DNA of 64,000 bases, taken from positions 2,844 to 66,843 of the forward strand of contig JANMZS010000175.1 of the NCBI GenBank assembly GCA_031383535.1, read 5' to 3'. The position numbers were made by a program, and so were the translations under genes. This document shows, piece after piece, positions 1 to 64,000 of this stretch (position 1 is its first letter; the number at the start of each line of letters is the position of its first letter). The stretch is from Flavobacterium sp. GTDB taxonomy: Bacteria > Bacteroidota > Bacteroidia > Flavobacteriales > Flavobacteriaceae. The notes beneath the pieces are model-generated. The model did not search any database, was not told the origin of the DNA, and worked only from the letters and a program-made list of their open reading frames with translations.

Positions 1-86
1 AAAAAACCTTGCATTCTAATGCTTATAACATAGGCAAGACTCTAATCAAAATAGTGACTGGTCCAATACAATTTTTTAAAAAATAA
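1..86 (+). CDS. 3' end of an upstream gene (partial), probably a glycosyltransferase
   Basis: Open frame from base 3 reads KTLHSNAYNIGKTLIKIVTGPIQFFKK, stop TAA at 84-86 just before the next ATG. It resembles the tail of the GT2 at 50403 (DYKLGTAILKPL). Confidence 0.5.
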   Translation, partial: KTLHSNAYNIGKTLIKIVTGPIQFFKK

Positions 87-87
87 A

Positions 88-912
88 ATGGTTAAAGTAC
101 AGTTGCACGGGCGAATGGGGAATCAGCTGTTTCAGTATTCTTTCGCCTACTTATTAGCAAAAAGACATCGAACTTTTTTTCTATTAGATATACAAAAAAA
201 TAAATTTTATCTAGATTGTTTTGAACTTAGTTTTCCGCATAATTTTCTATTCAATAAAAAATTTCTGAGACTTTATGGTTGGTTAGTTCGGAAAGTTGAA
301 TTGAAAAACAATCAAGATTTTTTAGATTTGAAAACTAAGTTGGTTTTGCCTCAAGGAGTTGCACAAACTAATTTTAACGGCTATTTTCAAGATGCCGATT
401 TAATGGAGAGCGATAAAAAAAGTCTTGAAAGAATATTTGCCATTAAAAAATCATTTCAAAAAGTATTTCAAGAAAAGTATGGTTCTTTATTTACTCAAAA
501 CAAAATTTTAGTAATCAGTATGCGATTAGGACAAGATTACAAAGATTTTACACTACCTGACTTGAATAATGCCAGAGTGTTTTTACCTAACGAATGGTAC
601 ACTTCTATTCTTTCTAAAATAGAAAATGAGTATGATTCAGTTATAATAATTAGTGATGTAATTGAAGATGCAAAGTTAATCTTAGGTAAAAAATCCAGTT
701 ATATTTTTATCAATGAATCACCAGAAATCCAGTTTCAAATGATGATGAAAGCGAATGGATGTATCATTGGAAACAGCAGTTATTCGTGGTGGGGTGGATT
801 TTTGAATGCTAAAAAAGACAAAAAAATTTATGCTCCTAAATACTGGGCGGGTTATAATGCGAAACAAGAATATCCTGTTGGGATTATGACACAGGAATTT
901 ATTTGGGTGTAA
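88..912 (+). CDS. Alpha-1,2-fucosyltransferase (GT11)
   Basis: N-terminal GRMGNQLFQY, GYFQ, SMRLGQDY (HxRRGDY-like) and NSSYSWWG motifs typical of GT11. Confidence 0.85.
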   Translation: MVKVQLHGRMGNQLFQYSFAYLLAKRHRTFFLLDIQKNKFYLDCFELSFPHNFLFNKKFLRLYGWLVRKVELKNNQDFLDLKTKLVLPQGVAQTNFNGYFQDADLMESDKKSLERIFAIKKSFQKVFQEKYGSLFTQNKILVISMRLGQDYKDFTLPDLNNARVFLPNEWYTSILSKIENEYDSVIIISDVIEDAKLILGKKSSYIFINESPEIQFQMMMKANGCIIGNSSYSWWGGFLNAKKDKKIYAPKYWAGYNAKQEYPVGIMTQEFIWV

Positions 913-963
913 GAATTAATTATACTACTATCTATTTACATTAAAATTAAAAAAATATAGTTT

Positions 964-1698
964 ATGGCAAATACAATTTATGTGCATGACGAAGTAACTC
1001 ATAATTCAAGTGCGGCTGAACAAGTATTACCTATTTTATTTGAAACCTATAAACCAACATCGATAATTGATGTAGGTTGTGGATTAGGAAATTGGATTGA
1101 AGTTGCTAAAAGACTCACTGGTGCCGAAATAACGGGTGTTGATGGAGACTATGTCAATAGAAAATTACTGAAAATTGATGAAAATGAATTTGTTGAACGA
1201 GATTTAACCAAGCCATTTGATTTGAATAAAAAATTTGATTTGGTCATTTGTTTAGAAGTAGCCGAACATTTACCTGAAACTTCTGCAGCAGGATTTGTAC
1301 AATCGCTGACAAAACATTCGGATGTAATTATGTTTTCTGCAGCACTTCCAGGACAGGGTGGTCAAAATCATATTAATGAACAGTGGCCGACCTATTGGCA
1401 AGAGCATTTTAATAATTGTGGGTTTGAAATGGTAGATTTCTTTCGGTTTAAAATTTGGAACAATACCAAAATTGAATATTGGTACAAACAAAACTTGTTT
1501 TTAGTAGTTCGCAAAGGGCATAAATTAGCAAAAAAAGAAACTGAAATTGCTTATTCATTAGTACATCCTGAGTTATTAGAATTAATCCATGAGCAGTATC
1601 AAAATAAAATAGTACTGTTGCAAGGAACTATAAATAAGTTGAAAAAGAGAGATGTTATAGGAAGAGTTTCTCAATTTTTAAGAAACAAAAAGAAGTAA
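964..1698 (+). CDS. Class I SAM-dependent methyltransferase
   Basis: DVGCGLG motif I; FDLVICLEVAEHL; GQGGQNHINEQ. Confidence 0.85.
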   Translation: MANTIYVHDEVTHNSSAAEQVLPILFETYKPTSIIDVGCGLGNWIEVAKRLTGAEITGVDGDYVNRKLLKIDENEFVERDLTKPFDLNKKFDLVICLEVAEHLPETSAAGFVQSLTKHSDVIMFSAALPGQGGQNHINEQWPTYWQEHFNNCGFEMVDFFRFKIWNNTKIEYWYKQNLFLVVRKGHKLAKKETEIAYSLVHPELLELIHEQYQNKIVLLQGTINKLKKRDVIGRVSQFLRNKKK

Positions 1699-1703
1699 TT
1701 GCC

Positions 1704-2594
1704 ATGTATAAAATTTTTAATTGGGTTCCTTTTGAAAAAAAAGAAAATTATTATTTGGACACTCTTACTGATGTAAGTATTCTCATAAAAACCTTAGAGC
1801 GTCCAGAGCAATTAATTAATCAATTATATTCTATTCAGAAATATAAATTTAAAGGGCCTATTGTCATTGCTGATGATAGTCGTCACTCAGGTGAAAAAGA
1901 AGTTTTGCAATTATTTCCAGACCTGAATATCACATACATTAATTTGCCTTTTGATACGGGCACAGCCGAGGGTAGGAATGTCATGCTAAAACATACTTCT
2001 ACTCCTTTTTTTGTTTTGTGTGATGACGATTTTATTTTTGAACCTAGAACTAGATTGCCTTTAATGTATAAAATGTTAGTTGAAAATAATCTTGACTTGT
2101 TAGGTGGAGTTTTCAGACAATACAACCTAAAATCTAGATTAGAAAGGTTAAAATTCAAGACATCCAATTGGTTTTTAAAATTCAATATTTTAATTCCTTC
2201 GACCAGCATTTTTGAGTACTCGGCTAATTTTGAATTAGTTGGAAAGTCCTGTGTTATGAAAAAAATGGACTATCAAGATCCATTTACGCTGTGTGATATG
2301 ACCCATAATTTTTTTATAGCTCGTACCCACAAAGTAATCGCTTTTGGAGGATGGAATCCATTACTTAAAGGAGGAGAACATCAAAATTTCTTTATTCGAG
2401 CCAAATTAAACGGACTCAAAGTAGCCACTACAAGAAAATGCGGAGTAGTCCACGATAGATGGTCACCTGCTCCAGAATTGTTTAAAGAATTGAGAGAGCG
2501 TGGAGCTACTTATCAAAAAATTGCCTTAGATGAGTTTGGAATCGAAAAAGTAGAAAACTTTAAGGAAGTGATGAAAGAAAAATTCGGAGTATAA
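1704..2594 (+). CDS. Glycosyltransferase family 2
   Basis: IKTLERP, ADDS, GRN, CDDD (DxD) motifs. Confidence 0.75.
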   Translation: MYKIFNWVPFEKKENYYLDTLTDVSILIKTLERPEQLINQLYSIQKYKFKGPIVIADDSRHSGEKEVLQLFPDLNITYINLPFDTGTAEGRNVMLKHTSTPFFVLCDDDFIFEPRTRLPLMYKMLVENNLDLLGGVFRQYNLKSRLERLKFKTSNWFLKFNILIPSTSIFEYSANFELVGKSCVMKKMDYQDPFTLCDMTHNFFIARTHKVIAFGGWNPLLKGGEHQNFFIRAKLNGLKVATTRKCGVVHDRWSPAPELFKELRERGATYQKIALDEFGIEKVENFKEVMKEKFGV

Positions 2595-2610
2595 CTTTAG
2601 CTAATCTATT

Positions 2611-3744
2611 TTGAATCCCTTATTTTCTATTATAATTCCTTGTTATAACCAAGCACATTTTTTGCCACAGTGTTTGGATTCGTTATTGAAACAAGAATAC
2701 AAAAATTGGGAAGCCATAGTAGTTAATGATGGTTCATCCGATAATACAGATAAAGTTTGTCAAAAGTATGCAGCGGTTGATTCTCGAATTAAATTGGTTA
2801 AGAAAACAAATGGCGGTTTATCCTCTGCTAGAAATTTTGGAATAGCGAATGCACTTGGCAGTCGCTTTATTTTTTTAGACGCGGATGATTTTTTATACCC
2901 GAATTGTTTAGAAAAAATAACTAAAGCTTTACAGGATTCTGACGATAATGTATTAATCCAATATGGATATACTTATGTAAAAGAGGATGGGAATGAAATT
3001 TTAAGCCATACCAATGCTCAAAAAAAATCATCCTTAATTCCAGATATTTTTGAAGCAAACTTAGGACCTTGTCATTCTATTTGTATCAGTCGTTCCCTAG
3101 CTTTTGCTTCTGGTTCGTTTGATGAAAATTTAAAAAGTGTCGAAGATTGGGATTTTTGGATTAGGGCTGTAAAAGCTGGAGGTACACAAAAAATTATTTC
3201 TGAAAAACTAGTCTATTATCGATATGCCAAAAACAGCATGAGCCGAGATGGTTTTGTGATGTTTGATGCCCTAAAAAAAGTAATTGAAAGAGGTTCTAAA
3301 AAGGATTTGCGAATTACTATCGAAAGCGAATTAAATAAAGACTATAACTTTAATTCAAATAGCGTGATTCAACAGGTGTTATTGAGGTCACTTGGAGTAA
3401 GTGTTATGCAAGGCAAAATTGATGAAAGCATTCATTTTTTAAAAGAAAATTCTCCAATTGCACTAAATAAATATAAAGTTGCTGATTTTGAATACATGTG
3501 TTCTTATCTAAGTTTTAGGTATTGGTATAGTCCATCTGATATAAAAGAAGTGTTTGAATCTATTACCCCCAATTTCAAATTGTTTTTTAATCGGTTAGGA
3601 TATTCAAAAACTAAGACTAATAGAACACTCTATCATGTTTTTAAAAGACATTATTTTTACAAGAATAATTTTAGATACGGAAAATTTATGGGGGGTATAA
3701 TTAATTTTAGTACTCGTTTTTATTATGAAAAGTTTTTAGCTTAA
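2611..3744 (+). CDS. Glycosyltransferase family 2 (TTG start)
   Basis: SIIIPCYN, VNDGSSD, GLSSARN, FLDADD, EDWDFW. Confidence 0.9.
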   Translation: MNPLFSIIIPCYNQAHFLPQCLDSLLKQEYKNWEAIVVNDGSSDNTDKVCQKYAAVDSRIKLVKKTNGGLSSARNFGIANALGSRFIFLDADDFLYPNCLEKITKALQDSDDNVLIQYGYTYVKEDGNEILSHTNAQKKSSLIPDIFEANLGPCHSICISRSLAFASGSFDENLKSVEDWDFWIRAVKAGGTQKIISEKLVYYRYAKNSMSRDGFVMFDALKKVIERGSKKDLRITIESELNKDYNFNSNSVIQQVLLRSLGVSVMQGKIDESIHFLKENSPIALNKYKVADFEYMCSYLSFRYWYSPSDIKEVFESITPNFKLFFNRLGYSKTKTNRTLYHVFKRHYFYKNNFRYGKFMGGIINFSTRFYYEKFLA

Positions 3745-3750
3745 TATAAT

Positions 3751-3862
3751 GAAACGCCCACAACAGTCGTCATTTACAAATAAAAAAATAGCTATAGGCG
3801 TTCCATCTGCCTGTCGGCAGACAGGTCTTCCAATAAAAAACAAATATTATAAACAGATGAAA
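3751..3862 (+). repeat. 112-bp direct repeat, copy 1 (leader plus ATGAAA start of the GT4 gene)
   Basis: Ungapped match to 35088-35199: last 70 bp differ at 1 base, first 42 bp match at 29 positions. Contains the palindrome tctgcctgtcggcagacagg. Confidence 0.95.
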
Positions 3863-5047
3863 CCATCAATACTATTTGTTACCACTTCTTCAAATTGGCC
3901 TTTAACCGACGGTAAAAGACAACGTACCTGGTTTTTGATAGAAGCATTATCAGAAAAATTCAAGGTAGATTTACTTTTAATTGGGTATTCTAATGAAAGG
4001 GAACAAATAGAAAAGAGTACTAAATCAATAAATAAGTTATTCTTTTTTGATTTAGCAAATTCAAATTTACCAGAAGTAGGCTATCCCAATTTTTTGATTT
4101 CGAAAAAACAGAAAGGCAAAAACAATTTTATATTAATTCAAATCCAAAATCTTTTTTTAGAACTCAATACTAAGTATCAGTATTCCTTTGTATTTAGTCG
4201 CTATTTATGGCCACTTTTGATATTGCCTTTACCAAAAGAAATTAAGGTTGTTTGTGATATAGACGATGTTTATTTTGAAGCACAAAAATCTAGAATTCAA
4301 AAAGAAACAAATTTTTTGCGTAAACTAAAACTTCAAACGTTATTTATTTTAGGTTCATTAAAGGTAAAAAAACTATTGACTCGTATTGATGTTCCAATTA
4401 TAGTAAAAGAATCAGATCGTTCATTTTACGGTTTAAAAAAAGCAGTTTGTTTGCCCAACATTCCTTTTGGATATTACATTGATAAAGAAATGTCTTCTTA
4501 TAAAAATCCTATTGACAGCCCTTTAAATTCAATTAATTTTGGATTTATAGGAAAACTAAGTTATAGACCAAATCAACAGGGTTTAATTAATTTTATAAAT
4601 AGCGTATGGAATCCTTTAATGCAAAATAAATCAAATGCAAGGTTAGTTATTGCAGGAAGCGGTGAGATTTCAAAAATTTTACAAACCACCATCGATGCTT
4701 CCAAAAATATAGATTTATTAGGGTTTGTTGAAACTCCCGAATTTTTTTGGAATCAAGTCTCTGTATTAGTAGTTCCAATTGCAGAAGGAGGCGGTTCGAA
4801 CATAAAAGTGGCAGAAGCTTTTATTTATGGAAAAATGGTTATTGCACATCCGTTTGCCTCAAGAGGATATGAAAGTTTTATAGACTCGGGCTTTTTAATT
4901 TTGCCAAAAGATAATCAAGAATGGATTAGGAGTCTTACTGCTATCGAAATTCCTTCTGCACCACAAAGCCAATTTTTATCTACAAAAGCAAAGCAACTTT
5001 TTGATTTAGAGAATTGGAATCAAATTTTACTTAACACGGTCTCCTAA
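3857..5047 (+). CDS. Glycosyltransferase, GT4-like (GT-B fold)
   Basis: DGKRQRT, GFIGKLSYRPN, VVPIAEGGGSNIKVAEA motifs. Start moved from 3749 to ATG 3857 because the extra 36 codons are the repeat leader shared with rfbA. Confidence 0.8.
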   Translation: MKPSILFVTTSSNWPLTDGKRQRTWFLIEALSEKFKVDLLLIGYSNEREQIEKSTKSINKLFFFDLANSNLPEVGYPNFLISKKQKGKNNFILIQIQNLFLELNTKYQYSFVFSRYLWPLLILPLPKEIKVVCDIDDVYFEAQKSRIQKETNFLRKLKLQTLFILGSLKVKKLLTRIDVPIIVKESDRSFYGLKKAVCLPNIPFGYYIDKEMSSYKNPIDSPLNSINFGFIGKLSYRPNQQGLINFINSVWNPLMQNKSNARLVIAGSGEISKILQTTIDASKNIDLLGFVETPEFFWNQVSVLVVPIAEGGGSNIKVAEAFIYGKMVIAHPFASRGYESFIDSGFLILPKDNQEWIRSLTAIEIPSAPQSQFLSTKAKQLFDLENWNQILLNTVS

Positions 5048-5056
5048 TAACTTTTC

Positions 5057-5914
5057 ATGTCCTATTTTAGTATTATTATTCCATCCTATAACAGAGCTCA
5101 TATTATCGATAGGGCTATACAAGGAGTTTTAAATCAAACTTTTCAGGATTTTGAAATTATCATCGTTGATGATGGGTCAATTGATAATACACAAGTAATA
5201 ATTAAAAAATACTCAAACGATTTAAGAGTTAATTACATTTATCAAATTAATGCGGGAGTTTGTGTTGCTCGAAATACTGGAGCTAAACAAGCTAATGGTG
5301 AGTACTTGATTTTTTTGGATAGTGACGATATGGTTGAAACATCATGGCTTCAAGATTTTTATGATTTAGCCCAACAAAATAACGATTTGTTGTTTTGTAG
5401 TATGAAAGTAGTGAAACAAGATTTAAGTTCCTATTTTGTTTCTGCTTTGAATCCCTTTAAGAAAATTGATTTAATGGGAAATAGTGCTGCTGGCTCGTGG
5501 GCAATAAAAAAAGATGTTTTTTTGAGAGTTGGGATGTTTGATGAAAATATAAAATTCGGAGAAAATGTTGAATTAAGATTTAGATTAAATCAAGAAGAAT
5601 TAAATATAGGTGTTATTGATAAATGTAATTTTATTTATTATGAATCACTTAATGGCGGGAGTAGAAATTTGAAAAACAAAATTGATTCTAATCTCTATAT
5701 CATAAACAAACATAATATGTTGTTTAAACGACGACCTCGTTTATTGCGATTTTATTATCAAAATATTGCGGTGGCTTATGCCAAACTAGGAATTTGGGGC
5801 AATGCACGAATTTATTTTTGGAAAGCCTATAAAGTTGATGTTTCAAAAATTAAAACTTTGTTACGATTTTTAATTACTTTATTTCCATTTATGGCAAAAA
5901 AAATATGGAAATAA
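5057..5914 (+). CDS. Glycosyltransferase family 2
   Basis: SIIIPSYNRA, VDDGSID, ARNTG, FLDSDD. Confidence 0.9.
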   Translation: MSYFSIIIPSYNRAHIIDRAIQGVLNQTFQDFEIIIVDDGSIDNTQVIIKKYSNDLRVNYIYQINAGVCVARNTGAKQANGEYLIFLDSDDMVETSWLQDFYDLAQQNNDLLFCSMKVVKQDLSSYFVSALNPFKKIDLMGNSAAGSWAIKKDVFLRVGMFDENIKFGENVELRFRLNQEELNIGVIDKCNFIYYESLNGGSRNLKNKIDSNLYIINKHNMLFKRRPRLLRFYYQNIAVAYAKLGIWGNARIYFWKAYKVDVSKIKTLLRFLITLFPFMAKKIWK

Positions 5915-6831
5915 AAGAAAAAGTTATTTACGCCGCTTTTGTAATGACTTATAAAAGACCTGCGATTTTATTGGAAACGATTAATAAATTGTTTGACCAA
6001 ACATTCCCTCCAGAAGTAGTTTTGATTATTGACAATGATTCGGAAAAAAGTGCTTTAAATATTGTAAATAATTTTCCAAAAAATAAAGTTCAATATTATG
6101 CTGTGGGTTATAATTCAGGGCCTGCCGGAGGAGCTTATTTTGGAATGAAGTTGCTTTTTGAACAAAATTGGGACTGGGTGTTGTGGACTGATGATGACGA
6201 TCCGCCTGTATTTGAAGACTCAATACAAAACATTTTTGGTTTATTAAATCAATATAAAGGAAAAAAGCCAATAGGAATGATTGGTGCTGTAGGTTCCAAT
6301 TTTAATAAACTTAAGGGTTCGATTACAAGAATTAGCAGTGGTAAGATAGAGGATATTCAGATTGTCGATTACATAGGGGGAAGTATGTCGCCTATTGTAA
6401 ATAAACAAGTATTTAACAAATCGATTTTGCCAAACCCTGATTTGTTCTTTGGTTTTGAAGATTTATCATTTTGCTTACAAGTGAAAAAAGCAGGATTTGA
6501 AATTGTAATTTTAGGTAGTGAAATGTTAAGATGGAGAGAGAAGTTTAATCGTCTAAACATTTCTACAACCTCGCATAATTTACCAGATATATCCACTTTA
6601 TGGCGCCAATATTATTCGGTTAGAAGTCTTTTTACCATCTTATATAGACAAGAAAAAGTAATAATAGGATTGTTTTATTTTATTTTTAAAACAGTTTTTA
6701 AATCTTTTTTGGGATACAAAAAGGGCTTAAGTTATGGTAACAAATATGCTAAAATTCATTTATTAGGACTATATCATGGAATGATTGGGAAAAATGGATG
6801 TGTTCTTCTACCTGAGAAAAAATATAGTTAA
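5905..6831 (+). CDS. Glycosyltransferase family 2 (rhamnosyltransferase-like)
   Basis: TYKRP, IDND, NSGPAGG, WTDDDD, FFGFEDL. Confidence 0.8.
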   Translation: MEIKEKVIYAAFVMTYKRPAILLETINKLFDQTFPPEVVLIIDNDSEKSALNIVNNFPKNKVQYYAVGYNSGPAGGAYFGMKLLFEQNWDWVLWTDDDDPPVFEDSIQNIFGLLNQYKGKKPIGMIGAVGSNFNKLKGSITRISSGKIEDIQIVDYIGGSMSPIVNKQVFNKSILPNPDLFFGFEDLSFCLQVKKAGFEIVILGSEMLRWREKFNRLNISTTSHNLPDISTLWRQYYSVRSLFTILYRQEKVIIGLFYFIFKTVFKSFLGYKKGLSYGNKYAKIHLLGLYHGMIGKNGCVLLPEKKYS

Positions 6832-6901
6832 ATATTTTTTTAATTTCAAAACTCATTAAAAAGTTTAAAAAAAAAACAGATTTAAAAGTACTGATTACAA
6901 A

Positions 6902-7852
6902 ATGAGTTCTCCCATCTATTTTTATTACCCAAATGAAATACCGAGCACTTTAGATTATAAAAGTGGTTTGGATTGTTGGATTTTAAAAACCTATTTGAAA
7001 CTAAGAGAATATAAAACAGACCTGGATATTCATTTAGTAAATTATATTCCTGATGAAGGTATCATTATCTTTCATAAAGGTTTTTTTTCAAAAGACAGAA
7101 TACCTACGGATACTCAGTTATTTGTATGCGTTCAAGCAGATTATGGACGTCACAAATATGCGCAGTGTCATATTGCCCAGAATCCATTGGGTGTTAGTAA
7201 TTTTAATTTTTCAAAACGAAGTTTTCTTGAAGAAAAATTATTTTCGTTCACTAAGAGTTATTTTATAGCACACTGGAATCAAAACGATATCATTGAAAGA
7301 AATTTAGCCAGAGGAGAAAGTTTTAAAAATGTATGCTTTTATGGAATTTCCCAAAACTTCCCCCAAGATTTATTGGAACCAAGTTTTAAAGAAAAATTAA
7401 AGAATGAAGGAATTGATCTTAAGATAATTACAGATAGCGATCAATGGAATGATTATTCTGAAACTGATTGTGTATTGGCGATTCGTGATTTCGAAAACAA
7501 ACCGCATTATAACAAGCCTTTTTCTAAAATAATAAACAGTTATATTGCTGGGGTGCCTGTTATAGCAGGAAACGAAAGCAGTTCCTTATATCTTAAAAAT
7601 GTATTAGAAATAAATATTCCTATTGTTAAAAATTCAGAAGAGTGTTTTAATGCTATCAAGCAAGTAAAAGAAAATTATTCAAGTTGCTTAAAAAATGTAA
7701 AAATTGAAAAGGAAAAACTAAAAAAGTTTCAAGATGATTTTATACTATTAAGTTGGGAAAATCTTTTACAAGAAATGCAACAGAATTATCAGTTGTGGAA
7801 AGACAGTGGCAGTTTGGTCAAAAAAATATATTTAAAATATCGAAAACGGTAA
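6902..7852 (+). CDS. Hypothetical protein, possibly glycosyltransferase-like
   Basis: 316-aa ORF in the operon; C-terminal KPFSKIINSYIAGVPVI resembles a GT-B donor-binding motif. Confidence 0.5.
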   Translation: MSSPIYFYYPNEIPSTLDYKSGLDCWILKTYLKLREYKTDLDIHLVNYIPDEGIIIFHKGFFSKDRIPTDTQLFVCVQADYGRHKYAQCHIAQNPLGVSNFNFSKRSFLEEKLFSFTKSYFIAHWNQNDIIERNLARGESFKNVCFYGISQNFPQDLLEPSFKEKLKNEGIDLKIITDSDQWNDYSETDCVLAIRDFENKPHYNKPFSKIINSYIAGVPVIAGNESSSLYLKNVLEINIPIVKNSEECFNAIKQVKENYSSCLKNVKIEKEKLKKFQDDFILLSWENLLQEMQQNYQLWKDSGSLVKKIYLKYRKR

Positions 7853-7858
7853 TGATTT

Positions 7859-8731
7859 ATGGAAAACAGTAAAGTGGCTGTGGTAGTGGTTACCTATAAT
7901 AGGAGTGAAGTAATTCAAAAAACTTTGGACTGCTTGCAAGCACAAACATACCCTATTTCTAATATAATTGTGGTAGATAATAATAGTTCAGATCATACAA
8001 TTGAAGGTCTTTTAGAAAGAAAGAAAATGGATACTCGAATTTCGATTGTTACAAGTTCTGAAAACATTGGTTATGGTGCTGGATTAGCCTTAGGAATGAA
8101 TTGGGGATTAGAAAACACAGCTGTTGATTATATGTGGTTGATGGATGACGACGTATCTAATATTCCTGAAACTCTAGGATATTTAGTAGAAAACAGTAAA
8201 AAGTATCATTATGATGCTTTGGGTTTAATGGGATATAAACTCGGATTAGGAACTAAAACTAAGGTAAATCCAAAAGATCATTCAGCTGATGTTGATTTTA
8301 TGCCAGTAGATCATGCCTTATTTAGTATTGAAACAATCAAGAAAGTAGGGGTTCCAAGCAATGATTTTTTTATGATGTGTGAGGATTATGAATATTGTTT
8401 ACGAATAAAAAAAGCCGGTTTAAAATTAGGGGTGATAGGGAATCATCATGTAAACAGGCTTGCGTTGGGTGGGGGAGAAAGGTTCTCTAGATCTACCCGT
8501 TGGAGAGGTTATTATCATTCCCGTAACCATTTACTCATTCTGAAACAGTATTTTTCTTGGTTTCGATTGGCTAGTTATGTCATTGTTCAATCAAAATATT
8601 TGGTTGCTGGGTTGCAAGCTCCAGATCGATTTGAAAGAATAAAATTTCGGTTAATGGGTATTTATCATGGATTGCTATCAGTCAAAGGAAAAACATTGGA
8701 TCCAATGACATTAACATTTAATAAGAACTGA
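7859..8731 (+). CDS. Glycosyltransferase family 2 (rhamnosyltransferase-like)
   Basis: VVVTYNRS, VDNNSSD, NIGYGAG, LMDDD, EDYEYC. Confidence 0.85.
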   Translation: MENSKVAVVVVTYNRSEVIQKTLDCLQAQTYPISNIIVVDNNSSDHTIEGLLERKKMDTRISIVTSSENIGYGAGLALGMNWGLENTAVDYMWLMDDDVSNIPETLGYLVENSKKYHYDALGLMGYKLGLGTKTKVNPKDHSADVDFMPVDHALFSIETIKKVGVPSNDFFMMCEDYEYCLRIKKAGLKLGVIGNHHVNRLALGGGERFSRSTRWRGYYHSRNHLLILKQYFSWFRLASYVIVQSKYLVAGLQAPDRFERIKFRLMGIYHGLLSVKGKTLDPMTLTFNKN

Positions 8732-8737
8732 TAATTA

Positions 8738-9850
8738 ATGAAAGTTCTTTTTGCTATTGACAGCTTACAACAAGGAGGTGCAGAACAGAGTATTGCGCAT
8801 ATCATTCGTCATTTCTCAAAAGATACTCAGGTAAGTATCCTTTATTTTTATCCCAAAGCGGATTTATTGCCAATATATCAACAACTAGGTTGTTCCATTT
8901 TTTCAATGAACTTACAAGGTAAATACAACTTTGTTAAGGGGATTATTGGAATGAAAAAAATATTGGAAGAAGTCAAGCCAGATATTGTTGTAACATCTTT
9001 GTATCGCAGTAATATTATTAGTAGAATGGCTTGTCTCCTTTCAGGAATTAGACTAGTAGGAACTTTTGTTGACGATAGTTACAATATTGAACGAAGAAAA
9101 ACATTTACGGGAGTATCAGGATTTATAAAATACTATAGTACTTGGCTATTGGATCGAATGACTTCATTTATTCCGAGTTTATGGATTGCTAATAGTAAAT
9201 ATATCGGAGATAGCAATGCCAAACATTTGGGTATTCCAACTTCAAAAATTGAAGTCATTTATAGAGGTCGAAATAGTGATGATTTTAAAAAATGGGAAAA
9301 GCAAGAAAATGATAATTTTACTTTTGTTTGTATTGGACGTTTATACGAAAAGAAAGGCTATCCAGAATTGATTCAAGCTTTTGGTAATATTGCCAATAAA
9401 TATTCGAATACCCAATTGATTATTTACGGGGAAGGTTCATACAGACCACAAATGGAAAGTCAAATTGCAGCATTAAAATTAAATCATCGAATCATTTTAG
9501 CGGGCAACGTTCCTAACGCTTGGCAAAAAATGTATGAAGCACATTGTTTTGTTTTTCCATCCCGCTTCGAGGGGTTTAGTGGTGCTCTTGTTGAAGCTAT
9601 GATGACAGGAATTCCGATTATTTCGAGTGATATTCCTATGAATTTAGAAGCGGTAGAAAATAATAAAACGGCTTTGGTACACAAACTAAAAGACGTTACA
9701 GATTTAGTTAATAAAATGGACGAAATGATTTCGAATTACCCTAATATGATGGAGATGGGAAAAATCGCAAGACAAACAGCAATGAAAAAATTTGATATTA
9801 AAAATATTGCAAAGCAATATGAAACTTTATTGATTGAAACAGTTACTTAA
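8738..9850 (+). CDS. Glycosyltransferase family 4
   Basis: GGAE, GRLYEKKG, PSRFEGFSGALVEAM. Confidence 0.9.
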   Translation: MKVLFAIDSLQQGGAEQSIAHIIRHFSKDTQVSILYFYPKADLLPIYQQLGCSIFSMNLQGKYNFVKGIIGMKKILEEVKPDIVVTSLYRSNIISRMACLLSGIRLVGTFVDDSYNIERRKTFTGVSGFIKYYSTWLLDRMTSFIPSLWIANSKYIGDSNAKHLGIPTSKIEVIYRGRNSDDFKKWEKQENDNFTFVCIGRLYEKKGYPELIQAFGNIANKYSNTQLIIYGEGSYRPQMESQIAALKLNHRIILAGNVPNAWQKMYEAHCFVFPSRFEGFSGALVEAMMTGIPIISSDIPMNLEAVENNKTALVHKLKDVTDLVNKMDEMISNYPNMMEMGKIARQTAMKKFDIKNIAKQYETLLIETVT

Positions 9851-9860
9851 AAGTAATTCA

Positions 9861-10958
9861 TTGAAAATACTCCAAATCATACAAAGAAGTCAACTTCGAG
9901 GCGCAGAAATTTTTGCCTGTCAGTTGAGTGAAGAATTGCAAAAACTAGGACATCAGGTTGATGTCCTCGTTTTGTTTGGAAAAAGAACAGATGTTTTTAA
10001 GTTTGAATTGCCTTTTTATTATTTAGAAGCAAATGAAAAAAAGCGTTGGTGGGATTTAAATAATTACAAAAAACTAGCCAAACTAATAGAAATCGGAAAC
10101 TACGACATAGTCCAGGCCAATGCTGGCGATACCCTAAAATACGCATCCCTATCTAAAAAAATATATGGTTGGAAAGCGAAGTTTGTTTTTAGAAATGCTA
10201 ATAAAATAAGTGGTTTTTTAAATAGTAGTTTTAAAAAAAATCTCAATACTTGGCTGATGAAAGAAGTTGATTGTGCGGCATCGGTAAGTGAAGAATGTAC
10301 ATTGGATTTTAAGAATACATTTCCTTTTATAAAAAACAGAATTGCATGTTTACCTATTGGGGTTGACTTAAATAATCCAAAACCCTATACTTCATTAAAT
10401 GAAATTGGAATAAAAGGTGATGGACCATTTATGCTGCATGTAGGCGGTTTTATGCCCGAGAAAAACCATAAGGGATTGATTCGTATCTTTTCAAATTTGG
10501 TAAAAGAAATACCCAATGCCAAATTAGTACTGATAGGTGAAGGCAAATTAAAAGTTGAAATCGAAGCATTAGTAATACAAATGAAGCTGTCTCAAAATGT
10601 TGTTTTCTTAGGAAGAAGAACAGATATACAGCAAATCATGCCGTGTTGCCATGTTTTTGTGTTGCCAAGCTTAATTGAAGGTTTGCCAGGCGTAATACTG
10701 GAGTCTTTTTTGAATAAACTGCCTGTAGTAACCTATAATGTTGGGGGAATTAAAGAAGTTGTTATTGATAAAAAAACGGGTTGGCTAGTTGATAAAAATA
10801 ATGAAACAGCATTTCTTGAAGCAATTAAAGAATCTCTTTCTATACCAACAGAAACAATTAGAGAAAATGCGTATTCATTGGTTACCCAAAGCTATTCTAA
10901 TGTAAGTATAGCAAACCGATTTCAAGAATTTTATCAAGAAGTGATGGTAAATCGATAG
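9861..10958 (+). CDS. Glycosyltransferase family 4 (probable TTG start at 9861)
   Basis: RGAE, EKNHKG, PSLIEGLPGVILES. The start at 9861 avoids overlap with the upstream gene ending at 9850. Confidence 0.88.
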   Translation: MKILQIIQRSQLRGAEIFACQLSEELQKLGHQVDVLVLFGKRTDVFKFELPFYYLEANEKKRWWDLNNYKKLAKLIEIGNYDIVQANAGDTLKYASLSKKIYGWKAKFVFRNANKISGFLNSSFKKNLNTWLMKEVDCAASVSEECTLDFKNTFPFIKNRIACLPIGVDLNNPKPYTSLNEIGIKGDGPFMLHVGGFMPEKNHKGLIRIFSNLVKEIPNAKLVLIGEGKLKVEIEALVIQMKLSQNVVFLGRRTDIQQIMPCCHVFVLPSLIEGLPGVILESFLNKLPVVTYNVGGIKEVVIDKKTGWLVDKNNETAFLEAIKESLSIPTETIRENAYSLVTQSYSNVSIANRFQEFYQEVMVNR

Positions 10959-10982
10959 TCTTGCAGTATTTAAATAATTTTT

Positions 10983-12431
10983 ATGCTTTTTAACTCTTTA
11001 AATTTTGCTTTCTTTTTACCCATAGTTTTTATACTCTATTGGTTTATTACAGCGAAAAATTTAAAACTTCAAAATGTACTCTTACTAGTATCCAGCTATT
11101 TTTTTTATGCTTGTTGGGATTGGAGATTTTTGTTTTTACTCATTTTTTCTACATTATTAGATTATTATACAGGGATTAAAATGTCGGATGCTAAAGATCA
11201 AAACAGTAAGAAGTTTTGGTTTTGGCTCAGTATTTCGGTAAACCTTGGTTTTCTTGGGGTTTTTAAATATTATAATTTTTTTGCAGCCTCTTTTGCTGAT
11301 GCTATTGCTAACTTTGGAATCCAGGTCAATCCTTGGACTTTAAAAGTAATCCTTCCGGTGGGAATTTCTTTTTATACTTTTCATGGATTATCTTATGTCA
11401 TCGATATTTATAAAGACAGAATAAAGGCAGAAAAGAATTTTATAGACTATTCTGTTTTTGTTAGTTTTTTTCCATTATTAGTAGCTGGTCCTATAGAAAG
11501 AGCAACACATTTATTGCCACAGATTCAGAAGAAGCGAACATTTGATTACATCAAAGCGGTAGATGGATTACGTCAAATTTTGTGGGGATTATTTAAAAAA
11601 ATTGTTATTGCAGATAATTGTGCAGAATTTGCTAATATGATTTTTGATCATCATACAGACTACTCAGGAAGCACTTTGTTGCTAGGAGCAGTATTTTTTG
11701 CGTTTCAAATTTATGGTGATTTTTCAGGCTATTCAGACATAGCGTTAGGGACGGCAAAGTTATTTGGAATCGATTTGTTACGAAACTTTGCTTTTCCTTA
11801 TTTTTCCAGAGATATTGCTGAGTTTTGGCGACGTTGGCATATTTCGCTGTCTACCTGGTTTCGGGATTATTTATACATTCCGTTGGGAGGAAGTAAAGGA
11901 GGAATGTGGATGAAAATCAGAAACACTTTTATCATATTTTTAGTCAGTGGTTTTTGGCATGGCGCCAATTGGACTTTTATTATTTGGGGATTGTTGAATG
12001 CTTTATTTATTATGCCTTCTATTATTTTTAATACCCATAGAAATAATTTAGATATAGTAGCTCGAGGGAAATATTTGCCCAGTTTTAAAGATTTTTTTCA
12101 AATTGGATTGACTTTTGGTTTAACTGTTTTTGCTTGGATATTTTTCAGGTCAGAGAGCGTTTCTCAAGCGTTTGATTATATTTCAATAATTTTTTCAAAA
12201 ACTATATTTACCATTCCAGAGTTTAGATTTAGAACTAAAGCGTGTGTAATTTTAGTTCTAACTGCTGTTTTTTTTCTATTAGAATGGATTGGACGAGAAA
12301 ATGATTTTGCTATTCAAAAATTTGGTTTTAAATGGAATAGTAAAATACGGTGGGCTTTTTATTTTCTGTTAGTTTTCTCTATTTTCTATTTTGCCGGAAA
12401 AGAACAGGTATTTATCTATTTTAATTTTTAG
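10983..12431 (+). CDS. MBOAT O-acyltransferase (AlgI/DltB-like), copy 1
   Basis: LPVGISFYTF, AGPIER, YGDFSGYSD, EFWRRWHISLS, FWHGANW (catalytic His), C-terminal FIYFNF. Confidence 0.95.
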   Translation: MLFNSLNFAFFLPIVFILYWFITAKNLKLQNVLLLVSSYFFYACWDWRFLFLLIFSTLLDYYTGIKMSDAKDQNSKKFWFWLSISVNLGFLGVFKYYNFFAASFADAIANFGIQVNPWTLKVILPVGISFYTFHGLSYVIDIYKDRIKAEKNFIDYSVFVSFFPLLVAGPIERATHLLPQIQKKRTFDYIKAVDGLRQILWGLFKKIVIADNCAEFANMIFDHHTDYSGSTLLLGAVFFAFQIYGDFSGYSDIALGTAKLFGIDLLRNFAFPYFSRDIAEFWRRWHISLSTWFRDYLYIPLGGSKGGMWMKIRNTFIIFLVSGFWHGANWTFIIWGLLNALFIMPSIIFNTHRNNLDIVARGKYLPSFKDFFQIGLTFGLTVFAWIFFRSESVSQAFDYISIIFSKTIFTIPEFRFRTKACVILVLTAVFFLLEWIGRENDFAIQKFGFKWNSKIRWAFYFLLVFSIFYFAGKEQVFIYFNF

Positions 12432-12433
12432 AG

Positions 12434-13312
12434 ATGCAAAAGTTTATTCTAAGATTAATGACTTTTGTTTTGTCTATAGTTGCAGTAGTGATTGTAATTT
12501 TTAGTTTGCAAAAAAATCTTTTATTCAGAGAAAAAGATTTGAAGTTACCACAACAAAATACTGTTTTAATTTTGGGTCATTCACATCCAGTATGTGCTAT
12601 TAATACAAAATACATTCATAATACTTTTAATTTGAGCGAATCTGGGGAAGCATATATTTACACTTATTTTAAAGCTAAAAAAGTAATTGAAAGTAATCCA
12701 CAAATTAAAAAAGTTTTTATAGAGTTTACCAATAATCAAATTTATAAAAAGGATATGAATGATTGGATGTGGGCTGATGTCCATCTTCAATATAGAATTA
12801 AAAGGTATGGGGTGTTATTAGATACAGAAGCTATACAATTATTATATAAAAAAAATCCGAGCGGTTTTGTAAATGCATTTTCAAAAAGTTTATTCGATAA
12901 TTTAAAACGATTTTTTTACTCGAATAAGAATTTTGTACTTAAAGGCGGTATGGGCGGATTTAGACCTAGTAATAAAATTTTCGCAAAATCATCTTCAATT
13001 TCAAATTACAAAAAGAAGAAATCATTTAATGGTATATCAGAATATAATATTTTTTACTTGCAAAAAATCGTGAAATACTGTCAAGACAAACATATTGAAA
13101 TTTGTCTGGTTCGAAGTCCGATGCATAAAAGTTATGACGTGTCTTTTTCAGAAAATAAATTCAAAGAAATCTTACATTCAAAATTTAAAAATGTTAATTG
13201 GATAGACAATAAAGATTTTCCAATACCAGATAAAGGGTTTCAAGATGCAGAACATTTAAATTCTTATGGTGCCCGAATCTACTCGCTCTATTTTGATAAG
13301 ATAATAAATTAA
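12434..13312 (+). CDS. SGNH/DltD-like periplasmic partner of MBOAT 1
   Basis: N-terminal TM anchor, LGHSH and DAEHLN motifs, directly after MBOAT. Confidence 0.6.
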   Translation: MQKFILRLMTFVLSIVAVVIVIFSLQKNLLFREKDLKLPQQNTVLILGHSHPVCAINTKYIHNTFNLSESGEAYIYTYFKAKKVIESNPQIKKVFIEFTNNQIYKKDMNDWMWADVHLQYRIKRYGVLLDTEAIQLLYKKNPSGFVNAFSKSLFDNLKRFFYSNKNFVLKGGMGGFRPSNKIFAKSSSISNYKKKKSFNGISEYNIFYLQKIVKYCQDKHIEICLVRSPMHKSYDVSFSENKFKEILHSKFKNVNWIDNKDFPIPDKGFQDAEHLNSYGARIYSLYFDKIIN

Positions 13313-13369
13313 TTTCTCCACATTTAAATATTTCATTCGATAAACAACGAGCTTTTAATTACTCAAAAT

Positions 13370-14824
13370 ATGCTTTTTAACTCTTTAAATTTTGCTATTT
13401 TCTTACCCATAATTTTTATACTCTATTGGTTTTTAAACAACAAAAGTCTAAAATTTCAAAACATTCTCTTGCTGATTTCAAGCTATTTTTTTTATGCTTG
13501 TTGGGATTGGCGATTTTTGTTTCTTTTAATTTTTTCTACTTTATTGGATTATTATACGGGTATTAAAATGTCGGATGCTAAAGATCAAAACAGTAAGAAA
13601 TTTTGGTTTTGGTTGAGTATTTCCGTAAACCTTGGTTTTCTTGGGGTTTTTAAATATTACAATTTTTTTGCGGCCTCCTTTGCTGATGCCGTTGCCAATT
13701 TTGGATTTCAAGTAAATCCTTGGACTTTAAAAGTAATCCTTCCAGTGGGAATTTCATTTTATACCTTTCACGGTTTGTCCTATGTGATTGATATTTATAA
13801 AGACAGAATCAAAGCAGAGAAAAATTTTATAGACTACTCCGTTTTCGTTAGTTTTTTTCCATTACTAGTAGCTGGACCAATAGAAAGAGCAACGCATTTG
13901 TTGCCACAGATTCAGAAAAAAAGAATTTTCAATTATGAAAATGCTGTTGATGGACTGAAGCAAATTTTATGGGGTTTATTCAAAAAAGTAGTGATAGCAG
14001 ACCAATGCGCAGAAATAGCAAATATGACTTTTAATAACTCAGGAGGTTATTCAGGAAGTACCTTAGTTTTAGGAGCTGTGTTTTTTGCCTTCCAAATTTA
14101 TGGAGATTTTTCAGGCTATTCCGATATAGCGTTAGGAACGGCAAGGTTATTTAGAATCGATTTGTTACGAAATTTTGCTTTTCCTTATTTCTCTAGAGAT
14201 ATTGCTGAATTTTGGCGACGTTGGCATATTTCGCTGTCTACCTGGTTTCGGGATTATTTATACATTCCGTTGGGCGGAAGTAAAGGAGGAATGTGGATGA
14301 AAATCAGAAACACTTTTATTATTTTCTTAGTTAGTGGTTTTTGGCACGGCGCCAATTGGACTTTTATTGTTTGGGGATTACTAAATGCTTTATTCATCAT
14401 GCCTTCTATTATTTTTAATACCCATAGAAATAACTTAGATATGGTAGCTCAGGGGAAATACTTGCCCAGTTTTAAAGAGTTTTTTCAAATGGGGTTGACT
14501 TTTAGTTTAACGGTTTTTGCTTGGATATTTTTCAGGGCAGAAAATGTAGCGCATGCACTTGATTATATTTCTCAAATAGCTTCAAGCTCTTTGTTGTCAA
14601 AACCAAACCTTTTGATAAAAAACTCTCCTTTGACTAATTATTTATATTTGTTTATTTTTATTTTTATTATAATCGAATGGTTAGGCAGACAGCAACAATA
14701 TGCCATCGCAGTACTAACGAATTCATGGCCAAAAGCAATTAGATACGCATTTTACTATTTGATTATTATTGGAATTTTATGGTTTTCAGGTAAAGAACAA
14801 CAGTTTATTTATTTTCAGTTTTGA
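13370..14824 (+). CDS. MBOAT O-acyltransferase, copy 2
   Basis: Same motifs as copy 1; near-identical protein core. Confidence 0.95.
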   Translation: MLFNSLNFAIFLPIIFILYWFLNNKSLKFQNILLLISSYFFYACWDWRFLFLLIFSTLLDYYTGIKMSDAKDQNSKKFWFWLSISVNLGFLGVFKYYNFFAASFADAVANFGFQVNPWTLKVILPVGISFYTFHGLSYVIDIYKDRIKAEKNFIDYSVFVSFFPLLVAGPIERATHLLPQIQKKRIFNYENAVDGLKQILWGLFKKVVIADQCAEIANMTFNNSGGYSGSTLVLGAVFFAFQIYGDFSGYSDIALGTARLFRIDLLRNFAFPYFSRDIAEFWRRWHISLSTWFRDYLYIPLGGSKGGMWMKIRNTFIIFLVSGFWHGANWTFIVWGLLNALFIMPSIIFNTHRNNLDMVAQGKYLPSFKEFFQMGLTFSLTVFAWIFFRAENVAHALDYISQIASSSLLSKPNLLIKNSPLTNYLYLFIFIFIIIEWLGRQQQYAIAVLTNSWPKAIRYAFYYLIIIGILWFSGKEQQFIYFQF

Positions 14825-14825
14825 T

Positions 14826-15875
14826 ATGAAAAAGTTACTTATAAAATCATTACTATTTAGTTTCCCCGTAGTTCTTCTTTATCTTTTCACCTTGTTTTTT
14901 TATTCAATGGATAAAGGGGATTTGATAAGAGTGGGTTATATCATGGATTCTGGCGATTATAGAAGTATTTTTAATAAAGATTTTAAACAAAAACATTATT
15001 ATACTCCAATAGCTGAGGTTAATTTAGATGCTCCAAAAAAATTCACGATACTAACTATAGGAGATTCTTTTACGGGGCAAAAAGGATTGGGTTATAAAAA
15101 TTATTTAGCTCAAAAACCAAATATCTCGGTTTTGAATTTAGATTATTATTTATGCAAAAACCCAATACAAACCGCCTATGGAATTGCAAATGGAGACTTG
15201 CTAAACACTATAAAAGTAGACTACATTGTTGTTCAATCGGTAGAAAGAGAAATTGTTAATAGATTAAAAAATCTAGATGTTAATGAAAAAGTAAATATTG
15301 AATCCATCAAGAAATTGATAAAAAAATATAAATATAAAAATATCGATTCGACCAAAATCAATAAATTTTCAGCCAATAGAATGATTAAATTTCCGATTAG
15401 AAATATCTGTTATTTTTTTGACGACAATGCTTTTTATTCAGAAACCTTTCAGGTTAAAACCAGTAAAAAGTTATTTTCAAAAGATAAGCACAACTTGTTA
15501 TTTTCGAATGAAGATTTGAAAAATCTAAAAATGAATAATGATGTAAAGGCTGCTTCAAAATTAAATGATGTTTTTAATGATTTGTCAAAAAGACTTAGTT
15601 TGCGAGGTATTAAATTAATAGTGTTGCCAAGTGCAGATAAATTTGATTTTTATTATGATTATATTGCCGAAAATAAAAAATATAATAAACCTTTATTTTT
15701 TAATCATTTTGATACATTACCCAAAAACTATTTTTATATCAATTCCAAAAAAATTCTAACACCCTATTTGAAAAACAAAAAAGATCTCTATTTTTATGAC
15801 GATACCCATTGGTCACCCATTTCAGATAAAATCTTCGCCAATGAATTGTATAGCGTAATGAGCCAAAAGCATTAG
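14826..15875 (+). CDS. SGNH AlgX/AlgJ-like periplasmic partner of MBOAT 2
   Basis: IGDSF and DDTHWS motifs, TM anchor. ATG 14826 follows the MBOAT stop; the longer ORF from 14769 overlaps it. Confidence 0.65.
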   Translation: MKKLLIKSLLFSFPVVLLYLFTLFFYSMDKGDLIRVGYIMDSGDYRSIFNKDFKQKHYYTPIAEVNLDAPKKFTILTIGDSFTGQKGLGYKNYLAQKPNISVLNLDYYLCKNPIQTAYGIANGDLLNTIKVDYIVVQSVEREIVNRLKNLDVNEKVNIESIKKLIKKYKYKNIDSTKINKFSANRMIKFPIRNICYFFDDNAFYSETFQVKTSKKLFSKDKHNLLFSNEDLKNLKMNNDVKAASKLNDVFNDLSKRLSLRGIKLIVLPSADKFDFYYDYIAENKKYNKPLFFNHFDTLPKNYFYINSKKILTPYLKNKKDLYFYDDTHWSPISDKIFANELYSVMSQKH

Positions 15876-15930
15876 CCTTAGCGATTAAAATTTAAAAAGC
15901 TTTTAGTATCTTGTTCAAAAAAAATCACAA

Positions 15931-16941
15931 ATGAAAATACTTATCACAGGAGCCGCAGGTTTTATAGGAATGCACACTGTTCGAAAAATAGCTGAATTAG
16001 GACATCAAGTTGTTGGGCTAGATAATGTGAATGCCTATTATGAAACTGATTTAAAATACGCTCGTTTAGCTGAATTAGGAATCAATAGAGAAGATTTAGT
16101 ATACAATAAAATGGTGAATGGCAAACAGAATTTTCAATTTGTGCTTTTAGACATTCAAGATGCGGGAAATTTAAACTCCTTATTTGCCACACAAAAATTT
16201 GATATTGTAATTCATCTTGCTGCACAAGCTGGCGTACGATATTCTATCACTAATCCTAGAGATTATATCGATAGTAATATTATTGGGTTTTACAATATTT
16301 TAGAAGCGTGTAGAAATTTTCCGTTGCAACATCTTGTTTTTGCATCGAGTTCGTCCGTATATGGTAATACCGATGTAGTTCCATTTTCTGAAAAACAAAA
16401 CACAGATTTTCCAGTTAGTTTTTATGCAGCAACCAAAAAGAGTAATGAAGTCATGGCACATTCCTATTCCGAATTGTATAAAATGAAAATTACAGGATTG
16501 CGATTTTTTACGGTTTATGGCCCTTGGGGCAGACCAGATATGGCACCAACTCTGTTCGCCAAAGCAGGGATTGAAGGCAAACCAATTAAGGTGTTTAATG
16601 AAGGAAATCAAAGCCGTGATTTTACTTTTATTGATGATATTGTTCAAGGAATTCAAATCGTGGCACAAAATCCATCACCGAAAACGAATTTCAGAATGCT
16701 TAATATTGGAAACGGAAATCCAGTAAATCTGATGGAGTTTATTAAATTATTAGAATTGAATATAGGAAGACCTTTTCAATATCAGATGATGCCAGCACAA
16801 AATGGGGATGTTCAATCTACTTATGCTAATGTTACCGAAATTGAAAAGTTAGGGTATAGCGCCACAACACCTTTAGAATTAGGTATTCCAAAATTTATAA
16901 ATTGGTTTTTGAATTATTATACTACTAACGAAATCAAGTAA
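15931..16941 (+). CDS. NAD-dependent epimerase, UDP-glucuronate 4-epimerase-like
   Basis: TGAAGFIG, HLAAQAGVRYS, SSSSVYG, YAATK, RFFTVYGPWGRPDMA. Confidence 0.9.
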   Translation: MKILITGAAGFIGMHTVRKIAELGHQVVGLDNVNAYYETDLKYARLAELGINREDLVYNKMVNGKQNFQFVLLDIQDAGNLNSLFATQKFDIVIHLAAQAGVRYSITNPRDYIDSNIIGFYNILEACRNFPLQHLVFASSSSVYGNTDVVPFSEKQNTDFPVSFYAATKKSNEVMAHSYSELYKMKITGLRFFTVYGPWGRPDMAPTLFAKAGIEGKPIKVFNEGNQSRDFTFIDDIVQGIQIVAQNPSPKTNFRMLNIGNGNPVNLMEFIKLLELNIGRPFQYQMMPAQNGDVQSTYANVTEIEKLGYSATTPLELGIPKFINWFLNYYTTNEIK

Positions 16942-16967
16942 ATGATTGCTTTTTTATTTAAAAATCA

Positions 16968-17951
16968 TTGATGAAAAAATTTACTGTAGCGCTTTTATTA
17001 TTTTCTATTCCACTTGTATTTTTGGGGGGCTTGGGAGATTATTTTATTACTAAAGCTCTTAGAAAGTCAAATCATAAATATTATGTGGTTTGGAATGATT
17101 TGGTTTCTGGAAATATAAATTCTGAAATAGTGGTTTATGGTACTTCTAGAGCTAGAGCTCATATTAATTCAAAGATACTAGAAGATACATTGAATTTATC
17201 TACTTATAATTTAGGAATAGACGGCTATACATTTGACATGGAATATTGTCGACATGAGTTGGTTTTTGAAAAAAACAAGAAACCATCCTATATTATTCAG
17301 ACCTTGGACTACCACATGTTGGGTAAAATAAAAGATTTATATCAATACGAGCAGTTTTACCCTTATTTTGATAATAAAATAATTCTTAAAACAATCAAGA
17401 GATATAATGGTCTTAATTGGTGGGATTATCATCTTCCTTTGGTCAGATATTATGGAAGTAAAGAAGAAATATTCAGTGCTTTGAATATTTTGTTGAGACC
17501 TTCTCATAATAAAGGAAATCGATATAAAGGGTTTTATAATTTTGATCAAAATTGGACTAATGATTTTGAAAAAGCGAAGAAGTCCAAAAAAACCATAAAA
17601 CAAAAAATAGACAAAGAATCAGTAATTCTTTTTGAAAAGCTTATAACAGACACAAAAAAAAGGGGCATTCCTATGATTTTTGTATATACACCTGAGCACA
17701 TCGAGGGTCAAAATTTTGTTTCAAATAGAAAAGAAATTATGGATTTTTATGCTAAGATTGCAGTTAAATATCAAATTCCATTCCTCGACTACAGTAAAGA
17801 TTCGATGTGTTATAACAAAGATTATTTTTATAATTCAGAACATTTAAACTTAAAAGGGGCTAATTATTTTTCGAAAAAACTAGCGTCAGATTTAAAGAAA
17901 ATCATAAAATCACCAATAAAATCAGACTTAACTAATTCAAATTTTAAATAA
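16968..17951 (+). CDS. SGNH/DltD-like protein
   Basis: TM anchor, YGTSRA, YNLGIDG, NSEHLN; related to 19418 and 24798. Confidence 0.6.
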   Translation: MMKKFTVALLLFSIPLVFLGGLGDYFITKALRKSNHKYYVVWNDLVSGNINSEIVVYGTSRARAHINSKILEDTLNLSTYNLGIDGYTFDMEYCRHELVFEKNKKPSYIIQTLDYHMLGKIKDLYQYEQFYPYFDNKIILKTIKRYNGLNWWDYHLPLVRYYGSKEEIFSALNILLRPSHNKGNRYKGFYNFDQNWTNDFEKAKKSKKTIKQKIDKESVILFEKLITDTKKRGIPMIFVYTPEHIEGQNFVSNRKEIMDFYAKIAVKYQIPFLDYSKDSMCYNKDYFYNSEHLNLKGANYFSKKLASDLKKIIKSPIKSDLTNSNFK

Positions 17952-17966
17952 ATTAATCAAATATAA

Positions 17967-19415
17967 ATGTTTTTCAACTCCATAAACTTCGCTATTTTTT
18001 TGCCTATAGTTTTTATACTGTATTGGTTTATATCCAACAAAAGCTTAAAACTTCAAAATATTCTATTGTTAATTTCGAGCTATTTCTTCTATGCTTGTTG
18101 GGATTGGCGGTTCTTGTTTCTTTTAATTTTCTCAACCCTATTAGATTATTATACGGGAATCAAAATGTCGGATGCAAAAAATCAAGCGTCGAAAAAATTT
18201 TGGTTTTGGCTAAGCATATCAGTAAACCTTGGTTTTCTAGGTGTTTTTAAATATTATAACTTTTTTGCGGCCTCCTTTGCTGATGCTATTGCTAACTTTG
18301 GGATGCAAGTCAACCCTTGGACTTTAAAAGTAATCCTTCCTGTTGGGATTTCATTTTATACTTTTCACGGATTGTCTTATGTGATTGATATATATAAAGA
18401 CCGTATCAAGGCGGAAAAGAATTTTATAGATTACTCCGTTTTTGTTAGCTTTTTCCCTTTGCTTGTAGCTGGTCCAATTGAACGTGCCACGCATTTATTA
18501 CCTCAGATTCAGAAAAAAAGAGAATTTGATTTTGCAAATGCTGTCGATGGTTTGAAACAAATTTTGTGGGGATTGTTTAAAAAAGTTGTTATTGCTGATA
18601 ATTGTGCCAAATTTGCCAACATCATTTTTGATAATTATACGGACTATTCTGGAAGTACATTAGCCTTAGGTGCGGTATTTTTTGCTTTTCAAATATACGG
18701 AGATTTTTCGGGCTATTCTGATATTGCATTGGGAACGGCAAGGCTTTTTGGAATCGATTTATTACGAAATTTTGCCTTTCCTTATTTTTCTCGTGATATA
18801 GCAGAATTTTGGAGACGTTGGCATATTTCGCTTTCTACCTGGTTTCGGGATTATTTATACATTCCGTTGGGAGGTAGTAAAGGAGGAATGTGGATGAAAA
18901 TTAGAAACACTTTTATTATATTTTTAGTCAGTGGTTTTTGGCATGGTGCCAATTGGACTTTTATTGTGTGGGGTTTTCTGAATGCTTTATACATTATGCC
19001 TTCGATTATTTTTAATACCCATAGAAATAATTTAGATAGTGTAGCACAAGGGAAGATGTTCCCTACCTTAAAAGAATTATTTTCAATAATTGTTACTTTT
19101 TCATTAACGGTTTTAGCTTGGATATTTTTTAGGTCTAATACTATTGATCAGGCAGTACATTATATTGCTAGAATTTTTTCGAAATCTTTTTTTAGTTTTC
19201 CTGCTATTAAAATAGACATGTATGACAAGCCTATTTTTCTGCTAGTTTTTTTATTTATTTTTATAGAGTGGCTAGGAAGAGAACAACAATATGCTATTGC
19301 TAATTTATTTTCAAAAAAGCCTAAAGTTTTTCGCTGGGCGTTTTATTATTTGGTAATCATCCTTATTTTTATTTTTGCGGGTTCTAATCAGCAGTTTATC
19401 TATTTTCAGTTTTAA
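17967..19415 (+). CDS. MBOAT O-acyltransferase, copy 3
   Basis: Same motifs; core near-identical to copies 1 and 2, tail similar to copy 4. Confidence 0.95.
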   Translation: MFFNSINFAIFLPIVFILYWFISNKSLKLQNILLLISSYFFYACWDWRFLFLLIFSTLLDYYTGIKMSDAKNQASKKFWFWLSISVNLGFLGVFKYYNFFAASFADAIANFGMQVNPWTLKVILPVGISFYTFHGLSYVIDIYKDRIKAEKNFIDYSVFVSFFPLLVAGPIERATHLLPQIQKKREFDFANAVDGLKQILWGLFKKVVIADNCAKFANIIFDNYTDYSGSTLALGAVFFAFQIYGDFSGYSDIALGTARLFGIDLLRNFAFPYFSRDIAEFWRRWHISLSTWFRDYLYIPLGGSKGGMWMKIRNTFIIFLVSGFWHGANWTFIVWGFLNALYIMPSIIFNTHRNNLDSVAQGKMFPTLKELFSIIVTFSLTVLAWIFFRSNTIDQAVHYIARIFSKSFFSFPAIKIDMYDKPIFLLVFLFIFIEWLGREQQYAIANLFSKKPKVFRWAFYYLVIILIFIFAGSNQQFIYFQF

Positions 19416-20389
19416 GATTGAAAACATTCATCAAAAAAATATTATTTTTTTTATTCCCAATAGTTTTATTATCCTATTTTCTCGATGTTTTTATTTCAAA
19501 TAATCTTAAAAAATCGAATCAATTTGCAAAAAAAGAATTTAGTACTTGGAATGCTATTTTTGAAGGTAAAATCAATTCAGACTTTTTGATTTATGGTAAC
19601 TCCAGAGCTTGGGTGCATTTCAATGCTACTATGATGACTGATAGTTTGTTTGTGCCAACGTATAATTTAGGAATAAACGGACATGGATTTTGGTTGCAAT
19701 ATTTTAGACACTCTTTGTTATTGATAAAAAATCCTAAGCCTAAAATAATTATTGTTGCAATTGATGAGTTTTGTTTAGAAAAGAGAAAAGATTTATATAA
19801 TTCCGAACAGTTTTTACCTTATATGCTGTGGAATGCAGCAATTAAAAAGACGACAAACAGCTATGAAGGGTTTGTTTCTATGGATTTTGAACTACCGTTA
19901 ATTAGGTATTATGGAAAAACAGAAGCCTTAGAAACAGCATTTTGTTCTTTTTTTGGAAATTTAAATAATCCAGTCCAGAGAGTTAGGGGATATCAAGGTC
20001 AAATAAGAATCTGGAATAAAGACCTAAAAAAAGCTAAATCAACTATTAAGAAGTACGAAGTTAAAGTAGATTTACCAACTTTAGTTTTATTTGAAAAATT
20101 CATTGTTGAATGTAAATCTCAGAATATTAAATTGATTTTTGTCAATGCACCTGAATATATTGAGGGGCAAAAATTTGTAAGAAACAGAGCCGAAGTTCTA
20201 GCTATTTATACTAAGTTGAGTAAGCAATATCGTATTCCACTTTATGATTATTCGAATGATACCATTTCTTTTCAAAAAAAATATTTTTATAATTCTGTTC
20301 ACATGAACAAAACGGGAGCAGACTTATTTACAACTAAACTTATTGATACAATTAAGCATGATAAAGTCATGCAAAGTATTTTGAACTAA
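19263..20389 (+). repeat. 1.13-kb diverged direct repeat, copy 1 (MBOAT tail plus SGNH gene)
   Basis: Colinear and equal in length to 24643-25769; both SGNH ORFs are 972 nt. Confidence 0.8.
19418..20389 (+). CDS. SGNH/DltD-like partner of MBOAT 3 (TTG start)
   Basis: YGNSRAW, YNLGING, NSVHMN; paralog of 24798. Confidence 0.65.
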   Translation: MKTFIKKILFFLFPIVLLSYFLDVFISNNLKKSNQFAKKEFSTWNAIFEGKINSDFLIYGNSRAWVHFNATMMTDSLFVPTYNLGINGHGFWLQYFRHSLLLIKNPKPKIIIVAIDEFCLEKRKDLYNSEQFLPYMLWNAAIKKTTNSYEGFVSMDFELPLIRYYGKTEALETAFCSFFGNLNNPVQRVRGYQGQIRIWNKDLKKAKSTIKKYEVKVDLPTLVLFEKFIVECKSQNIKLIFVNAPEYIEGQKFVRNRAEVLAIYTKLSKQYRIPLYDYSNDTISFQKKYFYNSVHMNKTGADLFTTKLIDTIKHDKVMQSILN

Positions 20390-20420
20390 AAACTTTATTT
20401 ATTTTGATAAAAATAACATA

Positions 20421-22142
20421 ATGAAAGATTTTTCGAAACTAAAGAAGAATTTAAAAAAAGATTTTTCAGGTTTAAAAACAATTAAAGTTGCCGTTTTGGG
20501 CGATACAGCCACCCAATTTTTAACCCAAGCTTTGCGTGGATTGGGTTATGATTATGGGTTTAATCTCGAAATGTGGGAAGCCGATTTTAATCAAATAGAA
20601 AGACAAGTATATGATCTTTCTTCTGAATTGTATGAGTACAATCCTGAAATAGTAATTGTATTTCAATCCTCCCATAAATTATTAGGGAAATACAATAAAA
20701 TCAAGCGAGAACAACATATTCTGTTCGCTACAAATGAACTAGAAACGATTGAAAATATTTATTCCAATTTAACAAACAATCTCAATGCAAAGGTTATTTA
20801 TTATAATTATACAGAGATTGACGACTCCGTTTTTGGGAATTATGCTACTAAAACGGAATCTTCGTTTTTATTTCAATTGCGAAAACTCAATTATGAGTTA
20901 ATGGTATTGGCCGCAAAAAATCCAAATCTATTTTTGTGTGATCTTTCGTCGATTCAAAACCAAGTTGGGAAAGTGAATTTTTTCCATACATCGGTTTATA
21001 TTAATACCGAAATGGTTTTAAGTATTGATGTTTTGCCTAATGTTGCCTCTAAAACTATAGATATCATTAACACCTTTAACGGCAAGTTTAAGAAATGTGT
21101 CATTTTAGATTTAGACAATACCACATGGGGCGGCATCATTGGTGATGATGGCATTGAAAACATACAAATAGGCAGTTTGGGTATTGGAAAAGCATTTTCA
21201 GAATTTCAATATTGGATAAAAAAATTAAAAAATAGAGGAATTATTATCGCTGTTTGTAGTAAGAATACTGAATCGGTTGCCAAAGAACCCTTTGAAAAAC
21301 ATCCTGACATGGTTTTACGATTGGATGATATTTCGGTTTTCATCGCCAATTGGGACAATAAAGCAGATAATATCCGTCAAATACAAACTATTCTGAATAT
21401 TGGATTTGATTCGATGGTGTTTTTAGACGATAATCCTTTTGAGAGAAATATAGTCCGAGAAAATATTCCCGAAATTTGTGTTCCCGAATTGCCCGAAGAT
21501 CCTGCGGATTACTTAGAATATTTATATACACTAAACCTTTTTGAAACAGTTTCGTTTTCTAATGAAGATGCTGAACGAACAAAATTATATCAAATTGAAG
21601 CACAAAGAGCTACAATTCAACAAAAATTCACCAATGAAGATGATTTCTTAAAAAATCTAAATATGCTTTCATTGGTTGAGTCATTTAACAAATTTAATAG
21701 ACCAAGAGTAGCTCAGCTTTCTCAACGTTCTAATCAATTTAATTTAAGAACCGTTCGGTATACGGATACTGATATCGAAAAGCTTTCCTTGTCTTCGGAT
21801 TATTTTACATTTGCTTTCACACTCGAAGATAAATTTGGGGATAACGGATTAATTTGCGTCATTATTTTGAAAAAAGAAGCTGCTGAAACGGTCTTTATTG
21901 AAACCTGGTTTATGAGTTGTAGGGTTTTAAAACGTACTATGGAAAATTTTGTTTTGAATACAATAGTTAATTTTTGCAAAGAAAACGGATTTGAAATTTT
22001 GAAAGGAGAATATATTCCAACAACCAAAAACGAAATGGTGAAAGACCATTATCTGAATTTAGGATTTAAAGAAAATGATACCTTTTGGACTTTAAATACA
22101 TCAGACTATCAAGAAAAGCTAACCTATATTGCTATAAAATAA
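20421..22142 (+). CDS. FkbH-like HAD-IIIC protein (glyceryl-ACP loading enzyme family)
   Basis: LDLDNTTWGG (DxDxT), CSKN, NWDNKA, FLDDNPFER, RSNQFNL, DKFGDNG, MSCRVL. Confidence 0.9.
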   Translation: MKDFSKLKKNLKKDFSGLKTIKVAVLGDTATQFLTQALRGLGYDYGFNLEMWEADFNQIERQVYDLSSELYEYNPEIVIVFQSSHKLLGKYNKIKREQHILFATNELETIENIYSNLTNNLNAKVIYYNYTEIDDSVFGNYATKTESSFLFQLRKLNYELMVLAAKNPNLFLCDLSSIQNQVGKVNFFHTSVYINTEMVLSIDVLPNVASKTIDIINTFNGKFKKCVILDLDNTTWGGIIGDDGIENIQIGSLGIGKAFSEFQYWIKKLKNRGIIIAVCSKNTESVAKEPFEKHPDMVLRLDDISVFIANWDNKADNIRQIQTILNIGFDSMVFLDDNPFERNIVRENIPEICVPELPEDPADYLEYLYTLNLFETVSFSNEDAERTKLYQIEAQRATIQQKFTNEDDFLKNLNMLSLVESFNKFNRPRVAQLSQRSNQFNLRTVRYTDTDIEKLSLSSDYFTFAFTLEDKFGDNGLICVIILKKEAAETVFIETWFMSCRVLKRTMENFVLNTIVNFCKENGFEILKGEYIPTTKNEMVKDHYLNLGFKENDTFWTLNTSDYQEKLTYIAIK

Positions 22143-22149
22143 AATATAA

Positions 22150-23055
22150 ATGACATCACTTGAAATAATACTTCAAAAAATAAGAGTTAGCAATCCAGTT
22201 CATGCTGATAAATTAGAATCAAATTGCAGTGATTTAGGCGAAAAATATAGAAATTCAGCCAATGTTTTTTTTGATAAATATCGAGTTTATTTAGAAAAAA
22301 ACAATATGACTTTAGATTTTGGAGTCAATTGTTATTTGCACATGATTGAAGACATGCTTGAAGAACGATTTAAATTCATTCGTTCTGGAAATTATTCTAA
22401 TACTTCCTTTGAAGATGTAGAAAAGAGGATTTATGGAAATTCGGAAATTATGAATTACCACATGCACGGTTTAGTTTTAGCTCAATTTCTATGGTTTGAT
22501 CAATACGAGAGAATCTTATTTTTTAAAGAAAATATTAAAAAACATATTGTCAATAAAAATAATTATTTAGAAATTGGTGGTGGTCACGGATTGTATATTT
22601 TTGAAGCTTTGAATACCTTACCAGAAATTAAGCAATTTGATTTAGTAGATATCAGCCAAAGTTCTTTAAATCTCGCAAAAGGAATTATAGACGACGATAG
22701 AATCAATTATTATTTGAAAAATATTTTTGATTTTTCAGAAGATGAAAAGTATGATTTTGTAACCATGGGCGAAGTTTTAGAACACGTAGAACAGCCGTTA
22801 GATTTATTGAAAAAAGCCAGTGACTTACTTTCTGAAAACGGAATTTTTTATATTACCACTCCTATAAATGCGCCCATGATTGATCATATTTATTTATTCA
22901 ATAACGAAGAAGAAATTAGAGAAATGATACGTCAAGTTGGTTTTAAGATTTTAGAAGAAAAAATTGTAATTTCCGAAAAAATTTCACCTGAGAAAGCTAT
23001 AAAACATAAAGTTCCTGTTATGTATGCGGCATTTTTAAAAAAAATAAATAGTTAA
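22150..23055 (+). CDS. Class I SAM-dependent methyltransferase
   Basis: LEIGGGHG, VDISQSS, YDFVTMGEVLEHV. Confidence 0.85.
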   Translation: MTSLEIILQKIRVSNPVHADKLESNCSDLGEKYRNSANVFFDKYRVYLEKNNMTLDFGVNCYLHMIEDMLEERFKFIRSGNYSNTSFEDVEKRIYGNSEIMNYHMHGLVLAQFLWFDQYERILFFKENIKKHIVNKNNYLEIGGGHGLYIFEALNTLPEIKQFDLVDISQSSLNLAKGIIDDDRINYYLKNIFDFSEDEKYDFVTMGEVLEHVEQPLDLLKKASDLLSENGIFYITTPINAPMIDHIYLFNNEEEIREMIRQVGFKILEEKIVISEKISPEKAIKHKVPVMYAAFLKKINS

Positions 23056-23066
23056 AAATAATAATA

Positions 23067-23309
23067 ATGGAAAGAAAAGAACTGTTCAAAAAAGTGAATG
23101 AGATTTTTATTGATGTATTAGATATCGAAGAAGATATTGTCTTAGAAGACGCGACAAAGGCTACGGATGTTGATGAGTGGGATTCCTTAAATCACATACA
23201 ATTAGTGGTAGCTATTGAAAAAGAATTTAAAATACGATTTACTTCAAAAGAAATACAATCGTGGAATAATGTTGGCGAAATGATAGACTCAATAGCCCAA
23301 AAAATTTAA
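23067..23309 (+). CDS. Acyl carrier protein
   Basis: 80 aa, acidic, WDSLNHIQLV phosphopantetheine-Ser motif. Confidence 0.92.
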   Translation: MERKELFKKVNEIFIDVLDIEEDIVLEDATKATDVDEWDSLNHIQLVVAIEKEFKIRFTSKEIQSWNNVGEMIDSIAQKI

Positions 23310-23340
23310 TATTTGCCATAAATACCCAACTAATTCCAAC

Positions 23341-24795
23341 ATGATATTTAACTCATTTTCTTTTTTAGTATTTTTTAGTATTTTTTTTATTGTTTATTGG
23401 TTTATATGCAATAGAAATTTAAAACTTCAAAACGGATTACTTCTTGTTGGTAGTTATGTCTTTTATGCTTGGGCTGATTGGCGATTTTTATTTTTTCTAA
23501 TAGGCGTTTCGGCGTTAAATTATTTTTTAGGAATAGCTATTGAAAATCAAACCTCAGAAAAAACCAAAAAACTATTGCTTTATATAGGTTTGTTACAAGG
23601 AATAGGTTGTTTAGCCTTTTTTAAATATTATAACTTCTTTATTGTTTCAATTAATGATGTTTTTCATTCTTTGAATGTGAATTTAAATTTAAAAACGCTT
23701 AGTATCATTGTTCCATTAGGAATTAGTTTTTTTACCTTTAGAACGATAAGTTATATTTTAGATGTTGATAAAGGAAAAATTGAGGCAACCAAGGATTGGA
23801 TTGTTTTTTTTAATTATGTTTCCTTTTTTCCTTCGGTATTATCAGGTCCTATCGATAAAGCAAAAACTTTTGTTCCTCAGTTAGAAAAGAAAAGGGTTTA
23901 TGATTTTAATCAATCTGCTGATGGATTTCGCCAGATATTGTGGGGATTATTCAAGAAAGTGGTCGTTGCCGATAATTGTGCTATACTAACCAATTCGATA
24001 TTTGAAGACTATCATAGCTTGCCAGCGAGCTCTTTATTATTAGGAGCATTTTTATATGCGATTCAGATTTATGCTGATTTTTCAGGTTATTCTGATATGG
24101 CAATTGGATTTTCACGCCTTCTAGGTTTTACTATTACTAAGAATTTTGATTTTCCTTTTTTTAGCCAAAACATTGCCGAATTTTGGAGAAAGTGGCATAT
24201 TTCCTTAACTTCTTGGCTTACGGAATATGTATTTACTCCCTTGAGTATTTTTTTTAGAGATTATGTCAAATTGGGATTAATTGGAGCAATTGTAATCAAT
24301 TTTACAATTTGTGGAATTTGGCATGGAGCGAATTGGACGTATGTACTTTTCGGGTTTTTACACGGAATTTATTTTATACCTCTTATACTCAAAGGAACGA
24401 TGAATAAGAAGAAGAAAATAGCAAAAAACCAAGTGCTTCCTTCCTTTAAAGAATTTATAAATATAGTAAGCACTTTCACATTAGTCATGTTGACTATGGT
24501 TATTTTTAGAAGTGAATCTATCGAAAAGGCTTTTGAGTATTATCAAGGCTTATTTTCGACTTCACTTTTTTCGATTCCAATGGTGCATCTAAAGAATAAC
24601 TTTTTGGGAATCACTTTGCTTTTCATATTTATACTGTTTTGCATTGAATGGTTAGGGCGTGATGAGCAATATGGAATTGCCAATTTGTTTGCCCAAAAAC
24701 CACGAGTTTACAGATGGATTTTCTATTATTTAATTGTATTAGTCATATTTGTTTTTGCAGCTTCAAACCAACAATTTATTTATTTTCAGTTTTAG
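23341..24795 (+). CDS. MBOAT O-acyltransferase, copy 4 (divergent)
   Basis: PLGISFFTF, SGPI, YADFSGYSD, EFWRKWHISL, IWHGANW. Confidence 0.95.
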   Translation: MIFNSFSFLVFFSIFFIVYWFICNRNLKLQNGLLLVGSYVFYAWADWRFLFFLIGVSALNYFLGIAIENQTSEKTKKLLLYIGLLQGIGCLAFFKYYNFFIVSINDVFHSLNVNLNLKTLSIIVPLGISFFTFRTISYILDVDKGKIEATKDWIVFFNYVSFFPSVLSGPIDKAKTFVPQLEKKRVYDFNQSADGFRQILWGLFKKVVVADNCAILTNSIFEDYHSLPASSLLLGAFLYAIQIYADFSGYSDMAIGFSRLLGFTITKNFDFPFFSQNIAEFWRKWHISLTSWLTEYVFTPLSIFFRDYVKLGLIGAIVINFTICGIWHGANWTYVLFGFLHGIYFIPLILKGTMNKKKKIAKNQVLPSFKEFINIVSTFTLVMLTMVIFRSESIEKAFEYYQGLFSTSLFSIPMVHLKNNFLGITLLFIFILFCIEWLGRDEQYGIANLFAQKPRVYRWIFYYLIVLVIFVFAASNQQFIYFQF

Positions 24796-25769
24796 TTATG
24801 AGAAAAGATGTGAAATATTTTTTGTTTTTTTTGGTGCCAATTATGCTCTTTTCGTATGGTCTTGATGTGCTAATTTCAACTAATCTTAAAAAATCAAATC
24901 AATTTGCCGAAAAAGAATACAGTACTTGGAATGCTATTTTTGAAGGAAAAATAAATTCAGATTTGCTAATTTATGGAGCTTCAAGAGCTTGGGTGCAATT
25001 CAATTCAACTATGATTACCGATAGTTTGCATATTCCTACTTATAATCTAGGGATTGATGGACATTATTTTCAGTTGCAATATTTTAGACATAAAATGTTG
25101 ATGAAAAAAAACAAAAAGCCTAAAGTTATTATTATAGCTATCGATATGTTTTCATTAGAAAAAAGAAAGGATTTATACAATTTAGAGCAATTTTTACCCT
25201 ATATGCTTTGGAATAAAGATATTAAGACGGCAACTAGCGGTTATAAAGGCTTCACTTCCATTGATTATGAAATACCATTAATTCGATATTATGGAAGAAC
25301 AAAAGCTATAGAGACGGCATTTCGCTTTGTTTCTGGTCATTTGAGTAATCCTGTTTGCAGGGTTAAGGGGTATCAAGCACGAGATGAATCTTGGAATTCA
25401 GATTTTGATAAAGCTAAGCTTACTATGAAAGAACAAGAGATTAAACCAGATAAATCAATTATTATGCTCTTTGAAAGATTTATTACCGAATGTAACTCTC
25501 AAAATATAAAATTGATTTTTGTGAATGCACCTGAGTATAGTGAGGGTCAAAAATTCATAAAAAATAGAGGCGAAGTTTTAGCTATTTATACTAAGTTTAG
25601 TAAGCAATATCATATTCCGTTTTATGATTATTCAAATGATGCTATTTCGTATAAAAAAAAATATTTTTATAACTCAATACACATGAACAAAATGGGAGCT
25701 GAGTTATTTACGGCTAAACTGATTGACACGCTAAAACAATCTAAGATAATAAAAGAGTTGAGTCATTAA
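24643..25769 (+). repeat. 1.13-kb diverged direct repeat, copy 2
   Basis: Colinear with 19263-20389. Confidence 0.8.
24798..25769 (+). CDS. SGNH/DltD-like partner of MBOAT 4
   Basis: YGASRAW, NSIHMN. Start at ATG 24798 gives the same length as paralog 19418. Confidence 0.65.
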   Translation: MRKDVKYFLFFLVPIMLFSYGLDVLISTNLKKSNQFAEKEYSTWNAIFEGKINSDLLIYGASRAWVQFNSTMITDSLHIPTYNLGIDGHYFQLQYFRHKMLMKKNKKPKVIIIAIDMFSLEKRKDLYNLEQFLPYMLWNKDIKTATSGYKGFTSIDYEIPLIRYYGRTKAIETAFRFVSGHLSNPVCRVKGYQARDESWNSDFDKAKLTMKEQEIKPDKSIIMLFERFITECNSQNIKLIFVNAPEYSEGQKFIKNRGEVLAIYTKFSKQYHIPFYDYSNDAISYKKKYFYNSIHMNKMGAELFTAKLIDTLKQSKIIKELSH

Positions 25770-25796
25770 TTCAAATAAAAACGCTTATAATCCGAT

Positions 25797-26732
25797 ATGA
25801 AAATGAATAAATTTATTAAAAACACTCTTATATTTGGCACTCCAGTACTTGTTTTCATAGTAATGATGGAGCTGCTTTTACAAAGAATTCCAAATGATTA
25901 TTCATTTAAAAGAAATTATTTAGACAAGAATTCCAATAAAATTGAAACTTTGTTTTTAGGAAGTTCACATGCGTTTTATTCTGTAAATCCGAAGTATATT
26001 CATTCTAATAGTTTCAATGCGGCACATATTGCTCAATCTTTGGATTATGATATTGAAATACTCAAAAAATATGAAAATAAAACTACGAAACTTCAATACA
26101 TTGTTGTTCCTATAGATTATTTTTCTTTGTATAATAGATTGGAAACAGGGGTGGAAAGTTGGAGGATAAAAAATTATACAATTTACTATGGATTTAATAA
26201 GAGTTATGAATTCAAAGATAATTTCGAAATTTTAAATGGAAAATTAATCGAAAATATCAAAAGAATAGTTCAGTTTTATGTGCGTCATAAGTCAGAAGTA
26301 AGTTGTAATACCTTAGGTTGGGGAACCAAACATAATTCTAAAAACAATAAAGATTTAATTGCAACAGGAAAAGCAGCAGCCAAAAGACATGCCGCCAAAA
26401 GCAAATCTTTTTTTAATGAAAATGTAGCAATCGTCAATGAAATAATCGCCATAGCAAAAACCAAAAAAGCAAAAGTAATTTTTTATACCAACCCTGCATA
26501 CAAAACCTATACTTCACAATTAAATCAAGAACAATTGCAAAAAACATACGCCACGATAAGAAGCATCACAAATTCAAATCCTAATGTGCGGTATTATGAT
26601 TTTTTGACAGATTCATCATTTTTAAAAGAAGATTTTTTTGATGCAGATCATTTAAATGAAATTGGAACCGAAAAATTCTCCAAAAAAATGGATAGTATCA
26701 TTACAAGTTACAATACTAATGTCCAAAATTAA
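25797..26732 (+). CDS. SGNH/DltD-like protein
   Basis: TM anchor, LGSSH, DADHLN; same subtype as 12434. Confidence 0.6.
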   Translation: MKMNKFIKNTLIFGTPVLVFIVMMELLLQRIPNDYSFKRNYLDKNSNKIETLFLGSSHAFYSVNPKYIHSNSFNAAHIAQSLDYDIEILKKYENKTTKLQYIVVPIDYFSLYNRLETGVESWRIKNYTIYYGFNKSYEFKDNFEILNGKLIENIKRIVQFYVRHKSEVSCNTLGWGTKHNSKNNKDLIATGKAAAKRHAAKSKSFFNENVAIVNEIIAIAKTKKAKVIFYTNPAYKTYTSQLNQEQLQKTYATIRSITNSNPNVRYYDFLTDSSFLKEDFFDADHLNEIGTEKFSKKMDSIITSYNTNVQN

Positions 26733-27834
26733 AGTACTTCATATTATCAAGTCTTTGGGGCGTGGTGGAGCTGAGATGCTATTGCCAGAAACCTTAAAAG
26801 AGCATCATCAAGATCAATTTGAGTTTCATTATATTTATTTTCTGCCTTGGAAAAATCAAATGGTAGAAGCAATTGAATTTGCGGGTGGTAAAGTCAGCTG
26901 TTTTTCAGCAAAAAACAATTTGCAATTGCTGTTGCAATATTCTAGAATTATAGATTATTGTAAAAAAAATGAAATACAACTTATTCATGCTCATCTGCCT
27001 TGGGCAGGATTTGTAAGTAGGTTGGTGCATTTTAAAATAGCTATTCCAGTAATTTATACAGAACATAATTTACAGGAGCGTTATCATTTTCTTACCAAGG
27101 TTTTAAATAAATGGAGTTTTAATTTTCAAACTGCAGCTATCGGAGTTTCTGAAGATGTAACACAATCGATACATAAAAATATCCATCCTAGTATTTCTTG
27201 TAAAACCCTGCTAAATGGGGTTAATATTCAAAGTTTTCAACGAAATAATCCAGAGCAAAGAACTACCATTAGAAAACAATATGGTATTCCAAAAGACGCT
27301 ATTTTAGTGGGAACTGTAGCTGTTTTTAGGTTTCAAAAACGATTGGATATATGGTTGGAAATAATAAGCGAAGCCATAAGTAAAAACCCTAATATCTATG
27401 GAGTCATTGTTGGAGCAGGAATTTTAGAACCTGAAATTTATGCCAAACACACGGCATTAAACCTAGAAGGAAAAGTCTTTTTTGCGGGTTTGCAAACCAA
27501 TGTAAAACCCTATTATGAAGCGATGGATATTTTTATGATGAGTTCTTCTTTTGAAGGTCTTCCTATTGCTTTGCTCGAAGCAATGAGTATGGGTTGTGCC
27601 ATTGTTTCTACCAATGCAGGAGGAATAAAAGAGGTTATACAAAATAATGAAAACGGAATTTTGGTAGAAGTTGATGATTGGAAATATTTATCAACTTCTC
27701 TGTGTACTCTGGCTGAAAACCCTGAAAAACTCACTTTTTTTCAAATAGAAGCTCGGAAAAGAGTAGTCGGAAATTTTAGTATAGACAATATGGTAGCCAA
27801 ATTAGAATCTTTGTACATTAATTGTCTAAAATGA
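26719..27834 (+). CDS. Glycosyltransferase family 4
   Basis: GRGGAE, FQKRLD, SSFEGLPIALLEAM; start moved to ATG 26719. Confidence 0.9.
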   Translation: MSKIKVLHIIKSLGRGGAEMLLPETLKEHHQDQFEFHYIYFLPWKNQMVEAIEFAGGKVSCFSAKNNLQLLLQYSRIIDYCKKNEIQLIHAHLPWAGFVSRLVHFKIAIPVIYTEHNLQERYHFLTKVLNKWSFNFQTAAIGVSEDVTQSIHKNIHPSISCKTLLNGVNIQSFQRNNPEQRTTIRKQYGIPKDAILVGTVAVFRFQKRLDIWLEIISEAISKNPNIYGVIVGAGILEPEIYAKHTALNLEGKVFFAGLQTNVKPYYEAMDIFMMSSSFEGLPIALLEAMSMGCAIVSTNAGGIKEVIQNNENGILVEVDDWKYLSTSLCTLAENPEKLTFFQIEARKRVVGNFSIDNMVAKLESLYINCLK

Positions 27835-28772
27835 TTATTAGAAATGCAACCTCAGATGATGTTCCAGCTATTGTTGCTTTATTGAAACTTAGTTTGGGAG
27901 AAGGATTAATTAAAAAAACCTCCGAAATATGGAATTTCAAACATATTGATAATCCATTCGGGGAATCCTATGTGTCTTTGGCTTTTGAGAAAGATATTTT
28001 AGTAGGTGTTAGAGCCTTTATGAAATGGCAATGGCAATTAGGGGATGATGTTTGGTATTCTTACAGAGCTGTTGATACAGCCACACATCCTGATTTTCAA
28101 GGAAAGGGAATCTTTAAAACGTTAACTTTAAAAGCTTTGGATGATGTTCAAAATAATGAAGGAGACACCTTTGTTTTTAATACACCTAATCAATACAGTC
28201 GACCAGGTTATTTAAAAATGGGATGGAAGATTGTTGATACTATTGAATTAGCAGTTGTTCCCACAATTTTGTATGCTATTCCGTATTTTTTTTCAAAACC
28301 AAAGTCTGAAAAGGCTATTAATATAGCCCAACTAAATCAACTTTGTTTGAACTACAACCTTGATTTATCGAAAAAAAATGTCATCTTCTCTCCTAAATCT
28401 GCAGCGTATTTAAAGTGGCGTTATGAAGTAAACCCTTTGCAAGAATATATTATTTCCTCTTCGGATGATTTTTATATAGCGTTTTATATCAAAAAGCATC
28501 GATTTTTTAATGAACTGAGGGTGGTTGAAACCATTAGTTTAAATCAGGAAGTTCATTTGAGCCAAATCCGAAAAATTATACTAAATTTTGCATTTCAAAA
28601 AAGATGTTCGTTAATCACTACTGCGAATAAAGATTTATTTCGATTTAAAATATATGGTAAATTTGGACCTAAGCTCACCATTAAAACACTTACCAAAGAT
28701 TCCTTTTTTATTAATACAGTCTTTACTATCAAAAAATGGAAGTATAGTATAGGCGATTTAGAATTATTTTAA
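27831..28772 (+). CDS. GNAT-family N-acetyltransferase
   Basis: VDTATHPDFQGKGIF acyl-CoA binding motif; FNTPN. Confidence 0.8.
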   Translation: MIIRNATSDDVPAIVALLKLSLGEGLIKKTSEIWNFKHIDNPFGESYVSLAFEKDILVGVRAFMKWQWQLGDDVWYSYRAVDTATHPDFQGKGIFKTLTLKALDDVQNNEGDTFVFNTPNQYSRPGYLKMGWKIVDTIELAVVPTILYAIPYFFSKPKSEKAINIAQLNQLCLNYNLDLSKKNVIFSPKSAAYLKWRYEVNPLQEYIISSSDDFYIAFYIKKHRFFNELRVVETISLNQEVHLSQIRKIILNFAFQKRCSLITTANKDLFRFKIYGKFGPKLTIKTLTKDSFFINTVFTIKKWKYSIGDLELF

Positions 28773-28775
28773 TAG

Positions 28776-29957
28776 ATGATTGATTTTGTGATTGTTTTTA
28801 TTTTATTATTTGTAATAAATCAAATTTTACTTACTAGTTTGTCTAATAAGTTTTCTTTTTTTGACAAGAAATTGATGAATAGGCTCTATTGGTATCATTT
28901 GCTTTTTTTTGCAATCTATTTTACTTATGCCACATTCAATCCATCGGATTCAAAAGCATATTATTTTGATGCGAGTATTCCTAGGGATGATTTGATGGAA
29001 CTTTTTTTTACGGGCACAAAATTTATTGTATTTGTAGCTACTCCCTTTGTTCGATTAGGATTTTCATACATTACCTTAATGCTTATTTTCTCTTGGGTAG
29101 GTTATGTAGGGTTTGTATATGCTTATCTTTTTTTTAAGGAAAACATAACAATAAATGTAACTGTATTCAAAAAATATGATTTATTAAAACTGTTACTTTT
29201 TTTACCTAATATGCATTTTTGGACAGCTTCTCTTGGTAAAGGAAGTTTAATATTTATGGGGCTGATGCTTTTTATTTATGCTTTACATTTTCCTCAAAAA
29301 AGAATATTTTCGTTACTTTTAGGGGGATTTCTAGTGTACATGATTCGTCCGCATGTTCTGCTTTTTGTTTTAGTTGGTGTTATGGTAGGCATACTCACAG
29401 GAAGAAGTAAAATGGGTTTTGGAATTAAATTTTTAGTTTTAATCATTTCGGTTGTGTTTTTGTATGTCGCGCAAAATTCTATTCTGAAAGTAGCCAATTT
29501 GGAGGGTTCTGAAAATGTAATTGAAGATTTTGATCAATTTGCCGCTGATCAATCAGGAAGACTAGTAACCTCTAATTCGGGAGTAAATATGAGTAATTAC
29601 CCTTTGCCATTAAAATTTTTTACTTTTTGGTTCAGGCCTTTATTTATCGATTCTCCTAGTGCATTAGGTATTTTTAGTTCCATAGAAAATTTAATTTATT
29701 TACTTTTATTTGCTAAAATTTGCAATAGGCGTTTTTTACGTTTTATTTTTAAAGCCCCTTATCTAGTCAAAACGTCTCTTATTATTTTTGTTTTAAGTTC
29801 TTTTGCTTTGACTTTTGTCATGTCCAATTTAGGTATTATCATGCGTCAAAAATCAATGGTAATGTATTTTGGTTTTTTTGTTATTTATTATTTTTTAGCA
29901 ACTGAGAAATTTGAAATTATGCAAAGAAACAAACCCAATCCTATTATTTTAGAATAG
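28776..29957 (+). CDS. Polytopic membrane protein, Wzy polymerase-like
   Basis: About 10 hydrophobic segments, IRPH motif, periplasmic loop, located inside the GT cluster. Confidence 0.55.
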   Translation: MIDFVIVFILLFVINQILLTSLSNKFSFFDKKLMNRLYWYHLLFFAIYFTYATFNPSDSKAYYFDASIPRDDLMELFFTGTKFIVFVATPFVRLGFSYITLMLIFSWVGYVGFVYAYLFFKENITINVTVFKKYDLLKLLLFLPNMHFWTASLGKGSLIFMGLMLFIYALHFPQKRIFSLLLGGFLVYMIRPHVLLFVLVGVMVGILTGRSKMGFGIKFLVLIISVVFLYVAQNSILKVANLEGSENVIEDFDQFAADQSGRLVTSNSGVNMSNYPLPLKFFTFWFRPLFIDSPSALGIFSSIENLIYLLLFAKICNRRFLRFIFKAPYLVKTSLIIFVLSSFALTFVMSNLGIIMRQKSMVMYFGFFVIYYFLATEKFEIMQRNKPNPIILE

Positions 29958-30052
29958 ACTTTTCGATAGTAAAATAGAAACAATAATTTCAAGACTTTAA
30001 AAAGTCACAAATACGTAAATTAATTTTTGGCAAGGAGTTAAAAGATAGTACA

Positions 30053-31024
30053 ATGAAAAATGGAGCTTTAATTATTTCACTTGATTTCGAATTAGTATGG
30101 GGACTTTTTGACCATATTGAAATTAAAGATAAGCTTACTTACTTTAACAATACTCTCGAAGCAATTCCACAAATTCTAAGTGTTTTTGAAAAGAATACCA
30201 TCCACGTAACTTGGGCTACCGTCGGGATGTTATTTAACGAAAACTGGGAGGAATGGTATTCGAATATTCCCGAAATCATACCTACTTATGCTCAAAAGGA
30301 ATTAGATGCCTATCAATATGGAAAGAAGCATCAAAAATCTGGATTAGAAAAATTCTTTTTTGCTCCAGATTTGATTAAAACCATTCAAAGTGTCAAAGGG
30401 CAAGAAATTGGCACCCATACGTATTCCCATTACTATTGTTTACAAAAAGGGCAAACCAAAGAGCAATTCGAAGCCGATATTAATCAGGCTGTTAAAATTG
30501 CGAGGAATTTTAAAATAGAATTGAAATCCCTTGTTTTTCCTCGAAACCAATTCAATCAAGACTATTTAGAAATATGTGCTCAAAAAGATATTGAAACTGT
30601 TCGTTCTAATCCTGATTTTTGGTATTGGGATACTGCTAAAAGAGAAACCCTAGCCGTAAAAATCGCACGCACGGGAGACGCCTATTTGCCTTTAGGTAAA
30701 AAATCGTATTCGGTTGAAAGTTTAGCACCAAAAAAAGTACTTTGTCAGCCCTCTAGTCGATTTCTAAGACCACAACATTCGATGACATTATTCAATAATG
30801 CTAGGCTTAATCGGATTAAGACTGAAATGATTCATGCGGCTAAAAATGGCGAAGTGTATCATTTGTGGTGGCATCCTCATAATTTTGGTGTAGATGTTAC
30901 TAATGCTATCAAAACGCTACAAGCTATTGTCGAAACATATTCGTATTGTAGTGAAACTTATGGAATGGAAAGTCTTACGATGAAGGAATTGAGAGATGAT
31001 TTTTGCACCAAAAATAATATCTAA
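30053..31024 (+). CDS. Polysaccharide deacetylase family protein
   Basis: SLDFELVWG, EIGTHTYSH, VFPRNQ, HLWWHPHNFG. Confidence 0.85.
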   Translation: MKNGALIISLDFELVWGLFDHIEIKDKLTYFNNTLEAIPQILSVFEKNTIHVTWATVGMLFNENWEEWYSNIPEIIPTYAQKELDAYQYGKKHQKSGLEKFFFAPDLIKTIQSVKGQEIGTHTYSHYYCLQKGQTKEQFEADINQAVKIARNFKIELKSLVFPRNQFNQDYLEICAQKDIETVRSNPDFWYWDTAKRETLAVKIARTGDAYLPLGKKSYSVESLAPKKVLCQPSSRFLRPQHSMTLFNNARLNRIKTEMIHAAKNGEVYHLWWHPHNFGVDVTNAIKTLQAIVETYSYCSETYGMESLTMKELRDDFCTKNNI

Positions 31025-31025
31025 G

Positions 31026-32198
31026 ATGTCAAAACAAACCTTAATTCGCATTACTACTGTTCCGCTGTCTTTAGAAAAATTACTGACTGGGCAATTGCAT
31101 TTTATGAGTTCGTTTTACAATGTAATTGCTATTTCATCAGATAAAGAAAGGTTAGAAAAATATGGACAACTCGAAAAAGTTTCTGTCTTTCCGCTCGAAA
31201 TGACACGGAAAATCACTCCGCTTCAAGACTTAATAACGGTTGTTAAGTTGTATTTTTTCTTAAAAAAAACGAAGCCATTTATTGTTCATACTCATACTCC
31301 AAAAGCAGGAATTGTCGGAATGCTAGCTTCAAAATTAGCGGGCGTACCTCACCGATTGCATACCGTTGCTGGAATGCCTTTATTAGAACAATCGGGTTTG
31401 AAAAGAGTAGTATTAGATTTTGTAGAAAAACTCACTTATTCTTGTGCCACAAAAGTGTATCCCAATTCATTTAAATTGAAGGAGATTATAATTCAAAATG
31501 AGTATTGTCATCCAGTGAAATTAAAAGTCTTAGCCAATGGTAGCTCCAACGGAATTGACACTACTTATTTTGATACTTCTCATTTTTCTGAAGAATTAAA
31601 AAATAATTTAAAAAAAGAATTAGGAATTCAATCCTCTGATTTTGTTTTTATATTCGTGGGTCGCATAGTCACCGACAAAGGAATAAATGAATTAATTGCC
31701 GCTTTTTCAGCAATTCAAAAAAACAGAAATAATATAAAACTACTATTAGTGGGGCCCTATGAGCAAGAATTAGACCCTTTGAATGAGGATACTTTGCATC
31801 AAATAGGCACTAATGAATCCATATTTTCATTGGGGTATCAACTAGATGTAAGGCCTTATTTTGCTATTGCTGACGGATTGGTTTTTCCTAGTTATAGAGA
31901 GGGTTTTCCTAATGTAGTGATGCAGGCGGGCGCCATGGGGTTGCCGAGTATAGTGACGGATATCAACGGTTGTAATGAGATTATTGAACACCAAAAAAAC
32001 GGTTGTGTCATTCCTGTAAAAAATCAAAATGCGATTCAAGAATCGATGTTACATTTTATAGAAAATAAAGAGCAATATTCTAAAATGCAAGAAAATTCAA
32101 GACAAATGATTGTATCCCGTTTTGATCAAAAAATAATGTGGAAATCAATTTTGCAGGAATATCGTAGTTTTGAATCTAAATTAATGGATGATGTATAA
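31026..32198 (+). CDS. Glycosyltransferase family 4 (PglA/CapM-like)
   Basis: HTHTPKAG, GRIVTDKG, PSYREGFPNVVMQA; start at ATG 31026. Confidence 0.9.
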   Translation: MSKQTLIRITTVPLSLEKLLTGQLHFMSSFYNVIAISSDKERLEKYGQLEKVSVFPLEMTRKITPLQDLITVVKLYFFLKKTKPFIVHTHTPKAGIVGMLASKLAGVPHRLHTVAGMPLLEQSGLKRVVLDFVEKLTYSCATKVYPNSFKLKEIIIQNEYCHPVKLKVLANGSSNGIDTTYFDTSHFSEELKNNLKKELGIQSSDFVFIFVGRIVTDKGINELIAAFSAIQKNRNNIKLLLVGPYEQELDPLNEDTLHQIGTNESIFSLGYQLDVRPYFAIADGLVFPSYREGFPNVVMQAGAMGLPSIVTDINGCNEIIEHQKNGCVIPVKNQNAIQESMLHFIENKEQYSKMQENSRQMIVSRFDQKIMWKSILQEYRSFESKLMDDV

Positions 32199-32799
32199 AA
32201 AATACTTCAAGCAAATCATCGACTTTTTTATTGCTATTATTGCATTAGTGGTTTTATCACCTTTGTTTCTGGTAATTGTTATATTTCTATTTATTGCAAA
32301 CGACGGAAGTCCTTTTTTCTTTCAAAATCGTCCCGGAAGAGACGGTGTCGTTTTTAAAATTGTAAAATTTAAAACGATGAATGACAAGAGAGATACAGAC
32401 GGAAATTTATGTTCGGATGAAATACGATTAACTAAAATAGGGAGTTTTGTCAGAAAAACTTCTCTGGATGAACTACCTCAATTGATTAATGTTGTAAAAG
32501 GTGATATGAGTTTGATAGGCCCTAGACCATTACTAACCCAATATTTACATTTGTATTCCGACTATCAAAATAGAAGACATGAGGTAAAACCAGGGATTAC
32601 AGGATTAGCTCAAGTAAACGGAAGAAACGCCATTTCATGGGGTGAAAAATTTGATTATGATGTTTCGTATGTAGACAACATATCTTTTTTATTAGATATA
32701 AAAATACTTTTTTTAACCATAAAAAAAGTATTTTTAAAAGAAGGAATTAATTCAGAAAATGCTGCCACTATTGAACCTTTCAACGGATATAATTTATGA
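32188..32799 (+). CDS. Initiating phosphoglycosyltransferase (PglC/Bac_transf family)
   Basis: KFKTM, RKTSLDELPQL, GPRP, PGITGLAQVNGRN. Confidence 0.93.
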   Translation: MMYKKYFKQIIDFFIAIIALVVLSPLFLVIVIFLFIANDGSPFFFQNRPGRDGVVFKIVKFKTMNDKRDTDGNLCSDEIRLTKIGSFVRKTSLDELPQLINVVKGDMSLIGPRPLLTQYLHLYSDYQNRRHEVKPGITGLAQVNGRNAISWGEKFDYDVSYVDNISFLLDIKILFLTIKKVFLKEGINSENAATIEPFNGYNL

Positions 32800-33125
32800 A
32801 CATTGAAAAAAAAATCGTCAGATCCATTCATAGATCTTCAACTGCTTTTGAACTTTATAAAGAGGATAAAATGTACTATCAAGCTTTGAGAATTTTTAAA
32901 GCTAATAAAAAGATATATAAATTACTTATCGAATATTCTTATTCTTGCGAAGAGACAAGTTTAAAAGAGGTGCATCATTATATTTTTCATTTAGAAGATT
33001 GGTTTGAACAATTTAATAAATTTGCTACCGAAACTATTCAGTTAGAAGATGTTTTTGTTTTTGAACGACTCAAAAATTCAATTCCTTTTCCTTCAGATTT
33101 TATCAATAAACTCAATTCCTTATGA
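32796..33125 (+). CDS. Hypothetical protein (109 aa)
   Basis: Start and stop overlap both neighbours (ATGA coupling); no motif recognised. Confidence 0.65.
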   Translation: MNIEKKIVRSIHRSSTAFELYKEDKMYYQALRIFKANKKIYKLLIEYSYSCEETSLKEVHHYIFHLEDWFEQFNKFATETIQLEDVFVFERLKNSIPFPSDFINKLNSL

Positions 33126-33880
33126 AATTTGCATTTGCTGGTGACAGAAAAATTAGTTGTACCATATTAAAATTTATAATTAGTAGAGGTTTCAAACCAT
33201 CTGCACTTTTAATTAGTGATTTTGATAAAGCTTCTCATGATGAGGATTTAATTCAAATTTCGGGATTAGAAAAGGCATTAATTTTTAGGGGAAATGAATT
33301 TAAAAACCCTGAAGTAATTCAATTTTTGTCTAGTTTAGAATTGGATTATATTTTTGGAATTCATTTTCCTTACATCATTCCTACCGAAATTTTAGCTATT
33401 CCAAAAATTGGGGTTGTTAATTTGCATCCGGCTTATTTGCCTTATAATAAAGGTTGGCACACCCCTTCTTGGGCAATAATTGAGGGTTGTCCTTATGGGG
33501 CAACACTTCATTTTATGGAAGAGGCATTAGATGAGGGCGATATCATTCATCAAAAAGCAATAGACGTTTACCCAACAGATACTGCGAACTCATTATATAA
33601 AAGAGTATTAAAGTTAGAAGAAGAAGTTTTTTTTGAGGCATTTGATTCTCTTTCAGAACTAAATCCAAAACGGATAAAGCAATTAGACAAAGGAACTTCA
33701 CACCAAAAAAAGGAATTAAAAGCATTACAAGAAATTAATATTTCAGAAAATGGCAGTGCAATTGATTTAATTAATAAAATTAGAGCCCTTACAACCAATG
33801 ACCATAATGAATCGGCTTATTTTATTTTAGATAATAAAAAAATTGGGGTTCAAATTAACTTATTTTACCAAAATGAATAA
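33122..33880 (+). CDS. Sugar N-formyltransferase (formyl_trans_N family)
   Basis: NLHPAYLPYNKG, GATLHFM, LDEGDII. Confidence 0.8.
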   Translation: MKFAFAGDRKISCTILKFIISRGFKPSALLISDFDKASHDEDLIQISGLEKALIFRGNEFKNPEVIQFLSSLELDYIFGIHFPYIIPTEILAIPKIGVVNLHPAYLPYNKGWHTPSWAIIEGCPYGATLHFMEEALDEGDIIHQKAIDVYPTDTANSLYKRVLKLEEEVFFEAFDSLSELNPKRIKQLDKGTSHQKKELKALQEINISENGSAIDLINKIRALTTNDHNESAYFILDNKKIGVQINLFYQNE

Positions 33881-35018
33881 TTCCAAAATATGGCTTTCGT
33901 CCCCACACATGGGGGGCAATGAACAAAAGTTTGTTCAGGATGCTTTTGATACCAATTGGGTGGCACCACTCGGACCTAATGTCAACGGTTTAGAAAAAGA
34001 CTTGGAGGACTATTTAGGTAATGATTCACATATTGGGGCACTAAGTTCAGGAACTGCCGCTATTCATTTAGGCTTAGTTTTGCTGGGAGTAAAGGCTGGT
34101 GATGAGGTGATTTGCCAAAGCATGACTTTTTCGGCATCGGCGAATCCTATTTTATATCAAGGCGCAATACCTGTTTTTGTTGATAGTGAGTGGGACACTT
34201 GGAATATTTGCCCTACGGCTTTAGAAGAAGCAATAAAAGATAGAATCGCAAAGGGTAAAACGCCAAAAGCCATTATTGCCGTTCATTTATATGGAGTCCC
34301 TTATAACGTACAAGCCATTAGGGAAATTGCTGACAGCTATGAAATTCCAATTTTGGAAGATAGTGCCGAGGCTTTAGGGAGTAGTTATAAAGGGCAAAAA
34401 TGCGGTACTTTTGGCGATATTGGAGTATTGTCATTTAATGGAAATAAAATTATCACCACTTCGGGAGGAGGAGCCATTGTAACTAAAACGAAAGCGTTGA
34501 AAGATAAAGCCGTTTTTTTTGCCACCCAATCAAGGGATGAAGCACCCCATTATCAGCACAGCGAAATAGGATATAATTACAGAATGAGTAATATTTGTGC
34601 CGGAATAGGTCGGGGTCAAATGGAAGTTTTAGACAATCATGTTGCATTGCGAAGAGCCATGCATGATTTTTATGTTGATTTATTTAAGAAAATTAAAGGC
34701 GTTAAAGTTTTTGAAGTTCCTAATTCAGATTATTTTTCAAATTATTGGTTGAGTGCCATCACAATAGATTATGAATTGACAAATGGAATAGACAGAGAAA
34801 CAATGCGTTTGGCTTTAGAAGCGGATCATATAGAAAGTCGACCGCTATGGAAACCAATGCACCTTCAACCAATTTTCGAGCAATATCCTTATTATGGCAC
34901 AAACGTAGCAGCAACTTTATTTGAAAATGGACTTTGTCTTCCTTCGGGTTCAAATCTCACTGACGACGAAAGAACTAGAATTAAGACAGTAGTGAACCGT
35001 TTATTTAAAAGTGAGTAA
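33873..35018 (+). CDS. DegT/DnrJ/PglE PLP-dependent sugar aminotransferase
   Basis: SSGTAAIHL, EDSAEA, SFNGNKIITT (PLP Lys), GYNYRM; start at ATG 33873. Confidence 0.93.
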   Translation: MNNSKIWLSSPHMGGNEQKFVQDAFDTNWVAPLGPNVNGLEKDLEDYLGNDSHIGALSSGTAAIHLGLVLLGVKAGDEVICQSMTFSASANPILYQGAIPVFVDSEWDTWNICPTALEEAIKDRIAKGKTPKAIIAVHLYGVPYNVQAIREIADSYEIPILEDSAEALGSSYKGQKCGTFGDIGVLSFNGNKIITTSGGGAIVTKTKALKDKAVFFATQSRDEAPHYQHSEIGYNYRMSNICAGIGRGQMEVLDNHVALRRAMHDFYVDLFKKIKGVKVFEVPNSDYFSNYWLSAITIDYELTNGIDRETMRLALEADHIESRPLWKPMHLQPIFEQYPYYGTNVAATLFENGLCLPSGSNLTDDERTRIKTVVNRLFKSE

Positions 35019-35087
35019 TGTTTAGTAAGAAAGTAACAATTCAAACAATATCATTAATTTAGTCACCCATAACTCATAACCCAATAG

Positions 35088-35199
35088 GAAACGCCCAAGA
35101 CAATTATCATTAACACACAAGAATATGATTATAGGCGTTCCATCTGCCTGTCGGCAGACAGGTCTTCCAATAAATAACAAATATTATAAACAGATGAAA
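35088..35199 (+). repeat. 112-bp direct repeat, copy 2 (leader plus ATGAAA of rfbA)
   Basis: Matches 3751-3862 at an offset of 31,337 bp. Confidence 0.95.
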
Positions 35200-36066
35200 G
35201 GAATAATTCTAGCAGGAGGATCGGGTACAAGATTACACCCCTTAACCTTAGCAATAAGTAAGCAAATGATGCCTGTGTATGACAAACCGATGATTTATTA
35301 TCCACTTTCAACATTAATGATGGCGGGAATAAACGAAATACTAATTATTTCAACGACACACGATTTGCCTAATTTCATAAAATTATTAGGAGATGGTTCT
35401 AGTTTAGGATGTAAATTCAGTTATGCTGAACAAGCTGTTCCAAATGGTTTGGCACAAGCTTTTGTAATAGGAGAAAAATTTATAGGCGATGATTCTGTAG
35501 CATTAGTTTTAGGAGATAATATTTTCTTTGGTGACAATTTGCCACAGTTATTACAATCTAATATAAACCCAAAAGGAGGTGTTGTGTTTGCGTATCATGT
35601 AGCTGACCCTGAGCGATATGGTGTGGTTGAGTTTGATAAAGAAAATAAAGTATTATCAATAGAAGAAAAACCCCAAAACCCTAAATCTAATTATGCTGTT
35701 CCTGGTCTTTATTTTTATGACAATAGTGTGGTTGAAATTGCCAAGCATATTGAACCAAGTGCCAGAGGCGAATATGAAATTACCGATATTAACAAAGTCT
35801 ATTTAGAAAAAGGATTGTTAAAAGTAGGGATTTTAGGAAGAGGAAATGCTTGGTTGGATACTGGGACTTTTGCCAGTTTAATGCAAGCAGGACAATTTGT
35901 TCAAGTGATAGAAGAAAGACAAGGATTAAAAGTAGGGTGTATTGAAGAAATTGCTTGGCGCCAAAATTATATTAATGACGACCAATTAAAAGCGTTGGCA
36001 CATCCATTATTAAAGTCTGGTTATGGTACTTATTTACTTCAATTAATAAAATATAAAAAACAGTAA
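35194..36066 (+). CDS. rfbA: Glucose-1-phosphate thymidylyltransferase
   Basis: [58 protein letters not shown]. True start is ATG 35194. Confidence 0.97.
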
Positions 36067-36244
36067 ATCAATGATATTTTATAAGTTTAGTGCTAACAAA
36101 ATATTATAAAAATGTAATTTAATTGCTTTTATTTGGTTTTTCCATTTTAAATTGTTTATTTTATTGCATATTTAATTTAAAATTCAATTTCCAATTTTAA
36201 ATAGCAAAATAAGTGAATTTAATTTTTCCGCAAAAGAATAAGTT

Positions 36245-38197
36245 TTGAATAATAAATACAATAAAGAGAGTGTCTCTTTTTCAACATTTTTTTCAAGAAA
36301 GAATTTAACTTTTAAAATAAATAATCTAAATTATTTGCCTCGGTGGATAATAGTATTGATTGATTGTTCTGTTTTAGTAGCTTCTTTTATATTAACCTAT
36401 CTTTTATTTGAGGGTACGGGATTGGATTATATTATTAGAACACATGCTACTAGATTTATCGTACTGTTTTTTGGGGTTAATGTTTTTTTCTTTTGGTTAT
36501 TTAGGACTTATGCGGGTATCATAAGACATTCTTCCTATATAGATGCAGTTAAGATTTTCTTTTCTCAGTCGGCTGTTTTGCTTTTTTTTATTTTTTTAAA
36601 TGTTTTTTTTGAATTTACCTATCATCAAAAAGCGTATTCAAACACAGCTCTATTTATAAATGTTATATTAACCTTTTGTGGATTGTTTTTATATCGTGTG
36701 ATTGTAAAGCAAACTTTCGATTTTTATACTTCCAAAAAAAACAATCAAAATTTAACTAAAATAATTATTTATGGGACGGATGCCAATGCAATTTATGTGG
36801 CAAAGGCTTTGAAATTTGAAACTCCTTCCCGTTTTAAGATTCTTGGATTTGTTGACAAAAATAATCAGAATGCTACAAAGCGAATGTTAGACTTGCCTAT
36901 TTTTATCCAAGGAAAAAAATTACCCAACTTAATGCGCACAGTGGGTGCAAAGGGTATTATACTTGCCGATAGAAGTTTATCAAAAGAGGAACAGTTGGTA
37001 CTTGTGGATCAATGTTTAGAATTTGACTATAAAATATTTACTGCGCCATCAATTTCTAATTGGGAGAATCAAAAGGAGATTTCTAAAAATGTAAAGGAAA
37101 TACAGATAGAAGATTTGCTTGAAAGACAACCTATTGTCTTGGATAGTTTATCAATTTCAAAACAATTAGAAGGAAAAAAAATATTGATTTCTGGGGGAGC
37201 AGGTTCTATTGGAAGTGAAATAGTTCGACAAGTAATTATGTTTAATCCAGGAGAAATAATTATTTTGGATCAGGCAGAAACACCCTTGCATAATTTGACT
37301 CTTGAATTAGAAAGTATAAAACCTAATTTTAAGGTTCATACTATTATTGGCGACATTAGAAATAAAGAAGCCATGAATAAAGTTTTTAATCAATTTAAAC
37401 CACAAATTGTTTTTCATGCTGCTGCCTACAAACATGTTCCATTAATGGAAGATAATCCTTCACAAGCCATCCAAACAAATGTCGAAGGGACTAAGAATAT
37501 GGCTGATTTATCTTGCGAATTCAAAGTCGAAAAGTTTGTTATGATATCGACTGATAAAGCGGTAAATCCGAGTAGTATAATGGGTGCTAGTAAAAGAATC
37601 GCCGAAATATATGTTCAGTCCTTACAATTCAAAAAGAAATGTGCTTATACTAAATTTATCACCACTCGTTTTGGTAATGTTCTTGGTTCAAACGGTTCTG
37701 TTGTGCCTTTATTTACAAAACAAATTGCCGAAGGAGGGCCTATAACAGTAACGCATCCTGATATCATTCGATATTTCATGACCATACCTGAGGCTTGTCA
37801 ATTAGTGTTAGAAGCAGCTACAATGGGTCGAGGAGGTGAAATATATATATTTGATATGGGTAAGCCAATTAAAATTATAGATTTAGCCAATAAAATGATT
37901 AAACTAGCTGGATTTTCTCCTGATAAAGAAATCAAAATACAATTTACAGGATTACGACCAGGTGAAAAATTGTATGAAGAACTACTCAATCATACTTCAA
38001 AAACGCTAAATACGCACCATCCCAAAATAATGATTGAGCAAGTTGTTGATGAACAAGATGAATTTATTCATTCAGAGATTGATGAACTTATAGGGATGTC
38101 AAAATATTTTGACAATGAAGATATAGTGTCAAAAATGAAAAAAATAGTTCCTGAATTTAAAAGTATGAACTCGTGCTTTCAAATATTAGATAACTAA
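36245..38197 (+). CDS. CapD/PglF/WbpM-like nucleotide-sugar 4,6-dehydratase with N-terminal TM region
   Basis: GGAGSIGSE, HAAAYKHVPLME, STDKAV, RFGNVLGSNGSV, RYFMTIPEA, RPGEKLYEE. Confidence 0.93.
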   Translation: MNNKYNKESVSFSTFFSRKNLTFKINNLNYLPRWIIVLIDCSVLVASFILTYLLFEGTGLDYIIRTHATRFIVLFFGVNVFFFWLFRTYAGIIRHSSYIDAVKIFFSQSAVLLFFIFLNVFFEFTYHQKAYSNTALFINVILTFCGLFLYRVIVKQTFDFYTSKKNNQNLTKIIIYGTDANAIYVAKALKFETPSRFKILGFVDKNNQNATKRMLDLPIFIQGKKLPNLMRTVGAKGIILADRSLSKEEQLVLVDQCLEFDYKIFTAPSISNWENQKEISKNVKEIQIEDLLERQPIVLDSLSISKQLEGKKILISGGAGSIGSEIVRQVIMFNPGEIIILDQAETPLHNLTLELESIKPNFKVHTIIGDIRNKEAMNKVFNQFKPQIVFHAAAYKHVPLMEDNPSQAIQTNVEGTKNMADLSCEFKVEKFVMISTDKAVNPSSIMGASKRIAEIYVQSLQFKKKCAYTKFITTRFGNVLGSNGSVVPLFTKQIAEGGPITVTHPDIIRYFMTIPEACQLVLEAATMGRGGEIYIFDMGKPIKIIDLANKMIKLAGFSPDKEIKIQFTGLRPGEKLYEELLNHTSKTLNTHHPKIMIEQVVDEQDEFIHSEIDELIGMSKYFDNEDIVSKMKKIVPEFKSMNSCFQILDN

Positions 38198-38339
38198 CTT
38201 ATTTTTGCCTAATAAAATTTTAAGCGTCAATACAAATAGGCTTAATTTTTTTTTCTTTCTCTTTATATAAATTCTTTCACTTCTTTTATTTCATAGATTT
38301 TATTTTGTTTTTTATAAATTTTAATCAAATAGGAATGGT

Positions 38340-38347
38340 TATATTTG
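38340..38347 (+). promoter_or_regulatory. Putative Bacteroidota -7 promoter box for wza
   Basis: TATATTTG (TAnnTTTG) 22 bp upstream of the ATG. Confidence 0.5.
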
Positions 38348-38369
38348 CTCCTTTAAAAACATAAAATCA

Positions 38370-39155
38370 ATGAAAAATTTTTTTTTATTTAAAAAGTTTG
38401 TCCTTTTAGTATTAGTTTCCATTTTCTTTTTTTCATGTGTCTCTAAAAAAACCATGATTTATTACAGCAATGTAAAAAAAATTCAAAATAAAGAATTAAC
38501 AAATTCATACGAAATTAGAATTCAACCTGATGATTTACTTATGATTAATGTCACTTGTGAAGATTCAGAAATTTCAAAACCTTTTAATATAAATAACAAT
38601 AATTTACAATCGAATAGTGGTGGTCAGAATCAACAAAATGGCTCTATTTATCTAGTTGATGTCAATGGTTTTGTTAACTTACCCATTTTAGGAAGTTTAA
38701 AGGTTGGTGGGCTAACCCGAACAGAATTAATGAAAATGTTGACTGATAAAGTTTCCCAATACATAAAAAATCCTTTAATTATTGTCACAATTCGTAATTA
38801 TAAAGTCACAGTTCAAGGCGAGGTAGCTGCGCCAGGAATCTATAATTTTGACACAGAGCGGTTTACTTTGGTTGATGCATTGTTAAAAGCGGGTGATTTA
38901 AAAATACAAGCCAAAAGGGATAATATATTAATTATAAGACAAGTTGATGGAGTTGTATCCTATAATAGAGTCGATATTACGAAAACTGATTTTATTAACT
39001 CACCTTTCTATTATTTAAGACAAAATGACATGGTGTATGTTGAGCCAAACCGAGTGGCAATTCAAGCTAATGCTAAGGGACCTTTGACTAATATTCTATA
39101 TACTTTAGTGGGGTCAATAATCACTTATTTTGTTCTTCAAAGTGTTATCAAATAA
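38370..39155 (+). CDS. wza: Polysaccharide export outer-membrane lipoprotein
   Basis: Lipobox FFSC, IQPDDLLMI, GFVNLPILG, GEVAAPG, YLRQNDMVYVEPN. Confidence 0.9.
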   Translation: MKNFFLFKKFVLLVLVSIFFFSCVSKKTMIYYSNVKKIQNKELTNSYEIRIQPDDLLMINVTCEDSEISKPFNINNNNLQSNSGGQNQQNGSIYLVDVNGFVNLPILGSLKVGGLTRTELMKMLTDKVSQYIKNPLIIVTIRNYKVTVQGEVAAPGIYNFDTERFTLVDALLKAGDLKIQAKRDNILIIRQVDGVVSYNRVDITKTDFINSPFYYLRQNDMVYVEPNRVAIQANAKGPLTNILYTLVGSIITYFVLQSVIK

Positions 39156-39167
39156 AAGTAAGTTTTA

Positions 39168-41567
39168 ATGGAAAATACTATTTCAAGCGAAAAAATCGAA
39201 CAAGAATTTAATATAAACGCACTTATTAATTGTTACGTATTTCAATGGAAATGGTTTTTATTGAGTGTGTTTATTTGTTTGTCGCTAGCATTTATTTATA
39301 TAAGGTATTATACTGCTCCAAGTTTTCAGGCATCTACAACAATTATGTTGAAAGATGATCAAGGAACACTTAATCCTGAATTAAGTTCTTTATCTGATAT
39401 TGGTTTGTTAGGAAAAATAAATAATAATGTCAGTAGCGAAATTGAAATTCTTAAATCAAGAACTTTATTTGAAAAAACAGTAAAAAGCTTAAATTTAAAC
39501 ATAGCTTTATTAGTAAAGGGTAAAATTCTTGATACAGAATTGTTTGCAAATCCACCAATAATTGTTGATTTCAGTAACGTTACGCAATCATTTTATAATT
39601 CAAGTTTTGAAATTAATTTTTTAGAACTAAGTACTGATACTTTTATTTTAGAAAAAGAATTCAATAGCGGAGGGGTAAATATTCTGTTAAATAACAAAAA
39701 AAGGTTTAGATACGGAGAATTGATTAAAACAAAATACGGCTATTTAACTATTAATAAATCGAAAGAACGTCAAAATTCTTACAGCAAAGAAAAAAGAACC
39801 ATATCGATAGTAGTTTCTCCTTTGGATCAAGTGGTGAGTAGTTTTAGAAATCGAATTAAAATCACACCTTCAATTACTGCAGGGGGATTTGTCAATATTT
39901 CTATAGTAGACCCGAGTATTACAAAAGCTGAAACTTTTTTAGATAATTACATTAAAATTTACAACCAAGATGCTGTAAATCAAAAAAATATAATTATTGA
40001 AAAATCTTCTGATTTTATTTCAAAGCGTCTTAAACTAGTAACACAAGAACTAGATGGTGTCGAGCAAAATGTCGAGAGCTTTAAGAGATCAAATAATGTA
40101 TTGGATGTTGAATCTGAATCAAGTCGTTTAAGTCAAGAGTCTAGCGAGTTTGACAAAAAAATAGATGAGTTAGATATACAATTAGAATTAATTCCTTCTA
40201 TCATTGATTATGTTAAGAAGAGTACCAATGCAGATTTGATGCCCAATAATATTATTTCGGGTCAAAGCGATATTTCAACCCTAATTAATTCGTATAATCA
40301 ATTGATTAACGATAGAAATAGAATTTTAAAATCTGCAACGGTAACGAATCCATCGGTTATTAAGCTTGAACAACAAATCAATTCGGTTAAGCAAAATTTG
40401 ACATCAAGTTTAACAAGATTTCAAACGAGTTTGCAAAATCAAAAATCTAATTTAAAAACAGGCGAAAATAATTTGGATGAAAAAATTATTAAGATTCCTG
40501 TTATGGAACGTCAGTTTAAAGCAATTTCAAGACAACAAAAAGTAAAAGAAGGTCTTTATTTGTATTTGTTACAAAAAAGAGAAGAATCAGCAGTTTACTT
40601 ATCGGCTACTATATCAAATGCAAGAATTATAGACAAGCCTAAGGCACTATTAGTACCTGTTTTGCCAAATAAAGACACCATATATTTAGTAGCTCTTTTA
40701 TTTGGGCTTTTCTTTCCACTTTCTATTTTTTATCTGATTGATTTATTGGATAATAAGATTAAAAGTCGTTTTGATATTCAAGAAAAAACCAAAATACCTT
40801 TTGTTGGAGATTTGCCAAAATCAGATACGCCTAATGAGATTATGAGATCTGACAGTAGATCTAGTTCTGCCGAAGCGCTAAGAATTATAAGTACTAATCT
40901 ACAGTTTATGCTTAGTAATGTGATTGATGGACAAGCTAAAACTATATTTTTAACGTCTACTTTTCCTAAAGAAGGTAAAACATTCGTATCCTTAAACCTT
41001 GCTGCAACATTTGCATTAACGGGTAAAAGAGTTTTACTGATGAGTATGGATATTAGAAATCCTAAATTAGAAGAATATATTTTATTACCAGATGATAGGG
41101 GTGTTACTAATTACTTGTCTTCAAAAGATTTAAAAATTGAGGACTTAATTCTTAAACAAGATGGATTTAAAAATTTTGATATATTGCCTCCAGGAATAAT
41201 TCCACCCAATCCAGCAGAATTGCTTATGGGTGAAAAAGTGGAGAATCTTTTTAAATATTTAAAATCGCAATATGATTATATTATTGTTGATACATCTCCT
41301 GTAAGTTTAGTAACAGATACTTTATTGTTAGCTAAGTATGCAGATTGTTTTGTTTATTTAGTGCGGGCTAATTTCCTCGAAAAAGGGATGTTACATATTC
41401 CAAATACACTTTATAATGAAAAAAAATTACCTAATATGTGTATGCTCCTTAATGATACTAATCCTTCAAAAGCCAGTTATGGGTATTATGGGTATTATGG
41501 CTATGGGTATGGCTATGGAAATATACCTCAAAAAAAATCTTGGTTTAAAAAAGTATTCAAAATATAA
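39168..41567 (+). CDS. wzc: Polysaccharide co-polymerase / BY-kinase
   Basis: Two TMs, coiled-coil periplasmic region, Walker A STFPKEGKT, PPNPAELL, VDTSP, C-terminal tyrosine cluster YGYYGYYGYGYGYG. Confidence 0.93.
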   Translation: MENTISSEKIEQEFNINALINCYVFQWKWFLLSVFICLSLAFIYIRYYTAPSFQASTTIMLKDDQGTLNPELSSLSDIGLLGKINNNVSSEIEILKSRTLFEKTVKSLNLNIALLVKGKILDTELFANPPIIVDFSNVTQSFYNSSFEINFLELSTDTFILEKEFNSGGVNILLNNKKRFRYGELIKTKYGYLTINKSKERQNSYSKEKRTISIVVSPLDQVVSSFRNRIKITPSITAGGFVNISIVDPSITKAETFLDNYIKIYNQDAVNQKNIIIEKSSDFISKRLKLVTQELDGVEQNVESFKRSNNVLDVESESSRLSQESSEFDKKIDELDIQLELIPSIIDYVKKSTNADLMPNNIISGQSDISTLINSYNQLINDRNRILKSATVTNPSVIKLEQQINSVKQNLTSSLTRFQTSLQNQKSNLKTGENNLDEKIIKIPVMERQFKAISRQQKVKEGLYLYLLQKREESAVYLSATISNARIIDKPKALLVPVLPNKDTIYLVALLFGLFFPLSIFYLIDLLDNKIKSRFDIQEKTKIPFVGDLPKSDTPNEIMRSDSRSSSAEALRIISTNLQFMLSNVIDGQAKTIFLTSTFPKEGKTFVSLNLAATFALTGKRVLLMSMDIRNPKLEEYILLPDDRGVTNYLSSKDLKIEDLILKQDGFKNFDILPPGIIPPNPAELLMGEKVENLFKYLKSQYDYIIVDTSPVSLVTDTLLLAKYADCFVYLVRANFLEKGMLHIPNTLYNEKKLPNMCMLLNDTNPSKASYGYYGYYGYGYGYGNIPQKKSWFKKVFKI

Positions 41568-41569
41568 TT

Positions 41570-41610
41570 TAACATAACAGCCAGCTATTTTTTTTCTGGC
41601 TGTTATGTTA
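41570..41610. terminator. Bidirectional hairpin terminator
   Basis: Perfect 15-bp stem taacataacagccag / ctggctgttatgtta between the convergent stops of wzc and the phosphatase. Confidence 0.8.
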
Positions 41611-42348
41611 TTATTTTGCAAAAAAACTGTTATTAGAAATTACTTCTTTTAGAGCAACTAGATCTTTTAATTTTACTTTTTCGTTAAATGTTGAAAGATG
41701 ATTGTAGTGATGTATATCTGAACCTACAAAATCATATAACCCTTTTTTCAAAAGTTTTTCAGCAATTTTTGTAATCCCTACCCCATAATAATCAACTACC
41801 GACAGCAAGTTTAATTGAAAAAGACATCCTGCTTTTTTCAATTTAGCATATTCATTGAAATTGTAATGATAAAAAACATAGCGTTCAGGATGTGCTAAAA
41901 CAGGAATATAACCTGCTATGCGCAAGTCAAAAATAATAGAATACAATTGAATAGGCGGATTGGTATATGAGATTTCAACTAATACATAATTGCCTTTTAA
42001 AGTAAGCAACTCACCAGATTGAAAAAGACGAATAAACTGTTCGTCCATAAGGTATTCAGCAGCAGCTTTAAAAGGAACTGAAATATTATTTTTTTTTAAC
42101 TCCTCGATTGTGTTTTTTTCAAGTATCTGTATTTGGTCTTTTGTATTGTTCCATACATTTTCAATAATATGTGGAGTAGTTATAAATTGAGAAAATCCAA
42201 TTTTCAACATACCTTGACATAACAATAAAGTTTCGGCAAATGACGTAGACCCATCATCAATTCCTGGCAAAAGATGCGAATGTATATCTACATAATTATC
42301 CGGAATTAAATCTTTGAGTACAGGTTTTGATTTAAAAAATGATATCAT
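41611..42348 (-). CDS. PHP-family tyrosine phosphatase (CpsB/CapC type)
   Basis: DIHSHLLPGIDDGS, TPH, AAEY, LAHPERY, FVGSDIH. Confidence 0.92.
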   Translation of the reverse strand: MISFFKSKPVLKDLIPDNYVDIHSHLLPGIDDGSTSFAETLLLCQGMLKIGFSQFITTPHIIENVWNNTKDQIQILEKNTIEELKKNNISVPFKAAAEYLMDEQFIRLFQSGELLTLKGNYVLVEISYTNPPIQLYSIIFDLRIAGYIPVLAHPERYVFYHYNFNEYAKLKKAGCLFQLNLLSVVDYYGVGITKIAEKLLKKGLYDFVGSDIHHYNHLSTFNEKVKLKDLVALKEVISNNSFFAK

Positions 42349-42352
42349 AAAG

Positions 42353-42360
42353 CAAAGGTA
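42353..42360 (-). promoter_or_regulatory. Putative -7 promoter box for the phosphatase
   Basis: Reverse complement TACCTTTG just upstream of the start. Confidence 0.4.
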
Positions 42361-42543
42361 AACAATTTCATACTTTATTGAAAGGTGGTTTATTTAATAG
42401 AAGTGAATTTTTTTCAAGACTGTTTTTAAATAAAAAATAGTAATTGATATAAAAGATGAATTTTCAAATTTTCAATGATTTACTTCCATTTTCAAAGGGG
42501 TTCTATTCAAATTTTTTTGATCTATTTCTTATTTTTAAATTAT

Positions 42544-42551
42544 TATATTTG
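42544..42551 (+). promoter_or_regulatory. Putative -7 promoter box for wzm
   Basis: TATATTTG 60 bp upstream of the ATG. Confidence 0.5.
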
Positions 42552-42611
42552 CCAATAAAGGATTGATTTCAACCCCTTTTTATATTAATCAAATAGATTT
42601 TTGAATTAAAA

Positions 42612-43472
42612 ATGAATACTACCGAAAATGACTGGTTGTTTGAAATAACGCCAAAAAATAAATTCTTCACACTCAACTTAAAAGAAGTTTGGCAATACAG
42701 AGATTTGTTATTCCTTTTTGTAAAAAGAGATGTTGTAACGGTTTATAAACAAACTATTTTAGGCCCATTGTGGTACTTAATACAACCCTTGTTTACGGCT
42801 TTTACTTTTACAATTATTTTTAATAATGTTGCAGGAATAAAAACAGGTGTCGTTCCTTCTTTTTTGTTTAATTTAGCAGGAATAACGGTTTGGAATTATT
42901 TTACGGCTTGTCTTACAGGTACTTCAAATACCTTTGGAAGTAATGCAGGAATCTTTGGAAAAGTATATTTTCCCAGGTTAATAGTGCCAATATCAATTGT
43001 GATTTCTAATTTATTAAAATTTGGAATTCAATTTTTTATTTTTATTGTATTTTATGTTTATTATTTTCTTCATGGAGCTACCATTAGTCTCAATTTTACT
43101 ACACTTTTTTTTCCTTTAATTGTTGTTTTAATGGGAGTACTCGGACTCGGATTAGGAATGATTATTTCTTCTTTAGTTACTAAATACAGAGATTTTAGTT
43201 ATCTCATCGGTTTTGGGGTACAGTTGTTAATGTATTTATCTGCTGTGATGTATCCTATGGCACTATTACAAACTAAAATGCCTCAATATGCTTGGTTGGT
43301 TCAATACAATCCATTGGCATATATTATTGAATTAACGCGGTATATGCTATTGGGAATAGGCCATTTTTCAGTTTTAGGGCTTTTATATACAATTGTAATA
43401 ACAATAGCTGTTTTTTTATCAGGTTTGTTAATCTTTAATAAAACAGAGAAAAATTTTATCGATACCGTTTAG
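42612..43472 (+). CDS. wzm: ABC-2 polysaccharide exporter permease
   Basis: RDLLFLFVKRD, YKQTILG, KVYFPR, YRD, NPL. Confidence 0.93.
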   Translation: MNTTENDWLFEITPKNKFFTLNLKEVWQYRDLLFLFVKRDVVTVYKQTILGPLWYLIQPLFTAFTFTIIFNNVAGIKTGVVPSFLFNLAGITVWNYFTACLTGTSNTFGSNAGIFGKVYFPRLIVPISIVISNLLKFGIQFFIFIVFYVYYFLHGATISLNFTTLFFPLIVVLMGVLGLGLGMIISSLVTKYRDFSYLIGFGVQLLMYLSAVMYPMALLQTKMPQYAWLVQYNPLAYIIELTRYMLLGIGHFSVLGLLYTIVITIAVFLSGLLIFNKTEKNFIDTV

Positions 43473-43541
43473 AGGATAATAAATAGTCTATTTGTTAGGT
43501 TGTCTTCACATAATTTATTCAAAAAAATAGCAATTAAGTAA

Positions 43542-44633
43542 ATGAAAGTAGCATTAATTACAGGGGTAACAGGACAAGATGGTGCTTATTTAGCTGAACT
43601 TTTATTGTCAAAAAAATATAAAGTTCACGGTATAAAACGAAGAAGTTCTTTGTTTAACACTCAAAGGGTAGATCACCTATATGAAGATCCTCATATTGAC
43701 AATCAGAATTTTATTTTGCATTATGGAGATTTGACCGATGCAACTAATTTAATTCGAATAATACAAGAAACTCAGCCTGACGAAATATATAATTTAGGCG
43801 CCATGAGCCATGTCAAAGTGAGTTTTGATATTCCTGAATATACCGCTGATACTGACGGAATAGGGACACTTCGAATTTTGGATGCCGTTCGTTTATTAGG
43901 ATTAACCAAAAAAACACGAATTTATCAAGCTTCAACATCCGAATTATATGGACTAGTTCAAGAAGTGCCACAATCTGAAACAACCCCTTTTTATCCCCGT
44001 TCGCCTTATGCTGTAGCTAAAATGTATGCTTTTTGGATCACGGTAAACTATCGCGAAGCTTATGGTATGTATGCCTGTAATGGTATTTTATTTAATCATG
44101 AAAGCCCTTTAAGAGGAGAGACTTTTGTAACCCGAAAAATTACTCGTGGAATTGCTCAAATGGCAATGGGTTTACAAGATACGCTGTATATGGGAAATAT
44201 TGATTCGCAACGGGATTGGGGTCATGCTAGAGATTATGTTGAGGCTATGTGGTTGATGTTGCAACAAGACCAAGCCGAAGATTTTGTAATATCCACCGGC
44301 GTAACAACTTCTGTTCGTGAATTTATAAAAATGGCATTTAATGAAGTTGGTGTCGAACTAGAATTCAAAGGAGAAGGAGTAAATGAAATCGGAATAGTAA
44401 AGACAACAGTCAATGATGATTATGAATTTCAAATAGGACAAGTGGTGATTCAAATTGACTCTAATTACTTTCGTCCCACCGAAGTCGATTTACTTATAGG
44501 AGATAATACCAAAGCCAAAACAAAATTAGGTTGGAAACCTAGATACACACTCCCAATGCTTATAAAAGAGATGATGCAGGCAGATGTTGAATTGTTTAAA
44601 AAAGAAAAATACCTTCAAAATTATAATAAATAG
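43542..44633 (+). CDS. gmd: GDP-mannose 4,6-dehydratase
   Basis: [52 protein letters not shown]. Confidence 0.97.
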
Positions 44634-44638
44634 TTGCC

Positions 44639-45568
44639 ATGGTTTTAGATTCCAAAATATATGTGGCGGGTCATCGAGGAATGGTGGGAAGTGCTATTGT
44701 GAAAAACCTGAAACAAAAAGGGTTTACTACTATTATTACAAGAACCTCCTCGGAATTGAATTTGATTAATCAACAAGATGTGGCTGATTTTTTTGCTACC
44801 GAAAAACCAGAATATGTTTTTTTGGCTGCCGCCAAAGTAGGCGGAATAGTAGCTAATGCAACCTATAAAGCTGATTTTATTTATGAGAACATCCTCATTC
44901 AATCTAATGTGATTCATGAAAGTTACAAGAATAATGTGAGTAAATTACTTTTTTTAGGTTCAACTTGTATTTATCCAAAAATGGCACCACAGCCTATGAA
45001 AGAAGACTATCTTTTAACAGGTTTGTTAGAAGAATCTAACGATGCCTATGCTATAGCAAAAATAGCAGGAATCAAAATGTGTGATGCCTATCGGGCGCAA
45101 TATGATTGTAATTTTATATCCGTAATGCCCACTAACTTATATGGGTTGAATGATAATTATGATTTGCAAAATTCTCATGTATTACCTGCTTTATTGCGAA
45201 AATTTCACGAGGCTAAAACAAATAATCATTCAGAAGTAACCGTATGGGGCAGCGGATTACCATTAAGAGAATTTTTGCATGCTACAGATATGGCAGACGC
45301 CTGTGTGTATTTGATGCAAAATTATAATGAAAAAGGTTTTGTAAATATTGGCACTGGCGAAGAAATTTCTATCAATGATCTGGCTATTTTAATAAATGAT
45401 ATAGTTGGTTTTCAAGGAAAAATTATTTTTGATACCACAAAACCCGACGGAACACCTAGAAAATTAACTGATACAACTAAATTACATGCTTTGGGCTGGA
45501 AACATTCAATACATTTGAGAGAGGGAATACAACAAGTGTATGTTGAAAAGTTTAGTGTTAAAAAATGA
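44639..45568 (+). CDS. fcl: GDP-L-fucose synthase
   Basis: [50 protein letters not shown]. Confidence 0.96.
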
Positions 45569-45572
45569 AATT

Positions 45573-46457
45573 ATGAAAAAGCTAATACATTCGTTATTAA
45601 AAAGCTTAGGTTTTAAAATAGTAAATACAGGAATAAAGGAAAAACAGTATCAAAATTTTGTAAAAAGTTTTGCGCTAGAAAATGACCCTAATAATTTGGT
45701 TTATAAATCTGCTGCTGATTTGATTGTAATTAAAAAATATTTCCCAGACTTAGCTTTAGAGAATCATAAAGAAGGAGTTTTAGTTAGGTTTAATGATTTG
45801 AAATTATACATCGAAACTTCCGAAGAGTTTTTTATACTCAAAGAAGTTTTTGTCGAAAAAGACTATAATCTTTTGTCCAATGAAGACTTGGTCGTTTTTG
45901 ATATCGGAATGAATATCGGCATTAGTTCTTTATTTTTTGGATTAAAAAAAAATGTAGAAAAAATATATTCTTTTGAACCTGTTGTAAACACATATCAACA
46001 AGCAATATACAATGTAGCATTGAATAAAGAGTTGTCAACCAAAATTGAAGCTTTTAATATTGGTTTAGGAGCGACTACCCGAGTGGAGAAAGTGCTTTAC
46101 AACCCTCAAGCCAAAGGCAATTGTGGTATTCGATTGGAGTCAAGTCTTGTAATCGATAAAAATAATTCAAAAGAAATAGAAATTAAGATTAAGGATATAA
46201 ACGACATACTTCCTGATTTGTTTGTAAAGCACAAAGGACTGAAAAAGGTTTTGAAAATAGATTGTGAAGGTGCCGAATATGAAATACTTAAAAGATTGAA
46301 TGATAGTGCTATCTTGACCGAAATAGATGTATTGCTCATCGAGTGGCATGATAAAGGTGCCGAGAGTCTTGAAAATGTATTGATTGAAAATAATTTCAGA
46401 GTGGTTTCAAGGTATTTGACTTCCATCTCTGGGATGATTTATGCTTTTAAACACTAA
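45573..46457 (+). CDS. FkbM-family methyltransferase
   Basis: DIGMNIG, SFEP, LKIDCEGAEYEI; start at ATG 45573. Confidence 0.88.
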   Translation: MKKLIHSLLKSLGFKIVNTGIKEKQYQNFVKSFALENDPNNLVYKSAADLIVIKKYFPDLALENHKEGVLVRFNDLKLYIETSEEFFILKEVFVEKDYNLLSNEDLVVFDIGMNIGISSLFFGLKKNVEKIYSFEPVVNTYQQAIYNVALNKELSTKIEAFNIGLGATTRVEKVLYNPQAKGNCGIRLESSLVIDKNNSKEIEIKIKDINDILPDLFVKHKGLKKVLKIDCEGAEYEILKRLNDSAILTEIDVLLIEWHDKGAESLENVLIENNFRVVSRYLTSISGMIYAFKH

Positions 46458-46474
46458 TTAGTAGTTCAAATAGT

Positions 46475-46550
46475 ATGACAAATCCTAAAGTATCCATTGT
46501 TATCCCCCTGTTACAAACTTGCTAAATACTTAGATGAAGTATTACAGTAA
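46475..46550 (+). pseudogene. GT2 5' stub 1
   Basis: Reads MTNPKVSIVIP, then after a +1 frameshift in a C5 run CYKLAKYLDEVLQ*. Homologous to the start of the GT2 at 50403. Confidence 0.85.
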
Positions 46551-46578
46551 ATTGTAGGCGAAAATAAATTAACAAAAA

Positions 46579-46631
46579 AACATCAACACATTGATGTTAA
46601 TTTATTAAAAAAACATCAATACGTTGACGTT
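46579..46631. promoter_or_regulatory. Two tandem 20-bp palindromic operator-like sites
   Basis: aacatcaa-caca-ttgatgtt (46579-46598) and aacatcaa-tacg-ttgacgtt (46612-46631), 33 bp apart, just upstream of TATATTTG at 46638-46645. Confidence 0.7.
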
Positions 46632-46660
46632 TTTAGTTATATTTGTAAAAAAATAGAGAC

Positions 46661-47851
46661 GTGCAAAAATTAGTCGCCCAATTTTATGAAAAATACGCTC
46701 TGGTACAAACCCAGCAAGTGCGAGATTTTATCCATACTATAGATTGGAATAACCGATTTATTGGAATAAAAGGAAGTCGTGGCGTAGGCAAAACTACGCT
46801 ATTGTTGCAGTACATTCGTTTGAATTTTGAGCCTAATAAAAGTGTTTTGTATGTTAGTTTGGATCATTTGTATTTTCTCGAAAACACGCTTTATGATTTA
46901 GTAAACGATTTTTATAAAAAAGGAGGGTTGTTTATTGCCATCGATGAGGTTCATAAATATCCTAATTGGGCTATCGAAATTAAAAATATTTATGACGATA
47001 TGCCTCATCTGAGGTTGGTTTTTACCAGTTCGTCCTTACTGCATATCCAACAAGCAAAAGCTGATTTGAGTAGGCGTGTAGTGATGTATACTATGCCAGG
47101 CTTGTCTTTTAGAGAATTTATTCAGTTTGAAACCCAAATCAAATTAGATAGTTATTCGCTCAAAGATATTATCGACAATCACATCGCTATCAGCATGGCT
47201 ATTACACAAAAAATAAAACCTTTGCAGTATTTTGAGGATTACTTGGATTATGGCTATTATCCCTTTTACATCGAAAACAAAAAATCATTTCATCAAAAAT
47301 TGAGCGAAGTGATTCTCACGGTTTTAGAAGTTGATATTCCACAATATGCTTCCATTCCAGTTTCGAATAGTGTTTTGTTAAAAAAATTATTGGCGGTAAT
47401 TAGTAATTCAGTTCCTTTTAAGCCTAATATGAACGCTATTAGTGAGCGAACCGGGATAAGTCTCAACACCATGAAAAATTATTTAAAATTGTTGAATGAC
47501 GCTCAGCTTCTGCAACTTTTGTTTGTAGAAGACAAAGGGATTAATAGTTTAGGAAAACCAGAAAAAATTTATTTAAACAACTCTAATTTGATGTATAACT
47601 TGGGTAACGATGCAAATAAGGGGAACATAAGAGAAACCTTTTTTTTGAACCAAGTACGGTACAAGTATGCAGTTTTTGCCTCTAAAACAGTAGATTTTAA
47701 AGTCGATGGAATGCATGAATTTGAATTAGGAGGCAGAAACAAAAAACAGGAACAAATTGCAGCATTGCAAAATGCTTTTATAGTAAAAGACGATGTTGAA
47801 ATAGGATCCGATGTAACGATTCCTTTATGGTTGTTTGGGTTTTTATATTAA
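46661..47851 (+). CDS. AAA+ ATPase, COG1373/AAA_14-DUF4143 type (GTG start)
   Basis: Walker A GSRGVGKT, Walker B IDEVHK, GYYP, C-terminal DF..FELGG. Confidence 0.85.
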   Translation: MQKLVAQFYEKYALVQTQQVRDFIHTIDWNNRFIGIKGSRGVGKTTLLLQYIRLNFEPNKSVLYVSLDHLYFLENTLYDLVNDFYKKGGLFIAIDEVHKYPNWAIEIKNIYDDMPHLRLVFTSSSLLHIQQAKADLSRRVVMYTMPGLSFREFIQFETQIKLDSYSLKDIIDNHIAISMAITQKIKPLQYFEDYLDYGYYPFYIENKKSFHQKLSEVILTVLEVDIPQYASIPVSNSVLLKKLLAVISNSVPFKPNMNAISERTGISLNTMKNYLKLLNDAQLLQLLFVEDKGINSLGKPEKIYLNNSNLMYNLGNDANKGNIRETFFLNQVRYKYAVFASKTVDFKVDGMHEFELGGRNKKQEQIAALQNAFIVKDDVEIGSDVTIPLWLFGFLY

Positions 47852-47896
47852 ATAAACAAAAAAATGAGCATAATAAAAATTAGAGATTAATATAAA

Positions 47897-47929
47897 ATGA
47901 CAAATCCTTCAGTCTCTATCATCGTTCCA
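47897..47929 (+). pseudogene. GT2 5' stub 2
   Basis: atgacaaatccttcagtctctatcatcgttcca = MTNPSVSIIVP, homologous to stub 1 and to 50403; similarity stops abruptly. Confidence 0.75.
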
Positions 47930-48067
47930 TTTGTGAGGACATATTAAATACTATCTAAAAGGAATATTTGTAAAACTATCAATGTGTTACTATTTCAAAT
48001 AGTTTTAAATATGTTTAAAAAATATTGTTTATTAATGTTAAATTTAAAGTATGTTTAAAATTTTTTA

Positions 48068-48075
48068 TATATTTG
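48068..48075 (+). promoter_or_regulatory. Putative -7 box for the second ATPase
   Basis: TATATTTG followed by TAAAA, the same context as the first ATPase promoter; tatgtttaaaa occurs twice upstream (48010, 48050). Confidence 0.55.
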
Positions 48076-48102
48076 TAAAAATTTTAAATGTAAATTAAAC
48101 TA

Positions 48103-49320
48103 ATGTCTTTTAAAATACCTAATCCTATTGTAAAAAGAGAAGACTACCTCAAGCGGGTTATTCCTTTTATAGGTAAGAACTTGATTAAGGTTTTTACGGG
48201 GCAACGCCGTGTAGGCAAAAGTTATTTATTATTTCAAATTATGGATTATTTGTTGGAGCAAGAGCGTCAAACTGCTATTGTTTATATCAATAAAGAGGAT
48301 ATTGCTTTCTCGGCAATTCAAACAGCACAAGATTTGCACGATTATGTTCTACAACAAAAGTCAAACACTACCAAAACCTACGTTTTTATAGATGAAATTC
48401 AAGACATAGAAAATTTTGAAACAGCACTGCGTTCTTTGTTACTTCATGAGGATATAGATTTGTATTGCACGGGGAGCAATGCCAAATTGTTGTCGGGTGA
48501 TATTGCGGGTTATTTGAGTGGGCGAGCCATCGAAATTGTGATTTATAGTTTGTCTTATCCCGAGTTTTTAGTTTTTCATTCCTTAGAAGATAGTGTCCAA
48601 ACGCTGGAGCTCTATCTCCAATACGGAGGACTTCCTTATTTGAAAAATCTTGTATTAGAAGAAGTTGTTGTCTATGAATATCTAAAAAATATTTACAATA
48701 CCATTGTGTATCGAGACATTATCAATCGGTTTTCAATTCGCAATGTTTCGTTTTTAGAACAACTGGTTTTATTTTTGGCCAGCAACATTGGCAGTCTTTT
48801 TTCGGCCAAAAAAATTAGTGATTTTTTAAAGTCACAACGTATCAATATCGCTTCAAATCAGGTGCAAACGTACAGCGACCATTTGGTCAATGCTTTTTTG
48901 ATACACCGAGTTAGCAGATACGATTTGGTGGGAAAACGTATTTTTGAAACAGGAGAAAAATATTATTTTGAGAATCTAGGCATTCGAAATGCATTGTGGG
49001 GTTATCGTCTAGAAGATCGGGGGAAAATTATGGAGAATGTGGTGTATAATCATTTGCTTTTTAGAGGCTATCAAGTACATGTGGGTAATTTAGGGTCTCT
49101 AGAAATTGATTTTGTTGCCCAGCGTGCTGGCGAAAAGGTATATGTGCAAGTAGCATTGTCTATCAATGAGGCAAAAACAATGGAACGAGAATTTGGAAAT
49201 TTAAAGAAGATTAAAGATAATTTTCCGAAAATGGTTATCACTCTTGATGCCTTTCAAGGCAATACCAATGAGGGAATATTAGCAATAGATTTAAGAAGTT
49301 TTCTTTTATCTAAAATATAG
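48103..49320 (+). CDS. AAA+ ATPase, COG1373/AAA_14-DUF4143 type
   Basis: Walker A GQRRVGKS, Walker B IDEIQ, TGSNA, GGLP, KYYFENLG, EIDFVA...YVQV (PD-(D/E)xK-like). Confidence 0.9.
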   Translation: MSFKIPNPIVKREDYLKRVIPFIGKNLIKVFTGQRRVGKSYLLFQIMDYLLEQERQTAIVYINKEDIAFSAIQTAQDLHDYVLQQKSNTTKTYVFIDEIQDIENFETALRSLLLHEDIDLYCTGSNAKLLSGDIAGYLSGRAIEIVIYSLSYPEFLVFHSLEDSVQTLELYLQYGGLPYLKNLVLEEVVVYEYLKNIYNTIVYRDIINRFSIRNVSFLEQLVLFLASNIGSLFSAKKISDFLKSQRINIASNQVQTYSDHLVNAFLIHRVSRYDLVGKRIFETGEKYYFENLGIRNALWGYRLEDRGKIMENVVYNHLLFRGYQVHVGNLGSLEIDFVAQRAGEKVYVQVALSINEAKTMEREFGNLKKIKDNFPKMVITLDAFQGNTNEGILAIDLRSFLLSKI

Positions 49321-49348
49321 AAAAAGTAGCACAATAATAGTTTTAAAC

Positions 49349-49471
49349 ATGAATAATACGCCAGTCTCCATTATCGTTCCCTGCTACAACCTCGCTCAAT
49401 ACTTGGACGAAGCTTTGTAGTCTATTTATAACCAAGCCTACACCGATTGGGAATGTATTATTGTGGATGAT
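49349..49471 (+). pseudogene. GT2 5' stub 3
   Basis: MNNTPVSIIVPCYNLAQYLDEAL*SIYNQAYTDWECIIVDD. 41 codons colinear with 50403-50525; TAG replaces CAG. Confidence 0.9.
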
Positions 49472-49554
49472 GTAAATTATAAATCAAGTAGCTCAAAGTA
49501 TTTATATCAAAAATAGAGCTGAAAATGACGGCAATAAATTAAAAACCATACTAA

Positions 49555-50391
49555 ATGACAAATTTAAAACTATTTGAAAACCAACAAATTCGTTCCGATT
49601 GGAACGAAGAGGAGCAAGAGTGGTATTTTGCGGTGGTAGATGTTGTAGCCGTTTTAACAGGCAGTAGTGATCCAAAAGACTATTGGTACAGGATGAAAAA
49701 GCGTGAAAAAGTTTCAGGGTTTGAGTTATCGACAATTTGTCGACAACTGAAATTAGAGTCAAGCGATGGTAAAAAGTATGCAACCGATTGTGCTACAAAA
49801 CAAGGATTGTTGCGAATTATCCAATCTATTCCTTCACCAAAAGCAGAACCTTTCAAACAATGGTTAGCACACGTTGGAGCGGAAAGAATAGCCGAAATAG
49901 AAAACCCAGAGTTAGCACAAGAACGCATTAGAGCTACCTATAAGGCTAAAGGTTACAGTGATGAATGGATAGAAAAACGAATTCGTGGGATTTTAGTTCG
50001 TGATGAACTGACTAATGAATGGAAAAAAAGAGGAGTAAAAGAAGGAAAAGAGTATTCTATTTTAACCGCAGAAATAAGCAAAGCAACATTTGGAATTATT
50101 CCTAGTGATTATAAAAAACTAAAAGGATTAACAAAATCATCTGACAATCTTCGAGATCATATGACTGACTTGGAACTTATCTTTACTATGCTTGGAGAAG
50201 CATCAACAACTGAAATAGCTAAAAACAAAAATGCAAAAGGTTTTATAGAGAATCATAAAGCTGCCAAAGCTGGCGGAGGCGTTGCGGGTAAAGCACGTAA
50301 GGACTTAGAGCAAAAGTCGGGTAATAAAATTGTAAGTAATCAAAATTTTAAGGAACTTTCTGAAAATTTAAACAAGAAAAAATTAGAATAA
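49555..50391 (+). CDS. BRO-N domain protein (phage antirepressor-like family)
   Basis: WYFAVVDVV, LKLESSDGK, IIQSIPSPKAEPFKQWLA, KGYSDEWI, NLRDHMT. Confidence 0.8.
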   Translation: MTNLKLFENQQIRSDWNEEEQEWYFAVVDVVAVLTGSSDPKDYWYRMKKREKVSGFELSTICRQLKLESSDGKKYATDCATKQGLLRIIQSIPSPKAEPFKQWLAHVGAERIAEIENPELAQERIRATYKAKGYSDEWIEKRIRGILVRDELTNEWKKRGVKEGKEYSILTAEISKATFGIIPSDYKKLKGLTKSSDNLRDHMTDLELIFTMLGEASTTEIAKNKNAKGFIENHKAAKAGGGVAGKARKDLEQKSGNKIVSNQNFKELSENLNKKKLE

Positions 50392-50402
50392 TACTTTATA
50401 AA

Positions 50403-51287
50403 ATGAATCATCCTAAAGCCTCCATTATCGTTCCCTGCTACAACCTCGCTCTATACTTGAACGAAGCCTTGCAGTCTATTGATGACCAAACCTACCCCCA
50501 TTGGGAATGTATCATTGTGGATGATGGAAGTCAGGATAATACTGCGGAAGTTTCTAAAAAATGGGAAGCCAAAGATTCTCGGTTTATCTATTTGTATAAA
50601 GAAAACGGAGGTGTAAGTAATGCTCGAAATGTAGGGATTGACAAAGCTAAATATGAATTTATCTTGACATTAGATGCCGATGATAAATACGAAGCTACCT
50701 TTCTTGAAAAAGCAATGAAGGTCTTGTTAGCCCATGACGAATTGGGTATCGTGAGCAGTTGGGGGCAGTATTTTGTAGCCGATAAATTATTTCAGATTTA
50801 TAGAATGACAGGAAAGTCAACAGTAGATTTTTTATTTTATAATGATGCAGTTGGCACTTCGTTATTCCGAAAAAAATGTTGGGAGCAAGTGGGTGGTTAT
50901 GACGAAAATTCAAAAAACGGCTATGAAGACTGGGAGTTTTACCTGAGAGTGTGTGCGGTAGGTTGGAAGGTACATATTATCGAAGAAGTTCTCTTTTATT
51001 ACCGACAGCATGTTGTTTCTAGGCGCAAAGAAATGAATCAGAAGGAAAATGAAAATAAAAAGTATATTTTTATGAAAAATAAACAAATATATTTTGAACA
51101 TTATGAAACCTTCGTCGATCGTTATTTGTTAAGTTGTAATAAAGAAAAAGAAGAAAACAATAAATATGCAAACACGATTGATTATAAATTAGGCACTGCG
51201 ATTTTGAAACCATTACGAAGTGTAAAATGGTTTTTTTTGAATTTATTAACGAATAAGAAAACCAAAAATTACAACCTTTTTTCATGA
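50403..51287 (+). CDS. Glycosyltransferase family 2 (intact)
   Basis: SIIVPCYN, VDDGSQD, NARNVG, LDADD, EDWEFY. Confidence 0.92.
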   Translation: MNHPKASIIVPCYNLALYLNEALQSIDDQTYPHWECIIVDDGSQDNTAEVSKKWEAKDSRFIYLYKENGGVSNARNVGIDKAKYEFILTLDADDKYEATFLEKAMKVLLAHDELGIVSSWGQYFVADKLFQIYRMTGKSTVDFLFYNDAVGTSLFRKKCWEQVGGYDENSKNGYEDWEFYLRVCAVGWKVHIIEEVLFYYRQHVVSRRKEMNQKENENKKYIFMKNKQIYFEHYETFVDRYLLSCNKEKEENNKYANTIDYKLGTAILKPLRSVKWFFLNLLTNKKTKNYNLFS

Positions 51288-52251
51288 AAGAAATTAAGAT
51301 AAATTTTGTGGACTTTTGGCCAGGTTTCGATAAAACAAACAATTATTTCTATAATTTGTTGGTTCAAAAATACGATGTGATTATTGATGAAAATCCAGAG
51401 GTACTATTTTATTCTTGTTATGACAACAAATATTTAAAGTACAATTGTATTCGTATTTTTTACACTGCCGAAAATGTTAGACCCGATTTCACGGCTTGTG
51501 ATTTTTCCTTTTCGTTTGATTATAATGACAGAGTGAATCATTATAGATTGCGTTATACTCCATGTATGTTGACCTACTTAACATGAACGATAAATTGCAC
51601 TTCATACCAACAAGAGCAGAAGCAATAAAAAAATGGGAAACTAAAACTAAATTTTGTTGTATGGTAGTGTCCAATGCAAGAGCTAAAGAAAGACTCTGGT
51701 TTTTTAATACACTTTCTAAAGTAAAGCAGGTTGATTCTGGCGGTTCACTACTCAATAATGTAGGAGGAAAAGTAGCTGATAAATTAGAATTCATTAAGGA
51801 TTATAAGTTTGTCATTTCTTTTGAAAACAGTGTTTATGATGGATACACTACTGAGAAAATTTTAGAACCCATTTTTAAAGATTGTATACCCATTTATTGG
51901 GGGAATAAATTAGTAGGTCAAGATTTTAATTCCAATAGATTTATCGATTATAATTCATTCGAATCCGAAGAAGAACTGATTACTAAATTGCTCGAAATAG
52001 ACCAAAACGATGATTTGGCTATTGATATGTTGATGCAACCTACTTTTAATGAGCATAAATTATCACATAATGAAGAACGCATTCAAGTACTTCAAATTTT
52101 AAGTGAAATAATAGAAAATCCAAAGAAGCCTATTGCTACTAAATTTTGGAAACACTTGCACAATGTTAAAATAAAGTTTAAAAAAAATAAAAAAAAGAGT
52201 ATCAGCAAGACTTCAAATTGTATTTTTGAAAATAAATGTGACAGAAAATGA
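51284..52251 (+). pseudogene. Alpha-1,3/1,4-fucosyltransferase (GT10), split by a 1-bp deletion near 51551
   Basis: The two ORFs join as ...NHYRL[P]LYSMYVDL if ttg cg tta is restored to ttg ccg tta. GT10 motifs: ENVRPDF, KFCCMVVSN, YKFVISFENS, GYTTEKI, PIYWG. Confidence 0.85.
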
Positions 52252-52299
52252 GTAAATTCATTCGTTTTTCGGACTACAAAGAATTACAATAATAGTTCT

Positions 52300-52307
52300 T
52301 ATCTTTG
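52300..52307 (+). promoter_or_regulatory. Putative -7 box for the TA-like pair
   Basis: TATCTTTG 20 bp upstream of the ATG. Confidence 0.5.
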
Positions 52308-52327
52308 TTTGAATAAATTATTCAGCT

Positions 52328-52630
52328 ATGCCAAAACTATATGAATATCTAGGAATAATTTTGTTTTTCTATTCCAACGAACACGAACCTATTCACGTTC
52401 ACGCTAAAAAAGGTGAGTTTGAAAGTAAAGCAACATTTTGTATTGAAAATGGAGTAATTACAGAAATCAACATAGTAAATGTTAGAGGCAGAAAACCATT
52501 AGTAAACAAAGAATTAAAAGATTTTGAATCATTTTTAGCAGTCTATTCAGAAAAAATTGTTGAAAAATGGATAGCCTATTTTATATATCACAAGGAAATT
52601 GAATTTGAAAAAATAACTAAAAAAATATAA
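52328..52630 (+). CDS. DUF4160-like protein (putative TA component)
   Basis: MPKLYEYLGI.LFFYSNEHEPIHVH N-terminus. Confidence 0.75.
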   Translation: MPKLYEYLGIILFFYSNEHEPIHVHAKKGEFESKATFCIENGVITEINIVNVRGRKPLVNKELKDFESFLAVYSEKIVEKWIAYFIYHKEIEFEKITKKI

Positions 52631-52634
52631 TCAG

Positions 52635-52916
52635 ATGAGAATTACAGTCAAAACCACAAATAGTTATTTAGATAAAACAATATCTATAATTAGCGCCAAA
52701 AATCTTGGGAATTATACTATTTTAGTTCAGTTTAATGATGGTGTAGAAAAATTTGTTAATTTTTCGGATTTTTTATCAAAATCACAACATCAATCCATAA
52801 AAAAATATTTAGACGAAACTCTTTTTGATACATTTAAGATTGTAGACGGTAATCTAAACTGGAATGATTATGATTTAATTTTTCCAATTGCGGCTTTGTA
52901 CGACGGAAAAATTTAG
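52635..52916 (+). CDS. DUF2442-like protein (putative TA component)
   Basis: Y.ILVQFNDG, F..FKIVDGNLNWNDYD; paired with DUF4160. Confidence 0.7.
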   Translation: MRITVKTTNSYLDKTISIISAKNLGNYTILVQFNDGVEKFVNFSDFLSKSQHQSIKKYLDETLFDTFKIVDGNLNWNDYDLIFPIAALYDGKI

Positions 52917-52977
52917 TTTGCCAATAAATAGCCTCTTAAAAAAAATAAAATTCACACTGTTTAAACGATTAACCCAA

Positions 52978-53012
52978 AACCTCCAACTCCCAACCTCCAA
53001 CTTCTAACTTCT
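52978..53012 (+). repeat. Degenerate heptamer tandem repeat (5 units)
   Basis: aacctcc aactccc aacctcc aacttct aacttct, ending 4 bp before the wzt start. Confidence 0.8.
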
Positions 53013-53016
53013 CCCC

Positions 53017-54261
53017 TTGAAAGACATTATCCTCAAAGCCGAAAACATATCCAAACAATACCGCCTCGGACAGGTAGGAACAGGCACGTTGAGCCACGAC
53101 TTTAATCGTTTGTGGCACGAAATACGCGGTAAAGAAAATCCCTATCTTAAAATTGGCGATACTAATGACCGAAGTACTAAAGGTACTAGCGACTATGTCT
53201 GGGCATTACAAGATATCAATTTTGAGGTGGAAAGAGGCGAAGTACTTGGGATTATAGGTAAAAACGGTGCGGGAAAATCGACACTCTTAAAGATATTGTC
53301 TAAAGTTGCCGCTCCCACAACAGGAATTATAAAATCGCGTGGTCGCATATCTTCTTTACTCGAAGTAGGTACCGGTTTTAATGGTGAAATGACTGGGCGT
53401 GAAAATATTTATTTAAACGGAGCCATTCTAGGCATGACCAAAAAAGAAATTACTTCTAAGCTAGACGAAATAATCGATTTTTCAGGTTGTGAGCGTTATA
53501 TAGACACACCCGTAAAACGCTACAGCAGCGGAATGTATGTGCGTTTGGCTTTTGCAGTAGCCGCATTTCTGGAACCCGATATTTTAATTATCGATGAAGT
53601 TCTCGCTGTGGGCGATGCCGAGTTTCAGAAAAAAGCCATTGGCAAAATGCAGGATATTTCTCGTGAAGGAGGAAGAACGGTTTTGTTTGTGAGCCATAAC
53701 CTTACTGCAATACAAAAATTATGTAACACAGGAATTCTTTTGGAAAAGGGGAAAATAGTGACATCCGGAAAAATAGATAATGTTATTGAAACTTATTGTC
53801 AAAATGATTTTGAAAGTTTTGAAATCTTTCCAAATGATGAAAATGAAATGTACTTAAAAAATATAAAAGCATATTCTAGTGACATAAACACATCTGTTAT
53901 TACTGGAAAAAATGCTTTTTTTGAATTCCAAATTGAATCAAAAATAAATGCATCAAATGTAGTTTTAGGATTTGGTTTTAATGATAATCTTGAGAATAGA
54001 ATTGCAACACCATTTTCATTACATATTGATAAAAAATATGAAATAAAAACTGGAGAGAACAAAATAATTTGTGAAATCCCTAATTTTCCTTTAAAACCTG
54101 GTGCATACATGATTGAAGTATATATTGGCTCTAAAGAAAAAGACTATGATTATTATGATAAGGGATTGAAATTTTTAATTGAAGCGATTGATATACAAAA
54201 TATAAAATTTATACCAGACTCATCACAAGGTCACCTAATCCTAAATCAAATTTGGAAATAA
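53017..54261 (+). CDS. wzt: ABC polysaccharide exporter ATPase with C-terminal Wzt_C-like domain (TTG start)
   Basis: GKNGAGKST, YSSGMYVRLAF, IIDEVLAVGD, FVSH. Confidence 0.93.
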   Translation: MKDIILKAENISKQYRLGQVGTGTLSHDFNRLWHEIRGKENPYLKIGDTNDRSTKGTSDYVWALQDINFEVERGEVLGIIGKNGAGKSTLLKILSKVAAPTTGIIKSRGRISSLLEVGTGFNGEMTGRENIYLNGAILGMTKKEITSKLDEIIDFSGCERYIDTPVKRYSSGMYVRLAFAVAAFLEPDILIIDEVLAVGDAEFQKKAIGKMQDISREGGRTVLFVSHNLTAIQKLCNTGILLEKGKIVTSGKIDNVIETYCQNDFESFEIFPNDENEMYLKNIKAYSSDINTSVITGKNAFFEFQIESKINASNVVLGFGFNDNLENRIATPFSLHIDKKYEIKTGENKIICEIPNFPLKPGAYMIEVYIGSKEKDYDYYDKGLKFLIEAIDIQNIKFIPDSSQGHLILNQIWK

Positions 54262-55046
54262 TGGAAACTAACTCTCTAATGGAAGATATATTTTGCTTAA
54301 ATTATGAAATAAAAGCTCTTTCTGACATTACTTTAAGAAAAGAATCCGAAAGATGGATTCCAGGTTTTTTATACAAAGTCACAGAAGAAGAACATTTGGA
54401 TAGATATAATTACATTATAAATTTAACTAAGGATAAAAATATTCTTGATATCGCATGTGGCTCAGGTTTTGGGTCATATATTATTGCAACAGAAGGAAAT
54501 GCTAAACAAGTAATTGGCGTTGATATTGACAATGATGCAATAAGATATGCAAACCATAAGTTTCAACATGATAAAATTAAAAGATTTGTTGGGGATGCCG
54601 TAAAATTTAAATATAAAGAAAAATTTGATATCATAATAAGTTTTGAAACTATTGAACATATTCCTGACTATAAAGGATTTATTAATAATTTACACGACAA
54701 CTTAAATGAAAATGGTAAATTAGTAATCTCTACTCCAATAATGCCTTTCACTACTAAAAAACCTATAAACCCCTATCATGTTATTGAATGGTCATATCAA
54801 GATTTTACCAAATTATTGAGTGAACGTTTTAATATTGAAGAAATTATTATGCAAAATATTTGCTTAAATACAAATAATTTTGAAAAAAAGAGTATAATAA
54901 AAAAGATAAAAAACAAAATTAGAAGAATTTTCATTAATACCAAAAGTGGAATAGAATATCACAATGGTCTAATTTATGATTTTAAAAATATAGATTTATC
55001 AAAAATAGCTTCAGGTTATGTTATCTGTATATGTAATAAAAAATAA
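54261..55046 (+). CDS. Class I SAM-dependent methyltransferase
   Basis: EHLDRY, LDIACGSGFG, GVDID, SFETIEH, STP, NPYHV. Confidence 0.88.
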   Translation: METNSLMEDIFCLNYEIKALSDITLRKESERWIPGFLYKVTEEEHLDRYNYIINLTKDKNILDIACGSGFGSYIIATEGNAKQVIGVDIDNDAIRYANHKFQHDKIKRFVGDAVKFKYKEKFDIIISFETIEHIPDYKGFINNLHDNLNENGKLVISTPIMPFTTKKPINPYHVIEWSYQDFTKLLSERFNIEEIIMQNICLNTNNFEKKSIIKKIKNKIRRIFINTKSGIEYHNGLIYDFKNIDLSKIASGYVICICNKK

Positions 55047-55967
55047 ATGAAACAGCTTGCAATTATAATACCTGCATTTAAAAGTAAATTTTTAAGACAA
55101 ACTTTAGATTCTTTAGTGAATCAAACTAATCAAAATTTCAATTTATATATTGGTGATGACAATAGCCCGTTTAATTTAAAAGAAATTGTTGCTGAATATA
55201 ATGAAAAATTAGCTATAAAATATCACAAGTTTTCAAACAACATTGGTGGCAAAAATATTGTAAATCAATGGAATAGATGTATTGCATTAACAAAAGATGA
55301 AAAATGGATTTGGTTATTTTCCGATGATGACATCGCAGACGCTAACTGTGTTGAAACATTTTATGAAACTATTAAAATGGATTCTGAAAAATATGATGTT
55401 TATAGATTTAACACAAGAGTCATTGATGACTACAATAAAATAATTTGTGATAATGAAAGCCCTTTTGAAGAAAATTCTTTTGAAATGTGTCTTGATATTC
55501 TCCAACTAAAAAGAGGACATTGCATGCCTGATCACATTTTCAGTAAAAGAAAATATAATATATTAGGCGGTTTTGTATTTACAAATTATGCACAAGCTGC
55601 TGATTGGGCTACTTCTATAAATTTTGCAACTGAAAAAGGAATTTGCAGTATGAAAAATGCTAAGATAAACTGGAGATATGGTACTAGTAATATCAGCGGT
55701 AATGCTCATAAAGATAACCACGAAAAAGTTTTAGGTCATATTCAGTTTATAAATTGGGTGTTATCTCATTTTAAAAACAAGGTTGGTAAGAAGGATTTTG
55801 AAAAATTAAAACTTTATTCTAACACTAATTTAATTAAAATAATAAACATACACTATAAAGGTATTAGACTAAAAACAAGCTATCATGTTTTAAAAACTCT
55901 TATTAAGACAGATAATAATTTATTTAAAAATATTATTAATACATTTAGATTAATTAAATTAAAATAA
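55047..55967 (+). CDS. Glycosyltransferase family 2
   Basis: IIIPAFK, IGDDNS, WNRCI, FSDDD. Confidence 0.85.
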   Translation: MKQLAIIIPAFKSKFLRQTLDSLVNQTNQNFNLYIGDDNSPFNLKEIVAEYNEKLAIKYHKFSNNIGGKNIVNQWNRCIALTKDEKWIWLFSDDDIADANCVETFYETIKMDSEKYDVYRFNTRVIDDYNKIICDNESPFEENSFEMCLDILQLKRGHCMPDHIFSKRKYNILGGFVFTNYAQAADWATSINFATEKGICSMKNAKINWRYGTSNISGNAHKDNHEKVLGHIQFINWVLSHFKNKVGKKDFEKLKLYSNTNLIKIINIHYKGIRLKTSYHVLKTLIKTDNNLFKNIINTFRLIKLK

Positions 55968-56302
55968 TGTACCCCAAAATATCAATAGTAACTCCATCTT
56001 ATAATCAGGGTCAATATCTTGAGGATACTATTTTGTCTGTTTTGGGACAAGGGTATCCCAATTTAGAATACTTGATTTATGATGCTGCTAGTACGGATAA
56101 TTCAGTTGAGATATTAAAAACCATCGATTTCAAGAATAATTCTCCGAAAGTAATTTGTGTAGAAGCTGCAGAATATTCGCCCATTGGTACTGGTGAACGT
56201 AGAAACGAACTCATAGATTTTCTAGTAAAGAACAGTTATTACGAGTATGCTAACACTAATTTGAATGTTATAATGGTTAGAAAAGATTTTTGGTTTAAAT
56301 AA
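55967..56302 (+). pseudogene. In-frame chimera of a GT2 N-terminus (about 51 aa) and an FkbM-methyltransferase C-terminus
   Basis: KISIVTPSYNQGQYLEDTILSV...DAASTDNSVEILK followed by TIDFKNNSPKVICVE...NTNLNVI, which resembles an FkbM tail. Confidence 0.7.
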
Positions 56303-56304
56303 AT

Positions 56305-57111
56305 ATGACTGAAATATCAATTATAATCCCAACATTTAATTCTGCCAAAACCCTTGCAGTGTGTTTGGATAGTATTTTGAAACAAAGTTTTACAGACTTT
56401 GAGGTATTAATAATGGATGGGCTATCAACAGACAACACTTTAGAAATAGCCAAAAGTTATGATGACGTAAGATTAATAATATCTTCAGAAAAAGATAATG
56501 GAATTTATGATGCAATGAACAAAGGCATCACTCAATCAAAAGGAGAATGGATATATTTTATGGGAAGTGATGACTCTTTATACGAACCAACTACGATAGA
56601 ACAGGTTTTAAATAATGAGGCGTTAAAAAATAATGATGTAGTATATGGCAATGTGTTTTCAACTCGCTATGGTGAAAAGTATGATGGTTTATTTACATAT
56701 TTAAAATTGAGACATATGAATATTTGTCATCAATCCATTTTTTTTAGAAAAGTCGTATTCGATAAAATTGGTAATTTCAATCTAAAATACAAATCCCTCG
56801 CCGATTGGGATCATAATATTAAATGGTTTTTTTCAGATAAGATAGCAAAAGAATATATAGATCAAATCATTGCTAATTATGTTGATGGAGGTTATAGTTC
56901 AACCTATTTTGATAATGCTTTTAAAGTAGATAAAAATTTCTTGTTGTTAACTAAAGGGTTGGGTAAACTACCTATTTCTGAATTAATAAGTTGTAGTTCA
57001 TATTCTGTTACTGAAGCAAAACAAGAAAAAAAATATTTAAAACAAGTCTTTGCTCAGTTTCTGAGATTTGGCTTAAGAGTATGTAAGAAATTAGGGTTTA
57101 GTAAAAAATAG
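56305..57111 (+). CDS. Glycosyltransferase family 2 (WcaE-like)
   Basis: DGLSTD, SEKDNGIYDAMNKG, FMGSDD, CHQ, ADWD. Confidence 0.9.
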   Translation: MTEISIIIPTFNSAKTLAVCLDSILKQSFTDFEVLIMDGLSTDNTLEIAKSYDDVRLIISSEKDNGIYDAMNKGITQSKGEWIYFMGSDDSLYEPTTIEQVLNNEALKNNDVVYGNVFSTRYGEKYDGLFTYLKLRHMNICHQSIFFRKVVFDKIGNFNLKYKSLADWDHNIKWFFSDKIAKEYIDQIIANYVDGGYSSTYFDNAFKVDKNFLLLTKGLGKLPISELISCSSYSVTEAKQEKKYLKQVFAQFLRFGLRVCKKLGFSKK

Positions 57112-57129
57112 AATTTTAAAATCAAATTT

Positions 57130-58245
57130 ATGCCTAACAAAATAAAACCCATAGCCATTTATCTACCACAATTCCATCCTATTCCTGAGAATGATCAATG
57201 GTGGGGAAAAGGCTTCACAGAGTGGACTAATGTAACGAAAGCAAAACCTTGTTTTAAAGGGCATTACCAACCTCATTTACCTGCAGATTTAGGGTTTTAT
57301 GATTTGAGATTGGAAGAAGCAAGACTTGCTCAGGAGGCAATGGCTAGAGAATATGGTATTCATGGTTTTTGCTATTATCATTATTGGTTTAATGGTAAGC
57401 GAATGTTGCATGAGCCTTTAAACCGAAAAATGCAAAATTCAAAAGAAGATTTACCATTTATGTTATGTTGGGCAAACGAAAATTGGACTAGAACTTGGGA
57501 TGGATTAGATAAAGAGGTGTTGCTGTATCAGGATTATAATGATACAGACGATATTGCTCACATGAAATATCTATGTCAAACTTATTTCGCGGATTTTAGA
57601 TATATTCGACATGAAGGAAAACCTGTTTTTATGGTATACAGACCACATCTTTTTAAAGATATAAAAAAAACAATAAGAGTTTGGCGTGATGTCGCTAGAC
57701 AAAATGGAATTGGAGAGTTACATATTGGCTATATGCAAAGCTGGGGCGTAAATGATAATCCAATTGATTTAGGATTTGATTTTGCATCAGAATTTCAACC
57801 CAATTTCGGAAATGTACCTTTAGAAAAAGAAAGTTTAAGGGGTAGAATAATAAATAAAATTCAAAATAAGCTTAAATTAAAAACATTAAAAATAGAAACA
57901 AAGCCTAAGGATAGAATTTTCGAATATGAGGATTTTGTTAATAAGCAAAAAATGATAGCTTATAAAAATAATGTTTCTCCTTGCATAACTCCAATGTGGG
58001 ATAATAGTTCTAGAAGAAAAAATAATGCAATAATTTTTACTAATTCAACTCCTGAAATTTATGGAAGTTGGTTACAACATATTATAAAAAAATACCCATG
58101 GCATAAAAATGCCGAAAAATACTTATTTATTAACGCTTGGAATGAATGGGCAGAAGGAAATCATCTCGAGCCTTGCCAAAAATGGGGTAAATCTTATTTA
58201 GAAATGACTAAAAGTGTTTTAAAAATAAATGAAAATGAAAAATAG
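57130..58245 (+). CDS. WbsX-like glycosyltransferase (GH99-like fold), copy 1
   Basis: YLPQFHPIPENDQWWGKGFTEWTNV, LGFYDLR, WANENW, INAWNEWAEGNHLEP. Confidence 0.88.
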   Translation: MPNKIKPIAIYLPQFHPIPENDQWWGKGFTEWTNVTKAKPCFKGHYQPHLPADLGFYDLRLEEARLAQEAMAREYGIHGFCYYHYWFNGKRMLHEPLNRKMQNSKEDLPFMLCWANENWTRTWDGLDKEVLLYQDYNDTDDIAHMKYLCQTYFADFRYIRHEGKPVFMVYRPHLFKDIKKTIRVWRDVARQNGIGELHIGYMQSWGVNDNPIDLGFDFASEFQPNFGNVPLEKESLRGRIINKIQNKLKLKTLKIETKPKDRIFEYEDFVNKQKMIAYKNNVSPCITPMWDNSSRRKNNAIIFTNSTPEIYGSWLQHIIKKYPWHKNAEKYLFINAWNEWAEGNHLEPCQKWGKSYLEMTKSVLKINENEK

Positions 58246-59344
58246 CTCTGTTCAATTCTTAGCGTATTATCTTCCTCAATTTCATCCTATTCCTGAAAAT
58301 GATATGTGGTGGGGAAAAGGCTTTACAGAATGGACTAATGTAACCAAAGCCGAACCTTTGTTCAAAGGACATTACCAGCCAATATTACCAGGAGAACTCG
58401 GTTTTTACGATTTGCGCGTTTCAGAAATACAAGAGCAACAGGCTAATTTGGCAAAAGAGTATGGTGTTAATGGTTTTATTTATTATCAATATTGGTTTGG
58501 CAATGGAAAGATGCTTTTAGAAAAACCCGCCGAAGCAATGTTAGTAAATAAAAATATAGAATTACCATTTTGTTTTTGTTGGGCAAATGAAACATGGAAA
58601 GGAATTGCGCATGGTTTGGATAATTCTAACGTTTTGATCGAACAAACCTATCAAGGAGAGGTTGGATATAAAACATATTTCAATTATTTACTGCCTTTTT
58701 TTAAGGACAAAAGATACATTAGGATCGATAACAAACCAATGTTTCATATTTATAAACTAAATGATATTCCAGATTTAGAAATTTTTTTAGGGGTTTTTAA
58801 TCAACTAGCAATAGAGAATGGGTTTGATGGTGTTTGGTTTGTTGGAACTCATGCTAATTCTAATACTGTAACGACAAATCCTCAAATATACGGTCAAGTT
58901 GGAATTGATGTTTTTAGTTCTATGCGTTATGAACAAGCTTTTAGATTTCGTTCAGGAACATTTTTAAGAAAAGTGGAACTAAAATTATTTAAAAAGTTTG
59001 GTTTATCATTCGTTAAATCCAACTTAATTGTTTTAGATTATAAAATTGCTGTTGAAAAATTGCGAGTAAATTTTATCAATAAAAAATATATTGCTTGTGT
59101 TTTTCCTAACTGGGATAATTCGGCTAGATCAGGAAATAATGCCATGATTTTTAAAAATGCGACACCCGAGTACTGGAAACAACATCTTAAAATAGCTTTA
59201 GAAGAATTAGAAAAAAATAAAGAAAACCCTCGTTTTATAATCATTAAATCATGGAACGAGTGGGCAGAAGGAAATTATTTGGAACCAGATGCTAAATTTG
59301 GAAGACGATGGTTAGAAGTCGTAAAAGAGATTAAAGCTGTTTGA
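58229..59344 (+). CDS. WbsX-like glycosyltransferase, copy 2
   Basis: YLPQFHPIPENDMWWGKGFTEWTNV, WANETW, WDNSAR, SWNEWAEGNYLEP. Confidence 0.88.
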   Translation: MKMKNSSVQFLAYYLPQFHPIPENDMWWGKGFTEWTNVTKAEPLFKGHYQPILPGELGFYDLRVSEIQEQQANLAKEYGVNGFIYYQYWFGNGKMLLEKPAEAMLVNKNIELPFCFCWANETWKGIAHGLDNSNVLIEQTYQGEVGYKTYFNYLLPFFKDKRYIRIDNKPMFHIYKLNDIPDLEIFLGVFNQLAIENGFDGVWFVGTHANSNTVTTNPQIYGQVGIDVFSSMRYEQAFRFRSGTFLRKVELKLFKKFGLSFVKSNLIVLDYKIAVEKLRVNFINKKYIACVFPNWDNSARSGNNAMIFKNATPEYWKQHLKIALEELEKNKENPRFIIIKSWNEWAEGNYLEPDAKFGRRWLEVVKEIKAV

Positions 59345-59380
59345 GTTATAAAGCGACCCTGTTAAATTTCTAACAAAACT

Positions 59381-60355
59381 ATGAATTCATTAGTTTCTAT
59401 TATCATTCCTTGCTACAATAAAGCAGCCTTTTTGACGGAAACACTTCAGTCGGTTTTGAATCAAACCTACACTGAATGGGAATGTATTCTTGTTGATGAC
59501 GGAAGTACAGACGATACTCCGGCAGTTGCCAAAGCCTATTTTGAAAAAGACAGTAGATTTCGGTATTTTCTAAAAAAAAATGAAGGAGTAAGCCCTGCTA
59601 GAAACTATGGGCTTGAAAAAGCTCAGGGTGATTTTATCATTTTTTTGGATGCCGACGATATTTTAGCCGACTTTTCTTTACTTAAACGGCTGGAGTATTT
59701 TAATCAGTATCCAGAACAGGATGGTTTGGTGTTTTCAACCCATTTTTTTGAAGATAATATCCAAGATTATGGGAATTTATTTAATTGTGACCCCCAAATA
59801 GAATCAGAAAAAAATTATCTTGAACTCTTTTTGAATTACCGATTTGCATTTGCTGTTATGAGTTCAATTTGGAGAAGAAGCGTGCTCGATAAAGTACAGT
59901 TTCGAGCTGATTTGAGACTTTTAGAAGATGTTGTTTTTCATATTGAAATTTTATTTTTGGAACATATAAAAATCAAAAGAATTCACTTGTTAGATAATTA
60001 TTACCGGGTATTGCCCACAAAAAAGTATTCTTTTCCAGGTCAGGCCGAAGAAATGTCCAAAAGTGTATTATATCTTTTAAAAACCTATCAAGACAAATTA
60101 GTCCAAGATCATGTACTACAACAAAAATTCAGTCGTTTTGTGAAGATTGTGTGTCGAATTATGGTAATGGATAACGAGCAAACGACTATTCAAAAAGAGT
60201 TATACCAAAAAGCATTGAAATTTAATTATATCAAACCCAAAGAACAATTTTTGTTTTGGATGTTGTCTTTTATTTATAAAACGAAACTCGATTCCAAAAG
60301 AAATATAGGTATGTATCGAATCATTAGTAGTATTGACAAACAACTTTTAAGCTAA
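59381..60355 (+). CDS. Glycosyltransferase family 2
   Basis: SIIIPCYN, VDDGSTD, ARNYG, FLDADD. Confidence 0.9.
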   Translation: MNSLVSIIIPCYNKAAFLTETLQSVLNQTYTEWECILVDDGSTDDTPAVAKAYFEKDSRFRYFLKKNEGVSPARNYGLEKAQGDFIIFLDADDILADFSLLKRLEYFNQYPEQDGLVFSTHFFEDNIQDYGNLFNCDPQIESEKNYLELFLNYRFAFAVMSSIWRRSVLDKVQFRADLRLLEDVVFHIEILFLEHIKIKRIHLLDNYYRVLPTKKYSFPGQAEEMSKSVLYLLKTYQDKLVQDHVLQQKFSRFVKIVCRIMVMDNEQTTIQKELYQKALKFNYIKPKEQFLFWMLSFIYKTKLDSKRNIGMYRIISSIDKQLLS

Positions 60356-61285
60356 ATGAACCCGAAAGTAACTATCATTATGGCGACCTACAATAGGGAG
60401 CAATTTATAGCCGAAACCCTTTTGTCTATCCAAAATCAAACGTATAAAGATTGGGAATGTCTGATTATTGATGATGGTGGTACCGATAATACAAACGAAG
60501 TTATAGCCCCTTTTTTAAAACAAGACCATCGTTTTCAGTTTGTGAAACGTACGGATGACTACCAAAAAGGATTGTCGGGTTGTCGCAATTACGGCTTGGA
60601 TTTGGCTAAGGGAGAATACATTATCTTTTTTGATGATGACGATATTCCGCATCCGCAAAATTTGGAGTTGTGTGTGAAGGAGTTGCAGGATAGTGCCATT
60701 TCTTTTTGTCGTTATGAACGGAACACCTTTACGGGTAACTTTCACTACCAATTTGATTTTTCAAAAGAGTACACCTCATTTTATATTGATAAAAACGATA
60801 TTTTAAAAGTGGTAAACAATGAACTTCAGTTTAATTCAACCTCCATCATGTGGAAGAAAATTTGTTTTGAAGAACATCGATTTGACGAGAACATTCTTTA
60901 TGCTGAGGATTGGGAGCTGTATACTAGAATAGTGTCTTCGGGTTTTAGAGGAATCTCTATCGATAAATGTTTGTTTTATGCAAGGAAGCATACCAATTCT
61001 ATGACTGGGGAGTATTACAGTAATGACCCGATTAGAAGAAAATCGTTTGTAGATTGCTTTATATTAGTAGTTCAGAATCTTAAAAACAAACAATTACTTT
61101 CTACTTCATTAAAGCGCTATTTTATTGCATACTCGATAGAATTTAAGGAATATAATTTGTTTGACACCCTTTTGGATATCATGAAATTGTCTACATTTGA
61201 AAAACTAAAATGGCAGATTTTCTATACAGTTCTTCCTTTTAGATTACGGTTGTATAAGATGAAAAAGGGAATGAAAAATAAATAA
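60356..61285 (+). CDS. Glycosyltransferase family 2
   Basis: MATYNR, IDDGGTD, CRNYG, FFDDDD, EDWELY. Confidence 0.9.
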   Translation: MNPKVTIIMATYNREQFIAETLLSIQNQTYKDWECLIIDDGGTDNTNEVIAPFLKQDHRFQFVKRTDDYQKGLSGCRNYGLDLAKGEYIIFFDDDDIPHPQNLELCVKELQDSAISFCRYERNTFTGNFHYQFDFSKEYTSFYIDKNDILKVVNNELQFNSTSIMWKKICFEEHRFDENILYAEDWELYTRIVSSGFRGISIDKCLFYARKHTNSMTGEYYSNDPIRRKSFVDCFILVVQNLKNKQLLSTSLKRYFIAYSIEFKEYNLFDTLLDIMKLSTFEKLKWQIFYTVLPFRLRLYKMKKGMKNK

Positions 61286-61316
61286 AAAGTTAAGGTACTT
61301 TATTGACTCATCTTGG

Positions 61317-61407
61317 TTGTCACATCCGAATTGTCACATCGAGCGCAGTCGAGATGCGCTCAAGACAGGCTAAGTCGAGATGCGATATATCCCTCGACTG
61401 CGCTCGG
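61317..61407. repeat. REP/BIME-like palindromic element
   Basis: 14-bp inverted repeat cgagcgcagtcgag (61340-61353) / ctcgactgcgctcg (61393-61406), with internal direct repeats ttgtcacatc x2 and agtcgagatgcg x2; GC-rich island in AT-rich DNA. Confidence 0.8.
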
Positions 61408-61502
61408 GAAGACAAAGTAGAACTGATAATAAAATTAATTTTTGTCTAACCGTATAACCTTTTTTGTGGAATTAAAAAGATAAAAAAAGCAATAAAAAAA
61501 GC

Positions 61503-62708
61503 ATGAAATTTTTAATAATTGAGCAAGATTTACGAATTTCGGGAACCAGTCAAGGAATTATCTCCCGCTCATTTTTGGCAAAATTAAGAACAGCTTATCC
61601 TGACTCCATCATTGATGTTCATTATCTTAAACAATCCTCTAGTGAAGATCAATTAGGCTTATTGCCTGTAAATTTGATACAAGAGTATGTTTTGGATTTA
61701 AAAATTCCTTTTTTTACCAAATGGTTCAATACAATTTACTGGAGATTATTTCACGTGTCCTTAGCTAGTAATCATGTATATCAAGTTTACAGAGATTGTA
61801 TAGCTAAAATTGACTATCATCAATACGATCATATCTTTATACGAAGTGCAGGGTTGAATTGTGAAACTATTATAGGCGCCAAAGATTTGCCTGTCCTCAA
61901 GAAATCCATAATTACCTTCAATGAGCCTTATCCTTTGTTTTGGTGTACTGGTTCGTTAAGCCCTCTGACCTCTCTTGAACTCTTTAAACTGAAAGAAATG
62001 TTTGAAGTGATTTCTCAAGCTAAATCGTGTATGGCAACCGCATTATTAGCCCAAGATCTAGAATATGTTTATGGTTCTAGAAAAAAAATCTATCCAATGC
62101 CTCATCAATACGACCCAAGTGTTTTTGATTTGTCGGATGTAAGTGAATTGGTCAAAAAGAAGAAGAAAATCTTGATTTCTTACCATGGAGCGCTACAGTT
62201 TGGCAGAAACATAGAAATAGTTTTGGATACATATCTTGAATTGGTCGAAAGCAATTTGAAGTACAAAGAAAACACAGAATTTGTGATTCGAGTAAAAGGT
62301 GCCGATTTTAAAAAAATAGAATCAAAGTATGCTGATACGTCTAATATTACCGTTTTGTTCATTTCCAATTTTTCTAATTCTTGTAATGAACAAATGAACG
62401 AAGCCGATATCAATATCATTTTAGAAAACGGACCATTATATTGTAATATTTTGGTGGGTAAAGCCCCATTTTTAGCATCCATACCCAAACCGATTCTTAG
62501 TATTTCGCCCGAACGAAGCGAAATGCGAAACATTATACAAGACCCACAATACATCGCTAGTTGTACTGATAAAGCCGAAATTAAACAAAAACTCGAAAAT
62601 CTAATTGTCAATAGAATGAACTCGGACGAAGCAGTTTATCCTTTTGGGGATTATTTTAGTGATGCGAATTTTAAACTGAGATTAGATAAGATTTTGTTGG
62701 AAAAATGA
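61503..62708 (+). CDS. Probable GT-B fold glycosyltransferase
   Basis: 401-aa ORF in the GT cluster; ISYHGALQFGRN, DINIILEN, GKAPFL. Family is uncertain. Confidence 0.55.
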   Translation: MKFLIIEQDLRISGTSQGIISRSFLAKLRTAYPDSIIDVHYLKQSSSEDQLGLLPVNLIQEYVLDLKIPFFTKWFNTIYWRLFHVSLASNHVYQVYRDCIAKIDYHQYDHIFIRSAGLNCETIIGAKDLPVLKKSIITFNEPYPLFWCTGSLSPLTSLELFKLKEMFEVISQAKSCMATALLAQDLEYVYGSRKKIYPMPHQYDPSVFDLSDVSELVKKKKKILISYHGALQFGRNIEIVLDTYLELVESNLKYKENTEFVIRVKGADFKKIESKYADTSNITVLFISNFSNSCNEQMNEADINIILENGPLYCNILVGKAPFLASIPKPILSISPERSEMRNIIQDPQYIASCTDKAEIKQKLENLIVNRMNSDEAVYPFGDYFSDANFKLRLDKILLEK

Positions 62709-62782
62709 AAATTTAAAATTGAATTCAAATAATACAACTTTTGAAAAACGAGTTGCAAGTTAGATTCTTTGCTTACTTTTGT

Positions 62783-63217
62783 ATGAGAACGGTTAGTCAT
62801 AGAAAATTTATTGTCTAATAATTATACATCACAAGCCCGAAACAAGCTAATTGCCAGAGCGTTCAAGGAAGTGGGTATGATTGAACGATATGGTTCAGGG
62901 ATTCGAAGAATACTAAATATATGTGAACAATATGGGATTATTCAACCCAAAATCGAAGAAGTATTCAACTGTTTTCGAATTTTACTGTTCAAAGAAAAAC
63001 GCAACAGCACCGATGTCGTAGATAATGTCGTAGCTAATCGATTAGAAATAATATTGGACTTAATCAATAAAAAAAATACAATTTCTGCAAACCAAATAGC
63101 AAAACGATTGAATATAACGCACCGAACCGCACAAAGAGACCTCGGAAATTAAAAAAAATAAACAAACTAAAACGAATAGGTACTGAAAAAACGGGTTATT
63201 GGCAAATTTTGAAGTAA
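62783..63217 (+). pseudogene. Relic of an ATP-binding/RecG-C (HATPase_c_4) plus HTH transcriptional regulator
   Basis: Only the C-terminal part is left (RNKLIA..F...GMIERYGSGI, then HTH SANQIAKRLNITHRTAQRD). A 1-bp frameshift near 63145 precedes KLKKINKLKRIGTEKTGYWQILK*. A -7 box TACTTTTG lies at 62774-62781. Confidence 0.75.
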
Positions 63218-63223
63218 TTTAAA

Positions 63224-63367
63224 TACTGATAAAAAAAACAAAAATTCGCAATTTTAATCCCCAATAGAATGAGTTCTAATGAGCCAGTTTATCCGTTTGG
63301 AGATTATTTTAGTGATGCCAATTTTAAAGTGATGTTGGCTGAGGTGTTGGTTCAGTCTAAAAAGTAA
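63224..63367 (+). pseudogene. Second, diverged copy of the 3' end of the 61503 gene
   Basis: NRMSSNEPVYPFGDYFSDANFKVMLAEVLVQSKK* versus NRMNSDEAVYPFGDYFSDANFKLRLDKILLEK* at 62564-62708. Confidence 0.88.
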
Positions 63368-63400
63368 TTATTTGAAAACAACAACAATTATATAATCTAG

Positions 63401-64000
63401 ATGAAAAATAAAATATATCATTTAAGAAGAAAATTCTCAAGAATGTATACCCGTTTTTTAAACGATTTTTTAAAAAAGAATAAACTTTATAATAGATATG
63501 TATTCTCTAAAATTTATAAAAATGATCTTTTTAATTCATTTGTTGCTAGCAAAGAATCTAAATCAGGACCAGGTTCAAATCTTGAGCAAACAGCACAAAT
63601 TACAGTTGAAATTCCAGAATTAATTAAAAAATACAATATTAAAAGTATTCTTGATGTACCGTGCGGTGATTTTCATTGGATGAATAGAGTGGATTTGTCT
63701 GATGTACAATATACAGGTGGTGATATTGTATCAGGAATAATTAGAAGTAACAGTGCTAAATTCACTAAAAAAAATATTACTTTCAAAGAAATAGATATAA
63801 TTAACGATCTTTTGCCTAGGGTTGATATGATTCTTTGCCGAGATTTATTCGTACATCTAAAGAACGATCAAATTTTAATGGCTATAAAAAACATTAAAAA
63901 TAGTGGTTCGAAGTATTTATTAACTACGAGTTTTAAAATGACTAATAAGAATATCGATATTAATAAGATTGGAACTTGGAGACCAATAAATTTAGAGATA
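63401..64000 (+). CDS. Class I SAM-dependent methyltransferase (partial, runs off the window; absent from the ORF track)
   Basis: Open from ATG 63401 to the window end: SGPGS, ILDVPCGDFHWM, GGDIV, DMILCRD, WRPINL. Confidence 0.85.
   Translation, partial: MKNKIYHLRRKFSRMYTRFLNDFLKKNKLYNRYVFSKIYKNDLFNSFVASKESKSGPGSNLEQTAQITVEIPELIKKYNIKSILDVPCGDFHWMNRVDLSDVQYTGGDIVSGIIRSNSAKFTKKNITFKEIDIINDLLPRVDMILCRDLFVHLKNDQILMAIKNIKNSGSKYLLTTSFKMTNKNIDINKIGTWRPINLEI

Follow-up and report, generated by a model that had tools for sequence, protein, structure and literature searches.

The structure of a surface-sugar biosynthesis locus of Flavobacterium sp. bears on the question of how defence and toxin-antitoxin genes of small size can spread when they carry no mobility genes of their own. 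We analysed 64,000 nt of this locus (assembly GCA_031383535.1, contig JANMZS010000175.1, positions 2,844-66,843 of the forward strand), a stretch that is referred to as the window. The window contains about 63 ORFs, and the ORFs that flank it on the contig, read by eye, are more glycan-synthesis genes. The genome is a draft of 250 contigs with 3.8% contamination. Exact-protein look-ups with the FkbM protein and the intact GT2 protein matched no other strain, and in a metagenome scan with GT2 as the query the best relatives were at most 50% identical. A preliminary description of the window had listed five cases of repeated or fused gene ends and ascribed all of them to one mechanism that requires no recombinase gene. 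All five features are present in the sequence, but they fall into three kinds (Table 1). The single mechanism is a suitable account of the GT2 stubs, the chimera and the 3' stub; it does not account for the 112-bp leader-like repeat or the 1.1-kb paralogy.

Table 1. Positions of the repeats, stubs, cargo genes and reference genes in the window.
Feature	Position	Strand	Remarks
Leader-like dispersed repeat, copy 1	3751..3862	+	non-coding; ends in the ATG of a GT4 gene (true start 3857)
MBOAT3 3' tail and partner gene (323 aa)	19246..20349	+	paralogue of 24620-25729
MBOAT4 3' tail and partner gene (351 aa)	24620..25729	+	paralogue of 19246-20349
Leader-like dispersed repeat, copy 2	35088..35199	+	terminates at the ATG of rmlA, whose true start is 35194
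FkbM gene	45540-46457	+	not a fusion
GT2 5' stub 1 (MTNPKVSIVIP...)	46475..46548 (3' end approximate)	+	frameshifted; native GT2 5' end, 17 nt past the FkbM stop
Cargo 1, AAA_14/DUF4143 ATPase	46661..47851	+	promoter-like region of its own; PADLOC PDC-S01 match
GT2 5' stub 2 (MTNPSVSIIVPF)	47897..47935 (3' end approximate)	+	decayed
Cargo 2, AAA_14/DUF4143 ATPase	48103..49320	+	PADLOC PDC-S01 match
GT2 leader and 5' stub 3	49321..49475	+	stub 49350-49475, 41 codons, in-frame TAG
Cargo 3, Bro-N protein	49555..50391	+	PADLOC PDC-S13 match
Intact GT2 gene	50403..51287	+	5' end is the repeated anchor
GT2::FkbM chimera, in frame	55967..56302	+	about 50 GT2 5' codons and about 60 FkbM methyltransferase 3' codons
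401-aa gene	61503..62708	+	not matched by Pfam; conserved among related loci
Intact 3' repeat copy (last 41 codons of the 401-aa gene)	62583-62708	+	
Cargo relic, truncated RecG-C (HATPase_c_4)/HTH gene, 113 aa	62811..63152	+	
3' stub, another allele of the 401-aa gene	63236..63367	+	43 in-frame codons, own stop

The two copies of the 112-bp repeat are 87.5% identical across 112 nt, and both terminate in ATGAAA at the true start codons of their downstream genes. They belong to a family of which the genome has at least nine members. Every member extends to the ATG of its downstream gene, and these genes are unrelated, with putative TyrRS-like and LptB-like ORFs, recognized by eye from their N-termini, among them. 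The genome contains about 50 occurrences of a palindrome within the repeat (CTGCCTGTCGGCAGACAGG), and an Rfam search with the window and the element matched no family. The repeat is real, but it is a non-coding element dispersed upstream of unrelated genes rather than a duplicated gene end, and the recombination model proposed below leaves it unexplained.

The 1.1-kb repeat around the FkbH module is also real, with 74.9% identity across 1111 nt. It consists of an MBOAT 3' tail and a whole partner gene, and is one of four paralogous MBOAT-plus-partner units, in which three of the MBOAT paralogues were assigned by their similarity to the single one that was domain-scanned. It is old paralogy in a mosaic array of the four units and not the duplicated gene end that had been supposed; the stub-based model does not explain it either. 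The evolutionary unit of the tandem lpl paralogues in Staphylococcus aureus is the 3' part of an ORF together with the next ORF (PMC2568036). In a similar way, the MBOAT 3' tail moves together with the partner gene, and homogenization affects the MBOAT cores. The likeness to lpl is limited to the 1.1-kb repeat and concerns mosaicism among paralogues, unlike an insertion of foreign cargo.

The three GT2 5' stubs of the preliminary description are present, and each precedes one cargo gene, namely an AAA_14/DUF4143 ATPase, a second ATPase of the same type and a Bro-N protein. In PADLOC profile searches, ATPase 1 and ATPase 2 matched PDC-S01 (E-values of 1.5e-28 and 2.8e-145, respectively) and the Bro-N protein matched PDC-S13 (1.4e-124), by which the three cargo genes are candidate defence genes with a putative role. 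Homologues of ATPase 2 in other Flavobacterium species share 89-91% amino acid identity. The stub leaders match the GT2 leader, and the stub 3 region is 84% identical to positions 50378-50529 at the start of the intact GT2 gene. The breakpoints within GT2 differ between cassettes, lying at about 75, 93 and 126 nt.

A duplicated 3' end was likewise found around the RecG-C/HTH relic, with 81% identity between 62583-62679 and 63236-63332. The 3' stub carries the motif MSSNE...MLxxVL like the G013 orthologue and unlike the resident end of the 401-aa gene. In the relatives G013, G103 and G082, the next gene lies directly 3' of the 401-aa orthologue, and neither relic nor stub is present.

The GT2::FkbM fusion exists as a short in-frame chimera. 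Its residues 2-51 are 86% identical to a GT2 protein, and residues 34-110 are 69% identical to the C-terminus of an FkbM methyltransferase in a large-database search; the tail had no Pfam match and no match to the local FkbM genes. Both alignments cover a short patch of similarity around ...EILK, where the join appears to sit. The FkbM gene upstream of stub 1 had been considered as the supposed fusion and was rejected.

We believe, with a probability of roughly 0.6, that the three GT2 stubs, the 3' stub and the chimera were left behind by recombination with the DNA of related bacteria. The best fit, we infer, is one-sided homologous anchoring in a conserved gene end combined with an illegitimate join. 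On a donor fragment, a cargo gene would lie beside its own version of a conserved gene end of the recipient; this end would pair with the resident gene and recombine homologously, and the other, non-homologous end of the donor would be joined illegitimately. In a packed operon the sole harmless landing zone would be the stretch of the resident gene for which the donor copy substitutes, and therefore the resident gene end would persist as a stub beside the cargo. Selection would retain only those events that spare the packed operon genes, and repeated events at the same gene end or within an existing stub would build an array. Once formed, the structure of stub, cargo and gene could spread by ordinary double crossover, with the stub acting as a short homology arm. 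In this model, selection as a filter and stubs as homology arms are both points that we deduced. The GT2 stubs, the chimera and the 3' stub agree with the idea of conserved gene ends as homology anchors.

The signature is not special to this locus. A custom flank-repeat scan for direct repeats with a score of at least 20 around single genes identified 34 of 1,924 genes (about 2%), compared to one in a permuted control. In about 18 of these cases one copy was the end of a neighbouring gene and the other was an intergenic stub. The flanking repeats were 36-157 nt in length, which varied, and were 74-93% identical, with inserts of single genes of 0.9-1.6 kb. The target gene ends differed at each site, and 5' as well as 3' ends were used. 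The window contributed two of the 34, against about 1.1 expected, which is not a significant enrichment. The cargo across the genome was mostly toxin-antitoxin, defence and nuclease genes. About 40% of the homologues of one candidate defence ATPase were repeat-flanked, and about half of these repeats were ends of neighbouring genes. In favour of the preliminary description, the repeat-flanked homologues of ATPase 2 across the Bacteroidota were often situated at the ends of sugar genes.

Related loci provide an occupancy series at the same GT2 gene. Its site is empty and without a stub in L177, where FkbM and GT2 are 18 nt apart, and in L178, where fcl precedes GT2; one cargo gene lies upstream in L172, L173 and L174, two in L080 and three in the window. 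Stub 1 occupies exactly the position at which the native GT2 starts in L177 and L172. The same cargo was found with the same breakpoint across genomes: the Bro-N junction is common to the window and L080 (the breakpoint of stub 3 is that of L080 stub A), and the junction of stub and ATPase 2 is common to L172 and L080. Neighbouring units differ in age: the Bro-N ORF shares 96.4% identity with that of L080, with a third-codon-position divergence of 5%, compared to 83-85% identity and 32-37% third-position divergence for ATPase 2, GT2 and FucT; the flanks of Bro-N are about 70-86% identical. The GT2 5' end of the window was 82% identical to L080 stub B and 84% to the intact GT2 of L080, which indicates no difference in affinity. 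The junctions are old and common to lineages about 17-20% diverged, and to this extent the duplications are ancient, an outcome that, by the terms of the preliminary description, speaks in part against its reading. Identity to the nearest loci is about 80-85%, and no donor-recipient pair near enough for a fresh event was found, so that the illegitimate step and microhomology at the stub junctions are not visible.

The order of cassettes is permuted between the window and L080, and the same junctions occur at different positions of the arrays. This, together with the single genes flanked by direct repeats of 36-157 nt throughout the genome, would be expected if the cassettes were self-perpetuating, such that the two copies of a gene end recombine, a circle is excised and then re-integrates by a single crossover, and the duplication is regenerated, as in an integron that uses RecA. 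However, the repeat partners are short and 74-93% identical and so are poor RecA substrates, neither circles nor excision junctions came to light in the assembled sequences, the origin of the first structure is left unexplained, and independent successive insertions explain the differences in order equally well. We therefore regard such a cycle as unlikely.

The mismatches between repeat copies bear on where the remnants came from. In 19 pairs pooled from the whole genome, mismatches at codon positions 1/2/3 numbered 59/37/118, and this third-position bias indicates that the copies diverged largely while both were coding. A remnant derived from another allele is suggested by this result and by the G013-like 3' stub. 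However, the two pairs of the window itself show no third-position excess (10/4/3 for stub 3 against GT2 and 6/4/8 for the 3' stub against the end of the 401-aa gene), and because of this, in-place duplication followed by decay may apply to these two pairs. The lack of excess also suits a long target-site duplication, in which machinery acting in trans makes staggered cuts 36-160 nt apart and the copies, identical at first, drift afterwards; the varying stub lengths are as expected of staggered cuts, and the diverse cargo would point to a shared factor in trans. The pooled bias and the likeness of the 3' stub to the allele of another species are contrary to this scenario, and no shared element ends were apparent at the junctions inspected. 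To our knowledge, no prokaryotic element makes duplications of this length. We consider this scenario improbable.

In agreement with the preliminary description, no transposase or integrase was recognized among the approximately 63 ORFs of the window. When the whole genome was scanned for three families of recombinases, four tyrosine recombinases, three DDE transposases and one serine recombinase were detected, none of them on this contig. Inspection of the junctions by eye revealed no evident common motif, and inverted-repeat ends were not seen, albeit without a search directed at the cassette ends themselves. An alternative is a site-specific recombinase that is encoded elsewhere, such as an integrase acting in trans on attachment sites that overlap gene ends. 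It would fit the integron-like architecture of the array, in which the newest cassette lies next to the gene, and integrative elements are known to duplicate the 3' ends of genes. The cassette-specific breakpoints, the target genes that differ from site to site and the absence of a conserved motif at the inspected junctions argue against it; moreover, none of the tyrosine or serine recombinase genes lies on a stub-bearing contig. This makes an enzyme in trans very doubtful. Finally, it is most improbable that the stubs remain from once complete tandem GT2 paralogues that lost their bodies by deletion or overwriting, or that they are artefacts of a mixed-strain assembly. The locus does hold about 11 intact GT2 genes whose 5' ends are similar, and the genome is a contaminated draft in many contigs, but at the empty sites a single GT2 gene occurs without a stub, the stub leaders match that of GT2, and the same arrays recur in independent assemblies (L080, and L172, L173 and L174 from three samples).

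If the stubs are scars of one-sided recombination as we propose, they mark past gene transfer, and annotators should be warned that short "pseudogenes" in surface-sugar loci may have this origin. The preliminary description had expected that inserts add glycan-modifying modules along with hitch-hiking cargo. The cargo was seen in every stub-flanked insert, but all of these inserts were of the selfish or defence type and none was a sugar-modifying module. The stubs give no evidence that sugar-modifying modules were added in this way, the junction at 55967-56302 being the one possible exception; this chimera alone hints at illegitimate joining of biosynthetic blocks as well. For the Bacteroidota, the data offer a testable answer to the question of how such genes spread, and a series from empty to three cassettes at one glycosyltransferase start is part of it. 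We tentatively suggest that across this phylum duplicated gene ends may serve as portable homology arms for single-gene cassettes of candidate defence and toxin-antitoxin type that lack a recombinase, and that RecA may drive the formation of stacked, integron-like arrays at the conserved ends of genes in operons, often those for sugar synthesis.

Several known systems resemble these structures in part. As in integrons, promoter-bearing single-gene cassettes are stacked at one site with variable occupancy and permuted order; unlike in integrons, there is no integrase (IntI) and no attI- or attC-like site, the repeat is the end of the target gene itself, and the breakpoints are specific to the cassette. 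Nor do the structures resemble transposons or insertion sequences, as the window has no transposase and the repeats, 36-157 nt, vary in length and are 74-93% identical. Integrase-mediated islands at the 3' ends of tRNA or protein genes also leave an intact gene and direct repeats of the gene end around the insert. The inserts described here differ from them in being single genes of 0.9-1.6 kb without an integrase of their own, in using 5' ends too and in having no common core, and the four tyrosine recombinases lie on other contigs.

[quoted passage not shown] 2002, both cited in PMC5361080; PMC3240628). As far as the cited accounts describe it, this process shares one-sided homology and an illegitimate join with our model, and the chimera was joined at a short patch of similarity. 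Reports of the process mostly involve deletions, which counts against the model. In laboratory experiments recipient DNA is usually deleted, according to the same accounts, whereas in our structures, for which the mechanism is deduced, the join falls within the region homologous to the donor anchor and an apparent duplication results.

A literature search for duplicated gene ends next to defence genes yielded no direct match. [quoted passage not shown] In both, a conserved part of a gene is the anchor, new material is placed beside it and the old end is pushed outward, and successive events produce an array with no dedicated recombinase. Here the anchor is common to the intact gene and the remnant in stub 3, in the 3' stub and in the 19 pairs across the genome. 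In contrast to the known arrays, the displaced piece is 36-160 nt from the 5' or 3' end of an ordinary biosynthetic or housekeeping gene, the insert is one unrelated gene, of the candidate defence, toxin-antitoxin or nuclease type, instead of a toxin tip with its immunity gene, and the sites are dispersed across the genome. We suggest that the structures of stub and cargo are a new variant of the known displacement arrays.

Upstream of the intact GT2 gene at 50403, three short truncated copies of its 5' end (stubs) are found, each with a GT2-like leader and a start codon and each ahead of a promoter-bearing gene (cargo). The cargo consists of two mutually unrelated AAA_14/DUF4143 ATPases and one Bro-N protein. 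Both ATPases match the PADLOC candidate single-gene defence family PDC-S01 (E 1.5e-28 and 2.8e-145), and the Bro-N protein matches the candidate single-gene defence family PDC-S13 (E 1.4e-124).

Features of the window discussed in the text (window positions, + strand)
Feature	Position	Description
112-bp repeat	3751-3862; 35088-35199	87.5% identity
1.1-kb repeat	19246-20349; 24620-25729	74.9% identity
FkbH, methyltransferase, ACP, divergent MBOAT with partners	20421-25769	ACP (PP-binding) at 23067-23309
wzm-wzt	42612-54261	spacing 9.5 kb
Stub1	46475-~46548	MTNPKVSIVIP, frameshifted
ATPase 1	46661-47851	cargo
Stub2	47897-~47935	GT2 5' stub
ATPase 2	48103-49320	cargo
Stub3	49350-49475	41 codons, in-frame TAG, 84% identity to intact GT2 5' end
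Bro-N gene	49555-50391	cargo
GT2	50403-51287	intact
alpha-1,3-fucosyltransferase	51284-52251	two ORFs, frameshift near 51560
DUF4160/DUF2442 pair	52328-52916	toxin-antitoxin-like
GT2::FkbM chimera	55967-56302	in-frame ORF
End of 401-aa gene	62583-62708	last 41 codons
3' stub	63236-63367	43 in-frame codons, own stop

We compared this region with contigs whose GT2 orthologues are 83-85% identical as proteins (about 81% as DNA), and with L080, a locus of another Flavobacterium (GT2 83% as DNA). Two related loci have neither cargo nor stub: L178 reads wzm end-gmd-fcl-GT2-FucT-wzt, and L177 reads FkbM-18 nt-GT2-wzt. Loci from three samples (L172, L173 and L174) read FkbM-stub (about 93 nt)-ATPase 2-GT2-wzt, L080 reads stub (126 nt)-Bro-N-stub (about 93 nt)-ATPase 2-GT2-FucT, and the window reads FkbM-stub1-ATPase 1-stub2-ATPase 2-stub3 (126 nt)-Bro-N-GT2. 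Stub1 occupies the exact place of the native GT2 start in L177 and L172, the stub/ATPase-2 junction is common to L172 and L080, and both Bro-N junctions are common to L080 and the window. The breakpoints (about 75, 93 and 126 nt) are specific to the cassette, and L080 and the window differ in cassette order. This occupancy series, the shared junctions and the breakpoints show that stubs arrive together with their cargo, that insertion is not site-specific, and that existing stubs can be hit again.

Measured against L080, the Bro-N ORF has 96.4% identity and 5% third-position divergence, compared to 84.5% and 33% for ATPase 2, 83.1% and 32% for GT2, and 82.6% and 37% for FucT. The tract of high identity (window about 49548-50395, L080 434-1281) ends almost exactly at the limits of the ORF, and identity drops to about 70-86% in the flanks. 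Because the high identity is confined to this ORF, the scaffold of the array is old and the recent exchange involved the Bro-N ORF only. In most of the same-genus genomes searched wzm and wzt are adjacent; in the window a fucosylation module (gmd, fcl, GT2, FucT) and the cargo lie between them, and L178 has the module without cargo. The split fucosyltransferase, with its frameshift outside homopolymer tracts, is likely a pseudogene or a sequencing error; the L080 orthologue has no frameshift over the covered portion (the locus ends inside the gene). No flanking repeat was detected around the DUF4160/DUF2442 pair between FucT and wzt.

The end of the 401-aa gene is repeated downstream of a truncated RecG-C/HTH gene. 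The repeated end shares MSSNE...MLxxVL with the orthologue in G013, another species, and not with the resident gene end; on this ground it resembles a gene end from a different allele more than a decayed copy. Neither relic nor stub is present in G013 or in two other related genomes (G103 and G082), where the next biosynthetic gene comes straight after the orthologue. The chimera is 86% identical to a GT2 N-terminus at residues 2-51 and 69% identical to an FkbM-family methyltransferase C-terminus at residues 34-110. As the two alignments overlap around ...EILK, the joint would lie at a short patch of similarity. The same chimera was found, at 97% identity and in the same gene order, in a strain-level relative (ENA metagenome).

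Genome-wide self-comparison identified about 18 stub-flanked inserts over 14 contigs, one of them after an rmlD-like gene (C112). At every insert the repeat is the 5' or 3' end of the local gene, often with its terminator, and it varies between sites. On another contig (C80:1-2900), two stubs form an array at the 3' end of a gene read as carB-like, terminator included, and the genes within it are for a small membrane protein and an AAA_14 ATPase; the same architecture thus occurs at a housekeeping gene. In an unbiased scan, 34 of 1,924 genes had flanking direct repeats (score at least 20), compared to 1 in a permuted control. Their types were AAA_14/DUF4143, Bro-N, PIN, MNT/HepT, Fic, Abi_2, DUF559, YhcG/DUF1016, GIY-YIG, DUF4160 and HTH, with a few surface or accessory proteins (a leucine-rich-repeat protein, lipoproteins and a thioredoxin-like protein, from sequence reading only). 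Mismatches at codon positions 1/2/3 (59/37/118, pooled over 19 pairs) indicate that most of the divergence between the copies took place while they were coding; the window's own two pairs are without third-position bias. Of 57 loci from across the Bacteroidota that contain an ATPase-2 homologue, 23 showed flanking repeats (null rate 0.7%). By eye, about half of these repeats resemble ends of sugar-synthesis genes (5' ends of GT2, GT4-like, wecB, wzt and Bac_transf; 3' end of fcl), and some of the remainder resemble dispersed repeats. Bro-N loci in the genus were flanked likewise in 3 of 23 cases. In Flavobacterium franklandianum (L082, 2924-3937), two wzt 5' ends (LKDIILKAEN...) 931 nt apart adjoin an ATPase-2 homologue, so that this other species has its stub array at a different sugar gene. 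An ATPase-2 homologue of 91% amino acid identity in L078, a record titled Lentimicrobium sp. MAG and labelled as a different order, is due either to long-range transfer in the very recent past or to faulty binning.

The 112-bp repeat, taken earlier to bracket a 31.3-kb insert, is real but is a dispersed leader-like element. Both copies are non-coding and end at gene starts, so we rejected it as a duplicated gene end. At least seven more copies occur on other contigs (C134, C116, C210, C159, C157, C83 and C104), each directly 5' of an unrelated gene, including TyrRS-like, LptB-like ABC ATPase and lipoprotein genes (N-termini read by eye). All copies end in ATGAAA, which gives the unrelated downstream genes their start codon; in the window it is the true start of a GT4 gene (MKPSILFVTT...) and of rmlA. 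The element folds well (z = -3.3), has apparent compensatory changes in its outer stem (AACGCC/GGCGTT vs AACACC/GGTGTT) and had no Rfam match. A palindrome of 19-20 nt (CTGCCTGTCGGCAGACAGG), with about 50 genome copies over several repeat families, is nested in some copies and looks like an insertion because others are without it. Since the repeat is dispersed and non-coding, and each window copy is nearly as close to the C134 copy (83-85%), the insertion signature is unsupported.

The repeat around the FkbH module comprises the last 170 nt or so of an MBOAT gene and one complete partner gene, and belongs to a four-fold paralogous array; it was rejected as a recent insert with duplicated ends. 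MBOAT cores 1-3 are mutually 80-95% identical until about 19100-19200, and further 3' each tail pairs with its own partner. Between units 3 and 4, tail and partner are 72-86% identical and the cores just 50-65%. This is mosaicism among paralogues, arising by gene conversion or unequal crossing-over, and it is similar to the evolutionary unit ("3' ORF plus next ORF") described for S. aureus lpl genes (PMC2568036). The FkbH, methyltransferase, ACP and MBOAT set itself suggests a route for acyl- or glyceryl-type polysaccharide decoration.

Surface-polysaccharide genes run nearly continuously along the + strand of the window (about 63 ORFs in Pfam scans; G+C about 30%; contig 69.9 kb; draft genome 2.97 Mb in 250 contigs). 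They include about 11 intact GT2 and six GT4 genes, four MBOAT-plus-partner units (three paralogues typed by likeness to the single MBOAT scanned), FkbH, methyltransferase, ACP, PglC-like, formyltransferase, DegT, rmlA, CapD and Wza/Wzc genes, followed by a locus of ABC-transporter type (wzm, gmd, fcl, FkbM, GT2, FucT, wzt and further transferases). ORFs of the contig flanks, read by eye, are further glycan genes. A second Wzt-like ABC ATPase lies upstream, just outside the window (C109:555-1832), and the contig may therefore encode two ABC-type systems for glycan export.

What is observed is the anatomy and the comparative series. We read them most simply as homology-facilitated illegitimate recombination with selection as a filter, and infer its steps. 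A donor fragment with cargo, leader and a conserved gene end would be anchored in the resident gene by homologous recombination and joined illegitimately at its other end. All genes would stay intact only if the joint fell in the part of the resident gene replaced by the donor copy, and a stub would then remain. Two rivals are less well supported but still conceivable: excision of repeat-flanked cassettes and their re-integration, both driven by RecA, and a true long target duplication. A recombinase acting in trans is also less well supported: whole-genome scans placed none of the genome's 4 tyrosine recombinases, 3 DDE transposases and 1 serine recombinase on this contig, and no common motif was evident at stub junctions on inspection. 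Decayed paralogues or assembly artefacts are likewise less well supported.

The preliminary description, in which one mechanism free of recombinase genes builds the locus, is therefore upheld in part. Pfam scans found no transposase or integrase among the window ORFs, as it had stated, and a homology-anchored route is plausible for the three cases it had correctly recognized (the GT2 stubs, the fusion and the duplicated 3' end); the two longer-range repeats are unrelated, and the route is genome-wide and old. Its cargo is selfish or defensive, not the sugar-modifying modules proposed, and the window has 2 repeat-flanked genes compared to about 1.1 expected, so the suggested enrichment in the polysaccharide locus is not significant. 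Duplications through alternative pairing are a known outcome of transformation (PMC3784515), and homology-facilitated illegitimate recombination, as suggested here for the stubs, has been proposed by the same logic for Rhs, CDI and V. cholerae T6SS immunity arrays (PMC5361080).

Follow-up and report, generated by a model that had tools for sequence, protein, structure and literature searches.

The two leaders that bracket a 31-kb block of capsule genes in this Flavobacterium genome appear to be independent copies of a dispersed, insertion-polymorphic element, a reading to which we assign a probability of roughly 0.8; the bracketing itself would then be incidental. The element is about 95 nt long, carries no gene and lacks terminal inverted repeats. 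It consists, in order, of ATGAAAC, a hairpin with a 12-bp stem (ATGAAACRCCCA...TRGGYGTTCCAT) and an A-rich tail that ends exactly at ATGAAA, and it is with this terminal ATGAAA that the next gene usually starts. In the window (the whole 64,000-nt stretch of DNA analyzed here), two ATGAAA-starting genes of one long operon would each have been struck by the element, leaving the block between them bracketed. Each copy would be transcribed as an intercistronic leader that may change processing or translation, and would not be a dedicated capsule switch.

Consistent with the preliminary description, realignment returned a gapless 112-bp pair, positions 3751-3862 against 35088-35199, with identity at 29/42 nt in the first part and 69/70 in the last. 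Both copies end in a shared ATGAAA; by Pfam, ATG 3857 is the start of a GT4-type protein and ATG 35194 that of RfbA. The inverted pair aacgcc/ggcgtt is present in copies A and B, and the structured leader that had been suggested holds in that the two leaders have a conserved stem in common. The true unit starts at 3749 (ATGAAAC) in copy A and at 35086 (AGGAAAC) in copy B, where the 5′ hexamer is degenerate (AGGAAA). Copy A separates the GT2 stop (3744) from the start of GT4, and copy B lies between DegT (stop 35018) and rfbA (Table 1). Both also contain a nested 20-nt hairpin. The window contains a 35-nt core twice, whereas shuffled sequence would be expected to yield 0. From the upstream ATG at 3749 the reading frame continues unbroken into the GT4 gene, and the resulting 432-aa ORF is probably spurious.

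Table 1. Features of the two element copies and of the capsule block in the window
Feature	Position	Strand	Remarks
GT2 glycosyltransferase gene	2611..3744	+	Ends 4 nt before copy A
Element copy A	3749..3862	+	114 nt including terminal ATGAAA; nhmmer E=2e-31 and alignments
Main hairpin HP1, copy A	3749..3806	+	Folds; pair counts on 65 copies
Closing helix P2, copy A	3804..3859	+	Covariation and DNA fold
Nested 16-mer hairpin core CCTGTCGGCAGACAGG, copy A	3810..3825	+	Exact-copy counts
GT4-family glycosyltransferase gene	3857..5047	+	396 aa; ATGAAA is the 3′ end of copy A
Polysaccharide biosynthesis genes between copies	5057..33880	+	Pfam
DegT/DnrJ/EryC1 aminotransferase gene	33843..35018	+	Upstream neighbor of rfbA here and in relative G004
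Element copy B	35086..35199	+	114 nt; nhmmer E=2e-33 and alignment
Main hairpin HP1, copy B	35086..35143	+	Folds
Nested 16-mer hairpin core, copy B	35147..35162	+	Exact-copy counts
rfbA (glucose-1-phosphate thymidylyltransferase family)	35194..36066	+	Pfam; ATGAAA is the 3′ end of copy B

Nine full copies of the element are found in the 2.97-Mb genome. All nine end in ATGAAA, and eight adjoin an ORF of 67 aa or more. The Pfam families of six of these ORFs are unrelated (GT4, RfbA, a YkuD transpeptidase, TyrS, DUF6705/DUF5977 and an LptB-like ABC ATPase); the seventh ORF is a cytidylyltransferase, and the eighth, on C83, is truncated where the contig ends. The YkuD family ORF is an L,D-transpeptidase. 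With a dispersed repeat in nine copies before unrelated genes, a reading of the leader as specific to the capsule locus is not supported. Among seven copies, the 37-nt tail is identical at 34-37 of 37 positions in any pairing, and thus the pair in the window is not special: near-identity over the last 70 bp characterizes the whole family and is no sign of a special kinship between copies A and B. In the hairpin region, divergence between copies of this genome is 7-39%.

The genes between the two copies encode GT2 and GT4 transferases, four MBOATs, an AlgX-like protein, an epimerase, FkbH, a methyltransferase, a GNAT protein, a deacetylase, a PglC-like Bac_transf protein, a formyltransferase and then DegT. 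It had been proposed that this block may have arrived as a circle, with the repeats as its borders, or may be lost as an on/off capsule switch, so that the direct repeats would be a functional recombination pair by which the 31 kb are deleted or re-inserted, or else the scar of circle integration. Their direct orientation, the 69/70 match at the 3′ end and the flanking of the block fit such a pair, and a homologous deletion would, from the sequence, leave rfbA behind an equivalent leader. However, the copies are nine and dispersed, not unique to the ends of the cassette. Moreover, the locus in the nearest relative, G004 (C2:117965-154596), is collinear with window positions 88-43472, except for about 16968-26650, and retains the DegT-rfbA junction with no element anywhere on that contig; the two copies that G004 has both lie on other contigs. 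The block therefore predates the repeats and did not come in as a circle with the repeats at its ends. Nor was the empty-site arrangement, GT2-leader-rfbA, found in 20 relatives. A junction search of metagenome contigs gave no matches but, with its positive control failing as well, carries no weight. Thus, of the observations that the preliminary description had said would count against it, most were made: the repeat is dispersed, and no empty site of this kind was found. A rare RecA-type deletion between copies A and B would be physically possible. Given a dispersed repeat, an ancestral block and a bracketing that looks incidental, the capsule switch is unsupported, and we consider a functional recombination pair of either kind very improbable.

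Comparison with relatives bears on how the element came to its sites. At tyrS, seven congeners are without the element and have a conserved tatcTTTG box with an ATG about 20-60 nt later, mostly as ATGAAAAAT. The tyrS flank of the present genome aligns with these relatives as far as the 5′ ATGAAA of the element, implicating precise insertion. As read from these alignments, the tyrS site is a precise insertion at, or a duplication of, an ATGAAA start, with the start codon retained; target duplication and insertion beside the target are indistinguishable at these sites. The element is also absent from lptB in 8 relatives and from rfbA in 20 relatives, in all of which rfbA starts with the same ATGAAAGGAAT as here, although the rfbA flank of the present genome is longer by about 28 nt ahead of the element and does not make a clean empty/filled pair. 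We infer mobility, rather than observe it, from presence and absence between species at about 80% identity.

The element is not confined to this genus. A hairpin-module pattern matched 108 stretches in Flavobacteriales, Bacteroidales, Marinilabiliales, Chitinophagales and Cytophagales, compared to 0 for the reversed-pattern control. The closing helix described below is present in 101 of 114 distinct copies, and 88 of these 101 end in ATGAAA. Sixty-six copies open an ORF of 60 aa or longer, 20 others continue beyond the locus, and some 10 terminate at non-genic sites of the ATGAAATAA type; at one locus (L067), tandem copies have one common ATGAAA. In five genomes, recA is preceded by a copy. 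Going by the recA copies and the hairpin divergence of 7-39%, the family is old and mostly static. Neither Rfam nor the searchable literature appears to describe it.

The arms of the main hairpin, HP1, are ATGAAACGCCCA (3749-3760) and TAGGCGTTCCAT (3795-3806) in copy A, around a loop that has drifted and measures about 34 nt, and AGGAAACGCCCA (35086-35097) and TAGGCGTTCCAT (35132-35143) in copy B. Covariation analysis, which had been suggested for the leader homologs, found a covarying closing helix, P2, and a pair in the P1 stem, the latter an R-Y pair that is AU in 39, GC in 24 and GU in 2 of 65 copies and unpaired in none. P2 is a 6-bp helix in which the start codon pairs with CATNNN beside the main hairpin, and the 3 bases after GTTCCAT covary with the 3 bases before the terminal ATG, with four pair types. 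In copy A, CATCTG (3804-3809) pairs with CAGATG (3854-3859), taking in the GT4 start codon (3857-3859) and enclosing the A-rich tail. The pair adjoining the ATG is CG in 51 copies, AU in 5, GC in 4, UA in 3 and UG in 1, again with none unpaired; the covariation score is 0.175, versus 0.060 in shuffles, and full complementarity over four bases is seen in 61/109 copies (shuffle mean 20.6, maximum 33). The element thus carries an internal segment complementary to its own far junction. On the sense strand, HP1 has an invariant A.C mismatch (65/65) and a C.A mismatch in 22/65 copies, and both are G.T wobbles when the antisense strand is read. The antisense hairpin is the more stable one in 55-56 of 63 copies, a bias that could partly reflect base composition. 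Because the mismatches turn into wobbles, these features favor a predicted structure at the level of DNA over one in mRNA.

Could the element act chiefly in cis as an RNA leader, such as one for translational control, that was copied between genes because of useful expression? The old and new AUGs would then compete for the GUUCCAU box, which is able to pair with either AUGAAA. About 85% of copies are sense oriented and immediately 5′ of a start codon, and at tyrS the element lies downstream of the native promoter box and would be part of the 5′ UTR. Translation initiation in Bacteroidota is Shine-Dalgarno-less, and the extreme conservation of the A-rich tail fits a role in such initiation. 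The sense RNA also folds better than its shuffles (z = -2.6 to -3.4). Nevertheless, the downstream genes are functionally unrelated, about 10 copies sit at the non-genic sites, two copies are in tandem, and no Rfam family matches: the whole window gave 0 hits at the gathering score, and positions 3650-3950 gave only chance-level matches (E 2.5-7). The HP1 mismatches fall on the mRNA strand and the wobbles on the other, where the fold is more stable (55/63 copies); G.U pairs are rare (2-3/65); and predictions of how accessible the real AUG is disagree between copies, from 0.02 to 0.79 over the nine in this genome. Overall, we judge a primary role as an RNA leader unlikely.

Copies A and B are themselves interrupted by a second repeat. 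The nested insert is 20 nt, 3807/3809-3826/3828, with a boundary that is ambiguous owing to a TCT repeat, and it is missing from the element copies on contigs C83, C157 and C159. Its 16-mer core is found in 36 exact copies in this genome, versus 0-2 in each of 60 congeners, and resides in at least three different host repeats; in size and GC content it is REP-like. Judged by its absence from those three copies and by these counts, the nested hairpin is a separate, younger repeat amplified in this genome, by which the element itself would here have been parasitized.

What moves the element? No ORF was found inside any of 114 copies, and no recurrent transposase-like gene near the copies over 108 loci. 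The single strong Y1 transposase gene of this genome (on C194) has flanking hairpins different from those of the element, and each of the five Y1/RAYT-like genes is more than 1.5 kb away from both the element and the nested repeat. With a cutoff of E<=1e-15, Y1 transposases are present in 9/10 element-bearing genomes versus 14/37 relatives without the element, a weak co-occurrence, and G004 has two element copies yet no strong Y1. One can read the failure to find a transposase as a sign that a favorable promoter or leader cassette was spread by duplication or gene conversion without dedicated transposition machinery, in the manner of Neisseria REP2. The tail is also more uniform than the hairpin loop; copy A and the C83 copy agree at 37/37 tail positions but at 35/57 in the hairpin, a mosaic such as gene conversion would leave. 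REP2 and the Borrelia IR-A/IR-B repeats are intergenic, have internal stem-loops and directly precede many unrelated ORFs, to whose initiation ATG they are fused; REP2 in addition brings a promoter and a ribosome-binding site and marks genes that are regulated together (Delihas 2011, PMC3184786). Like REP2, the element has an internal stem-loop, lacks terminal inverted repeats and provides the downstream ORF with its ATG. Unlike REP2, it belongs to a different phylum, Bacteroidota, stands before unrelated genes and has no visible sense promoter box: by reading, the Bacteroidota -7 box, TAnnTTTG, is absent from the sense strand of the element consensus, and tyrS keeps its own upstream box. A covarying start-codon helix and phylum-wide spread are not described for REP2, and for gene conversion the base-exact boundaries at ATGAAA, at unrelated loci throughout the phylum, are hard to account for, as is covariation between an internal box and the far junction, which would have no obvious role. 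We therefore regard spread by gene conversion as improbable.

Returning to an inserting element, the closest likeness is to PATEs, the non-autonomous derivatives of single-strand transposons of the IS200/IS605 family (IS608/ISDra2). The element is similarly small, gene-less and hairpin-bearing, lacks terminal inverted repeats, has the better structure on one strand and lies beside one fixed short target, TTTCAT in antisense (ATGAAA), which adjoins 9/9 copies in this genome and 88/101 phylum-wide. A segment at the foot of the hairpin is complementary to the junctions; the covariation of CATNNN beside the hairpin with NNNATG at the far junction is, taken by itself, compatible with a guide. Still, a PATE has at each end a subterminal hairpin like those of a full-length IS, whereas the element has a single conserved hairpin, HP1, at one end, with the partner of the left-end stem in mid-element and not at the far end, and an A-rich tail with the 6-bp helix at the other. 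Its guide-junction pairing is a Watson-Crick helix of 6-10 bp and not a 4-nt guide, its target is a 6-mer equal to the commonest start codon context, and no autonomous IS or Y1 gene with its ends was found (C194, 114 copies, 108 loci).

We would give a single-strand, guide-based mechanism of mobility somewhat less than even odds. Read on the antisense strand, the element is TTTCAT|nnn...n'n'n'ATGGAAC-hairpin-TTTCAT|. It would move as single-stranded DNA, the ATGGAA box serving, in the "peel and paste" manner of IS200/IS605, as a guide to both the TTTCAT target and the element's ends, and the mobilizing enzyme would act in trans. ATG-AAA is the commonest gene start in Bacteroidota, and TTTCAT is its reverse. 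The fuller proposal, of a self-guided, start-codon-homing element whose hairpin and ATGGAA(NNN) guide read target and ends, would explain exact landing on start codons across the phylum with the start rebuilt behind the element; we offer it tentatively, at the lower end of those odds.

Other known repeats are less alike. A classical MITE was rejected, as there are no terminal inverted repeats and the flanking hexamer is ATGAAA at every site; being constant, this hexamer belongs to the target or to the element rather than arising by random duplication. REP/REPIN-RAYT systems likewise comprise short palindromic intergenic repeats that are long-lived and vertically retained, and Y1-type (RAYT-like) genes are present here, but the element has no GTAG/CGTC head, is about 95 nt rather than a GC-rich palindrome of 20-40 bp, and is tied to start codons as REPs are not, and neither repeat is found within 1.5 kb of the RAYT-like genes. 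The invertible promoters of Bacteroides capsules also place short inverted repeats before capsule genes in a Bacteroidota genome; in the element, however, the arms are about 34 nt apart, all copies have the same orientation, housekeeping genes follow, and there is no sign of inversion.

The tempting story of a capsule on/off switch at this locus is thus removed as unsupported. For annotation, the element is a source of false N-terminal extensions (ATG 3749, ATG 35125) and of upstream decoy start codons. In Bacteroidota, these elements may be usable as natural markers of operon-internal leaders. From the covariation one could derive a new rule relating guide to target, for an enzyme of single-strand transposition or recombination, and, if that enzyme is found, the element would be a candidate programmable system for insertion near start codons. 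It ties mobile DNA to the site of translation start, inserting where a gene is most vulnerable and yet preserving the gene.

The direct repeat around the capsule genes consists of two copies of a gene-less dispersed element of about 95 nt, made of one hairpin and an A-rich tail and ending 3′ in ATGAAA. This element is insertion-polymorphic and base-precise; it abuts ATGAAA, and its internal box covaries with the far junction. We class it among the small non-autonomous mobile repeats. The gapless alignment in the preliminary description (3751-3862 with 35088-35199) was reproduced, with 29/42 matches over the first 42 positions and 69/70 over the remaining 70, as was the ATGAAA at the 3′ end of both copies; the unit itself begins two bases earlier than described (see the table). 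The window has two exact occurrences of a 35-nt core, where shuffles predict none.

Searching the assembly of the strain itself, GCA_031383535.1 (2.97 Mb, 250 contigs, 33% GC), with BLAST and an nhmmer profile yielded nine full copies, so the leader is not specific to the capsule locus. All nine end in ...ACAGATGAAA, and in eight the terminal ATG is the start of a reading frame of 67 aa or more: GT4, RfbA, a YkuD L,D-transpeptidase, TyrS, a DUF6705/DUF5977 protein, an LptB-like ABC ATPase, a CTP_transf_3 cytidylyltransferase and a frame truncated by the end of its contig. Behind the ninth (C157) comes a dead frame of 24 codons, with a Dus gene just beyond. Five copies begin no more than 17 nt past the stop codon of a preceding gene that runs in the same direction and thus lie inside operons; two occupy divergent promoter regions. 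The 37-nt tail (TCTTCCAATAAAAAACAAATATTATAAACAG plus ATGAAA) is identical at 34-37 of 37 positions in pairwise comparisons of seven copies, the hairpin region being less conserved (35-56/57). Because tails are alike family-wide, the near identity of the last 70 bp is a family property and implies no special tie between the window copies. At GT4 and rfbA, gene callers are likely to add false N-terminal extensions from element sequence.

Comparison of orthologous sites argues for insertion. In seven congeners, tyrS has a conserved ...tatcTTTG box with the start codon some 20-60 nt further on, the start reading ATGAAAAAT in three of them; here the same flank (actatctttgtcaaaatttatttttaa) directly abuts the element's 5′ ATGAAAC, and the gene resumes past the 3′ ATGAAA with the same AATATTATTGCAGAATTACAATGG. 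The tyrS site is a base-precise filled/empty pair. The element is absent from lptB in eight relatives, three of which have the start ATGAAATTAAGAGC in common, and from rfbA in twenty, where the start is ATGAAAGGAAT. The rfbA site is less clean than that of tyrS, its flank here being about 28 nt longer, and rfbA of G004, the closest genome available (~83% identical in tyrS and rfbA), gives no clean empty site. These comparisons fit both a duplication of ATGAAA and an element-borne ATGAAA landing beside the other. Immediately before the ATG, the G004 rfbA leader and the element tail both carry AATATTATAAAC; this likeness may be fortuitous, or the leader sequence may be a remnant or the origin of the tail.

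It had been proposed that the repeats bound a block that arrived as a circle or is lost as an on/off capsule switch. Between the copies lie polysaccharide genes encoding GT2 and GT4 transferases, four MBOATs, an AlgX-like protein, an epimerase, FkbH, methyltransferases, GNAT, a deacetylase, a PglC-like Bac_transf, a formyltransferase and a DegT aminotransferase; PglF-, Wza- and Wzc-like genes follow the block. The G004 locus is collinear, including DegT immediately upstream of rfbA, and element matches in G004 are confined to contigs other than that of the capsule locus. The block is therefore older than the repeats and was not brought in as a repeat-bounded circle; separate insertions struck two genes of a single long operon that both start with ATGAAA. 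A capsule switch likewise finds no support, the repeat being dispersed and the block present in G004 with no copy there. Rare homologous deletion between the copies may occur. In metagenome contigs, an exact-pattern search for the GT2-element-rfbA junction that such a deletion would leave gave no match, nor did one for the intact left junction; the strain is not represented there, so the first result does not count against deletion. The exact RfbA product, in its 290-aa and 313-aa forms, had no record among searchable contigs. Relative to G004, the GT2 C terminus and GT4 region (window ~2600-6830) are divergent or replaced, marking a variable glycosyltransferase segment with copy A inside. A segment of roughly 10 kb elsewhere in the block (about 16968-26650) is without a collinear counterpart in G004. 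The MBOAT at 17967 and the G004 orthologue of that at 13370 share 83% identity, which suggests local duplication.

The covariation check proposed for leader homologs supported two helices in an alignment of 65 short-tail copies. P1, the main hairpin, is a 12-bp stem (ATGAAACRCCCA/TRGGYGTTCCAT) whose R-Y pair is AU in 39 copies, GC in 24 and GU in 2 and is never unpaired; an A.C mismatch is invariant (65/65), and a C.A mismatch marks the G-type copies (22/65). In P2, the closing helix, CATNNN straight after P1 pairs with NNNATG, which includes the start codon. The pair adjoining ATG is CG in 51 copies, AU in 5, GC in 4, UA in 3 and UG in 1, with none unpaired, and the next is UA in 54, CG in 6 and UG in 2. 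The covariation score of P2 is 0.175, compared with 0.060 in shuffles and at most 0.086 with slid partners. Four-base full complementarity was found in 61/109 copies (shuffle mean, 20.6; maximum, 33), using the first downstream ATGAAA irrespective of pairing. Nine distinct matched P2 types occur, among them a GTG start paired with CAC (L128). CAT is common to P1 and P2, and GTTCCAT is able to pair with either ATGAAA.

On the antisense strand, both sense mismatches become G.T wobbles, and G.U pairs are seldom seen on the sense strand (2-3 of 65). Of the two strands, the antisense forms the stabler hairpin in 55/63 copies with RNA parameters (by a mean of 4.5 kcal/mol) and in 56/63 with DNA parameters. 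Together these results are suggestive of selection for a structure of the antisense strand, as single-stranded DNA or conceivably as an antisense RNA, and not for an mRNA leader fold. The verdict on strand goes no further than suggestive because base composition may account for part of the asymmetry. As single-stranded DNA, the window copies are predicted to fold into P2 plus P1 on either strand. We make no claim that the element exposes the new AUG, since RNA modelling of the two AUGs was inconsistent among copies (accessibility predicted for the real AUG on the sense RNA, 0.02-0.79).

We propose an antisense reading TTTCAT/nnn...tail...n′n′n′ATGGAAC(hairpin)TTTCAT/, in which the ATGGAA box at the hairpin foot would pair both with a target TTTCAT and with the TTTCAT at the element's own end, and the n′n′n′ extension with the first three element bases. 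The logic would resemble the guide/cleavage-site pairing of the IS200/IS605 single-strand transposons, compressed into one hairpin. The PATEs of that family are the closest mechanistic analogue: the element has target adjacency and a candidate guide, but lacks two-ended hairpins and a cognate transposase that we could find. The one strong Y1 transposase gene of this genome (C194) was rejected as a linked transposase, being flanked by its own, different hairpins (aatccctaacgggatt), an arrangement that is REP/RAYT-like and unrelated to the element. Neither the element nor the nested 16-mer (below) lies near the four RAYT-like genes of this genome, none of 114 distinct copies bears an ORF, and clustering all ORFs of 108 loci gave no recurrent mobility gene. 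Strong Y1 genes occur in 9/10 element-bearing genomes versus 14/37 element-free relatives, a confounded comparison, and G004, with two element copies, lacks a strong Y1; the association is at most suggestive.

In descriptive terms, the element comes closest to Neisseria REP2 and Borrelia IR-A/B, repeats that contain internal stem-loops and are joined to the initiating ATG of numerous ORFs (PMC3184786); they bear promoters and ribosome-binding sites, whereas none were seen in the element. Rfam returned nothing credible at the gathering threshold (whole window) or at an E-value threshold (3650-3950), and literature searches with keywords and exact sequence strings returned only coincidental primer matches. 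An inversion switch was rejected, the arms being about 34 nt apart and every copy lying in the same orientation; so were an attC-like/integron site, as GTTRRRY/RYYYAAC cores are absent on reading the sequence, and a sigma-70-like promoter, the TTGACA in the loop having the wrong spacing and not being of Bacteroidota type.

Part of the conserved 70 bp is a younger, lineage-specific nested repeat, since the 16-mer CCTGTCGGCAGACAGG has been amplified here: 36 exact copies (47 with one mismatch allowed), against 0-2 in each of 60 congeners. At its slot, the C83, C157 and C159 copies read CCATCT/TCC with no nested hairpin; both window copies, C116 and C134 read CCATCT-GCCTGTCGGCAGACAGGTCT-TCC. At least three host repeats carry the 16-mer hairpin, each at a fixed slot: the start-codon element, a 'ttttctatg..tctatgtggttaaa' repeat and a 'ctccctcccctctg..ttcggggaggg' palindrome. 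Paralogues lacking the hairpin exist for the start-codon element and for one of the other two. Elements of other species carry similar small hairpins at the same slot (L032, L114, L122 and L051). A second GC-rich module and a second start-codon-abutting family are listed in the table.

Locations of element copies and associated features (window coordinates unless a contig, genome or locus is named)
Feature	Location	Remarks
Copy A	3749-3862	before GT4 gene; begins ATGAAAC
Copy B	35086-35199	before rfbA; begins AGGAAAC, counterpart of ATGAAAC
GT4 start	ATG 3857	396-aa Glycos_transf_1/GT4-type protein
rfbA start	ATG 35194	NTP_transferase (RfbA)
GT4 extension	3749-3856	ATG 3749 in frame and open; 432-aa ORF
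rfbA extension	35125-35193	ATG 35125 in frame; 313 aa
Region collinear with G004	88-43472	G004 C2:117965-154596
Variable segment	2611-6831	identity to G004: GT2 C terminus 54%, GT4 no match, GT2 at 5905 38%; flanking genes 80-89%
Segment without G004 counterpart	16968-26650	two extra MBOAT-plus-partner modules, FkbH-like gene, methyltransferase
G004 element-free rfbA leader (L149)	G004:C2:146120-146370	caaacaatattataaacATGAAAGG
IS200-like Y1 transposase gene	C194:12780-14010	157 aa; short flanking hairpins aatccctaacgggatt, gtcccgtagggac; ~100-bp tandem duplication downstream
Tandem pair	L067:19-201	MAG labelled Flavobacterium psychrophilum
16-mer, examples	3810-3825, 35147-35162; C245:14202, C245:14328, C100:3268, C116:15063
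GC-rich module (gacc)CGAGCGWTAGCGAACWGGCGAAGC, examples	C33:5449, C33:5658, C124:40756, C195:9635, C246:10643	36 matches in this genome (<=3 mismatches); in 'tctatg'-repeat slot otherwise used by hairpin, also inside other repeats
Second start-codon-abutting family	C95:10306 and 19456, C147:6756, C164:60476(-), C219:1999(-), C243:16250, C101:5175(-)	tail type (CCATA..TATGACC...NNNATGAAA) and nested hairpin common with element; 5′ module AAACACCAAT... broken by CGAGCG...GCGAAGC module; no intact main hairpin

The element is spread through the phylum. The pattern ATGAAACRCCCA-N25-40-TATRGGYGTTCCA matched 108 stretches in species-representative genomes: many Flavobacterium, and also Chryseobacterium, Sinomicrobium, Lutibacter, Flagellimonas, Terrimonas, Catalimonadaceae, Bacteroidales, Paludibacteraceae, Rikenellaceae, Tenuifilaceae and Marinilabiliales. 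Nine element-bearing genomes had 2-12 exact matches each, and a reversed control gave none. A closing helix lies within 200 nt in 101 of the 114 distinct copies, ending in ATGAAA in 88 of the 101; 66 copies start a reading frame of 60 aa or more, and another 20 reach the locus edge. About 10 end non-genically, e.g., in ATGAAATAA followed by a terminator-like hairpin. Two head-to-tail tandem pairs (L067 and L077) have one ATGAAA in common, and that at L067 fits the element's own ATGAAA acting as a target. Within the genus the element is sparse, with BLAST matches in only 2/24 congeners. It directly precedes recA in five Flavobacterium-like genomes (L032, Pfam-confirmed as recA, and L043, L069, L095 and L117); this implies that one insertion was kept by long-term vertical inheritance, and some insertions are therefore old and retained. 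Once in place, the element may be transcribed within the operon and provide its host gene with an A-rich leader, and the decoy AUG that it leaves would create short upstream ORFs, such as MKHP*, or, at copy A, an in-frame extension of 36 codons.

Follow-up and report, generated by a model that had tools for sequence, protein, structure and literature searches.

Gene content of the module

The window analysed here, a 64,000-nucleotide stretch of a Flavobacterium sp. contig, contains six closely packed genes on the forward strand (positions 20421-26732) that encode an FkbH-type loader, a methyltransferase (MT), an ACP, an MBOAT protein (MBOAT4) and two SGNH/DltD-fold proteins, partners 1 and 2 (Table 1). 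The first-pass annotation had described a contiguous FkbH, MT, ACP, MBOAT and SGNH set inside a glycan locus, and domain and motif matches confirmed all five components, which are separated by gaps of 2-31 nt. The module extends further than was proposed, as the gene for partner 2, which lies beyond the end assigned to it at that time, also belongs to it. The gene order, partner 2 included, is retained in the metagenome contigs L164 and L165, where the module is near-identical (91% identity for the MT).

Table 1. Genes of the module and its upstream neighbour pair, in window coordinates
Feature	Position	Strand	Size and features	Identified by
FkbH-type loader	20421..22142	+	573 aa; DLDNT and SCR motifs	FkbH_N, TIGR01686
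Class I SAM methyltransferase (MT)	22150..23055	+	301 aa; ~120-aa N-terminal extension	Methyltransf_23/12/31/11
Dedicated ACP	23067..23309	+	80 aa; Ser40 in DSL	PP-binding
MBOAT4	23341..24795	+	484 aa; His286 in WHISL, Tyr481 in FIYFQF	Pfam MBOAT
SGNH/DltD-fold partner 1 (SG4a)	24798..25769	+	323 aa; N-terminal membrane anchor	AF2, Foldseek
SGNH-fold partner 2	25797..26732	+	311 aa; DUF1574-like; N-terminal membrane anchor	DUF1574, AF2, Foldseek
MBOAT3 and partner P3 (context only)	17967..20389	+	sister MBOAT clade, not carrier-linked	

The loader matches Pfam FkbH_N (3e-75) and the NCBIfam FkbH domain model TIGR01686 (285 bits; cut-off, 146.65). It consists of a BF1531-like N-terminal domain, a HAD-IIIC phosphatase domain that holds DLDNT (residues 230-234), and a C-terminal acyl-transfer domain; its N-terminal 380 aa match BF1531 (PDB 3slr) at E 7.7e-153. 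Residues D230, D232, K281, D336, D337 and S499-C500-R501 are invariant across 83 homologues. That glycerate would be its substrate is our assumption from the family model. Previously, this loader was viewed as a natural-product enzyme repurposed for cell-surface acylation. However, the FkbH clade with the BF1531-like domain is common in Bacteroidota glycan loci, and the descent may run in the opposite direction.

The ACP gave a PP-binding match of 6.3e-06, and D39-S40-L41 (DSL) is invariant in 84/84 homologues; phosphopantetheine attachment is predicted at Ser40. It stays below the equivalog cut-offs of the ACP models and is therefore not the fatty-acid AcpP. Two PPTases are encoded in the genome. 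The MT is a generic class I enzyme by its profile matches (1e-15 to 1e-10). A profile search for an equivalog-level match gave none, and we found neither a solved structure nor a characterised protein among its close relatives. Four of the five MT homologue contexts sampled lie within FkbH-ACP cassettes. In one homologue, P0209, the MT is fused to an ACP and a VOC gene follows, and another, from Dokdonia (L166; 68% identical), stands alone outside any FkbH cassette.

MBOAT4 matches Pfam MBOAT at 2.9e-19 and scores 185.6 bits with the DltB model, under its 375-bit cut-off. Against the DltB structures 8jem and 6bug (E 2e-31), the catalytic His is aligned with His286. The C-terminus carries two extra transmembrane helices and ends in the FIYFQF motif. 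FIYxxF forms the C-terminal end of every MBOAT examined, and this motif (FxYxxF) is an acyl-Tyr shuttle (PMC12148441). MBOAT4 is 44-47% identical to MBOAT1-3 of the same locus, which are ~80% identical among themselves. In the tree, MBOAT4 belongs to a clade of 46 members (SH-aLRT support 99), 45 of which lie directly behind FkbH-ACP, and MBOAT1-3 fall in the sister clade, which is not carrier-linked. Of the 23 conserved positions that separate the two clades, roughly half fall within 276-306, next to the catalytic His286. Two of the clade-specific residues, Q276 and T294, are both Arg in DltB; thus, there is no common "carrier-binding" signature.

Partner 1 most likely starts with the ATG at 24798 rather than at 24714, giving 323 aa ending at 25769. 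A Pfam search with this protein returned no match. Its AF2 model (pLDDT 91.3) retrieved the DltD structures 3bma, 7dxm and 6o93 as best Foldseek matches, followed by SGNH hydrolases and PatB, and the motifs G-x-S62-R and H295-x-N297 are invariant in the homologue alignment. Partner 1 is a paralogue of P3 (19418-20389; 69% amino acid identity), and the DNA identity between MBOAT3-P3 and MBOAT4-SG4a rises from ~55% to 73-86% from ~24700 on. Since MBOAT3 is not carrier-linked, its partner's close likeness to SG4a means that the partner is no marker of acyl type. SGNH partners of several unrelated families are found behind MBOATs of both clades. Partner 2 has a weak DUF1574 match (4e-05) and shows the motifs GSS57H and D-A-D-H285-L-N in its homologue alignment; its AF2 model (pLDDT 93.9) retrieved SGNH esterases, DltD and PatB in Foldseek.

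Gene neighbourhoods of FkbH and MBOAT4

The FkbH-seeded set comprised 80 related loci, 78 of which were assessed for ACP and 64 for MBOAT. An ACP gene lies downstream in 77 of the 78 and an MBOAT gene in 51 of the 64, and the FkbH-ACP-MBOAT order occurs across Flavobacteriales, Chitinophagales, Sphingobacteriales, Bacteroidales and in one Methylobacter. In sister cassettes, the genes between ACP and MBOAT encode a MaoC dehydratase with an SDR, a VOC/glyoxalase-fold protein, or one to two methyltransferases. In 13 of the 64 loci, MBOAT is absent within 5 kb downstream on the same strand; in four of these 13, a KAS III gene lies downstream, and three of the four additionally have a hexapeptide acyltransferase. 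Therefore, cytoplasmic consumers of the acyl-ACP are possible.

The reciprocal, independent set was seeded with MBOAT4. Here, ACP is directly upstream in 15/16 members of the clade versus 0/50 members of the other clade that could be assessed (Fisher p ~1e-12); chance falls far short of explaining the gene association. In the loci L086 and L094, an AMP-binding, DltA-like loader replaces FkbH and is followed by ACP, MBOAT4-like and SGNH-like genes. This arrangement suggests that the clade is carrier-fed regardless of the loader.

The module is embedded in a Wza/Wzc-type polysaccharide locus, with PglC, Wza and Wzc genes around it, and in every long locus inspected, the cassette lies amid glycosyltransferase, Wzx-like, Wza and Wzc genes. 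The locus further encodes a DegT aminotransferase, a formyltransferase and, just 3′ of the module, a GNAT (27822-28772) and a polysaccharide deacetylase (30053-31024). The reported lack of PKS/NRPS genes in the window was borne out and extends to the whole 2.97-Mb assembly, in which the ORFs with a ketosynthase match were all 374-440 aa long and no condensation domain was found.

A proposed route to surface acylation and its alternatives

The domains, conserved catalytic residues and folds of these proteins, and the clade-specific coupling of FkbH, ACP, MBOAT and SGNH, are established and provide the comparative basis that supports our interpretation. We consider it probable that the operon-like six-gene module, with the ACP as the donor, attaches a C3 hydroxy-acyl group to a capsular or secreted polysaccharide on the outer side of the cytoplasmic membrane. 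The route suggested at first, from glyceryl-ACP through optional methylation to transfer by the MBOAT and DltD-like proteins onto a surface polysaccharide, gains support from the neighbourhood statistics in both directions, and also from the loader swap in L086/L094, the MT-ACP fusion, the DltD-like folds and the PKS/NRPS-free genome.

Judging from family membership, the HAD domain of FkbH (D230/D232) would take a glyceryl group from 1,3-bisphosphoglycerate, and this group would pass through Cys500 to the Ser40-bound phosphopantetheine of the ACP to form glyceryl-S-ACP. The MT would then most likely methylate the tethered glyceryl, with oxygen as the favoured site, to give O-methylglyceryl-S-ACP; the position of the MT gene, the MT-ACP fusion and the precedent of FkbH with an MT in suomilide and varlaxin all point to this step. 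The acyl-ACP would dock on the cytoplasmic face of MBOAT4, and by analogy with PatA and DltB/DltX, His286 would catalyse acyl transfer to Tyr481 of FIYFQF on the periplasmic side. From the acyl-Tyr, the group may move on to the catalytic Ser of partner 1, partner 2 or both, and these proteins would esterify a hydroxyl of the polysaccharide from the PglC/Wza/Wzc locus.

Alternatively, the acyl-ACP made by FkbH, MT and ACP could be used in the cytoplasm, for example, in the N-acylation, by the downstream GNAT, of an amino sugar or of an intermediate that has lost its N-acetyl group, leaving MBOAT4 and its partners as a fourth acetyl-CoA-dependent O-acetylation pair. The DegT aminotransferase, formyltransferase, GNAT and deacetylase of the locus would suit such a use, as would the KAS III and hexapeptide acyltransferases that replace MBOAT in some FkbH-ACP cassettes; besides, pseudaminic acid is known to carry N-glyceroyl and di-O-methylglyceroyl groups, and an FkbH gene, cj1302, lies in the Campylobacter flagellin-glycan locus. 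However, the GNAT and deacetylase are not kept beside FkbH in other loci, whereas the ACP, tailoring genes and MBOAT form one tight gene string, and ACP adjacency marks the MBOAT4 clade both in the tree (45/46) and in the reciprocal set. Cytoplasmic N-acylation, therefore, appears quite unlikely to us.

The carrier-to-MBOAT-to-SGNH-to-polymer route could also hold with a different chemistry, the acyl group being some other phosphorylated small acid than (methyl)glycerate, or the MT acting elsewhere, such as on a sugar hydroxyl. The divergence of this FkbH clade, with its additional N-terminal domain, the generic class I matches of the MT and its one homologue outside an FkbH context would agree with this. 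We regard it as unlikely, as the TIGR01686 score is well over the cut-off, the homologues show no variation in the HAD and Cys motifs, an MT-ACP fusion exists, and the MaoC dehydratase with SDR and the epimerase-like VOC protein of sister cassettes would be chemically sensible on a 2,3-dihydroxy-acyl thioester; pyruvoyl- or lactoyl-ACP formation from 1,3-BPG has been reported (PMC6162330). The sequence contains no pointer to the acceptor, and unrelated SGNH families stand behind both MBOAT clades. Nevertheless, the cassette lies within glycan loci wherever a long locus was inspected, and SG4a and the partner of the adjacent MBOAT in this locus are recent paralogues, which makes another envelope acceptor (LPS/lipid, peptidoglycan or the general O-glycan on Bacteroidota proteins) very unlikely.

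Relation to known acylation systems

In Gram-positive bacteria, the Dlt pathway (DltA, DltC, DltB, DltX and DltD) carries out the D-alanylation of teichoic acids. The description of the present module as Dlt-like holds for its logic of carrier, MBOAT and DltD fold, but not for close kinship, since DltA and DltX are missing. As predicted for the module, a small carrier protein in Dlt offers a thioester-bound acyl group to an MBOAT, and a membrane-anchored SGNH/DltD-fold protein finishes the transfer to an extracytoplasmic polymer; the likeness includes the alignment of the DltB catalytic His and the DltD structures as best matches of partner 1. In contrast to Dlt, the loader is an FkbH phosphatase/acyltransferase rather than the adenylating DltA, and the predicted acyl group is a hydroxy acid from glycolysis, probably methylated on the carrier, rather than an amino acid. 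Furthermore, in place of the DltX microprotein, the FxYxxF motif is fused to MBOAT4 on the two extra helices, the DltB and DltC models remain under their cut-offs, and the host is Gram-negative, with presumably a Wzy/Wza-type polysaccharide as the acceptor.

MBOAT4 shares its MBOAT core, two extra C-terminal helices and terminal FIYxxF with the PatA/PatB, AlgI/AlgJ/AlgX and WssH/WssI systems, in which the SGNH partner is likewise a separate periplasmic protein; the module's fold matches include PatB. Those systems use acetyl-CoA and no carrier, whereas the MBOAT4 clade is coupled to ACP, loaders and tailoring enzymes. MBOAT/SGNH pathways other than Dlt are without a carrier protein (PMC12148441). 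Given the fused FIYFQF motif, MBOAT4 appears to be like PatA/AlgI in architecture and like DltB in carrier feeding. We found no description of a carrier-fed PatA/AlgI-type MBOAT in the literature.

The pairing of FkbH with a dedicated carrier resembles the polyketide/NRPS FkbH modules (methoxymalonyl-ACP, tetronates, suomilide/varlaxin), as does the predicted on-carrier tailoring, by O-methylation here and by dehydration and reduction in sister cassettes. Glyceryl-ACP is the product of FkbH acting with a standalone ACP (PMC7489565), and the combination of FkbH and an MT domain yields carrier-bound 2-O-methylglyceric acid (PMC10143770). In contrast to those modules, the predicted consumer here is an MBOAT in a genome without PKS/NRPS, there are no FkbK/FkbI dehydrogenases, the MT differs from FkbG-type enzymes, and the FkbH clade, frequent in glycan loci of Bacteroidota, has the BF1531-like domain. 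The Campylobacter jejuni flagellin-glycan locus likewise has an FkbH-domain gene (cj1302), and its glycan bears 2,3-di-O-methylglyceroyl pseudaminic acid, but in that case the N-linkage is made in the cytoplasm, on a nucleotide-sugar precursor, without MBOAT/SGNH export; in the literature found, the link between gene and function is not established.

To our knowledge, a carrier-protein route of this kind is known so far only for D-alanine on teichoic acids. If our interpretation is true, a three-carbon acid derived from glycolysis would reach a surface polymer via a carrier protein, taking this route beyond D-alanine.

Composition and conserved features of the FkbH module

The window has a GC content of about 30%, and nearly all of its genes lie on the + strand. 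From position 88 to about 41.6 kb it is occupied by a single large polysaccharide locus, which holds many GT2 and GT4 glycosyltransferases, four MBOAT genes and a PglC-like initiating transferase, along with a formyltransferase, a DegT aminotransferase, a CapD-like dehydratase, Wza and Wzc. Six of its genes, separated by gaps of 2-31 nt, form the module listed in the table. The first-pass annotation described this module as FkbH, methyltransferase (MT), ACP, a divergent MBOAT and SGNH/DltD-like proteins. Profile matches, invariant catalytic residues, the DltB alignment and the SGNH/DltD folds bear out that description. Its proposed extent, 20421-25769, encloses the right genes but stops short of a second SGNH gene. 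For the first SGNH partner, the ORF list gives a start at 24714. We preferred the ATG two bases past the stop of the module's MBOAT (MBOAT4), because it yields an N-terminal membrane anchor and agrees with the homologues.

Genes of the FkbH module in the window
Feature	Position	Strand	Profile evidence or remark
FkbH	20421-22142	+	FkbH_N 3e-75; TIGR01686 285 bits (cut-off 146.65)
Class I SAM methyltransferase	22150-23055	+	
ACP, 80 aa	23067-23309	+	
MBOAT4	23341-24795	+	Nearest curated model DltB, score under cut-off
Partner 1, 323 aa	24798 (start ATG)-25769	+	No family match
Partner 2, 311 aa	25797-26732	+	DUF1574-like

Upstream of the module, window 10983-20389 holds the three other MBOAT genes, MBOAT1-3 (at 10983, 13370 and 17967), which precede partners of different families: P1 (no Pfam match), an AlgX-like protein, and the DUF1574-like P2b and P3. 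This stretch is presumably a tandem array of acetyl-type O-acylation pairs within one glycan locus, and a similar MBOAT array lies upstream of FkbH in Flavobacterium psychrotolerans (L004). Directly past the Wzc/CpsB end of the polysaccharide locus, a second glycan locus of the ABC-transporter (Wzm/Wzt) type extends over 42612-54261. It includes Wzm at 42612, Wzt with a Wzt_C domain at 53017, a GDP-mannose dehydratase and an FkbM-type methyltransferase, and unrelated ORFs are interspersed among these genes.

The window FkbH belongs to the FkbH family by its profile score and also matches the HAD-IIIC model TIGR01681 (65.8 bits, cut-off 35.75). Its N-terminal 380 residues match the Bacteroides fragilis BF1531 structure 3slr (E 7.7e-153). 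The HAD nucleophile motif DLDNT, of the DxDxT form, occupies residues 230-234, and D230, D232, K281, D336/D337 and S499-C500-R501 are invariant in 83 homologues. The conserved C-terminal C500 is presumably the counterpart of the catalytic Cys of OzmB, which carries the acyl-enzyme intermediate. The dedicated, standalone ACP lies 925 nt downstream of FkbH with the MT between them, and its D39-S40-L41 is invariant in all 84 homologues. Members of the FkbH family form glyceryl-S-ACP from 1,3-bisphosphoglycerate (PMC7489565).

FkbH of the window type has a sparse, scattered distribution: it is encoded by 5 of 300 further genomes from the family and by 19 of 400 further ones from the phylum, and the same-genus genomes among those listed all lack it. 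Its homologues, at 71-88% identity, come from Flavobacteriales, Chitinophagales, Sphingobacteriales, Bacteroidales and one Methylobacter. Such rarity, combined with high identity across orders, is typical of an accessory cassette that moves horizontally. The Methylobacter case (L017, sp. KS41, a gammaproteobacterial MAG) is an FkbH-ACP-MaoC-SDR-MBOAT-SGNH cassette whose FkbH is 78% identical to that of the window; it represents either inter-phylum transfer or a binning error.

MBOAT4 matches the Pfam MBOAT family (2.9e-19) and aligns to the DltB structures 8jem and 6bug (E 2e-31), with the His of its WH286ISL motif opposite the catalytic His of DltB. Beyond the DltB-aligned part, MBOAT4 continues for about 94 residues (391-484), with two hydrophobic segments and FIYFQF at the very end. 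The FxYxxF motif is the acyl-tyrosine shuttle; PatA-type MBOATs carry it fused, whereas in Dlt, the system of D-alanylation, it resides on the separate DltX (PMC12148441). MBOAT4 therefore has the two marks of a PatA/PatB-type MBOAT, namely the catalytic His and a C-terminal FxYxxF on extra TM helices.

Sequence-only searches failed for the partners: partner 1 had no Pfam or NCBIfam match, and profile searches of the PDB gave only matches of E 0.2 or worse for both, so that fold prediction was needed. The AF2 models had pLDDT values of 91.3 (partner 1) and 93.9 (partner 2), and both show SGNH folds. The top Foldseek matches of partner 1 were the DltD structures 3bma, 7dxm and 6o93 (E ~1e-6, TM 0.39-0.46), whereas partner 2 matched SGNH esterases first, with DltD and PatB also listed. 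Near the N-terminal end of the domain both families keep an invariant G-x-S, and near its C-terminal end H-x-N; these motifs supply S62 and H295 in partner 1 and S57 and H285 in partner 2. Partner 1 has an N-terminal TM helix, and its likeness to the DltD-type membrane-anchored transferases is at the fold level only.

Partner 1 also shares 69% protein identity with P3, the partner of MBOAT3. When window 19263-20389 is compared with 24640-25769, DNA identity is about 55% in the MBOAT bodies and 73-86% from about 24700 onward. This jump near the MBOAT 3′ end looks like a recombination or gene-conversion boundary, which would leave the body of FkbH-MT-ACP-MBOAT4 flanked by two copies of one partner gene. 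Judged from protein and DNA identity, partner 1 is either a recent paralogue of P3 or a product of conversion from it. It may accordingly be the shared acceptor polymer, and not the acyl group, that the partners specify.

Association of the MBOAT4 clade with carrier proteins

We annotated 80 FkbH loci from species genomes. An ACP lay within 5 kb downstream of FkbH in 77 of 78 related loci, and an MBOAT on the same strand within that distance in 51 of the 64 loci with sufficient downstream sequence. Several other FkbH loci have their MBOAT upstream or on the opposite strand. In four loci without a downstream MBOAT, KAS III and then a second ACP are present instead, accompanied in three cases by a hexapeptide acyltransferase. 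Cassettes of this KAS III/second-ACP type were seen in Arenibacter, Maribacter and Ulvibacterium (L001, L009, L020, L028, L042), most with a hexapeptide acyltransferase and some with MaoC and SDR; they look like a pathway in which a short chain extension precedes N-acylation of an amino sugar in the cytoplasm.

In a maximum-likelihood tree of 77 MBOATs, from a sample seeded on FkbH, MBOAT4 fell into a clade of 46 (SH-aLRT 99). Forty-five of these stand directly behind FkbH-ACP, and the remaining one adjoins an FkbH-ACP cassette on the opposite strand. MBOAT1-3, which are about 80% identical to one another and 44-47% to MBOAT4, belong to a sister clade of ten, nine of which are not ACP-adjacent. 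Since this sample had been seeded on FkbH, a reciprocal metagenome scan was seeded on MBOAT4. Here an ACP was immediately upstream in 15 of the 16 loci closest to MBOAT4, while among the 64 loci closest to MBOAT1/3 it was upstream in none of the 50 with sufficient upstream sequence. In one metagenome locus (L097) the ORFs of the ACP and the MBOAT share a few bases. The position of FkbH-MT-ACP between MBOAT3-P3 and MBOAT4 made MBOAT3 a candidate partner of the ACP, which the tree rejects.

In two MBOAT4-clade loci (L086, L094) an AMP-binding enzyme adjoins the ACP in place of FkbH, so that the clade's tie is to the carrier protein itself and the loader is exchangeable. These loci lie on Bacteroidota-type metagenome contigs (L086:5183-9418 and L094:768-5610) and comprise the AMP-binding enzyme, ACP, an MBOAT4-clade MBOAT and an SGNH-like partner. 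L094 further has a GNAT between loader and ACP and a second MT-ACP pair upstream. Judged from its genes, this layout is truly Dlt-like, with the acid left unspecified.

The MBOAT4 and sister clades differ at 23 strongly conserved positions, about half of them at 276-306 around His286. Changes in the MBOAT4 clade include R276Q, R294T and a two-residue insertion, F305-R306, where the sister clade keeps R276 and R294. Loss of the two arginines was considered as a signature of carrier use shared with DltB and was rejected; DltB has Arg at both positions, and we therefore do not read these changes as a general carrier signature. It is the gene neighbourhood that argues for acyl-ACP rather than acyl-CoA as the likely donor of MBOAT4.

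Proposed tailoring and fate of the acyl-ACP

The interval between ACP and MBOAT varies among cassettes: it is empty, or holds MaoC dehydratase and SDR, one methyltransferase, or two methyltransferases (L023, L081, L170). Cultured, non-pathogenic representatives are Flavobacterium sp. LMO8 for the MT variant (L065), Frigoriflavimonas asaccharolytica for two MTs (L170) and F. psychrotolerans for the MaoC variant (L004), whose contig stops short of any SDR. MaoC and SDR, which we take to be the enzymes of the pyruvoyl-/lactoyl-ACP route, fit a conversion of glyceryl-ACP through pyruvoyl-ACP to lactoyl-ACP. Formation of lactoyl-ACP from 1,3-bisphosphoglycerate via pyruvoyl-ACP is known for polyketide starter units (PMC6162330).

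A homologue of the window MT is present in 17 of the 80 loci, and in 11 of these it is accompanied by a VOC-fold gene (Glyoxalase_4, about 135 aa). The window variant is FkbH-MT-ACP-MBOAT without the VOC gene, and it recurs in two metagenome contigs (L164, L165) with 91% MT identity and unchanged downstream genes. In the first of these an IS1595-family transposase (L164:1818-2726) lies about 0.4 kb upstream of the first gene of the window-syntenic locus, an epimerase followed by an MBOAT.

The MT family carries generic annotations only, and the matches include no close solved structure. Four of five sampled MT homologues lie inside FkbH-ACP cassettes, and a 384-aa protein (P0209, L168:163-1722), followed by a VOC/glyoxalase-fold gene, is a natural MT-ACP domain fusion. 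These contexts and the fusion argue that the tethered acyl group would be the target of the MT. A standalone homologue in Dokdonia ponticola (L166:8001-8909, 68% identical) departs from this pattern; it is flanked by genes for a thioredoxin-family protein and an S41 peptidase, and an AMP-binding/PP-binding/aminotransferase fusion of 1189 aa lies about 3 kb downstream of it. A housekeeping role of the MT was rejected, as a close homologue occurs in 0 of 150 other genera of the family. In the loading modules of suomilide and varlaxin, FkbH and an MT domain give 2-O-methylglyceric acid on the carrier (PMC10143770). The window would hold an O-methylglyceryl sub-variant of the module.

What consumes the acyl-ACP can be narrowed down from the genome. 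The 2.97-Mb assembly is estimated to be complete and encodes two phosphopantetheinyl transferases. A PKS or NRPS elsewhere in the genome was rejected as the consumer, since the whole assembly has no condensation domain and its ketosynthase domains occur only in ORFs of FabF/FabB size; the absence of such a consumer, initially claimed for the window, thus extends to the entire assembly. With no assembly line in the genome, the comparative data indicate the MBOAT as the consumer. Cytoplasmic N-acylation is a possible alternative, in that a GNAT and a deacetylase lie downstream in the window locus, but these two genes do not accompany FkbH in other loci.

For consumption by the MBOAT, we infer the following route beyond domains, residues, folds and gene association. 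[quoted passage not shown] By analogy with PatA/PatB and DltB/DltX/DltD, MBOAT4 would use His286 to transfer the acyl group, on the periplasmic side, onto Tyr481 in its own C-terminal motif. The catalytic Ser of one or both SGNH partners would then take it up and esterify the polysaccharide.

Relation to Dlt and wider implications

The module resembles Dlt in three respects, the putative carrier-bound donor, the MBOAT and the DltD-fold transferase, and to this extent the Dlt-like route of the first-pass annotation stands. Membership in the Dlt system does not. The window cassette has no AMP-binding gene (DltA-type ligase), and FkbH fills the loader role. MBOAT4 scores 185.6 bits against the DltB model TIGR04091 (cut-off 375) and the ACP 17.2 bits against the DltC model NF003464 (cut-off 68); the two are best regarded as homologues, not orthologues, of DltB and DltC. 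A separate DltX is also missing, as the intergenic gaps leave no room for a microprotein ORF and FIYFQF is MBOAT4's own C-terminus. Structurally, the module groups with MBOAT-SGNH pairs of the PatA/AlgI type, which are themselves described as carrier-free and acyl-CoA-fed, while its loader belongs to a family known from polyketide and NRPS chemistry.

We found no paper joining FkbH-ACP to an MBOAT or to polysaccharide O-acylation; our literature searches for such a module gave only natural-product papers, or glycan papers without the FkbH-MBOAT link. The closest hints in print are cj1302, an FkbH-domain gene in the flagellin-glycan locus of Campylobacter, and the unexplained N-glyceroyl and di-O-methylglyceroyl pseudaminic acids.

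To our knowledge, two donors have been described so far for MBOAT-SGNH systems: acyl-CoA for acetylation, and DltC for D-alanylation only. A 2025 mechanistic paper presents the MBOAT/SGNH pathways other than Dlt as lacking a carrier protein (PMC12148441). We consider the odds to be slightly in favor of MBOAT4 representing a widespread, hitherto unrecognised class of MBOAT-SGNH systems fed by carrier proteins, which would be the second of its kind after Dlt. That modest confidence applies to the whole reading jointly: interchangeable loaders (FkbH or an adenylating enzyme); mix-and-match tailoring on the carrier by methyltransferase(s), a VOC epimerase-like protein, or MaoC dehydratase and SDR; a small acyl code of glyceryl, mono-/di-O-methylglyceryl and lactyl groups on surface polysaccharides; cassettes moving horizontally among Bacteroidota orders and into Proteobacteria; and the window as the O-methylglyceryl member.

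If true, this reading would suggest which genes underlie the glycerate-type substituents that glycan chemistry has long recognised, and would offer candidates for those behind polysaccharide esters of glycerate, methylglycerate and lactate. For the related N-glyceroyl sugars, the genetics has been called unresolved (PMC5378307). Such modular cassettes would also give engineers a small set of tools for adding new acyl groups to exported glycans. Extracytoplasmic acylation alters the charge and antigenicity of surface polymers, their recognition by phages and lectins, and their gel properties. A carrier-fed clade with a PatA build and a fused shuttle motif would mean that carrier dependence is not peculiar to Dlt, and would link 1,3-bisphosphoglycerate directly to surface decoration.
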